Source: Candidatus Saccharimonadota bacterium (GTDB lineage Bacteria; Patescibacteriota; Gracilibacteria; Absconditabacterales; Absconditicoccaceae). Taken from it: a stretch of DNA of 32,000 nt. Below, one piece after another: positions 1 through 32,000 of this stretch. The notes beneath the pieces are model-generated. The model was not told where the DNA came from and ran no database searches. It worked only from the letters and a program-made list of their open reading frames with translations. The stretch lies in contig OZ246420.1 in the NCBI GenBank assembly GCA_965231145.1, forward strand, positions 180,001-212,000, in the 5' to 3' direction. Position numbers and translations under genes: made by a program. The stretch's first letter is position 1. Each line of letters begins with the position of its first letter.

Positions 1-933
1 TTTTTGATGATAGTAGTCGTGTTGATCGTGTGATTTGTCTGGCAAGCAGCAAAGATGCTTATGCCAGAGTTCTTTTATAGTATAGGTTATGCACCGCTAG
101 GGGATTGGGTGTTTGGGCAAAATCCACCATTGTATTATCTTACCTGACCTGGATGATATGCAAGACTCAGTTGAATTTTCTCAGGACCAAATAACTATGG
201 TTATCTTATGGTTGCACTCTTCGGTTTTTGGTGGCGGTATCTTCGCACTCGTGTACAGCATAAAACAACTAAAACGCTCTTACGATTGCTTTTTGGACTT
301 TCTGTAGTTGGCACTCTTTCCAGAGGAGCTATCATATGAATATTTCTTCAGATTATAGCACTTTCATTTGTGTTATTGCATGCAAAGCGCAAGTATATCT
401 GGTCGCTTATAGTTGTTGCAATTCTTGCGGTGGGAGTATTGAGTATTGTGAAGCGATGATCGACGTTAGAGCATGTGCGTACAAAGTTTGGAAGTCTTTC
501 GTATGTGCGGTCAAATCCATGGGGCTATGGTCTTGGCTCGTCGGGTCCGAGCATCCATACATGACATGGCAATATACTTCCTGAAAATTTCTTTGTGCAG
601 ATCCTGATCGACATAGGTATCCCAGGTTTGCTCTTATGGTTATTCTTTTGGTACCTTGTCTTACATAGCATGCGATCTAATAGAGCAAAGGTGAAAGATG
701 AAAGAGCAAAGTTACATAAAGAAGAATTGTTGACTAGCAATCAGCAGACAAACCTATGAGATAACACTTTGTTAATATGTCTTTCATTTAGTTTTCTATG
801 ATTGCTTCTCGAGGGGATGTTCTTACATGTCTTTGAAGACAGTATGGTGAATTATTGGTTCTTTATACTATGGGGAATAGTGTACGGATACGTACAAAGA
901 AGTGAAAACTGAAAGAGTAGAGAGCAGAATTAA
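1..933 (+). CDS. O-antigen ligase / Wzy_C-like polytopic membrane protein (5' partial)
   Basis: Frame 1 is open from base 1 to TAA at 931-933 once 10 in-frame TGA codons are read as Gly. Motifs seen: ARLS-G-IFSGPNNYGYLMV, LSRGAIIG, WGYGLGSSGP...LPENFFVQILIDIGIPGLLLW. These are typical of the O-antigen ligase family. The product is very hydrophobic. Confidence 0.75.
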
Positions 934-983
934 ATACGGATGAGTAGTTGATAGCTTTCATCGTGTAATATAATTAATAAGAG

Positions 984-1013
984 AACTCTCAGGGTCACTG
1001 CTGAGAGTTTTTC
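984..1013. terminator. Hairpin between convergent genes (bidirectional terminator candidate)
   Basis: AACTCTCAG (984-992) pairs with CTGAGAGTT (1001-1009) across an 8-nt loop, followed by TTTT. It sits between the stop at 933 (+) and the stop at 1042 (-). Confidence 0.6.
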
Positions 1014-1041
1014 TATGATTAATTTTGCTCTTTTAATGTGT

Positions 1042-2103
1042 TTATTGTAATAAGACGAAGTTAGTAACAACGTATGCTGTTCCAATGATGATGATACCTA
1101 TGATAATATAGAGGAAATTTCTTTTGATCTTGTCGATTTGTTTTTCGTCGGTCGGGTTTCTGAGAAGGCTGATAGCCTCTATGATAATGAGTACGAGTAC
1201 GATAAATCCTACAAGTCCCATAACCCGGTTGAGCACAACATAGAGCCATGCAAACGATTTGTCTGCAAGCACGCCGCTGCCGATATCTGCAAGTGATGTG
1301 GCAAATGGATTTACCACTTCAGCTTCCTTTCCGTAAATAGTTTCTGCAAGAGATTTTGAAAAGATGATAGTCAATATACCGATGGTGTTCCATATGATGA
1401 TCGTTTTAGCATGGTCCTTTATCTTATCATCTGGACTCATCACAAATCTATACATATGAAGAAGGAGTATGAGGAAGAGTACTCCCATTACTAAGAACAT
1501 GATCATCTTGAGAAACGGAAATATGATCAGACTGTAGAGTTTCCATGCTGCTATATTTCCTTGAAAGAAGCCGTTGAAGTCGAGGACTCCTCATGCTCCG
1601 ATCAGTCTGCTTGCGATAAACGAAGCAGAAAGCATGATGATGATTCCTACGACGCCCCGAAGAAGATACGCAAATCATTTCTTTTGTGCGTCGTCTTTGT
1701 CGGCAGACATAATTTCGTAAAATCCTATGATTGCCATAAGTATCCCAACGATGATGAAAGCTGGGATGATAATCTTTTGTACTACCGCAATGATCGTATC
1801 TCTTGCGCCTTCAGCACCACCTCGTGCACCGGCGAAACCCGCGCCTTCAAGATGATTTTGGATAGGTAATGTGGTTTCTCTGATGGCTATATCAAAGCGA
1901 GAAAATAATAACGATCCTACTGTGGTTCCCATAAATGCGCCTATAACTCCTGCTCATCCACTACCTCCAAGAGCTCCAACAACACCCATGGGCGTGGTGG
2001 GTATTCCAGTAACTCCGAGACTTATCGCTGATGTAAACGAAAAACTAGTGAGCAAAGCTCAGAGTCAGATTCCATATGCTACTAGTTTTTTTAGAAAGTT
2101 CAT
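1042..2103 (-). CDS. Membrane protein with signal-peptide-like N-terminus and three tandem VirB2/TrbC-like pilin modules (hypothetical)
   Basis: ORFs 1042..1506 and 1675..1932 share a frame and join through TGA codons at 1591-1593, 1675-1677, 1954-1956, 2059-2061 and 2065-2067. The first ATG after an upstream TAG is at 2103, giving 353 aa. The N-terminus is MNFLKKLVAYGIGLGALLTSFSF. There are three helix / short polar loop / helix units: YEIMSADKDDAQKKGFAYLLRGVVGIII, YRFVMSPDDKIKDHAKTIIIWNTIGIL and SLLRNPTDEKQIDKIKRNFLYIIIGIII. The stop is TAA. Confidence 0.7.
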
Positions 2104-2165
2104 CTACAATGGTATTATATTTTAAATGCATTTAGCACATGGCAGTTAGCAGATAGCATTTATTG

Positions 2166-3158
2166 CTACTTGCTAGCTGCTACTTGCTTTTTTCCTCCAA
2201 GTAATGTGTAAAGAATAGGTATCTTTGGTAGTTTCCCCGAAGGAATAGTCATCAGTATCTTTCCGAGTAATAGTATCTGAGGAAGTAGTGCAAGATTGAG
2301 ACCGACAGTTGGGTTGCTACTGAGCCAGGTAACATAGCCTCGGTATCAGATCGCTCCAAGAGCGAGGAGATACTGCACGATAGTGCGCCAGTGTGATATG
2401 GGATCAAGCTGTGCATAGGTAGCTTTTCGTGATTCTATCTCTGTCGAGAGTGAAGAGTTTTTTTGAAATATCTTTTTAAGAAGATTTGTTATGAAGCCTA
2501 GTGGATACGCAATCAGTTCTTCAACGTTATGAGCAAAGAGATGGTTAAGTGCGTTCTTAGCAGGAAGAGAGATGAGGTCCATACCTACAACTACCATGAT
2601 CATCCTGGCTGCTATAAGAAATAGTCCGAGGAATATCATAGATGCTGATGGCCAGATACTAATGATGATAATGTAGAGAGACCGCCATAGGACACTTTCT
2701 TTGACCCATCGATAATTATGGTTGTCAAGCGTATCGTTGTACCACAGATAATAATTGTAGAGAGGCATGAAGTAACTTACGATTCAGAGATCATGGTTTA
2801 TAGTAAATTCTGAATTCTGAATTCTGGATTCTGGATTGTGTATTAAAGTTTTGTTATTGATGATAGCAAAAACTCCCATGATGATCATCAGGATGACAAT
2901 GCCGAGTAGTCCGTAGTTGATCCAATAGAGGATGGTGAGTGGAAACAAAAAACTATAGAATGCTCCTATGATGAGCGCAAGCCCTAAGACCGTCAAGATC
3001 CAATACCCATAGCGAATATAGCCTTTGACAAAAACTTCTTCTTCAGCTGGCACATCGATGCTTTTGTCCTTGAGCATAAATTGTACTGCAGGAGCAAGCA
3101 GCATGATGGCAGCCAGAGAGGCGAGGTTTTTGTCTGTAAAGCTTTGGTTGTTTGACAT
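2166..3158 (-). CDS. Multipass membrane protein, 330 aa (hypothetical)
   Basis: ORFs 2784..3158 and 2346..2768 share a frame. They are separated only by TGA at 2784-2786. A second TGA at 2346-2348 extends the frame to TAG at 2166-2168. There are several hydrophobic segments. It lies immediately downstream of the VirB4-like gene. Confidence 0.6.
2805..2839. repeat. Heptanucleotide tandem array (AAATTCT GAATTCT GAATTCT GGATTCT GGATTGT) inside a CDS
   Basis: Five consecutive 7-nt units read directly from the sequence. They lie just upstream of the TGA junction that fuses the two ORF halves of 2166..3158. Confidence 0.8.
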
Positions 3159-3229
3159 AGGCTTATAGGGCTTATAAAGAAGATACAGATGACTGATACA
3201 GATACAGTATCTGTCGACAGTATCGGTAT

Positions 3230-5284
3230 CTATTTAACGTCAGTTGTAATAAACTCTTTTTCCATGGGTGATGCTAAGATCTTAAGTGAGACGTGTTGGT
3301 TTCCTGCGAAGAGGACTCCTTCTCCGACTCCTGCTGCAACGAGCTTTTGTTTTTCTGCTTCAGATAATCCTACGATATTGTTAAGCTCTTTGATCGACGC
3401 TGTTGATTGTTTAAGGAGGATCTGCATAGCCGAGTTGGTGATGATTGGTTTTCCGTATTTCGATCTTGCGAAGTCTTCAATATCCTGTGTGATAGTGGTG
3501 ATACCGAGACCGTATTTTCTGGCTCTCTTTACCATACCATAGAGGAAGTTCGCGGAGATGTCATTTTGCATCATGATCCACGCCTCGTCGACTACGAGTA
3601 ATCTCTTTTCTTTTTTCGATCTTACTTTTGTCCAGATGAAGTTAAGGACGTTGTACATGGCTGGAGTTTTCAGTGCTTCATCCAAATCTCTGATAGAGAA
3701 GACGGTGAGCCCTGTGTTGAAGTCGACATTGGTATGGTTGTTGAAGAGCTTTCCAAATGTTCCTGTAACATATTTACTGAGTCTTACTGCGATACTATTT
3801 CCACCGTCTGTTCCTTCCAGAACGTGGAGCAGGTCTTCCATGATAGGTGGTTGTTTGTTTCCGTAACTCTCATCATCAAATGTGATTTCTTTGAGTGCAT
3901 ATGTTGATTGAAGTGCGCGGTCGAGCAACGCTTCTTCTTCTGACGTCAGTCCTCAGATCAATACAGAGATGAGTCCAATGAGACCCATGATCTGGGTTCT
4001 GAGTAGGTCTCCTTTCCCGTATTCAACATCTTCTACTCTTGGTGGAAGGTCGAAAGGATTTACATATTGCTGACTGTTAATAGCGATGTTTACATAGGTT
4101 CCGCCTACTTTGTCACAGAGCGCCTTATATTCGTTTTCGGGGTCGATTACAATGGTGGGAACTCAAAGGAGGAGGTATCTCATGATCTCCAGTTTCACAG
4201 TGAACGATTTACCGGCACCGGATGTCGCGAGTACGACGCTATTTGCATTGGTCATTTTCTTACCGAAACGGTCGAAGATAACGAGCGACCCTGTTTGCAT
4301 ATTTGCTCCGTAGAGAATTCCGGTTTTATCGATGAGGTCGTTTGAGATGAACGGGAAGCTTCCCGCAAGTGATGTCGTTACCATCGATCTTGTAATGCCG
4401 AGTTCATCGAGTCCAAGTGGCATTGTAGAGGTTAATCCTTCGTCCATTCTCTGGATGGCTGGTTTCATCCTGATACCATATCCTGCTATTTTCTGCTCGA
4501 GCTTCTTGCTTTCTTCATTGAGCTTTTCTTCGTTGCGCTCATAGAGCGATACATAACATGATGTCTCAAAATATCTTTCTTCGCGTGTCGCGAGTTTTTG
4601 TCTGATGTCTTCTACGTCACGATACTGGAGCTGAACTTCCGTATCGATGGTAATTCCTTTCGATGCTGATTCATTCATTTCAGCTCTGAGCTGTGTCGAG
4701 CGACGCTTGAGCATAGACTGAATATCACCGTCGTTTTCTGGATAGATAAACCATGACATATCCCACTTGTCGTAGAAGTTCATGAGATCTCTCGTCCACA
4801 GAAAATCGATATATGAAGGGTAGTTATGCGCGTAGTAAGTCTTCCCAAAAAGTCCTGAAGTATTTGTATACGATGGTTTTACCTCCCGGTAACTTGGTGC
4901 AATGTGCGACTTATAATCTGCAAGAGACGTCACGTACTCCTTTTCTACCTTCTGAATATGTCTTCTTAGATCTGACGTGAGGAGTTTGTCGCTGTACTGA
5001 TCATCCGGCAGTTCAATCATCCTCTTGATCTGCTCAGTGAGAGAGTCAGCCTTATGTGCCTCATCGATCTTCTTCTGTTCTTCTGCCTTTTCTGCTTCGC
5101 TCTTTTTCATCTTCTTTGGAGCGCCAAATATCCATGCGAAAAATTTATCAAAAAATGACTCCTTCTTTTTTGGAGTAGCTTCCGCTACCGCTTCTTTCGA
5201 AGCGATTTCTTTTTCGTCCACATACGGAAATCATCCCTGGGGGATAAACTGTGTGTAGTTTGTGTCGTATACAACGTTCAGCAT
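3230..5284 (-). CDS. virB4: VirB4/TrbE/ConE-like type IV secretion ATPase
   Basis: ORFs 3230..3928 and 4163..5221 share a frame and join through TGA at 3953-3955 and 4163-4165. Walker A is VLATSGAGKSFTVK. Walker B is RLLVVDEAWIMM. The motif VIDPENEY is also present. The start is set at ATG 5284 (one more TGA at 5231-5233), 27 nt downstream of a TTGCTG-N17-TATAAT promoter. The product is 684 aa and the stop is TAG. Confidence 0.9.
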
Positions 5285-5318
5285 GAGTTGAGAAGATTTT
5301 GTTTTATAAATCTCTTCT

Positions 5319-5347
5319 ATTATACGTAAAGAGCAAACCAGCAGCAA
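5319..5347 (-). promoter_or_regulatory. Sigma70-type promoter for the VirB4 operon
   Basis: Minus strand reads TTGCTG (5347-5342), a 17-nt spacer, then TATAAT (5324-5319). Confidence 0.55.
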
Positions 5348-5387
5348 TTTTGGGTCCGAAACTGGTGTTTTTCTTTGGAAAATGAGA

Positions 5388-5415
5388 TTGACATAAACGT
5401 AGGATTGTATATTGT
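5388..5415 (+). promoter_or_regulatory. Sigma70-type promoter (TTGACA ... TATTGT/TATATT)
   Basis: TTGACA at 5388-5393 with an A/T-rich -10 region at 5408-5415. The whole promoter and leader are near-duplicated at 5871-5915. Confidence 0.55.
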
Positions 5416-5450
5416 CTGTGGGTTAACAAAATTGCGCACTCTAAAAACTT

Positions 5451-5795
5451 ATGCTTATGTTGTTCTTAACACATGTTTACAGCCTTACAGGCCCTCTTGT
5501 GGCTGGGCAAAATTCGCTTACCAGGTATGTCGCAGCTTCGGATCCGAAAGGAGTAGACTATAGAACGTCTGATGGCGTTTCTCTTAGTGAGGCTGAAATT
5601 CAAAGCCTTGTACACCAAAATGTGCTTCGCCCTTTGCGTCCCGAGCCGTGTGTCATTGAACCTGATAAGGTTCTCTTGGTAAATTGTGTCGGTGGCGTCT
5701 ATCTGGTCGATAAAAACTATGAACAAAATAGGAAGACCATGCAGCGTATAGGTACGCTGCTTATGACAGACAAGCAGCTGCTTCCAGCTGCATAA
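5451..5795 (+). CDS. Hypothetical protein, 114 aa, paralog-family member
   Basis: ORF with a TAA stop, no in-frame TGA, its own promoter and its own terminator. It shares the motif LRPEPCVIEPDKVLLVNCVGGVYLVD with two repeats in the downstream 365-aa protein. The start codon is uncertain. Confidence 0.6.
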   Translation: MLMLFLTHVYSLTGPLVAGQNSLTRYVAASDPKGVDYRTSDGVSLSEAEIQSLVHQNVLRPLRPEPCVIEPDKVLLVNCVGGVYLVDKNYEQNRKTMQRIGTLLMTDKQLLPAA

Positions 5796-5819
5796 TGTCC
5801 TTGTGCTTAACGTATTTGT

Positions 5820-5844
5820 AAAGCTCCGTTTACGGGGCTTTTTT
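5820..5844 (+). terminator. Rho-independent terminator
   Basis: AAAGCTCCG, loop TTTA, CGGGGCTTT (one G-U pair), followed by TTTTTT. Confidence 0.75.
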
Positions 5845-5870
5845 GTATCATACATTCAGCGGAAATATAA

Positions 5871-5902
5871 TTGACATTGCCGTAAAGGTTGTATACTATA
5901 CT
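5871..5902 (+). promoter_or_regulatory. Sigma70-type promoter (TTGACA ... TACTAT/TATACT)
   Basis: TTGACA at 5871-5876 with -10 candidates at 5892-5902. It is a near-copy of the 5388 promoter, including the leader GGGGTAAACAAAT versus GGGTTAACAAAAT. Confidence 0.55.
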
Positions 5903-5940
5903 GGGGTAAACAAATAATCGAACTAAATAAAAAGAATTAT

Positions 5941-7038
5941 ATGAGAACATTCACAGTTAAATACATTCAAAGACCTTTTATGAAGGTTGAAGACCATTAC
6001 AAACCGAAAAAATTTCTGCGTAGAATTGATTTCTGGAGCGGAAATGAACCTGAAAATCTCAATTTCCATTGGCAGAACATAAATGTAAAGCCTCAGGATG
6101 TAGCAGATTTTCAGCGGCTTCTCTCTGCTAAAATGGTAATAGAATTGCCAGAATCAATTACTATTCCTGAAGGTAAATGCTTGTGGCTCTATATGGACTC
6201 AGGTTTGTATATTGCTGATGCACAAACTCCTTTAGAAAGCGATATGCAGATGGTCGCAATGACCACAAAATGTTGGAATACTGTGCCTGGTAATAAGCCT
6301 TCTGAAGAAAGACAATATCAAGATATTCTTGTTATAAGATATCTTATGGTGCCTTTTGAGGGCTATCCTCAAAAAGAAGGAGAACTTCGGGCGATGACTA
6401 TCGTTACTACAACGCTCACTGAGGAGATTGATAATAACTATCGCTTCGGCCCAAAACAACAATATGTTCATCATCGTGAAGAGAAATGGAAACAATGGCT
6501 GGCGCAAGGCAGAATTATTGAATTGTCGAAACCATTGATCCATAACCCTGGTCCCTGGGATGTAAAAGGAAAAGATAATGGTCTGAGTTTCTGGACGGAT
6601 AGTACAAAAACCCATCATTATGGACCTGTTCCTAAAGAGGCAAAATGCTATTTTTATACCCATTTGCTTCTTAGGGGTGCTAAGCCGCAAGAGGGTGAAA
6701 TAGTTCGTTCTCAAGCATATTATGGAATGTACTATTTGCTCGATATAGACCTAACGGTTTATTCCGGATATCCCCCTAATGAAGACCAATTTCATGAATC
6801 TGCAGAAGCCATGGCTGTTATGGAACGAGAAAATAAGGTGGTAAAATTGCCGAATCCTTATCGAATTCCACCTAATAAGCAGCTCTGGATTTCTGCTCAA
6901 GGGAATATCTATATGGCGCATTCTCAAAAACCTAATGAGCATCCATATGAACTTGTCATGAATGCTCCTATTATTGCGACACTGCCGTGCGACAGGACGT
7001 CTCTTATAATGTATCATGACTTTGCTGTGACGGCCTAA
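5941..7038 (+). CDS. Hypothetical protein, 365 aa, with internal repeats
   Basis: Uninterrupted ORF with a TAA stop. The internal repeats are VIELPESITIPEGKCLWLYMDSGLYIADAQTP (6136-6231) and VVKLPNPYRIPPNKQLWISAQGNIYMAHSQKP (6838-6933). I recognise no family. Confidence 0.75.
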   Translation: MRTFTVKYIQRPFMKVEDHYKPKKFLRRIDFWSGNEPENLNFHWQNINVKPQDVADFQRLLSAKMVIELPESITIPEGKCLWLYMDSGLYIADAQTPLESDMQMVAMTTKCWNTVPGNKPSEERQYQDILVIRYLMVPFEGYPQKEGELRAMTIVTTTLTEEIDNNYRFGPKQQYVHHREEKWKQWLAQGRIIELSKPLIHNPGPWDVKGKDNGLSFWTDSTKTHHYGPVPKEAKCYFYTHLLLRGAKPQEGEIVRSQAYYGMYYLLDIDLTVYSGYPPNEDQFHESAEAMAVMERENKVVKLPNPYRIPPNKQLWISAQGNIYMAHSQKPNEHPYELVMNAPIIATLPCDRTSLIMYHDFAVTA

Positions 7039-7063
7039 TAAATGCAGAATATTGATTGTTTTT

Positions 7064-7092
7064 AAGCGCGGATATTTGTCCGTGCTTTTTTG
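7064..7092 (+). terminator. Rho-independent terminator
   Basis: AGCGCGGA, loop TATTTG, TCCGTGCT (one G-U pair), followed by TTTTTT. Confidence 0.75.
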
Positions 7093-7112
7093 ATTTTTCA
7101 TCGGGAAATCCA

Positions 7113-7140
7113 TTGCATTTACTGAGCGAATAGTTATATA
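7113..7140 (+). promoter_or_regulatory. Sigma70-type promoter upstream of gatC
   Basis: TTGCAT (7113-7118), a 16-nt spacer, then TATATA (7135-7140). The same TTGCAT-N16-TATATA arrangement occurs at 13915-13942 on the minus strand. Confidence 0.5.
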
Positions 7141-7213
7141 TTTTCTACCTGTCAGACGCCCGTTTGGGTGGCTAAAAATGCAGGTATTTTTATTTACTTG
7201 TTTCTCCTTGGAT

Positions 7214-7510
7214 ATGACAGTGAGCGACGAACAGTTAGACCATCTTGGTAAACTCGCTGCGCTTCGTCTGACAACAGATGAAAAGGTTAGACTCGGGAAG
7301 CAGGTGAGTACTATTATTGATTTTGTCGGAAAGCTTGATGAGGTAGATGTAGAAGGCACAGAGCCTCTCTCTCATCCTATCGAATGAAGAACGGTTCACC
7401 TTTATAAGGAAGGTGAAACCTACCCCGATCCAGATGGACTGCTTGCAAATACGAAGCACCAACTGAAAAATAGAGGGATAGTGATGAAATCTGCCATACA
7501 GGCGAGTTAA
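7214..7510 (+). CDS. gatC: Asp/Glu-tRNA(Asn/Gln) amidotransferase subunit C
   Basis: MTVSDEQLDHLGKLAALRLTTDEKVRLGKQVSTIIDFVGKLDEVDVEGTEPLSHPIE continues through TGA (7385-7387) as G-RTVHLYKEGETYPDPDGLLANTKHQ...SAIQAS to TAA at 7508-7510. Both the length and the motif order are GatC-like. Confidence 0.85.
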
Positions 7511-7511
7511 A

Positions 7512-7588
7512 AGTTTGTAAAGTAGAAAGTTCATAAAGTATAAACAAATAAGGTTTTAACTTTACGAACTTTATAAACGTTATGAACT
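7512..7588. repeat. Word-built inverted-repeat element (AGTTCATAAAGT family), copy A
   Basis: AGTTTGTAAAGT (7512-7523) and AGTTCATAAAGT (7528-7539) face ACTTTACGAACT (7559-7570), CTTTATAAAC (7569-7578) and TTATGAACT (7580-7588). The same words recur at 13983-14034. Confidence 0.7.
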
Positions 7589-7624
7589 GTGTTAGTATTT
7601 TAGTTTTATAGATATAAGTAAACA

Positions 7625-9730
7625 ATGGCAGAGTCTAAACCATTACATCTAGTCAGAAACGTTGGTATCATCGCGCATATTGACGCAGGAAAGACAACTA
7701 CAACAGAACGTATCCTTTACTATACAGGTAAGAACCACAAGATCGGTGAAGTACATGAAGGTGCTGCAACGATGGACTGGATGGAACAGGAGCAGGAAAG
7801 AGGTATTACTATTACTTCAGCTGCGACAACATGTTTCTGGAGAGATAACCAGATTAACATCATCGACACTCCAGGTCACGTGGACTTTACTATTGAAGTA
7901 GAGCGTTCTCTTCTCGTACTTGACGGTGCGGTATGTGTACTTTCTTCATCTGATGCGGTTCAGCCTCAGACTGAAACTGTATGGAGACAGGCTGACAAAT
8001 ACGAAGTTCCTCGTATGTGTTTCGTAAACAAGATCGACAAGATCGGTGCAGACTTCAAGATGTGTATTGATGATATTAAGGAAAGACTTTCTGGAAAGGC
8101 AGTAGCTATCCAGCTTCCATATGGTGAGTCGTCAGACTTCAAGGGTATCGTAAACCTCATTAACATGAAGTACTATACATTTGAAGGAGACAATGGTGAA
8201 AAGCAAGTAGAGCACGACATTCCAGAAGATTTCAGAGCTGAGTGTGAATCTCGCAGAGAAATGCTTCTCGATGCTGCATCATCGTTTGATGATGAGCTCG
8301 CTGATAAGTTCCTTGGTGGTGAAGAAGTATCTATTGAGCTTCTTAAGAAAGCTGTAAGAAAGGGTGTAGTTACAGGAGAAATGTATCCAGTACTCGTAGG
8401 TTCAGCACTCAGAAATGCAGGTGTTCAGCTTATGCTCGACGCTGTCGTAGATTTCCTTCCATCTCCACTCGACATTGGTAACGTTCACGGAACTGATCTC
8501 GATGATGCTGATAAGCACATGGAAAGAGAGCCAAAAGACGATGCTCCAACATCATCTCTTGCATTCAAGATTATGACTGACCCATTTGTAGGTACTCTTA
8601 CGTTCGTAAGAATTTACTCTGGAGTGGTAAGATCTGGTGATGCGCTTCTCAATACAAGAACAGGAAACAAAGAGCGTATCGGGCGTTTGCTCCTCATGCA
8701 TGCAAATAAGAGAGAAGAAATTTCAGAAATCCACGCAGGACATATTGCTGCCTTCCTCGGTCTTAAGGACGTGAAGACAGGAGATACGCTCTGTGATATT
8801 AAGGATCCTATCGTTCTTGAGCGTATGGAGTTCCCTGAGCCAGTTATCTCGATCGCTGTAGAACCAGCATCGAAGAAGGATCAGGAAAAAATGGGTGTCG
8901 GACTCGGAAAGCTTGCTTATGAAGATCCATCATTCCGTTTCTATACAGACGAAGAGACAGGACAGACTATTATTGCGGGTATGGGAGAACTCCATCTTGA
9001 AATTATTGTTGACCGTCTTAAGAGAGAGCACAAGGTAGAGGTAGTAACTGGTAAGCCACAGGTTGCATACAGAGAAGCTATTTCTCACAATGCAGATGGT
9101 GAAGGAAAGTTCGTTCGTCAGTCTGGAGGACGTGGACAATACGGTCACGTACTTATCCATCTTGAAAAGCTCGAAGAAGAAGGAAAGATCTACGAGTTCC
9201 GTGATGATGTATCTGGAGGTACGATTCCTAAGGAGTTCATCCCAGCTATCGATAAGGGTGCTCAGGAAGTTATCAAGCAAGGTCCTATCGCTGGTTACCC
9301 AGTGATTGGTGTAAGAGTTGCTCCATACGATGGTTCATACCACGATGTCGACTCTTCAGAAGTTGCCTTCAAGGTTGCGACATACAGAGCGTTCAAGGAC
9401 GCGTTCTCTAAGGCAGGAGCTATGCTTCTCGAGCCAGTGATGAATGTAGAGGTAGTTACACCAGATGAGTACATGGGTGATGTTATGGGAGACCTTTCAT
9501 CAAGAAGAGGACTTATCAGCGGACAGGATCAGAGAGGAAAAGCTATGATCATCAAAGCTAAGGTACCACTTTCAGAAATGTTCGGTTACTCAACTCAGGT
9601 TCGTTCTATGACTCAGGGTAGAGCATCTTACTCTATGGAGTTCGCTTCATACGAGAAGGTGCCAAACAACGTAGCTGACAAGATCATCGAAGAAAGAAAA
9701 GGAAAAGTGAAAGGACTCGATGACGAATAA
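7625..9730 (+). CDS. fusA: Translation elongation factor G
   Basis: 701-aa uninterrupted ORF with G-domain motifs [17 protein letters not shown] and NKIDK. It is EF-G-like along its full length. It has no in-frame TGA and ends in TAA. Confidence 0.97.
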
Positions 9731-9739
9731 TATACAATG

Positions 9740-9767
9740 CACAAATCACAGGTCACAAAGCACAATT
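9740..9767. repeat. Heptanucleotide array CACAAAT CACAGGT CACAAAG CACAATT
   Basis: Four consecutive CACAnnn units starting 10 nt after the fusA stop codon. Confidence 0.7.
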
Positions 9768-9777
9768 ATATATGCTG

Positions 9778-9806
9778 AAAAATCCCTCCAAGCGGGGGAT
9801 TTTTTT
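9778..9806 (+). terminator. Rho-independent terminator of fusA
   Basis: AAAAATCCC ... GGGATTTTT stem followed by a T-run. The T-run merges into the next promoter's -35 element. Confidence 0.8.
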
Positions 9807-9832
9807 GACAATGATCAGTAAAATACTATACT
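9805..9832 (+). promoter_or_regulatory. Sigma70-type promoter
   Basis: TTGACA (9805-9810), a 16-nt spacer, then TATACT (9827-9832). Confidence 0.65.
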
Positions 9833-9862
9833 TATACGGAGGTTTATTTCTTAGAAATTACT

Positions 9863-10729
9863 ATGAAAAATAGTGTTAATGGTGGTGATAATTCCTCCAT
9901 TTCTCTGGGATGATCCCATTCTATAGCGTCGGGCATGCTTGTCTCGACTTTGCAAAATGACTATGATAATGCATCATTTGTTAAGAATTTTCATGAGATC
10001 AACCAGCAGGACGTGGTGAATCTTTCTACGACACATCTCTTAGAAGATATCATTTTGAAGAATTTCCCGAAGCATAAACATCTGGTACGGGCTGAACTTG
10101 GGGGTGGTTCACATATAGGTGCCAATCACTATACTAAACTTTTTGATGCATCAGCGCACATTGATTGGGTTGATCTGTCACGTGCCATGCTTGACGAAGC
10201 AAGTCGTGTCTTGTCTTCTGAACCAGAAAAGGCTGCTAAAGTTACGCTGGTGCATAAATCTTTTATTGACTATCTTTCTTCGATGTCTGATAGTTCATTG
10301 GATGTAGTAAACATGAAATATTGCATCAATTATCTTACGCCAGGGGAGTTATCTTTATTTATGGATCTTCTTCATCAGAAACTCAAAAAAGGATGACTAT
10401 TTACTGCAAATTATGGGATGCGAAAGGGAGTACTTCCTACCAGCACATCCACGGCAAAGTTTCTTCACAATGGTAAGCCTCTTTCAGAGGCAACTGCTCT
10501 CAAGGATGGAGATACGTATACAATTATATTCGTCAATGAACAGGGAACACCTTTGAATACGTGAACAACAAAGAATTTTTACTCAAAAGATCATTTGTAT
10601 ACAGCTGCGTATGGCAAGAGCAACTGAAAGGATGATGAGAGATTTGAAATATTTATCTGATCATCACATGATTATCTCCCAGAAGACACAAGAGAAGTAC
10701 TATGAGTTATGGTCTTACGTAAGAAATAG
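9863..10729 (+). CDS. Class I SAM-dependent methyltransferase (substrate unknown)
   Basis: ATG at 9863 is in frame with ORF 9935..10396. Six in-frame TGA codons are read as Gly. Motif I is like AELGGGSHIG. KLKKG-G-LF matches the LxxGG post-II motif, with the TGA at 10394-10396 supplying the second G. The stop is TAG at 10727-10729, giving 288 aa. Confidence 0.75.
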
Positions 10730-10730
10730 T

Positions 10731-10759
10731 AAAAATTCCCCACGCGGGGGATTTTTTTT
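10731..10759 (+). terminator. Rho-independent terminator
   Basis: AAAAATTCCCC, loop ACGC, GGGGGATTTT, followed by a T-run. Confidence 0.75.
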
Positions 10760-10763
10760 GTTA

Positions 10764-10792
10764 TTGATTTGTTGTATATTGCTAATTACAAT
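10764..10792 (+). promoter_or_regulatory. Sigma70-type promoter
   Basis: TTGATT (10764-10769), a 17-nt spacer, then TACAAT (10787-10792). The ATG at 10807 implies a very short leader. Confidence 0.6.
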
Positions 10793-10806
10793 ATAGCTGA
10801 TTTATT

Positions 10807-11286
10807 ATGTATGTGCTACTCATGAATCATCTTTCGCCTAATGTACAAGTGATAAAAAATGCTCTTGATAAGAAATATGTAGCATGACAAACAGGGTGGC
10901 CATTTTCTGTAGTGGATACAGTGAAAACACTCATGCAAGCATTGGTTTTAGAGCCAAAGGAGAAGGATCAGGTTGTTGAAATAACTGCAGCGAAACTTCA
11001 TGAAATCTTATCAGCCGGAGTATATAATAAATGTTCTGCGATGCTAGGAAGTCTGGAGCTCTATAAGAATATAGCTGATAACAGGACGAAAACAGTAACA
11101 TTTATGGCTAACCATAAGCAGGAGCAAATCGATCTTATTCATGGGCAGCTCCTTGATTCTCCGAAAGATTATGAAGCTATGAAGTGTATGAATGATCATA
11201 TGGAAGATGTGCATAAGGATTTCCTTAACAAGCAACATAACCCAGAAAGAGATTGAGCAGATATAGTTCTTACAAGTGCCGCTTAA
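10807..11286 (+). CDS. Hypothetical protein, 159 aa
   Basis: ATG at 10807 is in frame with ORF 10912..11256. TGA at 10885-10887 and 11254-11256 are read through. The stop is TAA at 11284-11286. Confidence 0.6.
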
Positions 11287-11291
11287 ATAAG

Positions 11292-11319
11292 AAAAACTCT
11301 CCGTCCAGGAGAGTTTTTT
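11292..11319. terminator. Bidirectional rho-independent terminator
   Basis: AAAAACTCTCC, loop GTCCA, GGAGAGTTTTT. It is flanked by A-runs and T-runs and sits between convergent genes. Confidence 0.75.
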
Positions 11320-11339
11320 GATGCATTGGATCTATGATG

Positions 11340-11924
11340 TTATTCTTCAAATAAGCCTTGTTTCAAATGGTTTGAGAAGTCTTCTCTGTCTTCTTCCTCT
11401 CTGTTTGTGTGGATGTTTACCATGTTAGCTCTGCCCATATGTCTTGCCTGGCTGAGTACCTGCCAGAGCGTATAGATGATGCCGATGAGAAGGAGGAGAG
11501 AGATAAGATAGTATCGATTTGTGAGTGATACAGTATAAGTGAAATTGTTCTTTACGAGAAATGTTACATCACCGATAGCAACAAATGCTGTCGTCATCAT
11601 CATGATCATGGCAAGGGAGAAGAGCATGTCATTTTCCTTGAAGCCAATAACCTGATTGAGGAAAGCCTTAAATCTAAAGCTTATTGACCATCCGACAAGG
11701 ATGATAAACGAAAGGAAAATGATGACATTAGATTTGATAAAATACATATTCAACAGGCCAAAGGCCTTTGCCGGTTCATCGGCAAGAGGAGAAATAGAGA
11801 TAATTGGCATGAAAATAAGACAGACACCAAGAGCTATTGCGTAGATGATAAATAGCTTTTCTGTCGTTGAGTATCTTCCCCATTTGTGGCTAAATACTGC
11901 GCTCGTGTTCTTATAGGCTGACAT
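11340..11924 (-). CDS. Hypothetical multipass membrane protein, 194 aa
   Basis: Uninterrupted ORF with a TAA stop, several hydrophobic segments and an acidic C-terminal tail. It lies 39 nt downstream of bcp. Confidence 0.7.
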   Translation of the reverse strand: MSAYKNTSAVFSHKWGRYSTTEKLFIIYAIALGVCLIFMPIISISPLADEPAKAFGLLNMYFIKSNVIIFLSFIILVGWSISFRFKAFLNQVIGFKENDMLFSLAMIMMMTTAFVAIGDVTFLVKNNFTYTVSLTNRYYLISLLLLIGIIYTLWQVLSQARHMGRANMVNIHTNREEEDREDFSNHLKQGLFEE

Positions 11925-11963
11925 ACTATCAACTGATAAACAAATAAATCTTCGGCACTCTGT

Positions 11964-12422
11964 TTAGAGTTTTTGTATGTATTCAAGCACGTCTTTTGCG
12001 TGTCATAGTGGTATTACTTCTTCCCACTTATACAAAACTGTGCCCTTATTGTCAAGAAGATAGGTGTTTCTCAGTGTCGCGATATATTCTTTTCCCATGA
12101 ATTTCTTTGGACCTTCTGCTTTGAAAAAGCCTTGGAGGATTTTATCCTTATCGGAGATCAGTCCTACGCTGAGCTCTTGCTCTTGCTGAAATTTACAATG
12201 AGACTTGCTGCTGTCTTTGCTCACACCAATGATCTGAGCGTCTGCTTTTGCAAACTTTTTGAGGTGCTCAGAAAACTCTTTTGCTTCTATCGTGCAGCCA
12301 GGAGTGTTGTCTTTTGGATAAAAGTAGAGGACGGTATATTTCTTTTTCTGTAAGAGATCTCCGAATGATATCTTCTCGTTGACTCCCTGAGGGTTCGTAT
12401 AAGCGAAAACAGTATTCAGCAT
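11964..12422 (-). CDS. bcp: Peroxiredoxin, Bcp/AhpC-TSA family
   Basis: The peroxidatic-Cys motif FYPKDNTPGCTIEA is present. TGA at 12003-12005 is read as Gly, giving the C-terminus PL-G-HAKDVLEYIQKL and TAA at 11964-11966. The product is 152 aa. Confidence 0.85.
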
Positions 12423-12442
12423 CGTGGTCTGGAAATAGTGTA

Positions 12443-12475
12443 TAAAAAAAATAAGAAATGCGATGATTTCTTATC
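12443..12475 (-). terminator. Rho-independent terminator (minus strand)
   Basis: On the minus strand, ATAAGAAAT, loop CATCGC, ATTTCTTAT, followed by TTTTTTTT. Confidence 0.8.
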
Positions 12476-12511
12476 TTTGTATGTATTGTTACTGTTTTAT
12501 CCATATGAATT

Positions 12512-12922
12512 TTAGAGACTTCCGCTTGGACTGTTATAGTAGTCATTTTGATAGGAAGGGGTAGTAGATGTTCCGTTGAACATGTCTCCAAATCATTCTG
12601 ATCCGATGCCCATGATTTTCTTGATGATGACTCCGGCTCTGTTGAAAATATTTTGAGCGGTGTAGTCTTGATAGCCGCTTACTTTCATCTGTTTGAAAAG
12701 GATTGGAAATACAAAAAGGAGTAGTATCGTGATGATAATACCCATGATTGTATATCTAATGTTCTTAATAGCTTTTTGTATCACATCGTCTTTTCCGTCA
12801 GAGAAGATGAACTGGAAAATAGCACGGAAAAGAGAGTATATAGCTCCTGCAAACACGATAATGATAAGAATAGCGAGCACCGTGAGGATGATATCCTGCA
12901 TGGTTGTGTAGGTACTATTCAT
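12512..12922 (-). CDS. Small two-helix membrane protein, VirB2/TrbC pilin-like (hypothetical)
   Basis: ORF 12593..12922 extends through TGA (12593-12595) to TAA at 12512-12514, giving 136 aa. Two hydrophobic helices flank FQFIFSDGKDDVIQKAIKNIRYTIMGIIITILL. This is the same loop pattern as the three modules in 1042..2103. Confidence 0.65.
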
Positions 12923-12950
12923 GAAAGAATATGCGACCAGAAAGTAAAAA

Positions 12951-13247
12951 TTACTTAGCTTCTTTCTTCGGCTTTCTGTTCTTTATCTTGTGTGTAAAGT
13001 AATTCTTGAACATCTCATCTTTTGTATGAGTGTGAAGAAGCTTAGCAAGTCTTTCAGATGGTTTAGCGCCAGTTCCGATAAGTTCTTTCGTTCTTTCTGT
13101 ATTTACTTCCATCTTGTGGTTAAGAGGGTTATACCATCCAAGAACTTCCTTGTAGCCTGCCTTTACTGGCTTAGTATGCTCAGTGAGGACGATTCTGAAG
13201 AAAGGACTTTTTGTTCTACCTGCTCTTGCTAGTCTAAGGGTTAACAT
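12951..13247 (-). CDS. rpsP: 30S ribosomal protein S16
   Basis: MLTLRLARAGRTKSPFFRIVLTEHTKPVKAGYKEVLGWYNP... is the canonical S16 N-terminus. The product is 98 aa and the stop is TAA. Confidence 0.95.
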   Translation of the reverse strand: MLTLRLARAGRTKSPFFRIVLTEHTKPVKAGYKEVLGWYNPLNHKMEVNTERTKELIGTGAKPSERLAKLLHTHTKDEMFKNYFTHKIKNRKPKKEAK

Positions 13248-13280
13248 ATTTACAGTGCATAATAATGATAAAGGGAACAG

Positions 13281-13346
13281 AGTAGCAATTAGATTATAGA
13301 TGTTAGCAAAATAAGGTTGCTATAATCTAACATCTATGTGCTAACT
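13281..13346. repeat. Interleaved inverted repeats between rpmG and rpsP
   Basis: TAGATTATA (13289-13297) pairs with TATAATCTA (13321-13329). ATAGATGTTAG (13295-13305) pairs with CTAACATCTAT (13327-13337). The two pairings overlap and cannot nest. Confidence 0.7.
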
Positions 13347-13357
13347 GCTGATTAAGA

Positions 13358-13537
13358 TTATTTAAGTTTTTCTTTTGCTTTGTGAACAGTATGAGTTCTG
13401 CACTGATTACAGTACTTCTTGATCTCAAGCTTAGGATCATTTACCTTATTAACCATAACAACATAGTTCTGCTTACCACATGTTGTACAGATGAGGGCAA
13501 CATTGATTCTAGCTCACTTTTTCTTTTTTCCAGCCAT
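13358..13537 (-). CDS. rpmG: 50S ribosomal protein L33
   Basis: The minus-strand translation is MAGKKKK-G-ARINVALICTTCGKQNYVVMVNKVNDPKLEIKKYCNQCRTHTVHKAKEKLK. It has the CxxC...CxxC zinc-ribbon pattern and one in-frame TGA. It is absent from the ORF track because the TGA splits it. The stop is TAA. Confidence 0.9.
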
Positions 13538-13649
13538 TGATTATACCATATATAACTAAAGATAAATTACTTAATTCGTGTAAAACTGAAGACGTAAAAC
13601 CAAAAATAGTTTTGAAATTTTAGTTTTAGGTTTTTAGTTTGAGAGAGTA

Positions 13650-13723
13650 TAGCTTTGGGCGGACTTGAACCGCCGACCTCGTCCTTATGAGAGACACGCT
13701 CTAACCAGCTGAGCTACAAAGCC
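13650..13723 (-). tRNA. tRNA-Met (anticodon CAT, elongator-type; Ile2/lysidine identity not excluded)
   Basis: A 74-nt cloverleaf was folded by hand. The acceptor is GGCTTTG/CAAAGCT (G1-U72 wobble). The D arm is GCTC/GAGC. The anticodon loop is CTCATAA. The T arm is GGCGG-TTCAAGT-CCGCC. It lacks the three G-C pairs of an initiator anticodon stem, and CCA is not encoded. Confidence 0.85.
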
Positions 13724-13729
13724 ATGGTT

Positions 13730-13814
13730 CGGTGAGGGCGGGATTCGAACCCGCGGTACCTTTCGGTACGACTCGTTAGCAGTGAGCTGACTTCGACCAC
13801 TCATCCACCTCACC
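13730..13814 (-). tRNA. tRNA-Ser (anticodon GCT), type II with long variable arm
   Basis: 85 nt. The acceptor is GGTGAGG/CCTCACC. The anticodon loop is CTGCTAA. The variable arm is GTACC-GAAA-GGTAC. The T arm is GCGGG-TTCGAAT-CCCGC. There is an A31-C39 mismatch at the base of the anticodon loop. Confidence 0.85.
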
Positions 13815-13835
13815 ATCTTTTTTTAGACGTAAAAA

Positions 13836-13850
13836 ACGCATGCGATGCGT
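13836..13850 (-). terminator. Short hairpin plus U6 directly upstream of tRNA-Ser
   Basis: ACGCAT / ATGCGT with a 3-nt loop. On the minus strand it is followed by TTTTTT (13831-13836), 16 nt before the tRNA-Ser 5' end. Confidence 0.4.
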
Positions 13851-13914
13851 CCTTTGTGTTTTTCTGCCTCACGCAGAGAGAGCGTACGTGTTTCCTGTTT
13901 GCTCTTTGCACGAA

Positions 13915-13942
13915 TATATACATATTTTCCATTGTAATGCAA
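13915..13942 (-). promoter_or_regulatory. Sigma70-type promoter (minus strand) upstream of the tRNA cluster
   Basis: The minus strand reads TTGCAT (13942-13937), a 16-nt spacer, then TATATA (13920-13915). Confidence 0.5.
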
Positions 13943-13982
13943 GGGAAACTTATTAAACATTATTACATAATATTAGTTCAAG

Positions 13983-14034
13983 GTTCATAAAGTTCATAAA
14001 GTCAAAAATTTTATGAACTTTCTCCTTTATAAAC
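13983..14034. repeat. Word-built inverted-repeat element (AGTTCATAAAGT family), copy B
   Basis: GTTCATAAA is tandemly duplicated at 13983-14000. A perfect 10-bp inverted repeat, AGTTCATAAA (13991-14000) and TTTATGAACT (14010-14019), has a 9-nt spacer. CTTTATAAAC lies at 14025-14034. Confidence 0.75.
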
Positions 14035-14049
14035 TTTAAAAACCGAGGA

Positions 14050-14607
14050 ATGAACGAAGTAATAACATGATGACTCGATGTTGGAAATGTTTCCAACAGC
14101 CTCGGAGAGGCGAGTGAACAGGATATGGTAAGAGTATCAGAAAGTATGCAAAAAGCAGCTCAGATTGGCTGACAGATACGCGATGACCAGATAAAAAATA
14201 GTTTTCTTGCTCAGTTTTTGACTTTCCTTTTTCAGTCTATCCAGCACGATGAAATCTGGGCGATGAGTGTAGAGCTTTTTTCAAAGCCATCGGAAAGTCT
14301 TGGTGGGTGAGCGGCACTTTCTCTTCATGAGATGGTGGCTTTGTTTCTTCCATTCTACTCGTATAAGGCGCAAGAGCTAGGTCTCGATCAGACATTCCCA
14401 AATCTTCACTATGCAATTTCTCTTTCCCAGGAGGCATATATGGGCTATGTACATACACTGTATAGTCAATATCCTCTTTATCAAAAACTCGATAGAGACA
14501 CACTCGCGACACTTGTTACCTCGCTTTTACTCTATCATAGTATTGTGACAGTACCAGAGGGGAAGACATTTGATGATGTTCTCAATCCCATCCGTATATC
14601 ACTCTAA
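14050..14607 (+). CDS. Hypothetical protein, 185 aa
   Basis: ATG at 14050 is in frame with ORF 14332..14607. Four TGA codons are read through, including the tandem TGA-TGA at 14068-14073. The stop is TAA. The start is uncertain. Confidence 0.55.
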
Positions 14608-14628
14608 ATTTATACATTTCGTCCGCTC

Positions 14629-15423
14629 ATGGAGATCATCCGCATAACAGGACTTGAAAAAACATTTCATTCGTGGCAGAAGAACACTCCCATCTTACAG
14701 GGAGTCAATTTGTCTGTACAAGCAGGAGAGATCTATGGCTTTTTGGGTGCAAATGGCGTGGGAAAGACAACATTGCTTAAATGCATCTTCCAGTTTATTA
14801 CACATGATGCTGGGTCAATAGAACTTTTTGGTACTCGCGACTATTATCACCAAAAGTACTTTTCTCGCATCGGCTATGCGCCGGAGGTAACTAATTTATA
14901 TGCTTTTCTCACCGGGAGAGAGCTTCTCGCTTATATGGCTAAACTTGCTAACAACTCAAAACTCAAAACCCAAAACTCAAAATCTTATAAGGAGAAATCA
15001 TCGGACTCGAAAATCGAAAATCGAAAATCTAACATCGATTTGTTATTGGGCAAGCTGTGACTGGGTTTCGCTGCAGATCGTTTGGTAAAAACATACTCAA
15101 AAGGTATGAAACAAAGGCTTTCTTTAGCTGCTTCTCTTATCAATGATCCAGAGCTCATTTTTTGGGATGAGCCGATGTCTGGACTTGACCCACTGGGTCG
15201 TATTCTCGTCAAAGATCTCATGAAGGAACTGAAAGCGCAGGGGAAAACTATTTTCTTCAACACACATATCCTCTCGGACGTGCAGGAGATTGCCGACAGA
15301 TTTGCTATCCTTCATAATGGCGTGATCGTCCATGAAGACGCGCCGAGCGCGATTTCTGGATCCCTCGAAACGTTTTTTACTGACACGGTAAGGGGATTGG
15401 ATGAGCATGTAAATATTTATTAA
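14629..15423 (+). CDS. ABC transporter ATP-binding protein (ABC-2/NatA-like), no adjacent permease
   Basis: ORFs 14629..15060 and 15082..15423 share a frame across TGA at 15058-15060. Walker A is GANGVGKTT. The signature is YSKGMKQRL. Walker B is LIFWDEP. The H-loop is NTHIL. A K/S/N-rich insert, NNSKLKTQNSKSYKEKSSDSKIENRKSN, lies between the Q-loop and the signature. The stop is TAA. Confidence 0.9.
14954..14981. repeat. Heptanucleotide array ACTCAAA x4 (one ACCCAAA variant) inside the ABC ATPase CDS
   Basis: Read directly from the sequence: ACTCAAA ACTCAAA ACCCAAA ACTCAAA. Confidence 0.8.
15007..15027. repeat. Heptanucleotide array TCGAAAA x3 inside the ABC ATPase CDS
   Basis: Three perfect 7-nt units, flanked by degenerate copies (TCGGAC upstream, TCTAACA downstream). 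Confidence 0.8.
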
Positions 15424-15430
15424 ATAGAAG

Positions 15431-15487
15431 CTTAAAACTAAAAACTAAAATCTAGAAGCTTTCAGGTTTAGGGTTTTAATTTTGAGG
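15431..15487 (+). terminator. Long imperfect hairpin built from heptamer words (terminator-like, no clear U-tract)
   Basis: CTTAAAACTAAAAACTAAAATCT pairs with AGGTTTAGGGTTTTAATTTTGAGG. That is 16 Watson-Crick pairs, 4 G-U pairs and 3 mismatches. The G-U pairs exist only in the + strand RNA. The left arm is flanked by the direct repeat TAGAAGCTT. Confidence 0.4.
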
Positions 15488-15619
15488 TATTATGTAATAT
15501 TTAGAAGATAAGTCTACGCAATATTTGTATATATGTAGGAAAGGGGGTAGTGGATTTTGTCCGCTATTTTTTTTTGATTACACTTTACATTAGTGGATTT
15601 TATACTTTTTTGCACTACT

Positions 15620-18600
15620 ATGAGTAACACATTTGAGTTTAAGCTACAGACGCCTAGCGCAAGCAAGATTGATCTTGCAGGAGCAGAGATGGCTCAGTCG
15701 ATAGCAGATCTTAAAGACTCTCTCACAAGCCTGAAGGATCAGGTCATGAATTCGCAGGATGAAACCGAGGCGAAAGATGTTTTCTCGCAGGTAAAAGAGC
15801 ATCTGTATGCAGATGATGCAACTATGACTTTGAGAGTTGGTGATAAGTATATCACGACTGATTCCCCGGCTGAGTATACTCAGCGAAAGGCTCTCATCGA
15901 AGCTGATCTTGAGGCTGCAAACCAAGAAATTTCTGTCTACATGGAAAGTCTTAAGTCTGAGACTGATTTTGTTATGAAGCAAACAAAAAAAGAGGTACAG
16001 GTTGTGCAGGATGACGTTACAGGGAAAAAGCTCACGAAAAAGAAAGTAACAGAAACACAAAAGACCCGTACTACAGAGTTTACTTATGAAGATAACGATG
16101 AAGCTGTTCAGCCAGAGTGAACACAAGAGCAGCAATCACCCGTAAACGAAAATGAAGCGCCAGCAAATAAGGAAACAGTAAAACTTCCTACGCCTGATGT
16201 GTTTTGGCATCAAGATATCCATTTCTCTAATATTAAGAGTATTGCTCAGCTTGATGAAGCTTTTAGAAGAAATCCTGCCTATAGCAATCTACAAGGTGCT
16301 ATGGACAATCAGGATATTGTGAATGCTCTCAGAAACTATCATCAAAATCCAGATAGTGTGAAGGGGGTAAAAATTATTGATGGGTACTATCATATTTCTA
16401 CGCGTAACCCACTTTTTGAGACATCGTGGAATCCTAAGGGGAAGATTTGTATTCCTGTGCAACAGGTAGAAGTAGAGATCTTTCAGCCGAAGGCGTCGCC
16501 TGCGCCAGATAACTATGACTATAATAATAATCCAGACTCATATGATCGTACAAAAAATGTAGATGATCGTATGAAGCCTATAGATCAGGTATATCCTGGT
16601 AGTATGGATAGCTATAAGAATAAGGGAGTTCTCGGTGCGTTCTTTGGTAAGATTGCAGAAAATACAAATCTGAAAGATAAAGATGCAAAATCTATTGCGA
16701 ACCTTTGTAAAATCGCAACAGGTGGAGCGATGCTTTTCTTCGGTATCAGAAGTGTGATAGATCTTTTCAGTGCGTCAAAGCGTAAAAGAGGCCTGACAAC
16801 ACTTGGAGTGATGGCAGGGCTTGAACTTGGTTCACGTATGGCGTTTGGAGAAGGTATCAACAGTATGCTCAATGGAAAAAATCCTAAGGATGCTTGGGAT
16901 GCATTCTGTAAGAAATTTAATTTTGATGCGGTAAGTACCGATAATATCGATAGTAGCACAGTGGATCAAGTTATGGATCCCGCAACAGTGCATGCTATGA
17001 TTCAGGGTATTTCATGGGAAGATCAGAAGCTCTTTACTGTGGAAAACAGTGATGGTAGTGTGACAGTAGATCCTGTAAAATATAAAGAATATATTACAGT
17101 AAGAGCAACTACTGACAATAGTTTTAAAGCTACTCTTGCAAATAGACTGGAAGCATTGAAAGTGCTTATTGATAAGAACGTGCTACAACCATCGTTCAAT
17201 CAGTTCTATATCGCAAATGCATTCAATCCATTTACTGTAGACATATCTAAGAAGGATGAAAATCCTGATAACGAGCTTGCTGGTACAACAGCTATTAGAA
17301 ATACGCTTATTGAGCTTAGAAAAGGATACAAAACAGATGCTGATAAGATGGCAGCATATATAGGTAAACTAAAAAAAGAAAAGAGAGATGTTTCTACCGT
17401 AACAGTAGATGAGCTCAAAGATGCTGGTGTGATCACCGGTGTTCTTGCTAAGGAGGTGCTCGATACAGATCCTATTGATCCGGTACTCCAATCGCTTGTT
17501 GATGAAAATAAACTTACAACAAGAGATGCACAAAGTCTGACTAAGGCTAAGACCCAGCTTACAGAAGAACTCGTGAAGGTTGGCAGTCAAGATGCTGGAA
17601 AGGACATGGAATTTAAGGTGGTAGATGGCGCTATTTATCTTCATAGCCACGGATGGAGTATTGGTATTTCAAAGGTAGGAGATATGGACGACTGGAAAGT
17701 TGGTTCATTTGAACATAATTTCTCTGGTACTTATGAAGCGGTTCGCGTAGCAACGCTTACGAACTTCATCATTACTCACTACAAAGGTACAGTAGACAAG
17801 GGAGTAGAAGGACCGTTTAACTATAATGATAGAAACCTCAATATTCGTCAGCATGGAGCCATGACAAATCTTGGTAATCTCCAATTTGGGAAAGCCATAT
17901 TTGGGACTGCGGTTGTAGATGGAGCTGATGGATTTGCATCATCTCTTTCTAAGATCGGTGGCTCTGCTTTTGAATCGCAAGCAGGAAAGTATGCTGCATG
18001 GTTAAATAGCCTTAAGGGAACAGATGGTAAAACATCTATGTGGTACATGGGTAATGACACAGGAGTGACATGGGAAACTATTGCTCCACTGGCTGTTATC
18101 CCTGCGGTATCGCCAGATGTGGATCCTAATGAGCCAAATGCTACGCCAGATGCTAAAGAAAAAGAAAAGAAACCTTTTGTTTCTGAAGCGGAGGCTCTTG
18201 CAAACATGGAGAAATATAATCTTATGTTCACGCCAGCAGAACACTATGAGTGGATCGAGCCAAATCATGAAACAAATAACTATGCAACAGTTCCATTCCT
18301 TACTGATGTAGAGGCGATGGAAGATATGAACAAATATAACCTCGTGTTTGCTCCTCTCGGAGAAGATGAAACCCGGGCAGACGAAAAGAATAATCCTTCA
18401 ATCCCTGGTGTGGACGTTAAGAAGGCAAACTTTGCAGTAGCTATTAAAGAACAGCCAAATGCCCCAAAATGAAAGCCTAAGCCCAAAAACTTTAAAGTTC
18501 CTTTTGTCTCATTTGATCAGATACAGAAAGACAGAAAAGCAAATCATGTTGGTATCAGACCAAAGGATGGCTTTACGTGGGCTCACGATAAGAAGGCATT

Positions 18601-20221
18601 TGATAACTTCCATGTGATAAAGACAGGAGAAAAGATTGCTCCTCTTACGCTTGAAGATATGAAGAAAGACAGAAAGGCTCATCATGTCATGATTTCACCG
18701 AAGTCAGGTTTTGAGTTTGTGGAGCCAAACAATATGGATAACATGGCAACCAGAGAGCTCAATGCATGGGCGAAGACGAAAGAGTGGACTGCAGATAAGT
18801 GGACAGGATTTAAGGATTCAGCTTCAGATCTCGGTACATCTATTGGTAAGACATTTGATAGAATGGTTGCAGGTGATCTCTTTAAGAAGGAGCCAAGCAA
18901 TACCGTTGTTTACTGGAGAAAACATCTTACATATCTCAAAGATATGCTTTCAGATCTCGAGAGACAGTGAACAGCTATGGATAAATCTGTAGTGACTGCT
19001 ACAGAGATAGGACTTATGAAGGTCCATCTTGAAGAAACGGAAGAGAAACTTGCGAAGATAGAAAATATGTGGGGAGTAGATATTGATCCAGGACTCACTC
19101 CGAAAGATAAAAAATTCGACAGCGGATGGACAAATGCTCAAAAGAAAGAACTTACAACAGCTGAAAAGAAGATTAACTTTGAGCTCAAGTTTAAGGATAA
19201 AAATGACACAGCTCATTTTATTACCTACCAAGATAAGTCAGTTCGTCTTGCTTCATGGGCACAGGAAACACCTATAAGAATCGAAGGTGGTAAGTACTTC
19301 CTCGATAAGTTTATGGTGCCGTTTGACAATGCTGAAGATGTTGTGCGTATGGCTAATCTGACGAACTTCCTCAAGATCCATTTCAAGGATAAGGCGACAA
19401 CAAATGTTGATAATCCATGGGTTATAACAAATGATGGGGACCTTGAGTTTAAGGATCAGACAACATGGGATGCTACGAAGAAGCTTGACTGGAAGTGAAT
19501 GTTCTTCAATACAACAGCAGTCGATGGTGAGGATAATATTTCTTCAACTATCAAACATATCGGAGGATCTGTCTTTGAAGCTCAAAAGGTGAACTATGTG
19601 AAGTATCTTAACAACATGCAAAACGCAAGAAATGAAAATATGTGGCAGCTTAAGGATTCCGCAGGTATGGTTCCTGAAGCTCTCAAGACCCTGAAAGATA
19701 AGTTTGCAGGAAAGATTAATGTCGTTCGTTCGGGAAAACTAGAAACTCCTCAAAAACCAGATGAACTTACAGGAGAAATAAATATTTATGATAAAACTGC
19801 GAACCTTGAGACCAATGGATATCTTTCGCTTATCAGTCATGGTCAAAGAATAGATATTGATGCGAGTCCAGATGGCAAGGGATACAATATTGGATATCTC
19901 AATGGTAAGCAAGCCGATGGTACTCATAAAAAGGACATGTTGCCTATCAAGTTTATGACAGAAGAAGATGCATTGAGGGTGGCAAATCTTGTAAACTTCT
20001 ACAAGAAGTATTACAAGGGGCTTGGTACAAGTGACCAAGCATTCAATATCTCTGCGTACGGTAACGATCTAGAGTTTGCTGAAGACGGCGTGATGGACTG
20101 GATGGATCTTACAGCATTGGATAGTAAGGATGCTCTTGCGTACTCAAAGGACCTCGCTGGTAATAATCTTAATGCATTTGCTGTATGGCTCAATAACACA
20201 TGAGGTTGGGAAACTAAATAG
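15620..20221 (+). CDS. Giant hypothetical protein, 1533 aa, with a triplicated domain of about 135-140 aa
   Basis: Five ORF-track fragments (15593.., 16199.., 18614.., 18977.., 19499..) are all in one frame, separated only by TGA at 16118, 18470, 18968, 19496 and 20201. The first true stop is TAG at 20219-20221. The start is set at ATG 15620. I recognise no family. Confidence 0.8.
17606..18015 (+). repeat. Protein-level repeat 1 of 3 in the 1533-aa protein
   Basis: ...EAVRVATLTNFIITHYKG...TAVVDGADGFASSLSKIGGSAFESQAGKYAAWLNSL. Confidence 0.7.
19214..19618 (+). repeat. Protein-level repeat 2 of 3 (spans TGA at 19496-19498)
   Basis: ...EDVVRMANLTNFLKIHFKD...LDWK-G-MFFNTTAVDGEDNISSTIKHIGGSVFEAQKVNYVKYLNNM. 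Confidence 0.7.
19778..20200 (+). repeat. Protein-level repeat 3 of 3
   Basis: ...EDALRVANLVNFYKKYYKG...DLEFAEDGVMDWMDLTALDSKDALAYSKDLAGNNLNAFAVWLNNT. Confidence 0.65.
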
Positions 20222-20242
20222 ATTTATTGAAACATATAAACT

Positions 20243-23200
20243 ATGGGAGAAAATGACAAATTAGAGTACGATAAAGAAGTAGAAGATCAGGATAAAAGTC
20301 CTGAACTTTCTGCTGATAATAAAAAAACTGAAAATTCAGAGATCAGAGAGCAGAGTGAAACTGAAAATTCAAAGAATAAAGAAGAGGCTGCTGCGAAAGA
20401 AAATACGGAAATTAGTTTGTCAGATCTTCAGAAAAAAATTGAAGTGATTAAAGCTTCTGATGATTATAGTAAAGAAGTCAAAGAAGAAGCTCAGAACATA
20501 GCCAATGAGCTCACTGGAAATCCCAATGCTGATCAAAAGGAACTTGCAGAAAAAGCTGCTAAGATAGCTGTTCTTGAACAAAAAGAGAAGTGATGGTTTC
20601 AGAGAAATAAAAAAGAAATTATAAAGTGGATAAAGGGTATTGCTACCATAATTGGTGGTAGTGTTTTGGCTGGACGAAATAAAATTAAGGATTTCTTCGG
20701 TTTTGGAGATGAAGAGAGTGATGCAGAACCAAAGAAAGAAGAAGAGAAGAAATGAGGAAAAGAGGAAGCTCCTTCTTCGCCTGACAATGAAAATTCAAAC
20801 ACTGATAATCCCGAAACACCGCCGGAGGCGGATGTCGGAGACATTGACGATGCTGCTACGCCACCGGAAGAAAAGAATGATGATGCGGAAAAAGAGCCTG
20901 AGATGAATAAAACTGATGTTAATCGTGAAGTGACAAATAGCCTGAAATCATTTAAGGAGACTGCTCAAGAAATTGATAGCAACTTCAGTATGTTTACGAA
21001 AAATGAGAAAGATATAGAGGAAGATGGTAAGAAGCTCAATGCTGCGTATCAGAAAGTTATGGATGAGCTCACAAGACTCAACCAGCTCTTTCCTGAAGAT
21101 GCAGAGATGCAGGAACTTTATAGGTCGACAATGTATTCGCTCGCTGAGTTTTATTCTGATAGGTCAGATGTGGATAATGATCACCATGAAGATTCTATTA
21201 AGGCTGTACAGCTTCTTACGCCACTCGTCAATAATATTAAAAATGAAAATGGAGAGCCTTCGAAGCTTCCTCCTATGCCGACACAGGATGATCTTATGAA
21301 GTCTATAGCGACAGAAAATCCTACACTTGCTGAGAGCATTGCGATAAAGATACAACAAGGTTTGAGTATGGAGCAGATTCTTGCTGATAAAGATACATTG
21401 AAACAATGGAATGAAGCATATAAAAAACTTTTTGATACGTGGGAAAAGGGATTTGATGGCGCTTTGACTCTCATGTATACGAAATATAAAGAAGGGAAGT
21501 ATCCAGATATTACGCCGATGCAGAAAAAAGCATTTGAGATGCTTAAAGATATCCAAGGAACCAATGATCGATGGGACTGGAAGGATAGAAATGTAAATAT
21601 GGCGACAAATATCGCAGGAAGTGTAACGGCTATTACGGCTGGTATCGCAGTAACTATACTTACTGCTGGTCTTGGAACAGGGGCTGGTGTAGCTATTGCA
21701 TCTGTGGGAGCTGGAGCATTGACCACAACAGTTGGTATGTGGGTAAATGAAAATAAGTTGATGGGAGGATGAGATCTTGCCCTCGATTTTGCTCTCAATG
21801 CTATACCATTTGGTCTTGGTAAAACATTTGCGTATCTGAGAGATGGAGCAAAAGTTGCAACGAAAGCTGCGAAGTTCATCATGGCTTCAAGTTATCTTGC
21901 AGAATGAGCGCTTGATGTAACAATTACGAGCTGATGACAAACACTGAAGACGGGTGAGTCTTTTGGCCAAGCTTTGCAGGACAATCTTGCATGGGCTATT
22001 TTCCCGCTCGTGCTTCATCAGAGTAGCGCAGCGATGAAATATCTTAAGAACTCTCCAAAGCTGCAAGCTATTTTTGCAAGAAAAGATCTTGCAGATGAAA
22101 CATTGAATGACATTAATAAAGCAAAGATACTTGCACAACTTGGTAAGAAACAATTATCGCAAGAAATTTTGGATAAGCTCAATGCTAAGCTTACGAAACT
22201 TAAACGAAGTGAAACGATTAAACTGCTTGATGAAGAAGCGGCGCTTGTGGCAAAGAAAGAAAGTATGATTAAAGATATTAAGAGTTACATCGATGAAAAT
22301 GTTGTCCTTAATAGTAAGGCTAACATAACGCCTATTAAAAATGGTGCGATGGATAATTTCATGAAAGTCGGTGATAAGATGGTTGTAGAGAGTTCTAATG
22401 GTACGAGAAAGCAGATTACGCTTTTGAAGTTCAATGGTAAGAACTCGCTGGTAAGCATCGATGGAGGTCGTCCAGTAAAAGCCAATCTTGCGGGAGGAAA
22501 ACTGCATATTACTGACCCTATTTTCAAAGGTGAAACTATTACAGGTTCGTTTCTGGCGAAACATCCAAACGTAAGTGGAAAAAATATCACTGCTATGGTG
22601 TGAGAACTTGAATCTGTTAAGGTAGATATGCGCAGTCTGAAGTCTTTGGGTCTAAGCTTTAAGGCGTTTGGAATAGAAATGAGAGATCTTTCTGCTGTCT
22701 ATCCTCAGCTCAAGAGAGATATAAAAAATCTTAAGGTTGGTGAAAGCATCGATGATTTCCTTGGCTATAAAGTAACAAGGACCGATAAGGGTTTTGAGGC
22801 GGTAGACAAGAGTTGACACTCTGCGTCTGCAGCAAATAGTGACGTTCTGTTGAACCATATTTTGCCGAGCGCCGAAGCAAATGGAGAGAGAATTCTTGGT
22901 TATAAACTTGCACATTTCTATAGAAATAATCTGACGCCTGAAACTATTCAAGCTATCTTGCAAAAGAATATGTTGGGAAGATGACTTGGGAAGGTGAAGA
23001 AGCTTGTCGGTGGTAAAGGAGCTAGTGCATATGAAGTAAATGTAGATGGCGTAAAATACCAAGTGAAGTTTGATAAGAGTGTGCCGGAAGGTATCGTGTT
23101 TGCAGATGAAGCGGGTAAGGCTATCGCTGCAAATAGTCCTATAGTTCGTCAACTTGAGTCAAAGGTTTTTGTGAAGATGAGCGAGAAGTACAAAGCATTT

Positions 23201-23617
23201 GGTATCCACTGTAAAGATATACAGACTCCGTTAGGAAAACTTATACCAGAGCGTATGAAGCTGAAGATGTTTAAGACGATAGCTGATAAACTTCATAAGC
23301 CTCTTACAGTCATTGAAAATATGACTGTCGGTCAGGTCATTGAATCATTTCAGCAGTTCGCTGATGCGCCAACTTTTGCAAATTTTGTAAGAGCGCTTTC
23401 GGGAGGAGGAGGTCTCAATACGATGCTTTTGACATGAGTTATCATGATCGATGCAACGCAAAATAGACTTGATGAGATTGGAACAGATTATATAAAATAT
23501 GTATTGGGCGGAACGCTTATGCCGCTTGTCGATATTGTACAATCATATGGTGAAAGGAAATTAGAAGAGCATAAAGCGAACAATACTCAATGAGAAAATT
23601 TTAGTACAGAAACATAA
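20243..23617 (+). CDS. Giant hypothetical membrane-anchored protein, 1124 aa
   Basis: Fragments 20243.., 20903.., 21974.., 22628.. and 22994.. share one frame and join through 11 TGA codons, including the tandem TGA-TGA at 21932-21937. The stop is TAA at 23615-23617. The N-terminus is acidic and low-complexity. Hydrophobic segments are WIKGIATIIGGSVLAG and the Gly/Ala-rich NIAGSVTAITAGIAVTILTAGLGTGAGVAIASVGAGALTTTVGMWV. Confidence 0.8.
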
Positions 23618-23628
23618 TTAAAGCTCTG

Positions 23629-24681
23629 ATGGGTGAGATAAAAGATAGATATGAGACAGTCTATGAAAACCAGGATGCTGATACACAGCAGAAACTTTCT
23701 CAGTTGCAGGAAAGTATCAAAAGCCATGTAGAATCGGCACCATTGCAAATGTTAGAAAATAGTGTTATGGGTAAGGATAAGTGAAAGAAGCAGCTTAATA
23801 TAGCAGAGCTTATAAGTGCTGGTTATGGAAATAGAATATCAAGAGATGTGATCATGAGATACCTCACTGGTAGCAAAAATGAAAAGACCACGTTTTTTGG
23901 TAAGGCATGGCAGATGCTTGGTGACAAGTTTGTAGATCAGATCGTTAAACAGGATAACAGTTATGATTCGGTGCTTATAGTCCACGAAAAGATCATTATA
24001 CAAAAATTTCAGGCAGAGCTAAGCACCCTTAAAAGCTCTATAGTTGTTCCTACAGATGCAACATCTAAGCCTAATAATGCTCCAACTTCTGCTCCTGAGC
24101 AGACAAATGAAGGATATGCAAAAGAGTCTCATTATACGGAAGATGAAAAAACGCAGATTAATGAGGTGATATCTTCTGCAAAGAAGTTTGAAGGTGCACA
24201 ATATAAGTATGGTTGAACTAGTAAAAGTGGCATAGACTGTTCAGGCTTATGGTCTATGGCATTTAAAGAACAATATAAAGACGAATGACAAAATTTTGGT
24301 CGTTTAACTGCTGCGCTCTTTGATGCGAAAGCGCCTGATATTGCATCTAAGGATGTCGAGAGAGGAGACTGGATGTTTTGGGAAGATCCGAATGGAATCA
24401 AGAAAGGATGAAATAATGAAAAAGGAGAAAAGATTTATCACATTGAGATGGCACTTTGAAAACCCTTTGAAAAGGATGGAAAATGGTATGTAAAAACATA
24501 TGGTTCATCTAGTGATGAAAATATGACTGATGCAAATGGTAATCGTTTGAATAATGGGAAAAGTGGTGTGGGATATAGAATAAGAGAGATCAAAGATAAT
24601 CACCACTTTGCAAAGCCGCCGTATTATGCAAAACTTGTGGCGATGAATGATAATAATGATGTAAAGAAAAACGCAGCATAA
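23629..24681 (+). CDS. NlpC/P60-family peptidoglycan endopeptidase, 350 aa
   Basis: ATG at 23629 is in frame with ORF 23848..24216. Five TGA codons are read through. The C-terminal domain is YKYG-G-TSKSGIDCSGLWSMAF ... GDWMFWED ... IYHIEMAL. It carries the catalytic Cys and His, and the TGA at 24214-24216 supplies the conserved second Gly of the YxxGG motif. The stop is TAA at 24679-24681. Confidence 0.85.
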
Positions 24682-24705
24682 TATATTTAGTCTTTAGTGT
24701 GTACG

Positions 24706-27700
24706 ATGAGCATTGATCCAATTGAGACGCTCCATAAGGTAGTGGATAAGACAAAAGAGGATAAGAAATATGACGAGAAGATTGTCTTGCAGGAGACGAA
24801 TCAGAAGTTGTTGAATCTCAAAGAAGATGTCTCATATGCGACAGTAGTTTTAGAGCAACTAAAGAAGACTAATTGGGTTGATGAGCAAAAGTTTCAAGCT
24901 CTTGAGGCGAAGCTTCGTAATGACGATACGAAACAAGAGGCTATTCAAGAGATAGCACGTATCATTGAAGATATCAATGCAAGATATGAAAACTTGCATG
25001 CAGATGAAAAAGAGAAAGTAAGAAAGATGACTGAAGCTCTCCATGAGACTAATAAGTCTATCTCTGCACTAAAAAAAGAGGTCATGGAAAATCCAAATTA
25101 TGAAGCGATAGAGAAGGAACTTGTGGATGAAGCAATGAAGAAACTGGATGAGCATCGATATACGAGATGGCTCAAGGAACCATATAAGAAATATATTCAC
25201 GAACAGATAGAAGAGATGAAGTCGTGAAAAAAAACAGAAGAAAAAAAGTGATGGAAGAAGTTTGTAGATTGATTGAGCAAGTGGTTTTTTGGACTTGTAG
25301 GAGCTATGTTTATCGGAAAAAGTATAACTGATCTGGTTGCTGATAAGCTTAAGGTTGCTAAAGATAAGATAAAGGAAGGAGGAAAGAAAATTGTCGATAA
25401 AGCGAAAGAGAAGATACAAGATATTAAAGACAAAGGAAAAGAAGTCGTGCCAACGACGTCAAGAACTCCTGAGGAACTCAAGGAAGATGAGGCAAAGGCG
25501 AAGCGTTATATTAAAGAATTCACTAAGAAGTATGCTCATAAAGAGTTAACTGATGAACAATTGGAAAGGATTTCAAAGAAAATGAATTTGCCTGAAAAAT
25601 TAAGAGAAGGTACAAGTCAGTGGCGTGAGATCATAAAGGATAATCAGGGTAATTATTTACGTGCAACAGTACAGACTGCCATGCTTCCTGGTACGATAGG
25701 ATGGGAACTTATGGAGGCGTTGCAGGAAGAAGGTATTATAGATATGAAGGAAATAGGTCTTAATATCGTATGAAATACTGTTGAATATGGCTTTAAATGA
25801 TTTGAATTGTTTGGCGCTGGTCTTGCAACGATCTGTGGCAAGATGGATCTCAAAGAACTCAATGGACATATCGCACACTTATATGAGAAATCTCCAACTG
25901 CCGCGAAGCAGATACTTTTCACGCTGATCTATAGAAGTATGGACGGACCACTTATGAAGATGGTTCTCAATACTGGTGCATTTATGGCAAAAGCAGTTAT
26001 CTGGCCGCTCTTCGAAGCGAAAGGAGATCTATGACTCGTGAAAAACATGACTCAGGATGCTTTGAAGTGAAATATGAATACGGCAATTCAGGATATGAAG
26101 CAAACAAAAGAGCTTTTAAAAAAGTGTAATGTGTCTGATCCATTTCTCAGTGAACTTATGACGGAAATAGAGAAGGCTGCAACACAAGCAGAGCTTTATA
26201 ATAATATTGTCGTAGAAGCACAGTGAGTTGCTGATAGTGCGAATTATATGAGTGAACTGAAGAAAAAGTTTCGTGCAGGAAGCAAGGAGGCTAGTTTTCT
26301 TACGGTGTATGAAAATTCTCTTAAGAAAGCTACCAAGAATGTTGTTATAAATAAGGCAAGATTCCTTGATAATATATGAGCTCAATGGTCAAAAGATACG
26401 AAAATCATGGAAACAACCCTCAGGTCATTAAATGCAAAATGGTGAATTGAATTTAAAAACTGGGGAGCAAAGATGTTCCTTGGTGAAAGCTCTGTTCGTC
26501 ATCTGATGATTAATTTTGCGAATAATATCGAAGCACAAGGAAAAGTAGCTCATGAGATGCTTGCAAATAGAAATCTTTTCGATCAGATATCCCATAAGAT
26601 GTACCTCAAGAAGGTTCGTGCGATGGGTGAAATTATGCATGGAAATGAGCTGAAAGATAAAGCAGTTTGGAAGTTCAATACTGTCGAGGAGCTTTCTGAT
26701 TTTACGGAAAATGCGAAACTCCTTGCAAGAAAGGCGCCGTCAACGCTGAAATTTCTCCTTGGAAAGTCGCCGATCTTTATTGTTGGAGGACTCGCTATGG
26801 GTGAGGGTGATACTATAAGTGAAAAGATGCATGGACTCTATGAAGGCATAATGGGTCTCGTGCCTATTGTTGGGCCACTTCTTCTTCTCGATGACGCCCT
26901 ATGGGCATGAGAACGTACTAATTTATGACAAGCAGCCGTTGGTGGTGTACTTTTAGGTGTGGATGTTGTACATATCATTAAAGCATTTAAATGAGCGGAG
27001 ACAACGACGAAACTTATCCATATGTTTACCCAGCCGGTCGTGGACATGATCGAGATCGGAAAGTTTCTGAGAAATTCAGGAAAAAATAGTATCAAGATGG
27101 TTCTCGATGGTGCAAAGCTTATTCGTGAAGGAAAGACTATTGGTATGCGGGAAAAACTCCTTGCAACGCTCAAGGGTACTCCAAAGAAGAAGTGGGCGAT
27201 CATGGCTGCTGTTGCTGCATTTGGGGGTCGGGCTATAGCAGAAATGATGCCTGATGGTATCGACAAAGAAGCAGAAGTATTATTTACTAAATATAAAGAC
27301 GATCCAGCAGGGCTTGATAGAGCACTTGCCGAGAGCTGGCCAACGCTCGATCAGGATACGAAAAATGAATGCCTGAAGTATGCACTTATTGCTAAGCTTG
27401 GTATCAGTCCGGAACATGCCGATGGGCTTATTGTGGAATATAGAGAATGAGCTTATCATGTCAGCCTGCCGATCATGATTCAGAAAGAATATGGAAACGC
27501 GATGCTTGCATCGCTGAAGGATAGTATCGCCAGGGTTGAGCCTGATGCCAAGATTGAAATGAACGTGAGAGGAGTGGTTGCCTACAACTTTAGGAAACAA
27601 CTCGAGGAGAAGTTAAAAGCTCAAGGTGAGAAGCCAGAAAACATCGCGTGAATCATAGATAAACAGTTAGAAGCTATGGGGTATAATCCTAATATAGGAA

Positions 27701-27714
27701 AACAAACCACTTAA
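24706..27714 (+). CDS. Polytopic membrane protein, 1002 aa, with N-terminal coiled coil (ConG/VirB6-like role is inference only)
   Basis: Fragments 24697.., 25273.., 25807.., 26473.. and 27022.. share one frame and join through about 15 TGA codons. The stop is TAA at 27712-27714. There are at least 6-7 hydrophobic segments, for example WFFGLVGAMFIG, FELFGAGLATICG, SPIFIVGGLAMG, IMGLVPIVGPLLLL, AAVGGVLLGVDVV and WAIMAAVAAFGG. Confidence 0.8.
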
Positions 27715-27728
27715 TAGACAGAGGTACT

Positions 27729-27779
27729 AGATATAGACATAGGAAGAACCTATATCTATGTCTGCTTACTATATCTATG
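27729..27779 (+). repeat. Word-built hairpin after the operon's last stop codon
   Basis: AGATATAGACATAGG, loop AAGAA, CCTATATCTATGTCT (one mismatch, one G-U pair). A further direct copy of TATATCTATG lies at 27770-27779. Confidence 0.6.
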
Positions 27780-27818
27780 ATTATTATATTGAATAAGTAA
27801 AGTCAAAAAATATGATTT

Positions 27819-27842
27819 AAGAGTCCATTTGGGCTCTTTTTT
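27819..27842 (+). terminator. Rho-independent terminator
   Basis: AAGAGTCC, loop ATTT, GGGCTCTT, followed by TTTTT. The T-run runs into the next -35 element. Confidence 0.75.
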
Positions 27843-27869
27843 GATGTTTGGAATGAGCGCGGATATACT
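27841..27869 (+). promoter_or_regulatory. Sigma70-type promoter
   Basis: TTGATG (27841-27846), a 17-nt spacer, then TATACT (27864-27869). Confidence 0.6.
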
Positions 27870-27968
27870 AGTAAAAAGAGTATTTTATACGTGTATGTAT
27901 GAACAATGGCAAGAACTGCTCCAAATCAGGCCTTACAGTGAATAGAAAGGTCTAAGGAACTCCTGGAT

Positions 27969-30900
27969 ATGAATAACTCTGCTGTCTCTCTTGCGAAAGA
28001 CCAGACTTTCTCATTGCTTATGGCAGGCAATGGTAGTTTTGTCATGAGAGATCATGTTGCTACAGTGCTTCATACCTATGCAACAAGAAGAAGAGCAAAT
28101 ATTGCAGATTTTGGATATACATGGAAGAAACTGACACAGCAGTTGAGTATTAAGGATCAAATTGCCTTCGTTGCGGGAATAACACACGCTCATGATATGG
28201 GAACTACTGCCGCTGCGTCTAAAAATACTATCGATGACGCCGCCCTTACGCAGTCTCTTAATATGCTTATAGAAACTCTTCGTAAAGATCTTATCGAAAA
28301 AGAAAATTTCACTGAGTCTTGGATTATTCGCCATGCAGCATTCAATAACTTTGAAGCGAAGCTTTCTGTTCCAGAACAAAAAACGCTTTCTGCTATTTCA
28401 GAGAAAATGAAAAAACTTGCTGAAACAAGTGATCTACAGCAACTTGCTGACGCCATGCATTTTCAGAAAGAGTCTGATGCGCAGCAGATCGTAAAGATCG
28501 AAGAAGCTATGGCTATCTGTGCAGAACAGGGAATCGATGTCGATGCAAAACTAATCGAGCAATTTGATGTGCTTAAGCAGAAAATTAAACCCATTAGGGA
28601 TCTTGATAAGCACTATAAGCATCTTATGAACACGCTTAATATGGTTCATAGAAATGCAAAGACAGGAATCACTGCTATGGTTACACCTTCGCAGAAGGCT
28701 AAATTGATTAAAGTGTTAGAAGACCTTGGTACAAATGAACAAGCATATATTTTTGATGCAATCGGACAGTCAGAAAATCCTAAGATGCTTGATAGTGAGC
28801 TGCTTACTCTTAAGAAAGATAGTAGAAAATTTGCTGAAGTACTTCGTTCAAACAATATGACAGCAAGAGAGTTTGAAACTCACTTCCTTTCGTATTTCAC
28901 ATTTGTAAATGCTGAAAAAGCAAGAACTGACTTTAATCAGCAGAAAGTAGACACATTTGGTACAAGAATTAAGGCATATGAGACTGATGTGAACGCATGG
29001 AGAGGGCTTGCAAGAGAGAAGATATTTGCGCTTCACGCTAACATGCGTCTTTCCGGAGGAATCATGACTTTTGGTTCAGAAGATGATTATAATATTGCAA
29101 ATAGTTATTTTGAAAAGTTCAAAGATATTTTCTTCGCAGATGAAAGCGATGCAATAGGACCAGATGGAGGACACTACAGACAGATGAGAGATGTTGTTGC
29201 CGCTATTATTAGAAGAAGAATCCCTGCTCTTGGTGCTCCTGGTCAGAGAAGATTTGGAGTTGCTCTTCGTAGAATTATCGCAAGAATGAATGACCCTAGG
29301 CTTTTGAAAGGCTTGGAGCGTTGGTATAAACAGGCTGATGACGCTGAGCTTTTGTCCATGATTATCATGGCTCAAAACGAGTCGACAAATATGATGTTTT
29401 ATAACGACAAAAATCCTTTTGTGAGTACAGAAGGAAGAATGCACAGACTCGCAAAAAATGTAAGTAATGCGGAACTCTGAAGAGAAGCAGTAAGAGATGT
29501 GATCTCAAAGCCTGCGAATACTTTCCTTCGTCTCAGTGAAAGCGCATTGAAAGGAGGTCTCAAGGGTGCAAACAAGGTCTTTTCAAAAACAGGTAGATTT
29601 GCAACATGGGCAACAAGCGGTGTTTTGGGCCCTCTCAATAGAGCAATCGAAGGTAAAAAGGGGAAATGGTATATGATTCCTGGATATGCAGCGTGGCTTG
29701 TGACTCGTCCTATAGAAGAAATTGCAAAACAAGGAAATAGAATTCTTAACTATACTGATGCTGAGGGTAACAAAGCTATCGACAATGCTCAGGCAAACAC
29801 TGTTGCTATGTTGAGAAAGTGATTCAACGATCAGAACATTAACAATGTCTACGAAGGCTTTACACATGCTTTTGAAGGCGTTGCTAGTTTCCTTGGTAAG
29901 ACAACATCTCGCATTGGTCAGGCTGGATACGATAAGATAGATACTAAAAAGAAGAGAGATGTTCTAGGTGCGTTTTTTGAAGCTGCTCAGAAAGAAGAAA
30001 GTCTTACCGAACTTATGCAATCATCAGACCTTGCAAATATGCTCAATCTGAAGGAGAGATGACCTTATATCTTCGATGAAGATGGAAGAGTAACCACGGT
30101 AAATAAGGTTTCAACGAAGAAAGAATATGCAGAAGATGCAGCAGGCGCTCAAGAATATATGAAAGATCAGAGTAAGAAGATGCTTGAAGATATAGATGCT
30201 TCATTTAAGGAATATGCAAGTAGAATAGAAGCCAGCTATGAAGCTAATCAAGATGCGCTTTCTGGCATGACTCCTGCAGATGCAGACTATAACAAAGTGC
30301 AGAAGGAGATCGCGAATATTGCTGTTCGTCAACAGACGCTTGCTGGTAAGCAGACTATTACCAATGAGATGCTCACTGCTATGCAGGCATTTCTACGTAA
30401 TGCAGATGCAAATGCGTTTAATACTGAAATAAAGCGTATTCATGCCGCCATAAGAAAAGAAAAGGAAAAAAGCGATAAGGCTATTTCTGATGCTCAAAAA
30501 ATTATTAAGGCACAAGAAACAATAAAAGCAACATCGAAAAAATCTCTTGATGAAGTAAATGCTAAGCTTGCAAAGCTCAATCCTACCGATAAGGGCTATG
30601 CTACATTAACTGCTGAAAGACTTACTGCGGAGACAGAGAGAAATAATACAAGAGCAGTTTTGAGAAATGCTGAAGATGCGATCCTAACAAGTGTTTCAGC
30701 AAAACAAAAACTTGAAAGAAAGAGAGATAGCAAAGAACAAGAAGTGAAAGAGTTAAAGAAGAAGGCGGAAAGAAAGATAGAGTACAATGATGTTATGGAT
30801 AAGTTAAGTGAGATTGATAAGGATTTGGCTAAGAAAAGAGCAGAACTTGCTAATGTGAGATCTGCAGAAAGAAATGACAATGCAGGATATAATAACAATA

Positions 30901-31592
30901 AAAATAAGGGTAAAAATCAAACTTCTCCAGAAGTTGCTACTCTTACCAAGGCTATCAATGATCTCGAAGCGCAAGAGAGAAGACTACAAAATATCGCATA
31001 CAATGGACTAGCTATCGCAGATGCAGATTATGAAACAGATCTCAAGGCTGCGCAAATAGAGCTCACTGATTTTGAAGATCAAATCACTGACAATGAAACT
31101 CAGCATAAGCAACTCATTAAAGATAAAGATGCTGCTCAGGATGCCTACGACAAAGCTGTTCAGGAACTTGCGAAGATAGATGCTCAGCTTACATCGAAGA
31201 TGTCAGGAGACAAGGGCTATGCAGAACTTATTGCAGATAGAGCTATCCATGAAGCTGCAATTTCTACTGCAGATGCTACTATCTCTACTCAGCAAAAAAT
31301 TATAGACAAAGAAGCTCAGGCTTGAGTAGTTCATTCTGACTTCTATAGAATGTCTACCAGAATGGAAGGATTTGCAAAGAATGCAAAACACAATGTAGAT
31401 ACCAATCTTATTGCAGATCCAGCAACATATATGAAAGAAATCCAAAAACTTCTCGCTGATTTCAATGGTTACATTATTAGTAAGAAGGCAGCTTGATCAT
31501 CAACAGATAAGATTGATCGTATTAAAGCGATTGTTAGCAGAACAGATATAGATGAACAGGTAAAGGCAGATCTTATAGCCAATCTGAAATAA
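27969..31592 (+). CDS. Giant hypothetical coiled-coil protein, 1207 aa (alternative in-frame start ATG 27906)
   Basis: Fragments 27969.., 29499.. and 30159.. share one frame and join through TGA at 29478, 29820, 30060, 31323 and 31494. The stop is TAA at 31590-31592. The C-terminal half is K/E/A/Q-rich with heptad character and repeated DKGYA-x-L and ADADY motifs. Confidence 0.8.
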
Positions 31593-31619
31593 TACATTTA
31601 CTTATCTTTCCATAAGACT

Positions 31620-32000
31620 ATGTCTCTTTGGCGTCGTAATACTACACCACCAGCACTTCCATGAGGAACTCCTAACGGACCTTCTAGAGGAAGACAAGCC
31701 CGAAATAACGTAAAAATGAAAACATCCAATGCTATTGGATCTGTTTTCAATGCTGGGAAAAAAGCTGGGAAAGCAGTTGTGCAGACGGGAAAAGATGTTG
31801 GTAATCGAACAGGAGAAAAATTGACAGATTATAAAAATAAAGATAAAACACGAACTAATGAAGAGCTTGACGCGTATTTGCAGGCTCAGCGTTTAATTAT
31901 AGAAACATATCCTCAGCATGTTACCTTTGAACCTCTCAGATCTCATGGCGTGCTTCAAGGATTTGAATCCAATCAACTTCCTTACAGTTTGCATATTGTT
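31620..32000 (+). CDS. Hypothetical protein (3' partial; runs off the window)
   Basis: From ATG at 31620 the frame stays open to the window edge, with one TGA at 31662-31664. The sequence is MSLWRRNTTPPALP-G-GTPNGPSRGRQARNN... It is absent from the ORF track because of the early TGA and the missing stop. Confidence 0.55.

Follow-up and report, generated by a model that had tools for sequence, protein, structure and literature searches.

Results

Gene content of the window

The window, that is, the whole 32,000-nucleotide stretch of DNA analysed here (G+C content 39.8%), holds 22 curated coding sequences (CDS; about 9,740 codons) and two tRNA genes, arranged as follows; the positions given for TGA, CGG and CGA are those of in-frame codons.

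1..933, plus strand: O-antigen-ligase-like polytopic membrane protein, partial (5' end cut); TGA 31, 145, 154, 172, 337, 457, 562, 757, 799 and 910, three CGA, two CGG
1042..2103, minus strand: T4SS-pilin-like membrane protein, 353 aa (PF18895 T4SS_pilin, 31.9 bits); TGA 2065, 2059, 1954, 1675 and 1591, CGG 1657 and 1225, CGA 1822
2166..3158, minus strand: membrane protein, 330 aa, without a match in a Pfam search but kept beside VirB4 in all relatives; TGA 2784 and 2346, CGA 2709, 2427 and 2340, CGG 2682
3230..5284, minus strand: VirB4-like conjugal-transfer-type ATPase, 684 aa (PDB 4ag5, E=2e-49); TGA 5231, 4163 and 3953, CGG 4886
5941..7038, plus strand: hypothetical CDS, 365 aa, without a match in a Pfam search; no TGA, two CGA, two CGG
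7214..7510, plus strand: gatC, 98 aa (PF02686 GatC, 39.9 bits); one TGA, 7385
7625..9730, plus strand: fusA (EF-G), 701 aa; no TGA, CGA or CGG
9863..10729, plus strand: class I methyltransferase-like CDS, 288 aa; TGA 9911, 10394, 10562, 10625, 10658 and 10703
10807..11286, plus strand: hypothetical CDS, 159 aa; TGA 10885 and 11254
11340..11924, minus strand: membrane protein, 194 aa; no TGA, CGA 11514
11964..12422, minus strand: Bcp-type peroxiredoxin, 152 aa (AhpC-TSA, 95.6 bits); one TGA, 12003
12512..12922, minus strand: small membrane protein, 136 aa; one TGA, 12593
12951..13247, minus strand: rpsP (ribosomal protein S16), 98 aa; no TGA
13358..13537, minus strand: rpmG (ribosomal protein L33), 59 aa; one TGA, 13514-13516
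13649-13724, minus strand: tRNA-Met(CAT) (ARAGORN, Rfam)
13729-13815, minus strand: tRNA-Ser(GCT) (ARAGORN, Rfam)
14050..14607, plus strand: hypothetical CDS, 185 aa; TGA 14068, 14071, 14170 and 14308
14629..15423, plus strand: ABC transporter ATPase, 264 aa (Pfam ABC_tran); one TGA, 15058
15620..20221, plus strand: giant lineage-specific protein, 1533 aa, without a match in a Pfam search; TGA 16118, 18470, 18968, 19496 and 20201
20243..23617, plus strand: giant lineage-specific protein, 1124 aa; 11 TGA
23629..24681, plus strand: NlpC/P60 cell-wall hydrolase, 350 aa (NLPC_P60, 27 bits); TGA 23782, 24214, 24286, 24409 and 24457
24706..27714, plus strand: giant lineage-specific protein, 1002 aa (faint T4SS Pfam match, below threshold); 15 TGA
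27906..31592, plus strand: giant coiled-coil-rich protein, 1228 aa; 6 TGA
31620..32000, plus strand: partial CDS (3' end cut); TGA 31662, three CGA

The 365-aa hypothetical protein has an orthologue in only one of the loci examined (L087, 49% identity), no orthologue of the methyltransferase-like CDS was found in the fetched loci, and the 1124-aa protein returned a single homologue (P0121, 54% identity) when the 8000 most word-sharing candidates of 5.8 billion proteins were scored. An orthologue of gatC lies upstream of the EF-G gene in three related loci (L083, L086 and L089).

TGA lies within reading frames and does not end them

Under code 11 the window contains 40 non-overlapping stop-to-stop open reading frames covering 78.6% of its length, while reading TGA as a sense codon gives 24 frames and 97.1% coverage, a comparison that the initial annotation had proposed. 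No control locus of similar G+C gains as much (+0.185 for the window, against -0.06 to +0.07 at G+C below 0.45, a range that takes in at least one locus possibly not using code 11). Code-11 frames often abut in the same frame over a single TGA, as in the pair 14608-15060 and 15061-15423 or the series 16121-18472, 18473-18970, 18971-19498 and 19499-20203.

The curated models contain 80 in-frame TGA codons spread over 19 of the 22 genes, among them all seven for which glycine had been proposed from the sequence (172, 10394, 15058, 19496 and 24214 on the plus strand, 4163 and 12003 on the minus strand). The 21 CDS that end within the window stop at TAA (17) or TAG (4) and never at TGA, in agreement with what had been stated earlier for a set of 23 gene models. 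The accompanying statement that every large gene would be fragmented under code 11 goes too far, given the TGA-free EF-G gene. In addition, protein sequence is kept in relatives on both sides of the TGA codons, and Pfam and PDB domain matches extend across them.

Residues and codons opposite TGA

Codons were compared at the DNA level, so that circular database translations were avoided. In six independent relatives, window TGA codons face GGN in 64 of 102 unambiguous codons and TGG in none, counts that are not phylogenetically independent. The log-likelihood in these relatives is -169.5 for glycine and -315.5 for serine, the next-best residue (a margin of 146 nats), and a binomial test on three relatives gives p = 1.5e-46 with a glycine background of 6.4%. 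In the reverse direction, TGA codons of the relatives face GGN in the window far above anything else.

More distant homologues agree. In 14 VirB4 loci of a standard-code outgroup, glycine faces the window TGA in 27 of 29 comparisons (in 13/14 loci at 4163 and 14/14 at 3953). Among VirB4 representatives below 50% identity, glycine occupies the two alignable TGA sites in 118/137 and 77/136 cases and tryptophan in none, although W stood at the TGA sites of the query.

Five TGA sites can be aligned with PDB homologues through significant matches. Four of these have glycine in the homologues, which bears out the earlier proposal for them. TGA 12003 corresponds to the glycine of the conserved GH near the C-terminus of Bcp proteins (5enu, 5iph, 5iiz, 3gkk) and faces GGA, GGC and GGA in relatives; TGA 24214 takes the place of the second glycine of the NlpC/P60 YxxGG motif when aligned with LytE, CD1368 and Spr. 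In L088, GGN lies opposite four of this gene's five TGA codons. In the ABC ATPase, TGA 15058 (residue 144) lies inside the ABC_tran match (residues 23-183) and precedes the signature and Walker B motifs; the site is glycine in ABCA7 and ABCA4, leucine in ABCA3, and GGC or GGT in relatives. At VirB4, 4ag5 has G at TGA 4163 and R at TGA 3953.

Other motif arguments fared less well. TGA 172 faces GGT in three of three close relatives, and most other TGA codons of that gene face GGN or TGA; its proposed place in a Wzy_C motif is nevertheless weak, as the Pfam match scores 23.9 bits against a cut-off of 31.7 and spans residues 96-214, while the TGA is residue 58. TGA 10394 is indeed in frame, but the methyltransferase motif assigned to it is poorly supported, with a Methyltransf_25 score of 25.8 bits (cut-off 27), a match ending at residue 177, one before the TGA, and insignificant PDB matches. 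The 1533-aa protein carries a repeat of about 140 aa three times (17603-18043, 19205-19645 and 19805-20218), which, as claimed, runs on for about 45 residues beyond TGA 19496; the paralogous repeats have lysine there, not glycine, and the L088 orthologue likewise has TGA.

Further sites with glycine partners are TGA 2346 and TGA 12593 (GGC, GGC and GGA at each) and the L33 codon (GGA in the L083 L33 gene). About one third of the TGA sites face non-glycine codons in relatives, including 2784 (TCA, TCA and TCG, serine), the variable 1591, 10885 and 21770, and both sites of the 159-aa CDS (10885 and 11254). TGA sites are thus less conserved than GGN sites, glycine partners amounting to 63% and about 78%, respectively.

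Taken together, these codon comparisons confirm the reading of TGA as glycine and not tryptophan. On this evidence UGA serves as a normal codon for glycine, if a rather rare one, accounting for 80 of about 660 glycine codons (12%) and absent from EF-G and S16, and termination is by UAA and UAG alone.

CGG, and probably CGA, behave as tryptophan codons

An all-codon scan flagged TGA, CGA, CGG, AGA and ATG. Of these, AGA and ATG were picked up only because identical partner codons had been excluded, which leaves TGA, CGA and CGG as real deviations. CGG and CGA are infrequent in the window (12 and 20 codons, or about 12 and 21 per 10,000).

The initial annotation had assigned genetic code 25 to the window, in which UGA is glycine, CGA and CGG are still arginine and the rest is standard. 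The glycine part holds, and the assignment is also the annotated code of the clade; the arginine part, however, does not agree with the codon partners. True arginine codons face arginine in about 59-68% of comparisons, and CGT, CGC, AGA and AGG are all arginine-like, whereas in the six relatives unambiguous partners of CGG are tryptophan in 13/20 and arginine in 0/20 cases, and those of CGA are tryptophan in 5/22 and arginine in 1/22. Conversely, window TGG lies opposite CGG 32 times and CGA 22 times in relatives. In 66 recoded metagenome loci the window CGG sites face tryptophan (67), CGA (34), phenylalanine (24) and tyrosine (16), and never arginine. CGG 1225 is opposite TGG in four relatives and faces Trp 17, CGA 10, CGG 3 and Tyr 4 times in metagenome loci; CGG 4886 in VirB4 is opposite TGG in Ca. 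Absconditicoccus praedator, SR1 RAAC1 and L083, and the standard-code outgroup has Phe, Met, Val or Leu there.

Some CGA sites look arginine-like. Several CGA codons lie in Lys/Arg-rich contexts, CGA 2427 faces arginine nine times in distant loci, and CGA 6862 faces AGG (Arg) in the L087 orthologue. The more distant metagenome loci have Leu, Ile, Glu or Arg opposite the CGA sites, with no Trp among them. We therefore grade the two codons separately. The partner codons argue firmly that CGG is no longer arginine and behaves as tryptophan; CGA probably behaves likewise, although its case is weaker. Given the behaviour of CGG, and probably of CGA, an unmodified table 25 is unlikely to be the code in use. 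With CGG and CGA counted as tryptophan, they would make up 32 of about 141 tryptophan codons.

Genomic and taxonomic placement

The best named relatives of the VirB4 protein belong to Absconditabacterales, Vampirococcus lugosii, Absconditicoccus praedator and SR1 RAAC1, and the nearest public genome is a Patescibacteria group bacterium MAG (GCA_017992195.1; EF-G 95% identical). The local gene order matches that of the complete chromosome of Ca. A. praedator (CP054059.1), the common order comprising a giant protein, the ABC ATPase, tRNA-Ser/Met, L33, S16, EF-G, GatC, VirB4, a membrane protein and a pilin-like protein. The gene order is closest to Absconditabacterales, which places the contig in a clade known to read UGA as glycine (GTDB class JAEDAM01), the neighbourhood deduced earlier from the code.

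A recoded phage or mobile element in place of host chromosome might be suspected from the VirB4-like ATPase, pilin-like protein, NlpC/P60 hydrolase and giant proteins, which could belong to a conjugative element. This seems very improbable, as the genes for EF-G, GatC, S16, L33, Bcp and the tRNAs sit between both halves of that cluster, the same order occurs in the A. praedator chromosome and other relatives, and VirB4 occurs in the 66 recoded metagenome loci. The window very probably derives from the chromosome of an uncultured bacterium among the UGA=Gly Patescibacteria (Absconditabacteria/SR1, 'Gracilibacteria'/BD1-5 relatives; JAEDAM01), with UGA as glycine and CGG, and probably CGA, as tryptophan.

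Other readings of UGA

Table 4, the code of Mycoplasmatales and several insect endosymbionts, in which UGA is a sense codon for tryptophan, is refuted at the codon level and we give it hardly any weight. A public protein entry for this VirB4 has W at all three TGA codons (P0001), which indicates that at least one pipeline chose table 4. However, TGG lies opposite window TGA in 0/102 close-relative, 0/~200 recoded metagenome and 0/29 outgroup comparisons, tryptophan scores about 350 nats below glycine in the three-relative test, and the tryptophan content would almost double, to 2.0%.

Least credible of all, and refuted by the codon-level comparison with relatives, is a UGA that still terminates, with the long frames due to pseudogenes, assembly or frameshift artefacts, or isolated selenocysteine or programmed readthrough: beyond the formal possibility and the fragments that code-11 calls do give on this contig, nothing favours it, and against it stand the number and spread of in-frame TGA codons, conservation on both sides of them, TGA-GGN exchange between lineages, the cutting of essential domains (ABC signature and Walker B, the VirB4 ATPase, L33 after 7 residues) and, for selenocysteine, partners that are glycine rather than cysteine.

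Discussion

Our findings strongly support the reading of UGA as glycine, which is well known for this group, and suggest that the code here goes beyond standard table 25. The choice of table matters: table 11 would fragment 19 of the 22 genes, table 4 would place tryptophan at glycine positions, and table 25 would still mistranslate about 32 codons as arginine.

Scans of the window and of about 70 related loci found no tRNA whose anticodon is UCA, UCG or CCG. The decoding machinery is thus inferred from the literature on this clade, for which UGA as glycine, a tRNA-Gly(UCA), the absence of RF2 and, in Absconditabacteria, a predicted CGA/CGG to tryptophan reassignment have been described (PMC8629427, PMC13092985, PMC8080830, gTranslate preprint). 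In such a scheme, UGA would be read by tRNA-Gly(UCA), RF2 would be missing, so that recognition of UAA and UAG would fall to RF1, and CGA and CGG may be read by tRNA(UCG)/tRNA(CCG) of tryptophan identity.

Among known codes, table 4 (Mycoplasmatales, Hodgkinia, Zinderia and others) resembles the window in that UGA has been captured for sense and RF2 presumably lost, but assigns the codon to tryptophan, while UGA in the window appears as glycine and never as tryptophan. Table 25, the Candidate Division SR1 and Gracilibacteria code (Campbell et al., 2013; Rinke et al., 2013, as cited in PMC8629427 and the gTranslate preprint), has in common with the window UGA as glycine, stops only at UAA and UAG, the same clade, moderate-to-low G+C and the rarity of UGA among glycine codons; it differs in keeping CGA and CGG as arginine, where CGG, and probably CGA, are tryptophan-like in the window.

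The Codetta prediction for Absconditabacteria (UGA as glycine, CGA and CGG as tryptophan; Shulgina and Eddy, 2021, PMC8629427) was based on Pfam columns and tRNA identity elements, whereas our reading draws on orthologous codons alone, with a smaller signal for CGA than for CGG. It shares all three deviations with the window, as well as the rarity of CGA and CGG, and their interchange with TGG seen here fits that prediction. The same codon reassignment as in the window is found in Ca. A. praedator, Ca. Vampirococcus lugosii and SR1 RAAC1 (CP006913.1); identity to these named genomes is only 61-65% for VirB4 and 62% for EF-G, but A. praedator has the same local gene order.

TGA as a sense codon

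At a G+C content of 39.8% over 32 kb, the organization of reading frames shows that TGA is a sense codon in this window, a conclusion that holds without recourse to any relative. When ORFs of 80 aa or more are taken greedily from stop to stop without overlap, the standard bacterial stops give 40 ORFs over 78.6% of the sequence, whereas TGA read as sense gives 24 ORFs over 97.1%, the kind of comparison that the initial annotation had proposed; making TAG or TAA sense in place of TGA raises cover to 83-86% only. The gain obtained with TGA as sense (+0.185) compares with -0.06 to +0.07 in control loci of comparable G+C. Under code 11, ORFs adjoin in frame across single TGAs, either as a pair (14608-15060 and 15061-15423) or as a chain (16121-18472, 18473-18970, 18971-19498 and 19499-20203), and public code-11 calls from the same contig are likewise fragments, namely an ABC_tran protein of 143 aa, an AhpC-TSA protein of 139 aa and a methyltransferase of 153 aa.

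The curated models comprise 22 CDS with ~9,740 codons and 80 in-frame TGAs in 19 of them; those devoid of TGA encode EF-G, S16, a 194-aa membrane protein and a 365-aa hypothetical protein. All seven TGAs first pointed out are indeed in-frame triplets of long ORFs, and the 21 CDS whose stop codon lies within the window use TAA (17) or TAG (4), never TGA, as had been stated. The accompanying claim that every large gene would be fragmented under code 11 goes too far, EF-G being free of TGA. Known domains run over the TGAs: the Pfam ABC_tran match of the ABC ATPase (residues 23-183) includes a TGA at residue 144, where termination would leave the protein without its signature and Walker B motifs; the alignment of the VirB4 ATPase domain with PDB 4ag5 (E=2e-49) passes through two TGAs; and L33 would be cut to seven residues. 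Orthologue alignments also continue across the TGAs of the window.

A domain of ~140 aa, with ~29% mutual identity among its copies, occurs three times in the 1533-aa protein:
17603-18043, plus strand, first copy
19205-19645, plus strand, second copy
19805-20218, plus strand, third copy
Its motifs are ANLTNF..HYKG and TAVDG.D...S..K.IGGS.FE.Q..Y..WLN; it has no Pfam match, and a blastp self-comparison of the protein found no repeats. The domain does cross the TGA at 19496, extending ~45 residues beyond it, which upholds the initial annotation as to continuity of the frame, but the paralogues carry Lys at that position.

EF-G (7625-9730, 701 codons) and S16 (12951-13247) contain no TGA, CGA or CGG, which agrees with highly expressed genes avoiding the rare codons that were reassigned; L33 (13358-13537) has one TGA at codon 8 all the same, with GGA opposite in a relative. 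In four cases (910, 10703, 20201 and 23591) a TGA lies within the last 6-9 codons and TAA or TAG follows shortly after, against about two cases expected, an excess that is not significant; these late TGAs could once have been stop codons and now be read through.

TGA as glycine

Residues stored in databases are circular evidence at TGA columns: the record of the identical VirB4 shows W, from table 4, and those of its relatives show G, from real GGN codons or table 25. Because database proteins thus give a meaningless mixture of G and W, the DNA of relatives was compared codon by codon, with TGA, CGA and CGG masked as X during alignment. The six independent relatives were the MAG GCA_017992195.1 (A, with an EF-G 95% identical), contigs DRR438495_113620 (B) and SRR24908179_25635 (C), Ca. 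Absconditicoccus praedator (D), SR1 RAAC1 (E) and a 'Gracilibacteria bacterium' MAG (F). A comparison in all six frames was discarded, since conserved DNA aligned in wrong frames produced spurious pairs of TGA with CGA, AGA and TGT; curated frames were used instead.

In relatives A-F, 67 TGA sites of the window have a partner. TGA stands opposite TGA 25 times, and the 102 unambiguous partner codons encode Gly (64), Ser (8), Asp (5), Ala (5) and Lys (5), with no Trp. With substitution frequencies taken from these alignments, Gly has a log-likelihood of -169.5 and the next-best amino acid one of -315.5. Conversely, the TGAs of the relatives are overwhelmingly opposite GGN in the window (for example, 102/138 in A. 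praedator). A metagenome scan added 80 VirB4 loci, 66 with in-frame TGAs (recoded) and 14 without, which serve as a standard-code outgroup. At the TGA sites of the window the recoded loci have TGA 106 times, Gly 95 times and Trp never, and the outgroup has Gly in 27/29 cases overall (14/14 at 3953 and 13/14 at 4163). Representatives of 50%-identity clusters with less than 50% identity to the query VirB4 carry Gly in 118/137 and 77/136 cases at these two TGA sites; the query itself carried W there, yet no Trp partner was recovered.

Structural homologues provide a further comparison, and the Gly arguments first made for the NlpC/P60, ABC, VirB4 and Bcp proteins hold in it. Gly lies opposite TGA in PDB homologues of Bcp (the conserved GH), of NlpC/P60 (the second G of YxxGG) and of VirB4 at 4163, where the outgroup has it as well; for the ABC ATPase it is found in ABCA7 and ABCA4, with Leu in ABCA3, and the VirB4 TGA at 3953 faces Arg. 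Two other motif assignments fared less well. The supposed Wzy_C motif at TGA 172 has GGT in all three close relatives, but the Pfam Wzy_C match is sub-threshold and misses the residue. The methyltransferase motif is plausible only: a sub-threshold Methyltransf_25 match stops one residue short of the TGA, and the search against PDB gave no significant match.

Glycine as the meaning of TGA in the window is therefore established, to the extent that codon meaning can be read from evolution, and tryptophan is excluded on the same grounds. Code 4, in which UGA is Trp, finds zero Trp partners in relatives A-F, the recoded loci, the outgroup and the cluster representatives. Selenocysteine recoding, which would put a few UGA codons at Cys-equivalent catalytic positions together with a SECIS element, does not fit the 80 UGA codons, whose partners are Gly, with Cys only once. 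Rfam matches in the window are to tRNAs only.

Five metagenome VirB4 loci (L158, L159, L161, L162 and L165) are 44-46% identical to the window protein and have 3-10 in-frame TGAs each, and 14 loci at the same distance have none, so the boundary of UGA recoding among such distant relatives does not simply follow VirB4 similarity.

Probable reading of CGG and CGA as tryptophan

Absconditabacteria have been predicted to read CGA and CGG as Trp (Codetta; Shulgina and Eddy 2021, PMC8629427); in the literature examined, two papers mention this, solely as a computational prediction, and no proteomic check was found. The coding sequences of the window contain 20 CGA and 12 CGG codons. In relatives A-F, unambiguous partners of CGG are Trp in 13/20 cases and Arg in 0/20, those of CGA are Trp in 5/22 and Arg in 1/22, and TGG codons of the window face TGG 118 times, CGG 32 times and CGA 22 times. 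The log-likelihood margin for Trp is 47 nats at CGG and 17 nats at CGA; for the control codons CGT, CGC, AGA and AGG, Arg makes up ~59-68% of partners and is the best fit. A scan of all codons flagged TGA, CGA, CGG, AGA and ATG, of which TGA, CGA and CGG are real; AGA and ATG were flagged spuriously, an effect of leaving out identical partner codons where an amino acid has one dominant or sole codon.

At individual sites, the VirB4 CGG at 4886 has TGG opposite in A, D and E, and the pilin-like CGG at 1225 in C, D, E and F. Across the 66 recoded metagenome loci, CGG sites of the window have Trp (67), CGA (34), Phe (24), Tyr (16) and CGG (11), and Arg not once; in the standard-code outgroup, the site that can be aligned, 4886, is hydrophobic or aromatic (Phe, Met, Val or Leu). 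These comparisons make it very probable that CGG is read as Trp.

For CGA, the same reading is likely, though with less assurance. Five sites (673, 2340, 2709, 21569 and 25156) are Trp-like, two (2427 and 6862) are Arg-like or polar, with Arg opposite nine times at 2427 and AGG opposite at 6862, and the remaining CGA sites are unconserved. In distant metagenome loci, the residues opposite CGA sites are Leu, Ile, Glu or Arg, never Trp. Alternatively, CGA in this lineage might be only part-way through its reassignment, or ambiguous, with CGG behaving cleanly as Trp; one tRNA pool would then read CGA with a mixed outcome, or old Arg-CGA codons would still be in the course of being purged. We consider such a stage improbable; if true, a living bacterium would directly show a sense codon changing its meaning.

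The 365-aa ORF at 5941-7038, of no known family, has 0 TGA where ~3 are expected. Among the loci examined, its orthologue was found in one relative locus only (L087, 49% identity), where CGA 6862 faces AGG. The gene could be a recent acquisition, its CGA/CGG codons dating from a standard-code donor.

Decoding machinery

The window encodes two tRNAs only, Met(CAT) and Ser(GCT). In the window and ~70 related loci we found no tRNA whose anticodon is UCA, UCG or CCG. Our comparisons show codon meanings as read from evolution; from the literature on the clade, a tRNA-Gly(UCA), its Gly identity marked by G1:C72, C2:G71, G3:C70 and U73, would decode UGA, RF2 would have been lost and RF1 kept, and Trp-type tRNA(UCG)/tRNA(CCG), marked by G73 and the lack of A20, would read CGA and CGG.

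Among relatives, a single release-factor gene was seen; it lies at 18488-19564 of the SR1 RAAC1 locus (CP006913.1) and is of RF1 type, with a PAT tripeptide. In this gene the universal GGQ motif has an in-frame TGA for its second Gly, and the RPAAGGDEA motif contains in-frame TGA as well, a striking illustration of UGA as Gly within the stop-codon-reading protein family itself.

Taxonomic placement and gene neighbourhood

For VirB4, the best match with a name is a 'Patescibacteria group bacterium' (81%), followed by Absconditabacterales, Vampirococcus lugosii, Absconditicoccus praedator and SR1 RAAC1 at 63-66% and by one 'Gracilibacteria' at 63%. Gene order is shared with the complete A. praedator chromosome, from the giant protein, ABC ATPase, tRNA-Ser/tRNA-Met, L33 and S16 on to EF-G, GatC, VirB4, the membrane protein and the pilin-like protein. 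VirB4 relatives and synteny thus show that the window is chromosomal and belongs to the known UGA=Gly clade, in line with the neighbourhood that the initial annotation had deduced from code 25. GTDB ranks this clade as class JAEDAM01, which contains the orders Absconditabacterales and BD1-5 (PMC13092985; gTranslate preprint). An EF-G scan of genome contigs was uninformative for taxonomy, with best matches of ~60% identity over many phyla. Within the shared block, gatC is at 7214-7510 (plus strand); a model at 7235-7555 (minus strand) was rejected as an antisense artefact.

The tRNA-Ser(GCT)/tRNA-Met(CAT) pair beside L33-S16 keeps its position and order in relatives as distant as A. praedator:
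window 13649-13815, tRNA-Ser/tRNA-Met pair
relative locus L083 1678-1860, tRNA-Ser/tRNA-Met pair
relative locus L086 4232-4400, tRNA-Ser/tRNA-Met pair
relative locus L089 5454-5622, tRNA-Ser/tRNA-Met pair
relative locus L111 60-360, tRNA-Ser/tRNA-Met pair

A conserved gene neighbourhood flanks the housekeeping genes on both sides:
window 1042-5284 and 15620-31592, conserved neighbourhood
relative locus L089 1-3892 and 10001-14112, conserved neighbourhood
It encodes the VirB4-like ATPase, the 330-aa membrane protein, the T4SS-pilin-like protein and the NlpC/P60 hydrolase, together with four giant lineage-specific proteins of 1533, 1124, 1002 and 1228 aa; a homology search with the 1124-aa protein, which scored the 8000 candidates with most words in common, found a single relative. 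Ca. Absconditicoccus praedator and dozens of metagenome loci have the same gene order around VirB4. The neighbourhood looks like a putative type-IV-secretion-like apparatus, chromosomal and clade-wide, not a mobile element.

Annotation and relation to known codes

A public protein collection holds an exact copy of the window VirB4 (P0001) with W at all three UGAs and Arg at CGG 4886, which indicates that the pipeline used table 4; for other genes of that contig (L001), table 11 was used and the calls are fragments. Such mixed records make database residues at these codons unreliable for the clade. Table 11 is wrong for this contig, breaking 19/22 genes, and so is table 4, which places W at every UGA, as in at least one public pipeline. 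Even with table 25, 32 codons are probably translated wrongly, as Arg where Trp belongs.

The reading of UGA as Gly is itself already known and unsurprising, having been recognized in the clade since 2013 and documented in hundreds of genomes (PMC8629427; gTranslate preprint). The main uses of this window are correct annotation and a concrete codon list for proteomics, in which VirB4 codon 4886 and pilin-like codon 1225 are positions for peptide evidence. Beyond the known code, our findings are of modest added value as an independent confirmation, from orthologous codons, of the predicted reassignment of CGG, and likely CGA, to Trp.

What the first reader, a model, noticed from the sequence alone, without database searches (positions are those of the whole stretch)
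1042..2103. One 353-aa protein made of three tandem VirB2/TrbC-like pilin modules, in the VirB4 operon
After recoding five TGA codons, the last gene of the VirB4 operon encodes a signal-peptide-like N-terminus and a Gly-rich linker. These are followed by three successive units of hydrophobic helix, short polar loop, hydrophobic helix. The units lie at 1606-1797, 1354-1536 and 1054-1251.

Their loops share a pattern: YEIMSADKDDAQKKGFAYLLRGVVGIII, YRFVMSPDDKIKDHAKTIIIWNTIGIL and SLLRNPTDEKQIDKIKRNFLYIIIGIII. T4SS pilins of the VirB2/TrbC type are normally single two-helix proteins of about 100 aa. A covalent triple pilin would be an unusual architecture. It could be a polyprotein precursor or a fixed-stoichiometry membrane scaffold.
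Basis: inference. Interest (0 to 1): 0.65.

Follow-up and report, generated by a model that had tools for sequence, protein, structure and literature searches.

The report
Three pilin units fused into one protein
In an SR1/Absconditabacterales bacterium that reads TGA as glycine, the gene two places downstream of the type IV secretion ATPase VirB4 encodes three divergent VirB2-like pilin hairpins in one chain, a conserved but apparently undescribed fused form of the separate pilin-gene arrays known in related ultrasmall bacteria.

Summary
ORF 1042-2103 (-) is a 353-aa protein with five in-frame TGA codons. TGA is Gly here: in orthologues, 53% of the residues aligned to a TGA are Gly, against a 6% background.

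The protein has a signal peptide followed by three helix / short charged loop / helix hairpins.
- The whole protein passes the Pfam T4SS_pilin threshold with three matched stretches, and the NCBIfam "pilin-like conjugal transfer protein" threshold.
- The three modules are homologous to each other by profile-profile comparison (76-93%; reversed controls about 1% or less).
- An AlphaFold2 model of a 76%-identical orthologue (pLDDT 83) shows three hairpins.

The cassette VirB4 -> polytopic membrane protein -> triple pilin recurs in about 43 of 52 related species-level genomes. These are nearly all Absconditabacterales/SR1, including human oral SR1. No split version was found. The 197-aa database entries are code-11 truncations.

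New beyond the finding:
- About half of the orthologues carry Cys-rich N-terminal ectodomains of up to about 700 aa.
- The module 2-3 linker is the most conserved segment.
- Proteins with 2-8 fused T4SS_pilin modules occur in other Patescibacteria.

Whether the protein forms a pilus, a membrane scaffold or a cleaved precursor is unresolved. Verdict: a new variant of a known kind, of moderate interest.

The parts
1042..2103 (-). Triple-pilin ORF: 353 aa under code 25, five in-frame TGA read as Gly, stop TAA at 1042-1044
   Evidence: Pfam PF18895 30.3 bits with 3 stretches; NF045849 41.5 bits, cutoff 40
2023..2103 (-). Signal-peptide-like N-terminus (residues 1-27: KK n-region, hydrophobic core, TSA)
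   Evidence: Read from the sequence. It aligns with the N-termini of orthologues. No dedicated signal-peptide predictor was available.
1903..2022 (-). Gly-rich hydrophobic insert (residues 28-67, 34% Gly in residues 39-67), specific to this genome
   Evidence: Absent from all aligned orthologues. Mean KD 1.40, below the TM threshold. No DNA repeat was found.
1798..1902 (-). Conserved pre-module helix ('RFDxAI...IQxxLEGAG', residues 68-102)
   Evidence: Conserved in orthologues. It is helix 27-46 in the AF2 model of P0003.
1600..1797 (-). Module 1 hairpin (residues 103-168; loop SADKDDAQKKG)
   Evidence: PF18895 18.1 bits, E 0.003 alone. hhalign to canonical T4SS_pilin modules 90.7%, to module 2 93%. 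AF2 helices 50-92/96-128 of P0003.
1537..1599 (-). Linker 1-2 (residues 169-189): variable, 17-25 aa in orthologues, predicted extracytoplasmic
   Evidence: Mean top-residue frequency 0.35, with indels
1357..1536 (-). Module 2 hairpin (residues 190-249; loop SPDDKIKDHAK), the most divergent module
   Evidence: PF18895 16.7 bits, E 0.008 alone. hhalign to module 1 93%, to module 3 88.5%, to canonical modules only 36%. AF2 helices 140-180/184-215.
1255..1356 (-). Linker 2-3 (residues 250-283): the most conserved segment of the family (K250, E254, G258, G275 and L279 invariant in 47 orthologues)
   Evidence: Top-residue frequency 0.90 for residues 250-259 and 0.62 for the rest
1054..1254 (-). Module 3 hairpin (residues 284-350; loop NPTDEKQIDKIKRN), the most canonical pilin module
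   Evidence: PF18895 29.8 bits alone, above gathering. NF045849 best stretch 279-351. hhalign to canonical modules 98.2%, E 6e-14.
984..1009 (-). Terminator-like hairpin 33 nt after the stop codon; marks the end of the operon
   Evidence: 9-bp stem, AACTCTCAG...CTGAGAGTT
2166..3158 (-). 330-aa polytopic membrane protein, syntenic partner between VirB4 and the triple pilin; no family match
   Evidence: No Pfam or NCBIfam hit. An ORF of about 290-350 aa sits at this position in most loci, with tblastn similarity in about 31 loci.
3230..5284 (-). VirB4-like conjugal-transfer ATPase (684 aa), CD1110 family / monoderm type
   Evidence: NF045971 346.6 bits, cutoff 325. PF19044 TraG P-loop E 4.8e-26.

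Best explanation
**What it is (shown).** This is the VirB2-type 'pilin' component of the chromosomal, monoderm-type (MPF-FATA-like) type IV secretion system of an Absconditabacterales/SR1 bacterium. It is made as one chain holding three anciently diverged pilin hairpins. It looks like the fused counterpart of the multi-gene VirB2-like pilin arrays of other Patescibacteria (inference).

**How it most likely works (inferred).**
- The Sec signal peptide directs insertion with the N-terminus outside.
- Each module then spans the membrane as an out-in-out hairpin.
- All three short charged loops face the cytoplasm, where VirB4 sits.
- The N-terminus and both linkers face outward.
- The chain stays intact and acts as a fixed 1:1:1 hetero-trimeric protomer.
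- It oligomerises with VirB4 and the neighbouring polytopic protein to form the envelope-spanning conduit or a pilus-like stalk.
- It presents its N-terminal region to the host or prey cell. In about half of the orthologues this region is a fast-evolving, Cys-rich ectodomain.

**My split among outcomes.** Uncleaved subunit that stays membrane-anchored at the machine: about 45%. Uncleaved subunit extruded into a pilus-like polymer: about 30%. Cleaved into three pilins: about 15%. Other: about 10%.
For: **Identity**
- PF18895 30.3 bits with 3 stretches. Module 3 alone scores 29.8 bits.
- NF045849 41.5 bits, cutoff 40.
- Module-module hhalign 76-93%. Module 3 against canonical modules 98.2%. Reversed controls 1.3% or less.
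- AF2 with a 69-sequence alignment of orthologue P0003: pLDDT 82.8, three long helical hairpins.

**System**
- The VirB4 of the CD1110 family lies two genes upstream on the same strand.
- The cassette is conserved in about 43 loci.
- Oral SR1 loci add a GH25 muramidase to it.

**Fusion is real and old**
- Single continuous tblastn matches cover all three modules in about 50 of 52 species genomes.
- At least 121 clusters at 50% identity match at E <= 1e-30, with the core always C-terminal.
- The apparently 'split' entry that was checked is a code-11 truncation.

**Topology**
- Six hydrophobic stretches. Each loop has 3 K/R in 15-17 residues, against 1 in 21 and 3 in 34 for the linkers.
- Orthologue N-terminal extensions carry 26-34 Cys while the core has none. 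They are 57% identical against 79% for the core, as expected for an exposed ectodomain.

**Single-chain function**
- Linker 2-3 is the most conserved segment (0.90 top-residue frequency). It is partly helical in the model, with lower pLDDT there (64-79).

**Relation to arrays**
- Arrays of 2-11 separate pilin genes are reported, and the array is essential in Southlakia (PMC12102498, PMC12857230).
- Two- and four-module fused genes sit inside such arrays, in one case next to VirB4 and PrgI.
Against: - No experiment or proteomic datum shows whether the chain is cleaved, or whether any T4SS pilus exists in these bacteria.
- Modules 1 and 2 are individually below Pfam's threshold. The classical TrbC/VirB2 model is not reached (16.5 against 27.9 bits).
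- Foldseek and PDB sequence searches gave no significant match (best E 0.4 and 0.18). Structural kinship to solved VirB2/TraA pilins is therefore not demonstrated.
- Topology rests on hydropathy, charge counts and Cys content, not on a dedicated predictor.
- In this genome the extra Gly-rich segment could flip the topology if it forms a single TM helix.
- The conserved motif A-K-Q-I-V-E-A-I-Y-G-K in orthologues has small residues at positions compatible with a peptidase site. Cleavage is therefore not excluded.
- Pulling a six-helix protein out of the membrane into a filament has no precedent.
Confidence: 0.6

Rival explanations
1. Polyprotein precursor. The chain is cut in both linkers, by signal peptidase I or a dedicated protease, and releases three different mature pilins in equal amounts. 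These then behave like the products of a three-gene pilin array.
For: - The second helix of each module runs in-to-out like a signal peptide.
- Linker 2-3 begins with a near-invariant motif (orthologue consensus AKQIVEAIYGK) that has small residues at possible -3/-1 positions.
- Classical VirB2/TrbC pilins are proteolytically processed (established knowledge).
- Other Patescibacteria use separate pilin genes (PMC12102498).
Against: - Linker 1-2 has no conserved motif. It varies in length and sequence (0.35 conservation, 17-25 aa).
- The conserved motif is modelled as a continuation of the helix, which is a poor signal peptidase I substrate.
- Order and number of modules are fixed across about 50 species.
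- pTM 0.62 suggests a defined inter-module arrangement.
- None of these points is decisive.
Confidence: 0.15
2. It is not a filament subunit at all. It is a six-helix integral membrane scaffold derived from pilins, and it does the job of the VirB6 and/or VirB3 components that searches fail to find in Gracilibacteria. It anchors VirB4 and, in orthologues, an adhesin ectodomain at the contact site. This overlaps with the membrane-resident branch of the best explanation. The difference is that it claims replacement of VirB6/VirB3.
For: - VirB6 homologues are reported as absent from Gracilibacteria, and only 4.7% of the VirB3 homologues found there lie near virB4 (PMC12102498).
- Monoderm T4SSs normally lack pili (PMC12857230).
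- Related 'pilin-like' proteins occur in wall-less Mycoplasma ICEs (the name and origin of NF045849).
- Large ectodomains sit on the N-terminus of orthologues.
Against: - The adjacent 330-aa polytopic protein is an equally good or better VirB6 candidate.
- No module matches the VirB3/PrgI or VirB6 profiles. All three match pilin profiles.
Confidence: 0.2
3. Chance or artefact. Either this is a generic hydrophobic membrane protein whose 'modules' only share composition, or it is several short ORFs wrongly joined by reading through TGA.
For: - Transmembrane sequences give inflated similarity scores.
- Database entries of 197 aa exist.
Against: - Reversed-sequence controls score 1.3% or less against 76-98% for the real comparisons.
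- The curated thresholds of two independent pilin models are passed.
- Synteny with VirB4 is strict.
- TGA aligns with Gly codons.
- The 197-aa entry is shown to be a code-11 truncation of a 312-aa ORF.
Confidence: 0.02

Closest known systems
VirB2-like pilin arrays of Patescibacteria T4SS (Pfam PF18895 T4SS_pilin). Examples: the essential six-gene array of Ca. Southlakia epibionticum ML1 and the 'Sec secreted array' of Ca. Nanosynbacter lyticus TM7x (PMC12102498, PMC12857230)
   Same: - Same Pfam family.
- Same two-helix hairpin with an acidic-then-basic loop.
- Several highly divergent paralogues are used together. The modules here align at about 16-23% identity in hhalign, compared with the 25% average reported for arrays.
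- Located beside a monoderm-type VirB4, with no relaxase Pfam hit in the window.
   Different: - Here the paralogues are three modules of one polypeptide, not separate genes.
- Copy number and order are fixed across an order-level clade.
- The inter-module linker 2-3 is the most conserved part.
- Many orthologues add a large Cys-rich N-terminal ectodomain.
Multi-module T4SS_pilin proteins in other Patescibacteria: unannotated 'hypothetical proteins' such as P0120 (4 modules), P0124 (6), P0152 (7), P0133 (8) and the Saccharibacteria protein P0177 (2)
   Same: Covalent tandem pilin hairpins in one ORF. Where context was read, they lie in pilin arrays and, in one case, next to VirB4, PrgI and TraC-like genes.
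   Different: - Those repeats are mutually similar, strongly canonical modules (111-236 bits) and look like recent duplications.
- They coexist with single-module pilin genes.
- The window's family has three old, specialised, non-interchangeable modules. No other pilin-family gene was seen within the cassette.
Classical VirB2/TrbC/TraA conjugative pilins (Pfam PF04956; A. tumefaciens VirB2, RP4 TrbC, F TraA)
   Same: - Signal peptide followed by two hydrophobic helices joined by a short polar loop.
- Genetic linkage to VirB4.
- Weak profile similarity (E 0.01). Canonical tandem relatives reach PF04956 at 90.8 bits.
   Different: - Those are single hairpins of about 70-120 aa from diderm systems, and they are shown to polymerise with lipid into pili.
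- This protein does not reach the PF04956 threshold, has three hairpins, and comes from a monoderm-type system with no demonstrated pilus.
Mbov_0395 family pilin-like conjugal transfer proteins of Mycoplasma ICEs (NCBIfam NF045849)
   Same: Passes the model's cutoff (41.5 against 40) through module 3. The partner VirB4 also resembles the Mycoplasma ICE VirB4 model NF045975, though below its cutoff (291 bits, cutoff 590).
   Different: The NF045849 model is 80 positions long, so its members should be single-hairpin proteins, and they are named as ICE components. Here the protein is a chromosomal, order-wide conserved, three-module protein.
VirB3-VirB4 fusions, and VirB6 'extended' proteins
   Same: They are precedents for T4SS inner-membrane parts being fused or enlarged with extra domains (PMC12102498, PMC12857230).
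   Different: They belong to different families. No module here matches the VirB3/PrgI or VirB6 profiles.

Membership tests
Pfam PF18895 T4SS_pilin | Whole-protein score at or above the gathering threshold (26.6 bits) | tested here: met
   30.3 bits, E 4.4e-7, 3 stretches
Pfam PF18895 T4SS_pilin | Each of the three modules recognised on its own | tested here: inconclusive
   Module 3 scores 29.8 bits (passes). Module 1 scores 18.1 and module 2 scores 16.7 bits (both below threshold). Profile-profile comparison to canonical modules gives 98.2%, 90.7% and 36% for modules 3, 1 and 2. Module 2 links through module 1 (93%) and module 3 (88.5%).
Pfam PF04956 TrbC/VirB2 pilin | Score at or above the gathering threshold (27.9 bits) | tested here: not met
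   16.5 bits, E 0.01. It is related at superfamily level only: the canonical tandem relative P0152 reaches 90.8 bits.
NCBIfam NF045849 Mbov_0395 family pilin-like conjugal transfer protein | Score at or above the curated cutoff (40 bits) | tested here: met
   41.5 bits, 2 stretches, best at residues 279-351. The pass is marginal, and an 'equivalog' call is doubtful for a three-module protein.
VirB2-type T4SS pilin (functional class) | N-terminal Sec signal peptide, then two hydrophobic helices joined by a short charged loop | tested here: met
   The signal-peptide-like N-terminus is read from the sequence. Hydropathy gives three such hairpins, as does the AF2 model of orthologue P0003. No dedicated signal-peptide or topology predictor was available.
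VirB2-type T4SS pilin (functional class) | Single hairpin, about 70-120 aa mature protein | tested here: not met
   Three hairpins in a 353-aa chain, conserved in about 50 genomes
VirB2-type T4SS pilin (functional class) | Encoded with VirB4 and other T4SS genes | tested here: met
   VirB4 (NF045971 above cutoff) lies two genes upstream on the same strand. The cassette is conserved.
VirB2-type T4SS pilin (functional class) | Polymerises into an extracellular pilus, or is required for substrate transfer | not testable with these tools
   Needs cryo-ET or cryo-EM, or genetics in a cultivated Absconditabacterium
VirB2-type T4SS pilin (functional class) | Fold superposable on solved VirB2/TraA pilins | tested here: inconclusive
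   The whole-chain Foldseek search of the PDB gave no significant hit (best E 0.4). Two-helix hairpins are too simple for this test, and per-module superposition could not be run.
VirB3/PrgI or VirB6/TrbL | Profile match to PF05101, PF12666 or PF04610 | tested here: not met
   No such hit at E <= 1 for the protein or its modules

The most novel reading that the evidence does not exclude
The Absconditabacterales T4SS builds its host-facing conduit from a single-chain hetero-trimeric pilin. Its N-terminus carries a rapidly evolving, disulfide-rich adhesin domain, so the stalk or pilus would itself be the prey-recognition organelle. 'Poly-pilins' of 2-8 fused VirB2-like hairpins would then be a general, overlooked building principle of Patescibacteria T4SS. 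This would imply filament or channel symmetries different from the five-start, one-pilin-one-lipid architecture of all solved conjugative pili.
Probability: 0.25. Interest if true: 0.75.

Novelty: new variant of a known kind. Interest (0 to 1): 0.55.

Why it matters
The T4SS is essential for the epibiotic life of the one genetically tractable member of the Patescibacteria, and its pilin array is essential too. What these pilins build in a monoderm cell is unknown (PMC12857230, PMC11665869).

A natural covalent fusion bears on this in several ways:
- It fixes which paralogues act together and in what ratio.
- It constrains their relative orientation, because the termini of neighbouring units must be within linker reach.
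- It shows that the N-terminus can carry ectodomains of about 600-700 aa.

It therefore gives structural biologists a ready-made hetero-trimer to model or purify. It points to the conserved module 2-3 ectoloop and the variable ectodomain as candidate host-contact surfaces in predatory or parasitic SR1 bacteria, including human oral taxa.

Practically, it also shows that code-11 gene calling splits this family into fragments in public databases.

Tried and rejected
- I used the 76%-identical orthologue P0003 and its relatives instead.
- **First AF2 run uninformative.** With 10 sequences it gave pLDDT 50. A 69-sequence alignment fixed this.
- **Structure and PDB searches.** Foldseek against the PDB and a PDB sequence-profile search gave only chance GPCR or designed-helix hits. 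Model coordinates are not exposed, so inter-module packing could not be inspected.
- **DNA repeats.** A DNA-level repeat search of the ORF found no module-sized repeats. The triplication is old. One repeat finder failed on the strand argument.
- **The 330-aa neighbour.** Pfam and NCBIfam on this protein and five of its orthologues gave no VirB6, TrbL or PrgI match.
- **The four giant downstream ORFs.** Pfam found nothing.
- **Intergenic region 5250-5960.** Rfam found nothing.
- **Literature.** Searches for fused or tandem VirB2 or T4SS_pilin proteins found only papers on arrays of separate genes. The supplement of PMC12102498 did not resolve protein architectures.
- **Rejected ideas.**
  - TGA as a stop.
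  - The 'split' 197-aa genes, which are truncations.
  - A pure compositional artefact (reversed controls).
Full report
**1. The observation**

The minus-strand ORF 1042-2103 reads through five TGA codons to give 353 aa. The TGA codons are at residues 13, 15, 50, 143 and 171.

The window as a whole uses only TAA and TAG as stops. Almost every long ORF has in-frame TGA.

I collected 47 complete orthologues from fetched loci and aligned them. Residues opposite a TGA are Gly in 53% of cases, against a 6% background. The window's TGA in the first loop (QKK*F) aligns with 25 TGA and 20 Gly codons. This is genetic code 25. It fits the Absconditabacterales/SR1 titles of the related genomes.

The 197-aa database relatives start at the first ATG after such a TGA. 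For P0006 I read the contig and recovered a 312-aa three-module ORF under code 25.

**2. Anatomy** (coordinates)

| Feature | Residues | Nucleotides |
|---|---|---|
| Signal-peptide-like N-terminus | 1-27 | 2023-2103 |
| Gly-rich hydrophobic insert | 28-67 | 1903-2022 |
| Conserved helix 'RFDxAI...' | 68-102 | 1798-1902 |
| Module 1 | 103-168 | 1600-1797 |
| Linker 1-2 | 169-189 | 1537-1599 |
| Module 2 | 190-249 | 1357-1536 |
| Linker 2-3 | 250-283 | 1255-1356 |
| Module 3 | 284-350 | 1054-1254 |

- Kyte-Doolittle analysis gives six hydrophobic stretches in three pairs. The Gly-rich insert stays below threshold.
- Each intra-module loop has 3 K/R in 15-17 residues. The linkers have 1 in 21 and 3 in 34.
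- The Gly-rich insert is absent from all aligned orthologues.

**3. Are the modules pilin-like and related to each other?**

| Test | Result |
|---|---|
| Pfam T4SS_pilin (PF18895), whole protein | 30.3 bits (gathering 26.6), three stretches |
| PF18895, module 3 alone | 29.8 bits |
| PF18895, module 1 alone | 18.1 bits, E 0.003 |
| PF18895, module 2 alone | 16.7 bits, E 0.008 |
| Pfam TrbC/VirB2 (PF04956) | 16.5 bits (gathering 27.9), sub-threshold |
| NCBIfam NF045849 (Mbov_0395 pilin-like conjugal transfer protein) | 41.5 bits (cutoff 40) |

Profile-profile comparison of module alignments from 47 orthologues gave:

| Pair | hhalign probability |
|---|---|
| Module 1 - module 2 | 93% |
| Module 2 - module 3 | 88.5% |
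| Module 1 - module 3 | 76% |
| Module 3 - canonical T4SS_pilin repeats | 98.2% (E 6e-14) |
| Module 1 - canonical T4SS_pilin repeats | 90.7% |
| Module 2 - canonical T4SS_pilin repeats | 36% |
| Same profiles reversed (controls) | 1.3% or less |

An 11-sequence version gave the same picture.

The AlphaFold2 model is of the 76%-identical orthologue P0003, built with a 69-sequence alignment. It has pLDDT 82.8 and pTM 0.62. It contains three long helix-turn-helix hairpins (50-92/96-128, 140-180/184-215, 243-273/278-310) after a signal helix and one amphipathic helix.

Foldseek and PDB sequence searches found nothing significant. This is unsurprising for bare hairpins, but it means kinship to solved pilins is not shown structurally.

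No DNA-level repeat survives. The triplication is ancient.

**4. Context**

- Upstream on the same strand lie a 330-aa polytopic protein (2166-3158, no family hit) and a 684-aa VirB4-like ATPase (3230-5284). The ATPase scores 346.6 bits on NF045971 'CD1110 family' (cutoff 325) and E 4.8e-26 on PF19044.
- A hairpin at 984-1009 follows the stop codon.
- No relaxase or coupling-protein Pfam hit appeared among the ORFs scanned. The neighbours are housekeeping genes: EF-G, GatC, S16 (read from the sequence) and two tRNAs.
- A scan of one genome per species returned 52 loci, nearly all titled Absconditabacterales or SR1, including the human oral taxon HOT-345. Matches typically span query residues 26-311, that is all three modules in one frame.
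- tblastn with the window's proteins shows VirB4 upstream of the triple pilin on the same strand in about 43 loci. In most of these, an ORF of about 290-350 aa lies between the two genes. About 31 loci also show sequence similarity to the window's 330-aa protein.
- The closest genome (GCA_030429145.1, a 936-kb contig) also shares the EF-G, Wzy-like and 136-aa genes.
- At least one oral SR1 locus (L030) has a GH25 muramidase between VirB4 and the polytopic gene.
- The exhaustive representative search found 121 clusters at 50% identity with E <= 1e-30. The three-module core is always at the C-terminus.

**5.

(a) Nineteen of 46 complete orthologues are 501-1003 aa, and seven more are 375-442 aa. 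The extra sequence is N-terminal and follows directly on the polytopic gene. In the eleven longest:
- the extension has 26-34 Cys in the four counted, against none in the core;
- it is 57% identical on average, against 79% for the core.

This fits an exposed, faster-evolving ectodomain and independently supports N-out topology. Pfam does not recognise the extension.

(b) Linker 2-3 is the most conserved piece of the family. The top-residue frequency is 0.90 for residues 250-259, and K250, E254, G258, G275 and L279 are invariant. Linker 1-2 is variable, with a frequency of 0.35 and a length of 17-25 aa.

(c) Fused pilins are not confined to this clade.
- More distant hits contain 3, 4, 6, 7 and 8 strongly canonical T4SS_pilin modules in one polypeptide, scoring 111-236 bits. 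P0152 also reaches TrbC at 90.8 bits.
- A four-module gene lies inside an array of five single-pilin genes.
- A two-module Saccharibacteria gene lies beside single pilins, a PrgI-family protein, a TraC-like protein and VirB4.

**6. Comparison with what is known**

Published work describes VirB2-like pilins near virB4 in Patescibacteria. It reports 441 arrays of 2-11 separate, highly divergent pilin genes and the essential six-gene array of Southlakia. It notes that VirB6 is undetectable in Gracilibacteria and that only 4.7% of the VirB3 homologues found there lie near virB4 (PMC12102498; PMC12857230).

None of the passages or searches turned up fused multi-module pilins. The library does not cover all journals, so this is absence of evidence only.

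**7. Mechanism**

Shown:
- family membership of the whole protein;
- three homologous hairpins;
- conserved fusion and synteny;
- Gly recoding of TGA.

Inferred:
- Sec insertion with the N-terminus out, loops inside and linkers outside;
- the chain stays intact as a 1:1:1 protomer, because the conserved, partly helical module 2-3 linker and the fixed module order look like structure rather than spacer;
- it assembles with VirB4 and the polytopic neighbour into the conduit or a pilus-like stalk;
- it presents the N-terminal region outward.

I cannot decide between a membrane-resident subunit (about 45%), an extruded polymer (about 30%) and proteolytic release of three pilins (about 15%).

**8. 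Verdict**

It is best filed as a new variant of a known kind: Patescibacteria VirB2-like pilins, here fused, fixed at three specialised modules, and often tipped with an ectodomain. It is conserved across Absconditabacterales and unannotated in databases. Interest is moderate (0.55). It would be higher if the single-chain pilus or adhesin reading proves true.

Noticed in passing
window 12512-12922 (-): A 136-aa protein with two hydrophobic helices around the loop 'SDGKDDVIQKAIKN' and a Gly/Ser/Tyr-rich tail. It is probably a separate single-module pilin-like gene about 9.4 kb from the operon.
- hhalign to canonical T4SS_pilin modules is 86% (reversed control 0.4%).
- NF045849 gives E 4e-4, and Pfam PF18895 only E 0.16.
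- It is conserved in the closest genome (81%) and in oral SR1 HOT-345 (39%).
   Followed up: partly
window 15620-31592 (+): Four consecutive large ORFs (1533, 1124, 1002 and 1228 aa, each with 5-15 in-frame TGA) have no Pfam match at all. They bracket a 350-aa NlpC/P60 peptidoglycan hydrolase at 23629-24681 (E 1.1e-7). This may be a cell-envelope or predation locus. No link to the T4SS was tested.
   Followed up: partly
window 5285-5940: The 650-nt gap upstream of VirB4 has only implausible ORFs on both strands. It holds a sigma-70-like promoter on + (5388-5415, 10 of 12 matches) and a strong + strand terminator (5820-5841, followed by a T run). This suggests an unannotated ~430-nt RNA. There is no Rfam match even at E <= 1.
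   Followed up: partly
window 1903-2022 (-), and about 21650-21790 (+): The Gly-rich hydrophobic insert of the triple pilin (residues 28-67, 'GVVGALGGSGGAGVIGAFMGTTVG') is absent from every aligned orthologue. A similar glycine-zipper-like stretch ('AGLGTGAGVAIASVGAGALTTTVG') occurs in the 1124-aa ORF. Origin and effect on topology are unexplained.
   Followed up: no
loci L005, L015, L017, L019-L021, L025, L027, L028, L036, L046 (orthologue N-termini): Cys-rich N-terminal ectodomains of 540-710 aa, with 26-34 Cys in the four that were counted. They show repeated 'C...L.C.NG' units, followed by a ~110-aa domain that is also present in the 420-442-aa forms. Pfam does not recognise them. They evolve faster than the pilin core (57% against 79% identity).
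   Followed up: partly
P0006 / L057 4656-5594 (P0005, P0007 and P0008 by alignment): Public gene calls of 197-221 aa for this family look like artefacts of translating with code 11. For P0006 the true ORF is 312 aa under code 25. The family is therefore fragmented and under-counted in protein databases.
   Followed up: yes
L030 5873-6946 (an ORF of similar size at the same position in L029): In an oral-type SR1 locus, a 357-aa GH25 muramidase (E 5.6e-17) sits between VirB4 and the polytopic gene. It is a candidate VirB1-equivalent cell-wall hydrolase that this window's cassette lacks.
   Followed up: partly
window 2104-2165: The 62-nt spacer between the polytopic gene and the triple pilin is made of short direct repeats: GCATTTAGCACATA x2.5, with TTGCTAC x3.7 just beyond it at 2163-2188. 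No function was tested.
   Followed up: no
window 5941-7038 (+), 7625-9730 (+): The 365-aa ORF of unknown function and EF-G contain no in-frame TGA at all, unlike nearly all other long ORFs here. The GatC-like ORF 7016-7510 matches Pfam only in residues 85-147, so its true start is probably downstream.
   Followed up: no

Follow-up and report, generated by a model that had tools for sequence, protein, structure and literature searches.

The 32,000-nucleotide stretch of DNA analysed here (the window) carries a peptidoglycan hydrolase gene set among genes for giant proteins, raising the question of what such an arrangement might serve. The region resembles a fast-evolving, hitherto undescribed module that would breach cell walls, a function that we infer from sequence comparison; it may encode the envelope-spanning machine that the preliminary description had proposed.

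The genes themselves are secure. Open reading frame calls under translation table 25, in which TGA encodes glycine, bear out four tightly packed genes on the + strand (gA, gB, gC, and gD; 1533, 1124, 350, and 1002 amino acids) with intergenic gaps of 21, 11, and 24 nt. These frames contain 5, 11, 5, and 15 in-frame TGA codons, respectively, and under table 11 the stretch at 15620-27714 falls into more than 15 pieces. Because stop codons make up about 4.5% per codon position, a chance origin of open reading frames of at least 1000 codons is estimated to be effectively impossible. In alignments of orthologues from the window, L001, and L006, TGA stands opposite glycine (87) or another TGA (24) in 111 of 178 comparisons (62%) and opposite tryptophan once, and database copies translated with code 4 carry tryptophan precisely at the positions of glycines conserved in other homologues. 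As code 25 has only two stop codons, long antisense frames also arise as by-products, such as that at 20261-22153 on the - strand. The base composition of the cluster is that of the rest of the window. The cluster genes are real and under selection, and the cluster is chromosomal and restricted to the Absconditabacteria (SR1), a lineage of tiny cells that depend on a host.

The boundaries had been described as terminators on both sides of a four-gene unit. Downstream, a clean hairpin with a T-run follows gD and is the best terminator-like site within 18 kb, and the terminator scan found no internal terminator between the genes from gA to gD; the supposed upstream counterpart (15431-15487) is weak, at -12.9 kcal/mol and z = -1.5, with 17 of 200 shuffles folding equally well. 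The four genes stand, but the unit comprises five, since gE, past the terminator, is kept beside gD in L001 and L006 (Table 1).

Table 1. Features of the cluster and its upstream neighbours, in window coordinates.
Feature	Position	Strand	Basis or remarks
u12, 185-aa protein; upstream neighbour of gA-type genes	14050..14607	+	Synteny
u13, ABC-2/DrrA-type ATP-binding protein	14629..15423	+	Pfam ABC_tran 5.6e-27
gA, 1533-aa giant	15620..20221	+	ORF, table 25; KEDQ-rich N-terminus
R-domain copy 1, gA aa 646-809	17555..18046	+	Internal repeats; HMM 1.2e-52
R-domain copy 2, gA aa 1183-1343	19166..19648	+	HMM 1.2e-65
R-domain copy 3, gA aa 1386-1533	19775..20218	+	HMM 2.9e-36
gB, 1124-aa giant	20243..23617	+	ORF, table 25; acidic KE-rich N-terminus, conserved body
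gB hydrophobic hairpin, aa 457-501	21611..21745	+	Kyte-Doolittle peak 1.83
gC, 350 aa	23629-24681	+	ORF, table 25; helical N-terminal module and NlpC/P60 head
gC helical N-terminal module (handle), about aa 1-150	23629..24078	+	Comparison with L023_14126
gC NlpC/P60 catalytic head, about aa 180-340	24166..24648	+	PF00877
gD, 1002-aa giant	24706..27714	+	ORF, table 25; KE-rich helical N-terminal region, large conserved body
gD Gly/Pro-rich hydrophobic region, aa 681-761	26746..26988	+	62-79% column identity; best-conserved part of gD
Intrinsic-terminator-like hairpin and T-run, 3' of gD	27819..27848 (hairpin 27819-27838)	+	8-bp stem, 4 GC pairs, then TTTTGATGTT
gE, 1228-aa fifth giant, past terminator	27906..31592	+	ORF, table 25

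The sole match to a known family in the cluster, as had been noted, is that of gC to NLPC_P60 (PF00877; 1.1e-7; 32.2 bits, cut-off 23), and the nearest PDB sequences of gC are generic NlpC/P60 proteins. Cys204 (codon 24238-24240) and His271 (codon 24439-24441), read directly from the DNA, are invariant across nine gC homologues. The protein starts with MGEIKDRYETVYENQDAD and has no Sec signal peptide; u2, the pilin-module protein of the same window, has a classical one. The N-terminal module, or handle, is helical in an AF2 model of a homologue with 67% identity, parts of which reach pLDDT 70-86. Handles of three types are found in relatives. Type 1, a handle conserved at 56-61% identity, bears NlpC/P60 not only in the window but also in L001 and L006, and Peptidase_M23 (5.9e-29) in L023, whose protein L023_14126 is 61% identical to gC in the handle. 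Type 2 handles, which match one another at 2e-30 to 4e-41, bear NlpC/P60 in oral SR1 MAGs as well as in L003; in L014 and L020 the heads are YkuD_2 (1.3e-35) and a domain of unknown type. Type 3 bears NlpC/P60 in L002, L004, and L005 and M23 in L021. These alignments show that the same handle, at the same cluster position, carries different wall-active heads in relatives, with head swapping observed three times, once per handle type.

The giants are ORFans with respect to the characterised families tested, with no match in Pfam, NCBIfam, PHROGs, PADLOC, PDB sequences, or phage and plasmid records; homologues among phage tail, tape-measure, and adhesin families, which would have undercut the preliminary description, were looked for and not found. 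Neither gA nor gE has a family or PDB match, and gB and gD have no family, PDB, phage, or plasmid match. The giants show no resemblance to VirB6, VirB8, or adhesins; a PF07996 match, weak, below threshold, and confined to 2 of 13 members, is noise. Among 5.8 billion database proteins, gB has a single relative and gD none. Orthologues in L001, L006, and L023 are 48%, 48%, and 58% identical to gB and 53%, 57%, and 65% identical to gD, respectively, and full-length homologues of gD at 22% identity occur in L003 and L020 (blastp 3e-36). For gA, the orthologues at L001, L006, and L023 are 40-52% identical over the C-terminal portion and about 25% over the N-terminal one, and remoter relatives occur in L002, L016, L017, and L021. 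In gE, a conserved N-terminal region of about 750 amino acids is followed by a variable coiled-coil-like tail, and orthologues lie 3' of gD in L001 (46%) and L006 (36%); the Kyte-Doolittle scan found no hydrophobic segment in gE, which could be cytoplasmic.

The cluster proteins had been described as lacking N-terminal signal peptides, which inspection upheld, and as having internal transmembrane segments; such segments are present but only moderately hydrophobic, with Kyte-Doolittle 19-residue peaks of 1.4-1.8, compared with 2.0-3.0 in bona fide membrane proteins of the window. In the same scan the segments hold their position across orthologues (peaks 1.3-2.1), and families A, B, D, X, Y, and Z each have at least one moderately hydrophobic Gly/Ala/Pro-rich segment at conserved positions. 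gA has a weakly hydrophobic Gly/Ala-rich stretch at about aa 340-420. A short hydrophobic helix in gB (aa 126-144) is accompanied by a Gly/Ala/Thr-rich hairpin, whose position is likewise hydrophobic in the L006 and L023 orthologues, and one in gD (aa 194-212) by the Gly/Pro-rich region, in which peaks reach 1.7-1.8 and P689, G694, G714, P720, G723, P724, G735, G746, and D753 are invariant down to the L003 homologue, at 24% identity. Two structure models were obtained, both of poor quality.

A repeat of about 160 amino acids, the R-domain, is common to gA and the Y giants and is rare, with 30 matches at E<1e-3 among 1.84 billion protein representatives. The second of the three copies in gA is the most conserved part of the protein (56-60% column identity), and the first lies within an insertion of about 350 amino acids (about aa 650-1000) that is absent from gA orthologues and has a conservation near 0. 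In L002, L009, L014, and L021, the R-domain forms the C-terminus of the giant immediately 5' of the hydrolase gene.

Conservation of gene order, one of the original expectations, was found as colinear orthologues in four other SR1-type genomes (L001, L006, and L023 among them). Beyond the closest clade, synteny is mosaic rather than fixed, with the family combinations A-B-C-D-E, A-X-Y-C-Z, X-Y-C, and X-D-C. The embedding of a hydrolase among giants does recur in SR1, at no fewer than 15 loci. The hydrolase gene lies directly 3' of a giant at every recovered locus, in a sample biased towards this arrangement because most relatives (L001-L015 and L020) were recovered via the hydrolase; L021 and L023, recovered via the R-domain, are independent cases. 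L003, L020, and L014, whose flanks share 88-98% amino-acid identity, carry either an X-D or an unrelated X'-Y giant pair along with different sets of hydrolase genes, which shows that the adjoining giants are replaced as cassettes between close strains. The dN/dS ratios of X (0.20) and D (0.12), compared with 0.04-0.08 for RNase J, UvrB, and Wzy_C, show that the giants evolve faster than their housekeeping neighbours, yet under purifying selection. The giants beside the hydrolase belong to a handful of families found only in SR1.

Upstream of the cluster, u12, which has no family match, has orthologues directly 5' of gA-like giants in L001, L006, L016, L017, L021, and L023, with the ABC ATPase gene intervening or absent, and u13 is syntenic in L001, L006, L017, L021, and L023. 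The best NCBIfam match of u13 is drrA (1.3e-47); its identification as FtsE was rejected (89 bits against a cut-off of 265). Both are conserved upstream neighbours of uncertain membership in the module, and because L016 and L017 have gA-like genes but neither B-E nor a hydrolase close by, gA may belong functionally with u12 and u13 rather than with gB-gE. The wider flanks (EF-G, S16, ABC ATPase, and ATP synthase genes) are stable across genomes. Some 10-14 kb upstream, the window encodes a VirB4-like ATPase (TraG P-loop 4.8e-26) together with a protein of the T4SS_pilin module. Their proximity, which had been offered as a functional hint, carries little weight, because gatC-like, EF-G, methyltransferase, peroxiredoxin, S16, tRNA, and ABC ATPase genes intervene, and because none of the related clusters situated elsewhere in genomes has a T4SS gene within 10 kb; the linkage is not conserved.

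We tentatively favour, at a probability of roughly 45%, an envelope module specific to the lineage that uses exchangeable heads to cleave peptidoglycan, probably that of a host wall. An exchangeable enzyme would be paired with giant, mostly helical partner proteins, onto which the handle would dock gC; the giants may sit in, or insert into, a membrane via their hydrophobic hairpins, and giants and gC together would bring the hydrolase to the cell wall at a contact zone. Export would need a non-Sec route, and no export apparatus is encoded in or beside the cluster. The target would most likely be the wall of a host or prey, as the lineage is epibiotic or predatory and the variability of the locus resembles that of an arms race. 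SR1 relatives, cultured or observed, live as epibiotic predators and have giant envelope proteins as well as hydrolases that are predicted to be secreted (PMC8080830).

The same components might instead act on the cell's own wall, the giants being own-envelope scaffolds or regulators that control an autolysin during growth, division, or the insertion of surface structures; we consider this unlikely, if a serious contender. gC is laid out like the FtsEX-controlled CwlO, RipC, PcsB, and EnvC, in which a helical N-terminal region precedes a C-terminal NlpC/P60 or other hydrolase domain, and weakly matches the NCBIfam RipC family (1.1e-5). An ABC ATPase gene, u13, is conserved a few kb upstream, just 5' of gA-type genes, and the purifying selection on the giants would also fit. 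NlpC/P60, M23, and YkuD domains are typical of ordinary housekeeping enzymes of wall remodelling, which counts against a host-directed role as well. However, u13 is of the DrrA/ABC-2 type, no FtsX-like four-helix permease is encoded nearby, and no ABC ATPase gene adjoins the X-Y-C and X-D-C clusters found at other genomic sites. CwlO, RipC, and PcsB have signal peptides, in contrast to gC. A housekeeping autolysin would not be expected to swap Cys peptidase, metallopeptidase, and L,D-transpeptidase-fold chemistry, together with whole partners, between strains with 95-98% identity in the flanks; such swapping of heads and partners, apparent in the SR1 cluster, is not known for FtsEX division systems.

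An improbable alternative is that the cluster encodes dispersed parts or substrates of a monoderm-type (MPF_FATA-like) CPR T4SS, with gC as a VirB1-like hydrolase and the giants as diverged channel or adhesin components or effectors. Signal-less proteins with moderately hydrophobic segments, such as those of the cluster, are typical substrates of specialised secretion. CPR T4SSs are of the monoderm type, and in Gracilibacteria-type genomes their components are reported to be dispersed, with VirB1-like hydrolases (CD419/TrsG-type) mostly away from virB4 (10.1101/2025.01.22.634366); the window does encode the VirB4-like ATPase and the pilin-module protein. As in the Gram-positive conjugative hydrolases (CwlT of ICEBs1, Tn916 Orf14/CD419, PrgK, and TcpG), an NlpC/P60-type gene lies directly beside very large proteins, and gC weakly matches Tn916-like hydrolase structures (9ubf 7e-5, 4hpe 2e-4, 4fdy 2e-5), although no better than it matches LytE, MepS, or the diffocin hub-hydrolase. 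The large neighbours of those hydrolases are VirB6-like, whereas none of the giants has a T4SS family match in Pfam or NCBIfam or is polytopic like VirB6, ConG, or TcpH; gC has no N-terminal anchor, muramidase, or SLT domain, the cluster has no adjacent VirB4, VirB6, or VirB8 gene, and gB and gD have no tblastn match in 72,556 plasmids. Still less probable is that no joint machine exists, the giants being independent, fast-evolving surface or cytoskeletal proteins, of a kind common in SR1 genomes, that just happen to lie in the same variable genomic island as wall hydrolases. The wealth of giant envelope proteins in SR1 genomes (PMC8080830), the mosaic combination of families, the gA-like genes that stand apart from the others, and the position of gE past a terminator would all fit; the tight same-strand packing with gaps of 11-24 nt, the giant directly 5' of the hydrolase gene even at the two independently found loci, and the R-domain giant that adjoins a hydrolase across deep divergence argue otherwise. 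A remnant or domesticated phage-tail module, with tape-measure-like giants and gC as a tail-associated lysin, is largely refuted: long helical proteins with Gly-rich hydrophobic segments beside a signal-less NlpC/P60 protein do recall such a pair, and the best matches of gC include tail PHROGs (phrog_400, 3.5e-5) and the diffocin hub-hydrolase 8v3w_H (3.9e-7), but the giants have no PHROG match, tblastn against 50,697 phage genomes found nothing, the IMG/VR matches are generic and confined to the NlpC/P60 domain, no capsid, portal, terminase, sheath, tube, or baseplate gene lies nearby, and both the stable flanks and the native base composition speak against it.

For the host-directed module that we favour, partial parallels exist among other known systems. 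The giants of Vampirococcus lugosii and the Omnitrophota are likewise very large, lineage-specific proteins of predatory or epibiotic small-celled lineages associated with wall degradation (PMC8080830; 10.1101/2023.11.21.568195). They differ in bearing recognisable interaction or enzymatic domains (WD40, TPR, PKD, and glycosyl transferases), of which the SR1 giants have none, and in that the Omnitrophota genes implicated in wall degradation are preceded by a T2SS/T4P-like secretion system (10.1101/2023.11.21.568195); in the SR1 cluster, moreover, a small protein distinct from the giants is the enzyme. Translocators and pore-formers (T3SS SipB/IpaB, colicin-type pore domains, and chlamydial Inc proteins) resemble the giants in composition and layout only: they too lack a signal peptide and combine long coiled-coil or helical regions with a single moderately hydrophobic Gly/Ala-rich hairpin of about 45-80 residues; the sole sequence match to this group, that of the coiled-coil region of gE to SipB (3tul_A, E=0.13), is not significant. 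Peptidoglycan-targeting polymorphic antibacterial effectors (for instance the T6SS Tae NlpC/P60-like amidases, Tlde1 with its L,D-transpeptidase fold, T7SS LXG toxins, and X-Tfe of the Xanthomonas T4SS) differ in that the gC handle has no LXG, PAAR, MIX, Rhs, or XVIPCD match, in that no T6SS, T7SS, or immunity gene is recognised here, and in that the partners of gC are giant ORFans rather than a known secretion apparatus. They are like the SR1 cluster in that a signal-less protein combines a conserved N-terminal module with interchangeable C-terminal wall-active heads (NlpC/P60, M23, and YkuD fold in SR1), and in clustering in a variable locus whose genes differ between close strains.

Under the standard code, the region at 15.6-27.7 kb is a patchwork of short ORFs; under translation table 25, in which TGA encodes glycine, the same stretch resolves into four plus-strand genes, gA to gD, separated by 21, 11, and 24 nt, and the gene lengths and gaps given in the preliminary description are reproduced. 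The recoding is supported by alignments of window genes with their orthologues, in which TGA lies opposite a glycine codon or another TGA in 111 of 178 comparisons and opposite tryptophan in one, and by code-4 database entries, which carry tryptophan at invariant glycine sites such as those in GIDCSGLW. The idea of a four-gene unit stands for gA to gD and leaves out gE, a fifth same-strand giant. The terminator proposed downstream of gD is the top-scoring terminator-like site in 18 kb, and the hairpin proposed as the upstream boundary (15431-15487) folds no better than shuffled sequence. The Shine-Dalgarno motif is absent from every gene in the window. The GC and GC3 of the cluster match those of the remaining window, on which grounds recent horizontal acquisition was rejected. 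Because code 25 leaves just two stop codons, antisense ORFs of 539-720 aa open opposite EF-G, gA, and gB; they were rejected as genes, the plus strand being backed by conservation and by the TGA/Gly evidence.

Positions of features in the window and in related loci (L numbers), with R-domain copies in residues of gA
Feature	Position	Strand	Description
u1	4-933		Wzy_C-like, beside T4SS-like gene set 1042-5284
u2	1042-2103	-	signal peptide, several hydrophobic helices, C-terminal T4SS_pilin (PF18895, 4.4e-7)
u3	2166-3158	-	polytopic membrane protein, no family
u4	3230-5284	-	VirB4-like ATPase, TraG P-loop (4.8e-26)
u5	5941-7038	+	365 aa
EF-G	7625-9730	+	
Antisense ORF	7649-9811	-	faces EF-G
Small membrane protein	12512-12922	-	136 aa, two strongly hydrophobic helices, between S16 and peroxiredoxin gene
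tRNA-Met (CAT), tRNA-Ser (GCT)	13649-13815	-	gene-poor stretch upstream of u12
gA	15620-20221	+	1533 aa, 5 in-frame TGA; table 25 ORF
gA insertion	17567-18619		aa ~650-1000
Antisense ORF	18002-19621	-	faces gA
gB	20243-23617	+	1124 aa, 11 in-frame TGA; table 25 ORF
Antisense ORF	20261-22153	-	faces gB
gC	23629-24681	+	350 aa, 5 in-frame TGA; table 25 ORF
gD	24706-27714	+	1002 aa, 15 in-frame TGA; table 25 ORF
Terminator	27819-27838 + T-run		3' of gD
gE	27906-31592	+	1228 aa; 3' of gD
Partial ORF	31620-32000		window end
R-domain copies in gA	aa 646-809, 1183-1343, 1386-1533		internal repeats and HMM
u1 homologues	L003 10986-12422; L014 10539-11978; L020 15489-16925; L017 5751-7004		
Genes 3' of gE	L001 19643-21747; L006 18207-20542		370/438 aa (30% identical) and 303/317 aa (52% identical)

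The key finding concerns the product of gC, the small hydrolase gene, which is built as a handle with an exchangeable head. The protein consists of a helical N-terminal module of ~150 aa, the handle, whose helicity is taken from AF2 modelling of a homologue with 67% identity (pLDDT 70-86 in parts), and an NlpC/P60 domain, the catalytic head. The earlier assignment to the NlpC/P60 hydrolases is borne out by a match to PF00877 above the cut-off (32.2 bits against 23; E 1.1e-7; residues 189-258, profile positions 1-62 of 105) and by the conserved catalytic residues C204 (GIDCSGLW) and H271 (KIYHIEM), which are invariant in nine homologues and whose codons were checked in the DNA. As regards a third polar catalytic residue and a papain-like fold, the second half of the domain departs from the Pfam profile, and the AF2 pLDDT in this domain is 41-67; the gC-family model has an overall pLDDT of 55, and a Foldseek search with it against the PDB was empty at E<=0.001, a result that is uninformative. 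Pfam detected no other domain and no glycosidase in gC, and a hydropathy scan shows a hydrophilic N-terminus free of hydrophobic peaks.

In L023, the closest relative, the gC position is occupied by a handle 56-61% identical to that of the window and a Peptidase_M23 head (5.9e-29). A second handle type, found in L003, L014, L020, and oral MAGs of SR1 (Absconditabacteria) with mutual matches of 2e-30 to 4e-41, carries NlpC/P60, YkuD_2 (1.3e-35), or a domain without an assigned family. Cys and His residues can be seen by eye in this last domain, and one copy (L014_8926) has no match among PDB sequences. The third type (L002, L004, L005, and L021) carries either NlpC/P60 or M23. Profile comparison detected no kinship of the handles to the giants or among the three types.

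Database relatives of the cluster are few, with one for gB (among 5.8 billion proteins), none for gD, and seven for gC. This ORFan status is partly due to public gene calls, which fragment or mistranslate code-25 genes and so harm homology searches: public records of gC homologues (P0002, P0003, P0005-P0008) are fragmented under code 11 or carry tryptophan at TGA sites under code 4, and much of the scarcity is an artefact of gene calling. Table 25 translation of contigs from relatives revealed A-B-C-D(-E) clusters in colinear order in L001 (Logan DRR438495), L006 (Patescibacteria bacterium Gw_Eff_bin_18), and L023 (Logan ERR7015365), together with the window's neighbourhood of EF-G, peroxiredoxin, small membrane protein, S16, the 185-aa protein u12, and ABC ATPase; synteny in related genomes, on which the preliminary description had staked its reading, is therefore present. 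Further relatives are labelled Candidatus Absconditabacterales and candidate division SR1, and on the sequences compared the cluster is real, conserved, and confined to a narrow lineage. Two more conserved genes of no assigned function lie 3' of gE in L001 and L006, and the partial ORF at the window end has no detectable kinship to them.

The cluster proteins diverge faster than the flanking proteins. Between the window and L023, the flanks are 70-93% identical, as against 52% for gA, 58% for gB, 65% for gD, and 56-61% for the gC handle; between the window and L001, EF-G is 95% identical and gA to gE 25-53%. In a closer pair, L003 and L020, two giants have dN/dS values of 0.20 and 0.12, against a range of 0.04-0.08 in RNase J, UvrB, and Wzy_C, which indicates purifying selection on the giants, more permissive by a factor of 2-5 than that on the housekeeping genes.

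The relatives comprise about 20 loci, most of them recovered via gC, and their giants fall into families A, B, D, E, X, Y, and Z, as defined by BLAST clustering and hhalign. With C as the hydrolase position, the order A-B-C-D-E is shared by the window, L001, L006, and L023, and X-Y-C is found in the oral SR1 MAGs; L003 has X-D-C, L020 has X-D-YkuD-[handle::unknown]-NlpC, and L014 has X'-Y-[handle::YkuD]-YkuD-[handle::unknown]-NlpC. The flanks of these last three loci are 88-98% identical, yet the giant set and the hydrolase genes differ. The stretch between RNase J and Wzy_C/UvrB is a hypervariable island in these three close SR1 genomes, where giants X-D stand against X'-Y, to which they are unrelated, and the hydrolase genes vary in number and in whether they are fused; the L003 hydrolase has the appearance of the L020 handle gene joined to the separate NlpC/P60 gene of that locus. 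The Y giants lie directly 5' of the hydrolase gene and have an R-domain (a repeat domain of ~160 aa) at their end. In L016 and L017, gA-like genes lie 3' of u12, with or without the ABC ATPase and with B-E missing, so gA may be a semi-independent unit.

The first R-domain copy in gA sits within a ~350-aa insertion missing from orthologues. This insertion is window-specific, as the orthologues in L001 and L006 lack it, and by eye it contains four short repeats, '(K/V)PF(V/L)S..(A/M)..M.KYNL.F.P' and 'DRKA(N/H)HV.I.PK.GF'. When 1.84 billion representative proteins were searched by HMMER, using a profile built from the window alone, the R-domain was recovered in only 30 of them at E<1e-3; a structural model from the window-only alignment reached a pLDDT of 39.5, too low to use. 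The proteins gB and gD share a layout of KEDQ-rich N-terminal region, short hydrophobic helix, charged linker, and large conserved body, with no detectable homology to each other. Both contain Gly/Ala/Pro-rich hydrophobic segments (gB 457-501, gD 681-761), the latter being the most conserved part of gD even in a 24%-identical homologue, and such segments hold their position among orthologues in all giant families but E. Topology and coiled coils were assessed by composition and hydropathy scan alone, and on this basis the internal transmembrane segments proposed earlier are present as hydrophobic segments, but with moderate Kyte-Doolittle (19-residue) peaks of 1.3-2.1, compared with 2.0-3.0 for the true membrane proteins of the window. 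The reported lack of an obvious signal peptide in the giants is upheld and extends to all five cluster proteins; a classical one is present in the pilin-module protein u2 of the same window. Cassette exchange of the giants, conserved weakly hydrophobic hairpins, and a rare common R-domain are thus seen across the loci.

The ORFan character of the giants persists across all databases searched, with no confident homology to ordinary characterised families (phage tail, tape-measure, or adhesin). Scans of gA, gB, gD, and gE against Pfam, NCBIfam, PHROGs, and PADLOC gave nothing above noise, as did the same scans of six giants from related loci and of 20 R-domain proteins, save for one likely false positive among the latter; profile or single-sequence searches of the four giants against PDB sequences gave no significant match. 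Profile-profile comparison found kinship solely between A and A2 (through the R-domain) and between X and L002_1011, and none of B, D, E, Y, and Z to each other or to the hydrolase handles.

A selected, lineage-specific cluster, with a signal-less wall hydrolase whose swappable heads sit on a conserved handle, could be explained in several ways. The reading preferred here, at a probability of about 45%, is that the exchangeable wall-cleaving heads are aimed at a host wall: the handle would dock on the giants, the giants would associate with the membrane, and the target would be the wall of the host. It is preferred because near-identical strains differ by exchange of both catalytic chemistry and partners, Sec signals are missing, and epibiotic predation is documented among SR1 relatives (PMC8080830). 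Remodelling of the cell's own wall is rather unlikely. A more specific version of the host-directed reading, equally doubtful, is a hitherto undescribed contact-dependent prey-wall-breaching apparatus of Absconditabacteria, in which Sec-independent giants with hairpins of moderate hydrophobicity (A, B, D, X, and Y) would leave the predator, enter the prey envelope, and bear via the handle the swappable NlpC/P60, M23, or YkuD heads, cassette exchange reflecting an arms race with hosts. Mere co-location of giants and hydrolase is highly unlikely: L021 and L023 were recovered via the R-domain alone, and there too the hydrolase adjoins the giants, which partly answers the ascertainment bias of a search via gC. 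The least probable explanation, by far, is a phage-tail remnant, in which a tape-measure protein would accompany a tail lysin; gA, gB, gD, and gE have no PHROG match, tblastn of gB and gD against 50,697 phage records found none, IMG/VR returned generic NlpC/P60-domain matches and nothing else, and no phage structural or packaging genes lie beside the cluster, whose flanks are housekeeping genes stable across genomes.

The cluster proteins could also be parts or substrates of a T4SS, which is improbable. CPR T4SSs are reported to resemble those of monoderms, to lack a relaxase, and to be scattered in Gracilibacteria-type genomes (10.1101/2025.01.22.634366). In a Saccharibacterium, the T4SS is essential for epibiotic growth. 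The proximity of the VirB4 and pilin genes, which had been read as a link, counts for little, as VirB4 lies 10 kb from the cluster with housekeeping genes in between, and no T4SS genes occur within 10 kb of the homologous clusters in L003, L009, L014, and L020. The giants gave nothing above noise against VirB6/PrgH/ConG, VirB8/PrgL, and the adhesin PrgB in Pfam and NCBIfam, and tblastn of gB and gD against 72,556 plasmid records found no match; PF07996 (VirB5-like) was below cut-off in gD and one relative's handle (2 of 13 members) and was dismissed as helical noise. A functional T4SS link, for example with cluster proteins as substrates, is possible but unsupported.

Several neighbouring genes deserve mention. 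In a comparison with FtsEX-hydrolase division systems, the ABC-2/DrrA-type ATPase u13 was rejected as FtsE (89 bits against a cut-off of 265; best match drrA), and no four-helix, FtsX-like permease lies between 14050 and 32000. The 136-aa membrane protein is 93% identical in L023, and its L021 orthologue has a weak precomputed Pfam T4SS_pilin match, with none for the window copy at E<0.01. Apart from the two tRNAs, Rfam matches nothing in the window. Both u5 and EF-G have no in-frame TGA, against 2-15 in their neighbours; u5 has no family match, and by eye its N- and C-terminal segments are alike ('...P(E/N).(L/C).W(L/I)...G.(L/I)Y(I/M)A..Q.P'). Homologues of u1 (27-39% identity) adjoin the giant/hydrolase clusters of other genomes, and the window u1 adjoins T4SS genes instead; this adjacency may be an envelope-polysaccharide link or a coincidence.

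We know of no account of the means by which CPR/Patescibacteria epibionts or predators open the host envelope, and to our knowledge little has been learned of the code-25 lineages (SR1 and Gracilibacteria) past gene lists. The locus offers a concrete candidate, namely a small enzyme of recognisable activity with a dedicated handle and defined giant partners, which differ among strains as host-range determinants do. Several protein families with no annotation at all have been hidden in public data, along with the R-domain and the hydrolase handle as new modules; public calls fragment or mistranslate code-25 genes. If host specificity or killing is the function, the cluster would represent a novel type of interbacterial attack system and would serve as a marker for predicting SR1 hosts; if own-wall remodelling is the function instead, it would remain unusual as an autolysin system that diversifies rapidly.

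Among known systems, a monoderm (MPF_FATA-type) VirB1-like hydrolase combines a glycosidase domain with a membrane anchor or signal peptide at its N-terminus, whereas gC has none of these. As for polymorphic toxins, no Pfam family indicative of a trafficking domain matches the handles consistently, no secretion genes lie inside the cluster, and, as to an adjacent immunity gene, the 24-nt gap between gC and gD holds no small conserved ORF. The polymorphic-toxin-like feature that is present is the combination of three handle types, each with at least two different heads.
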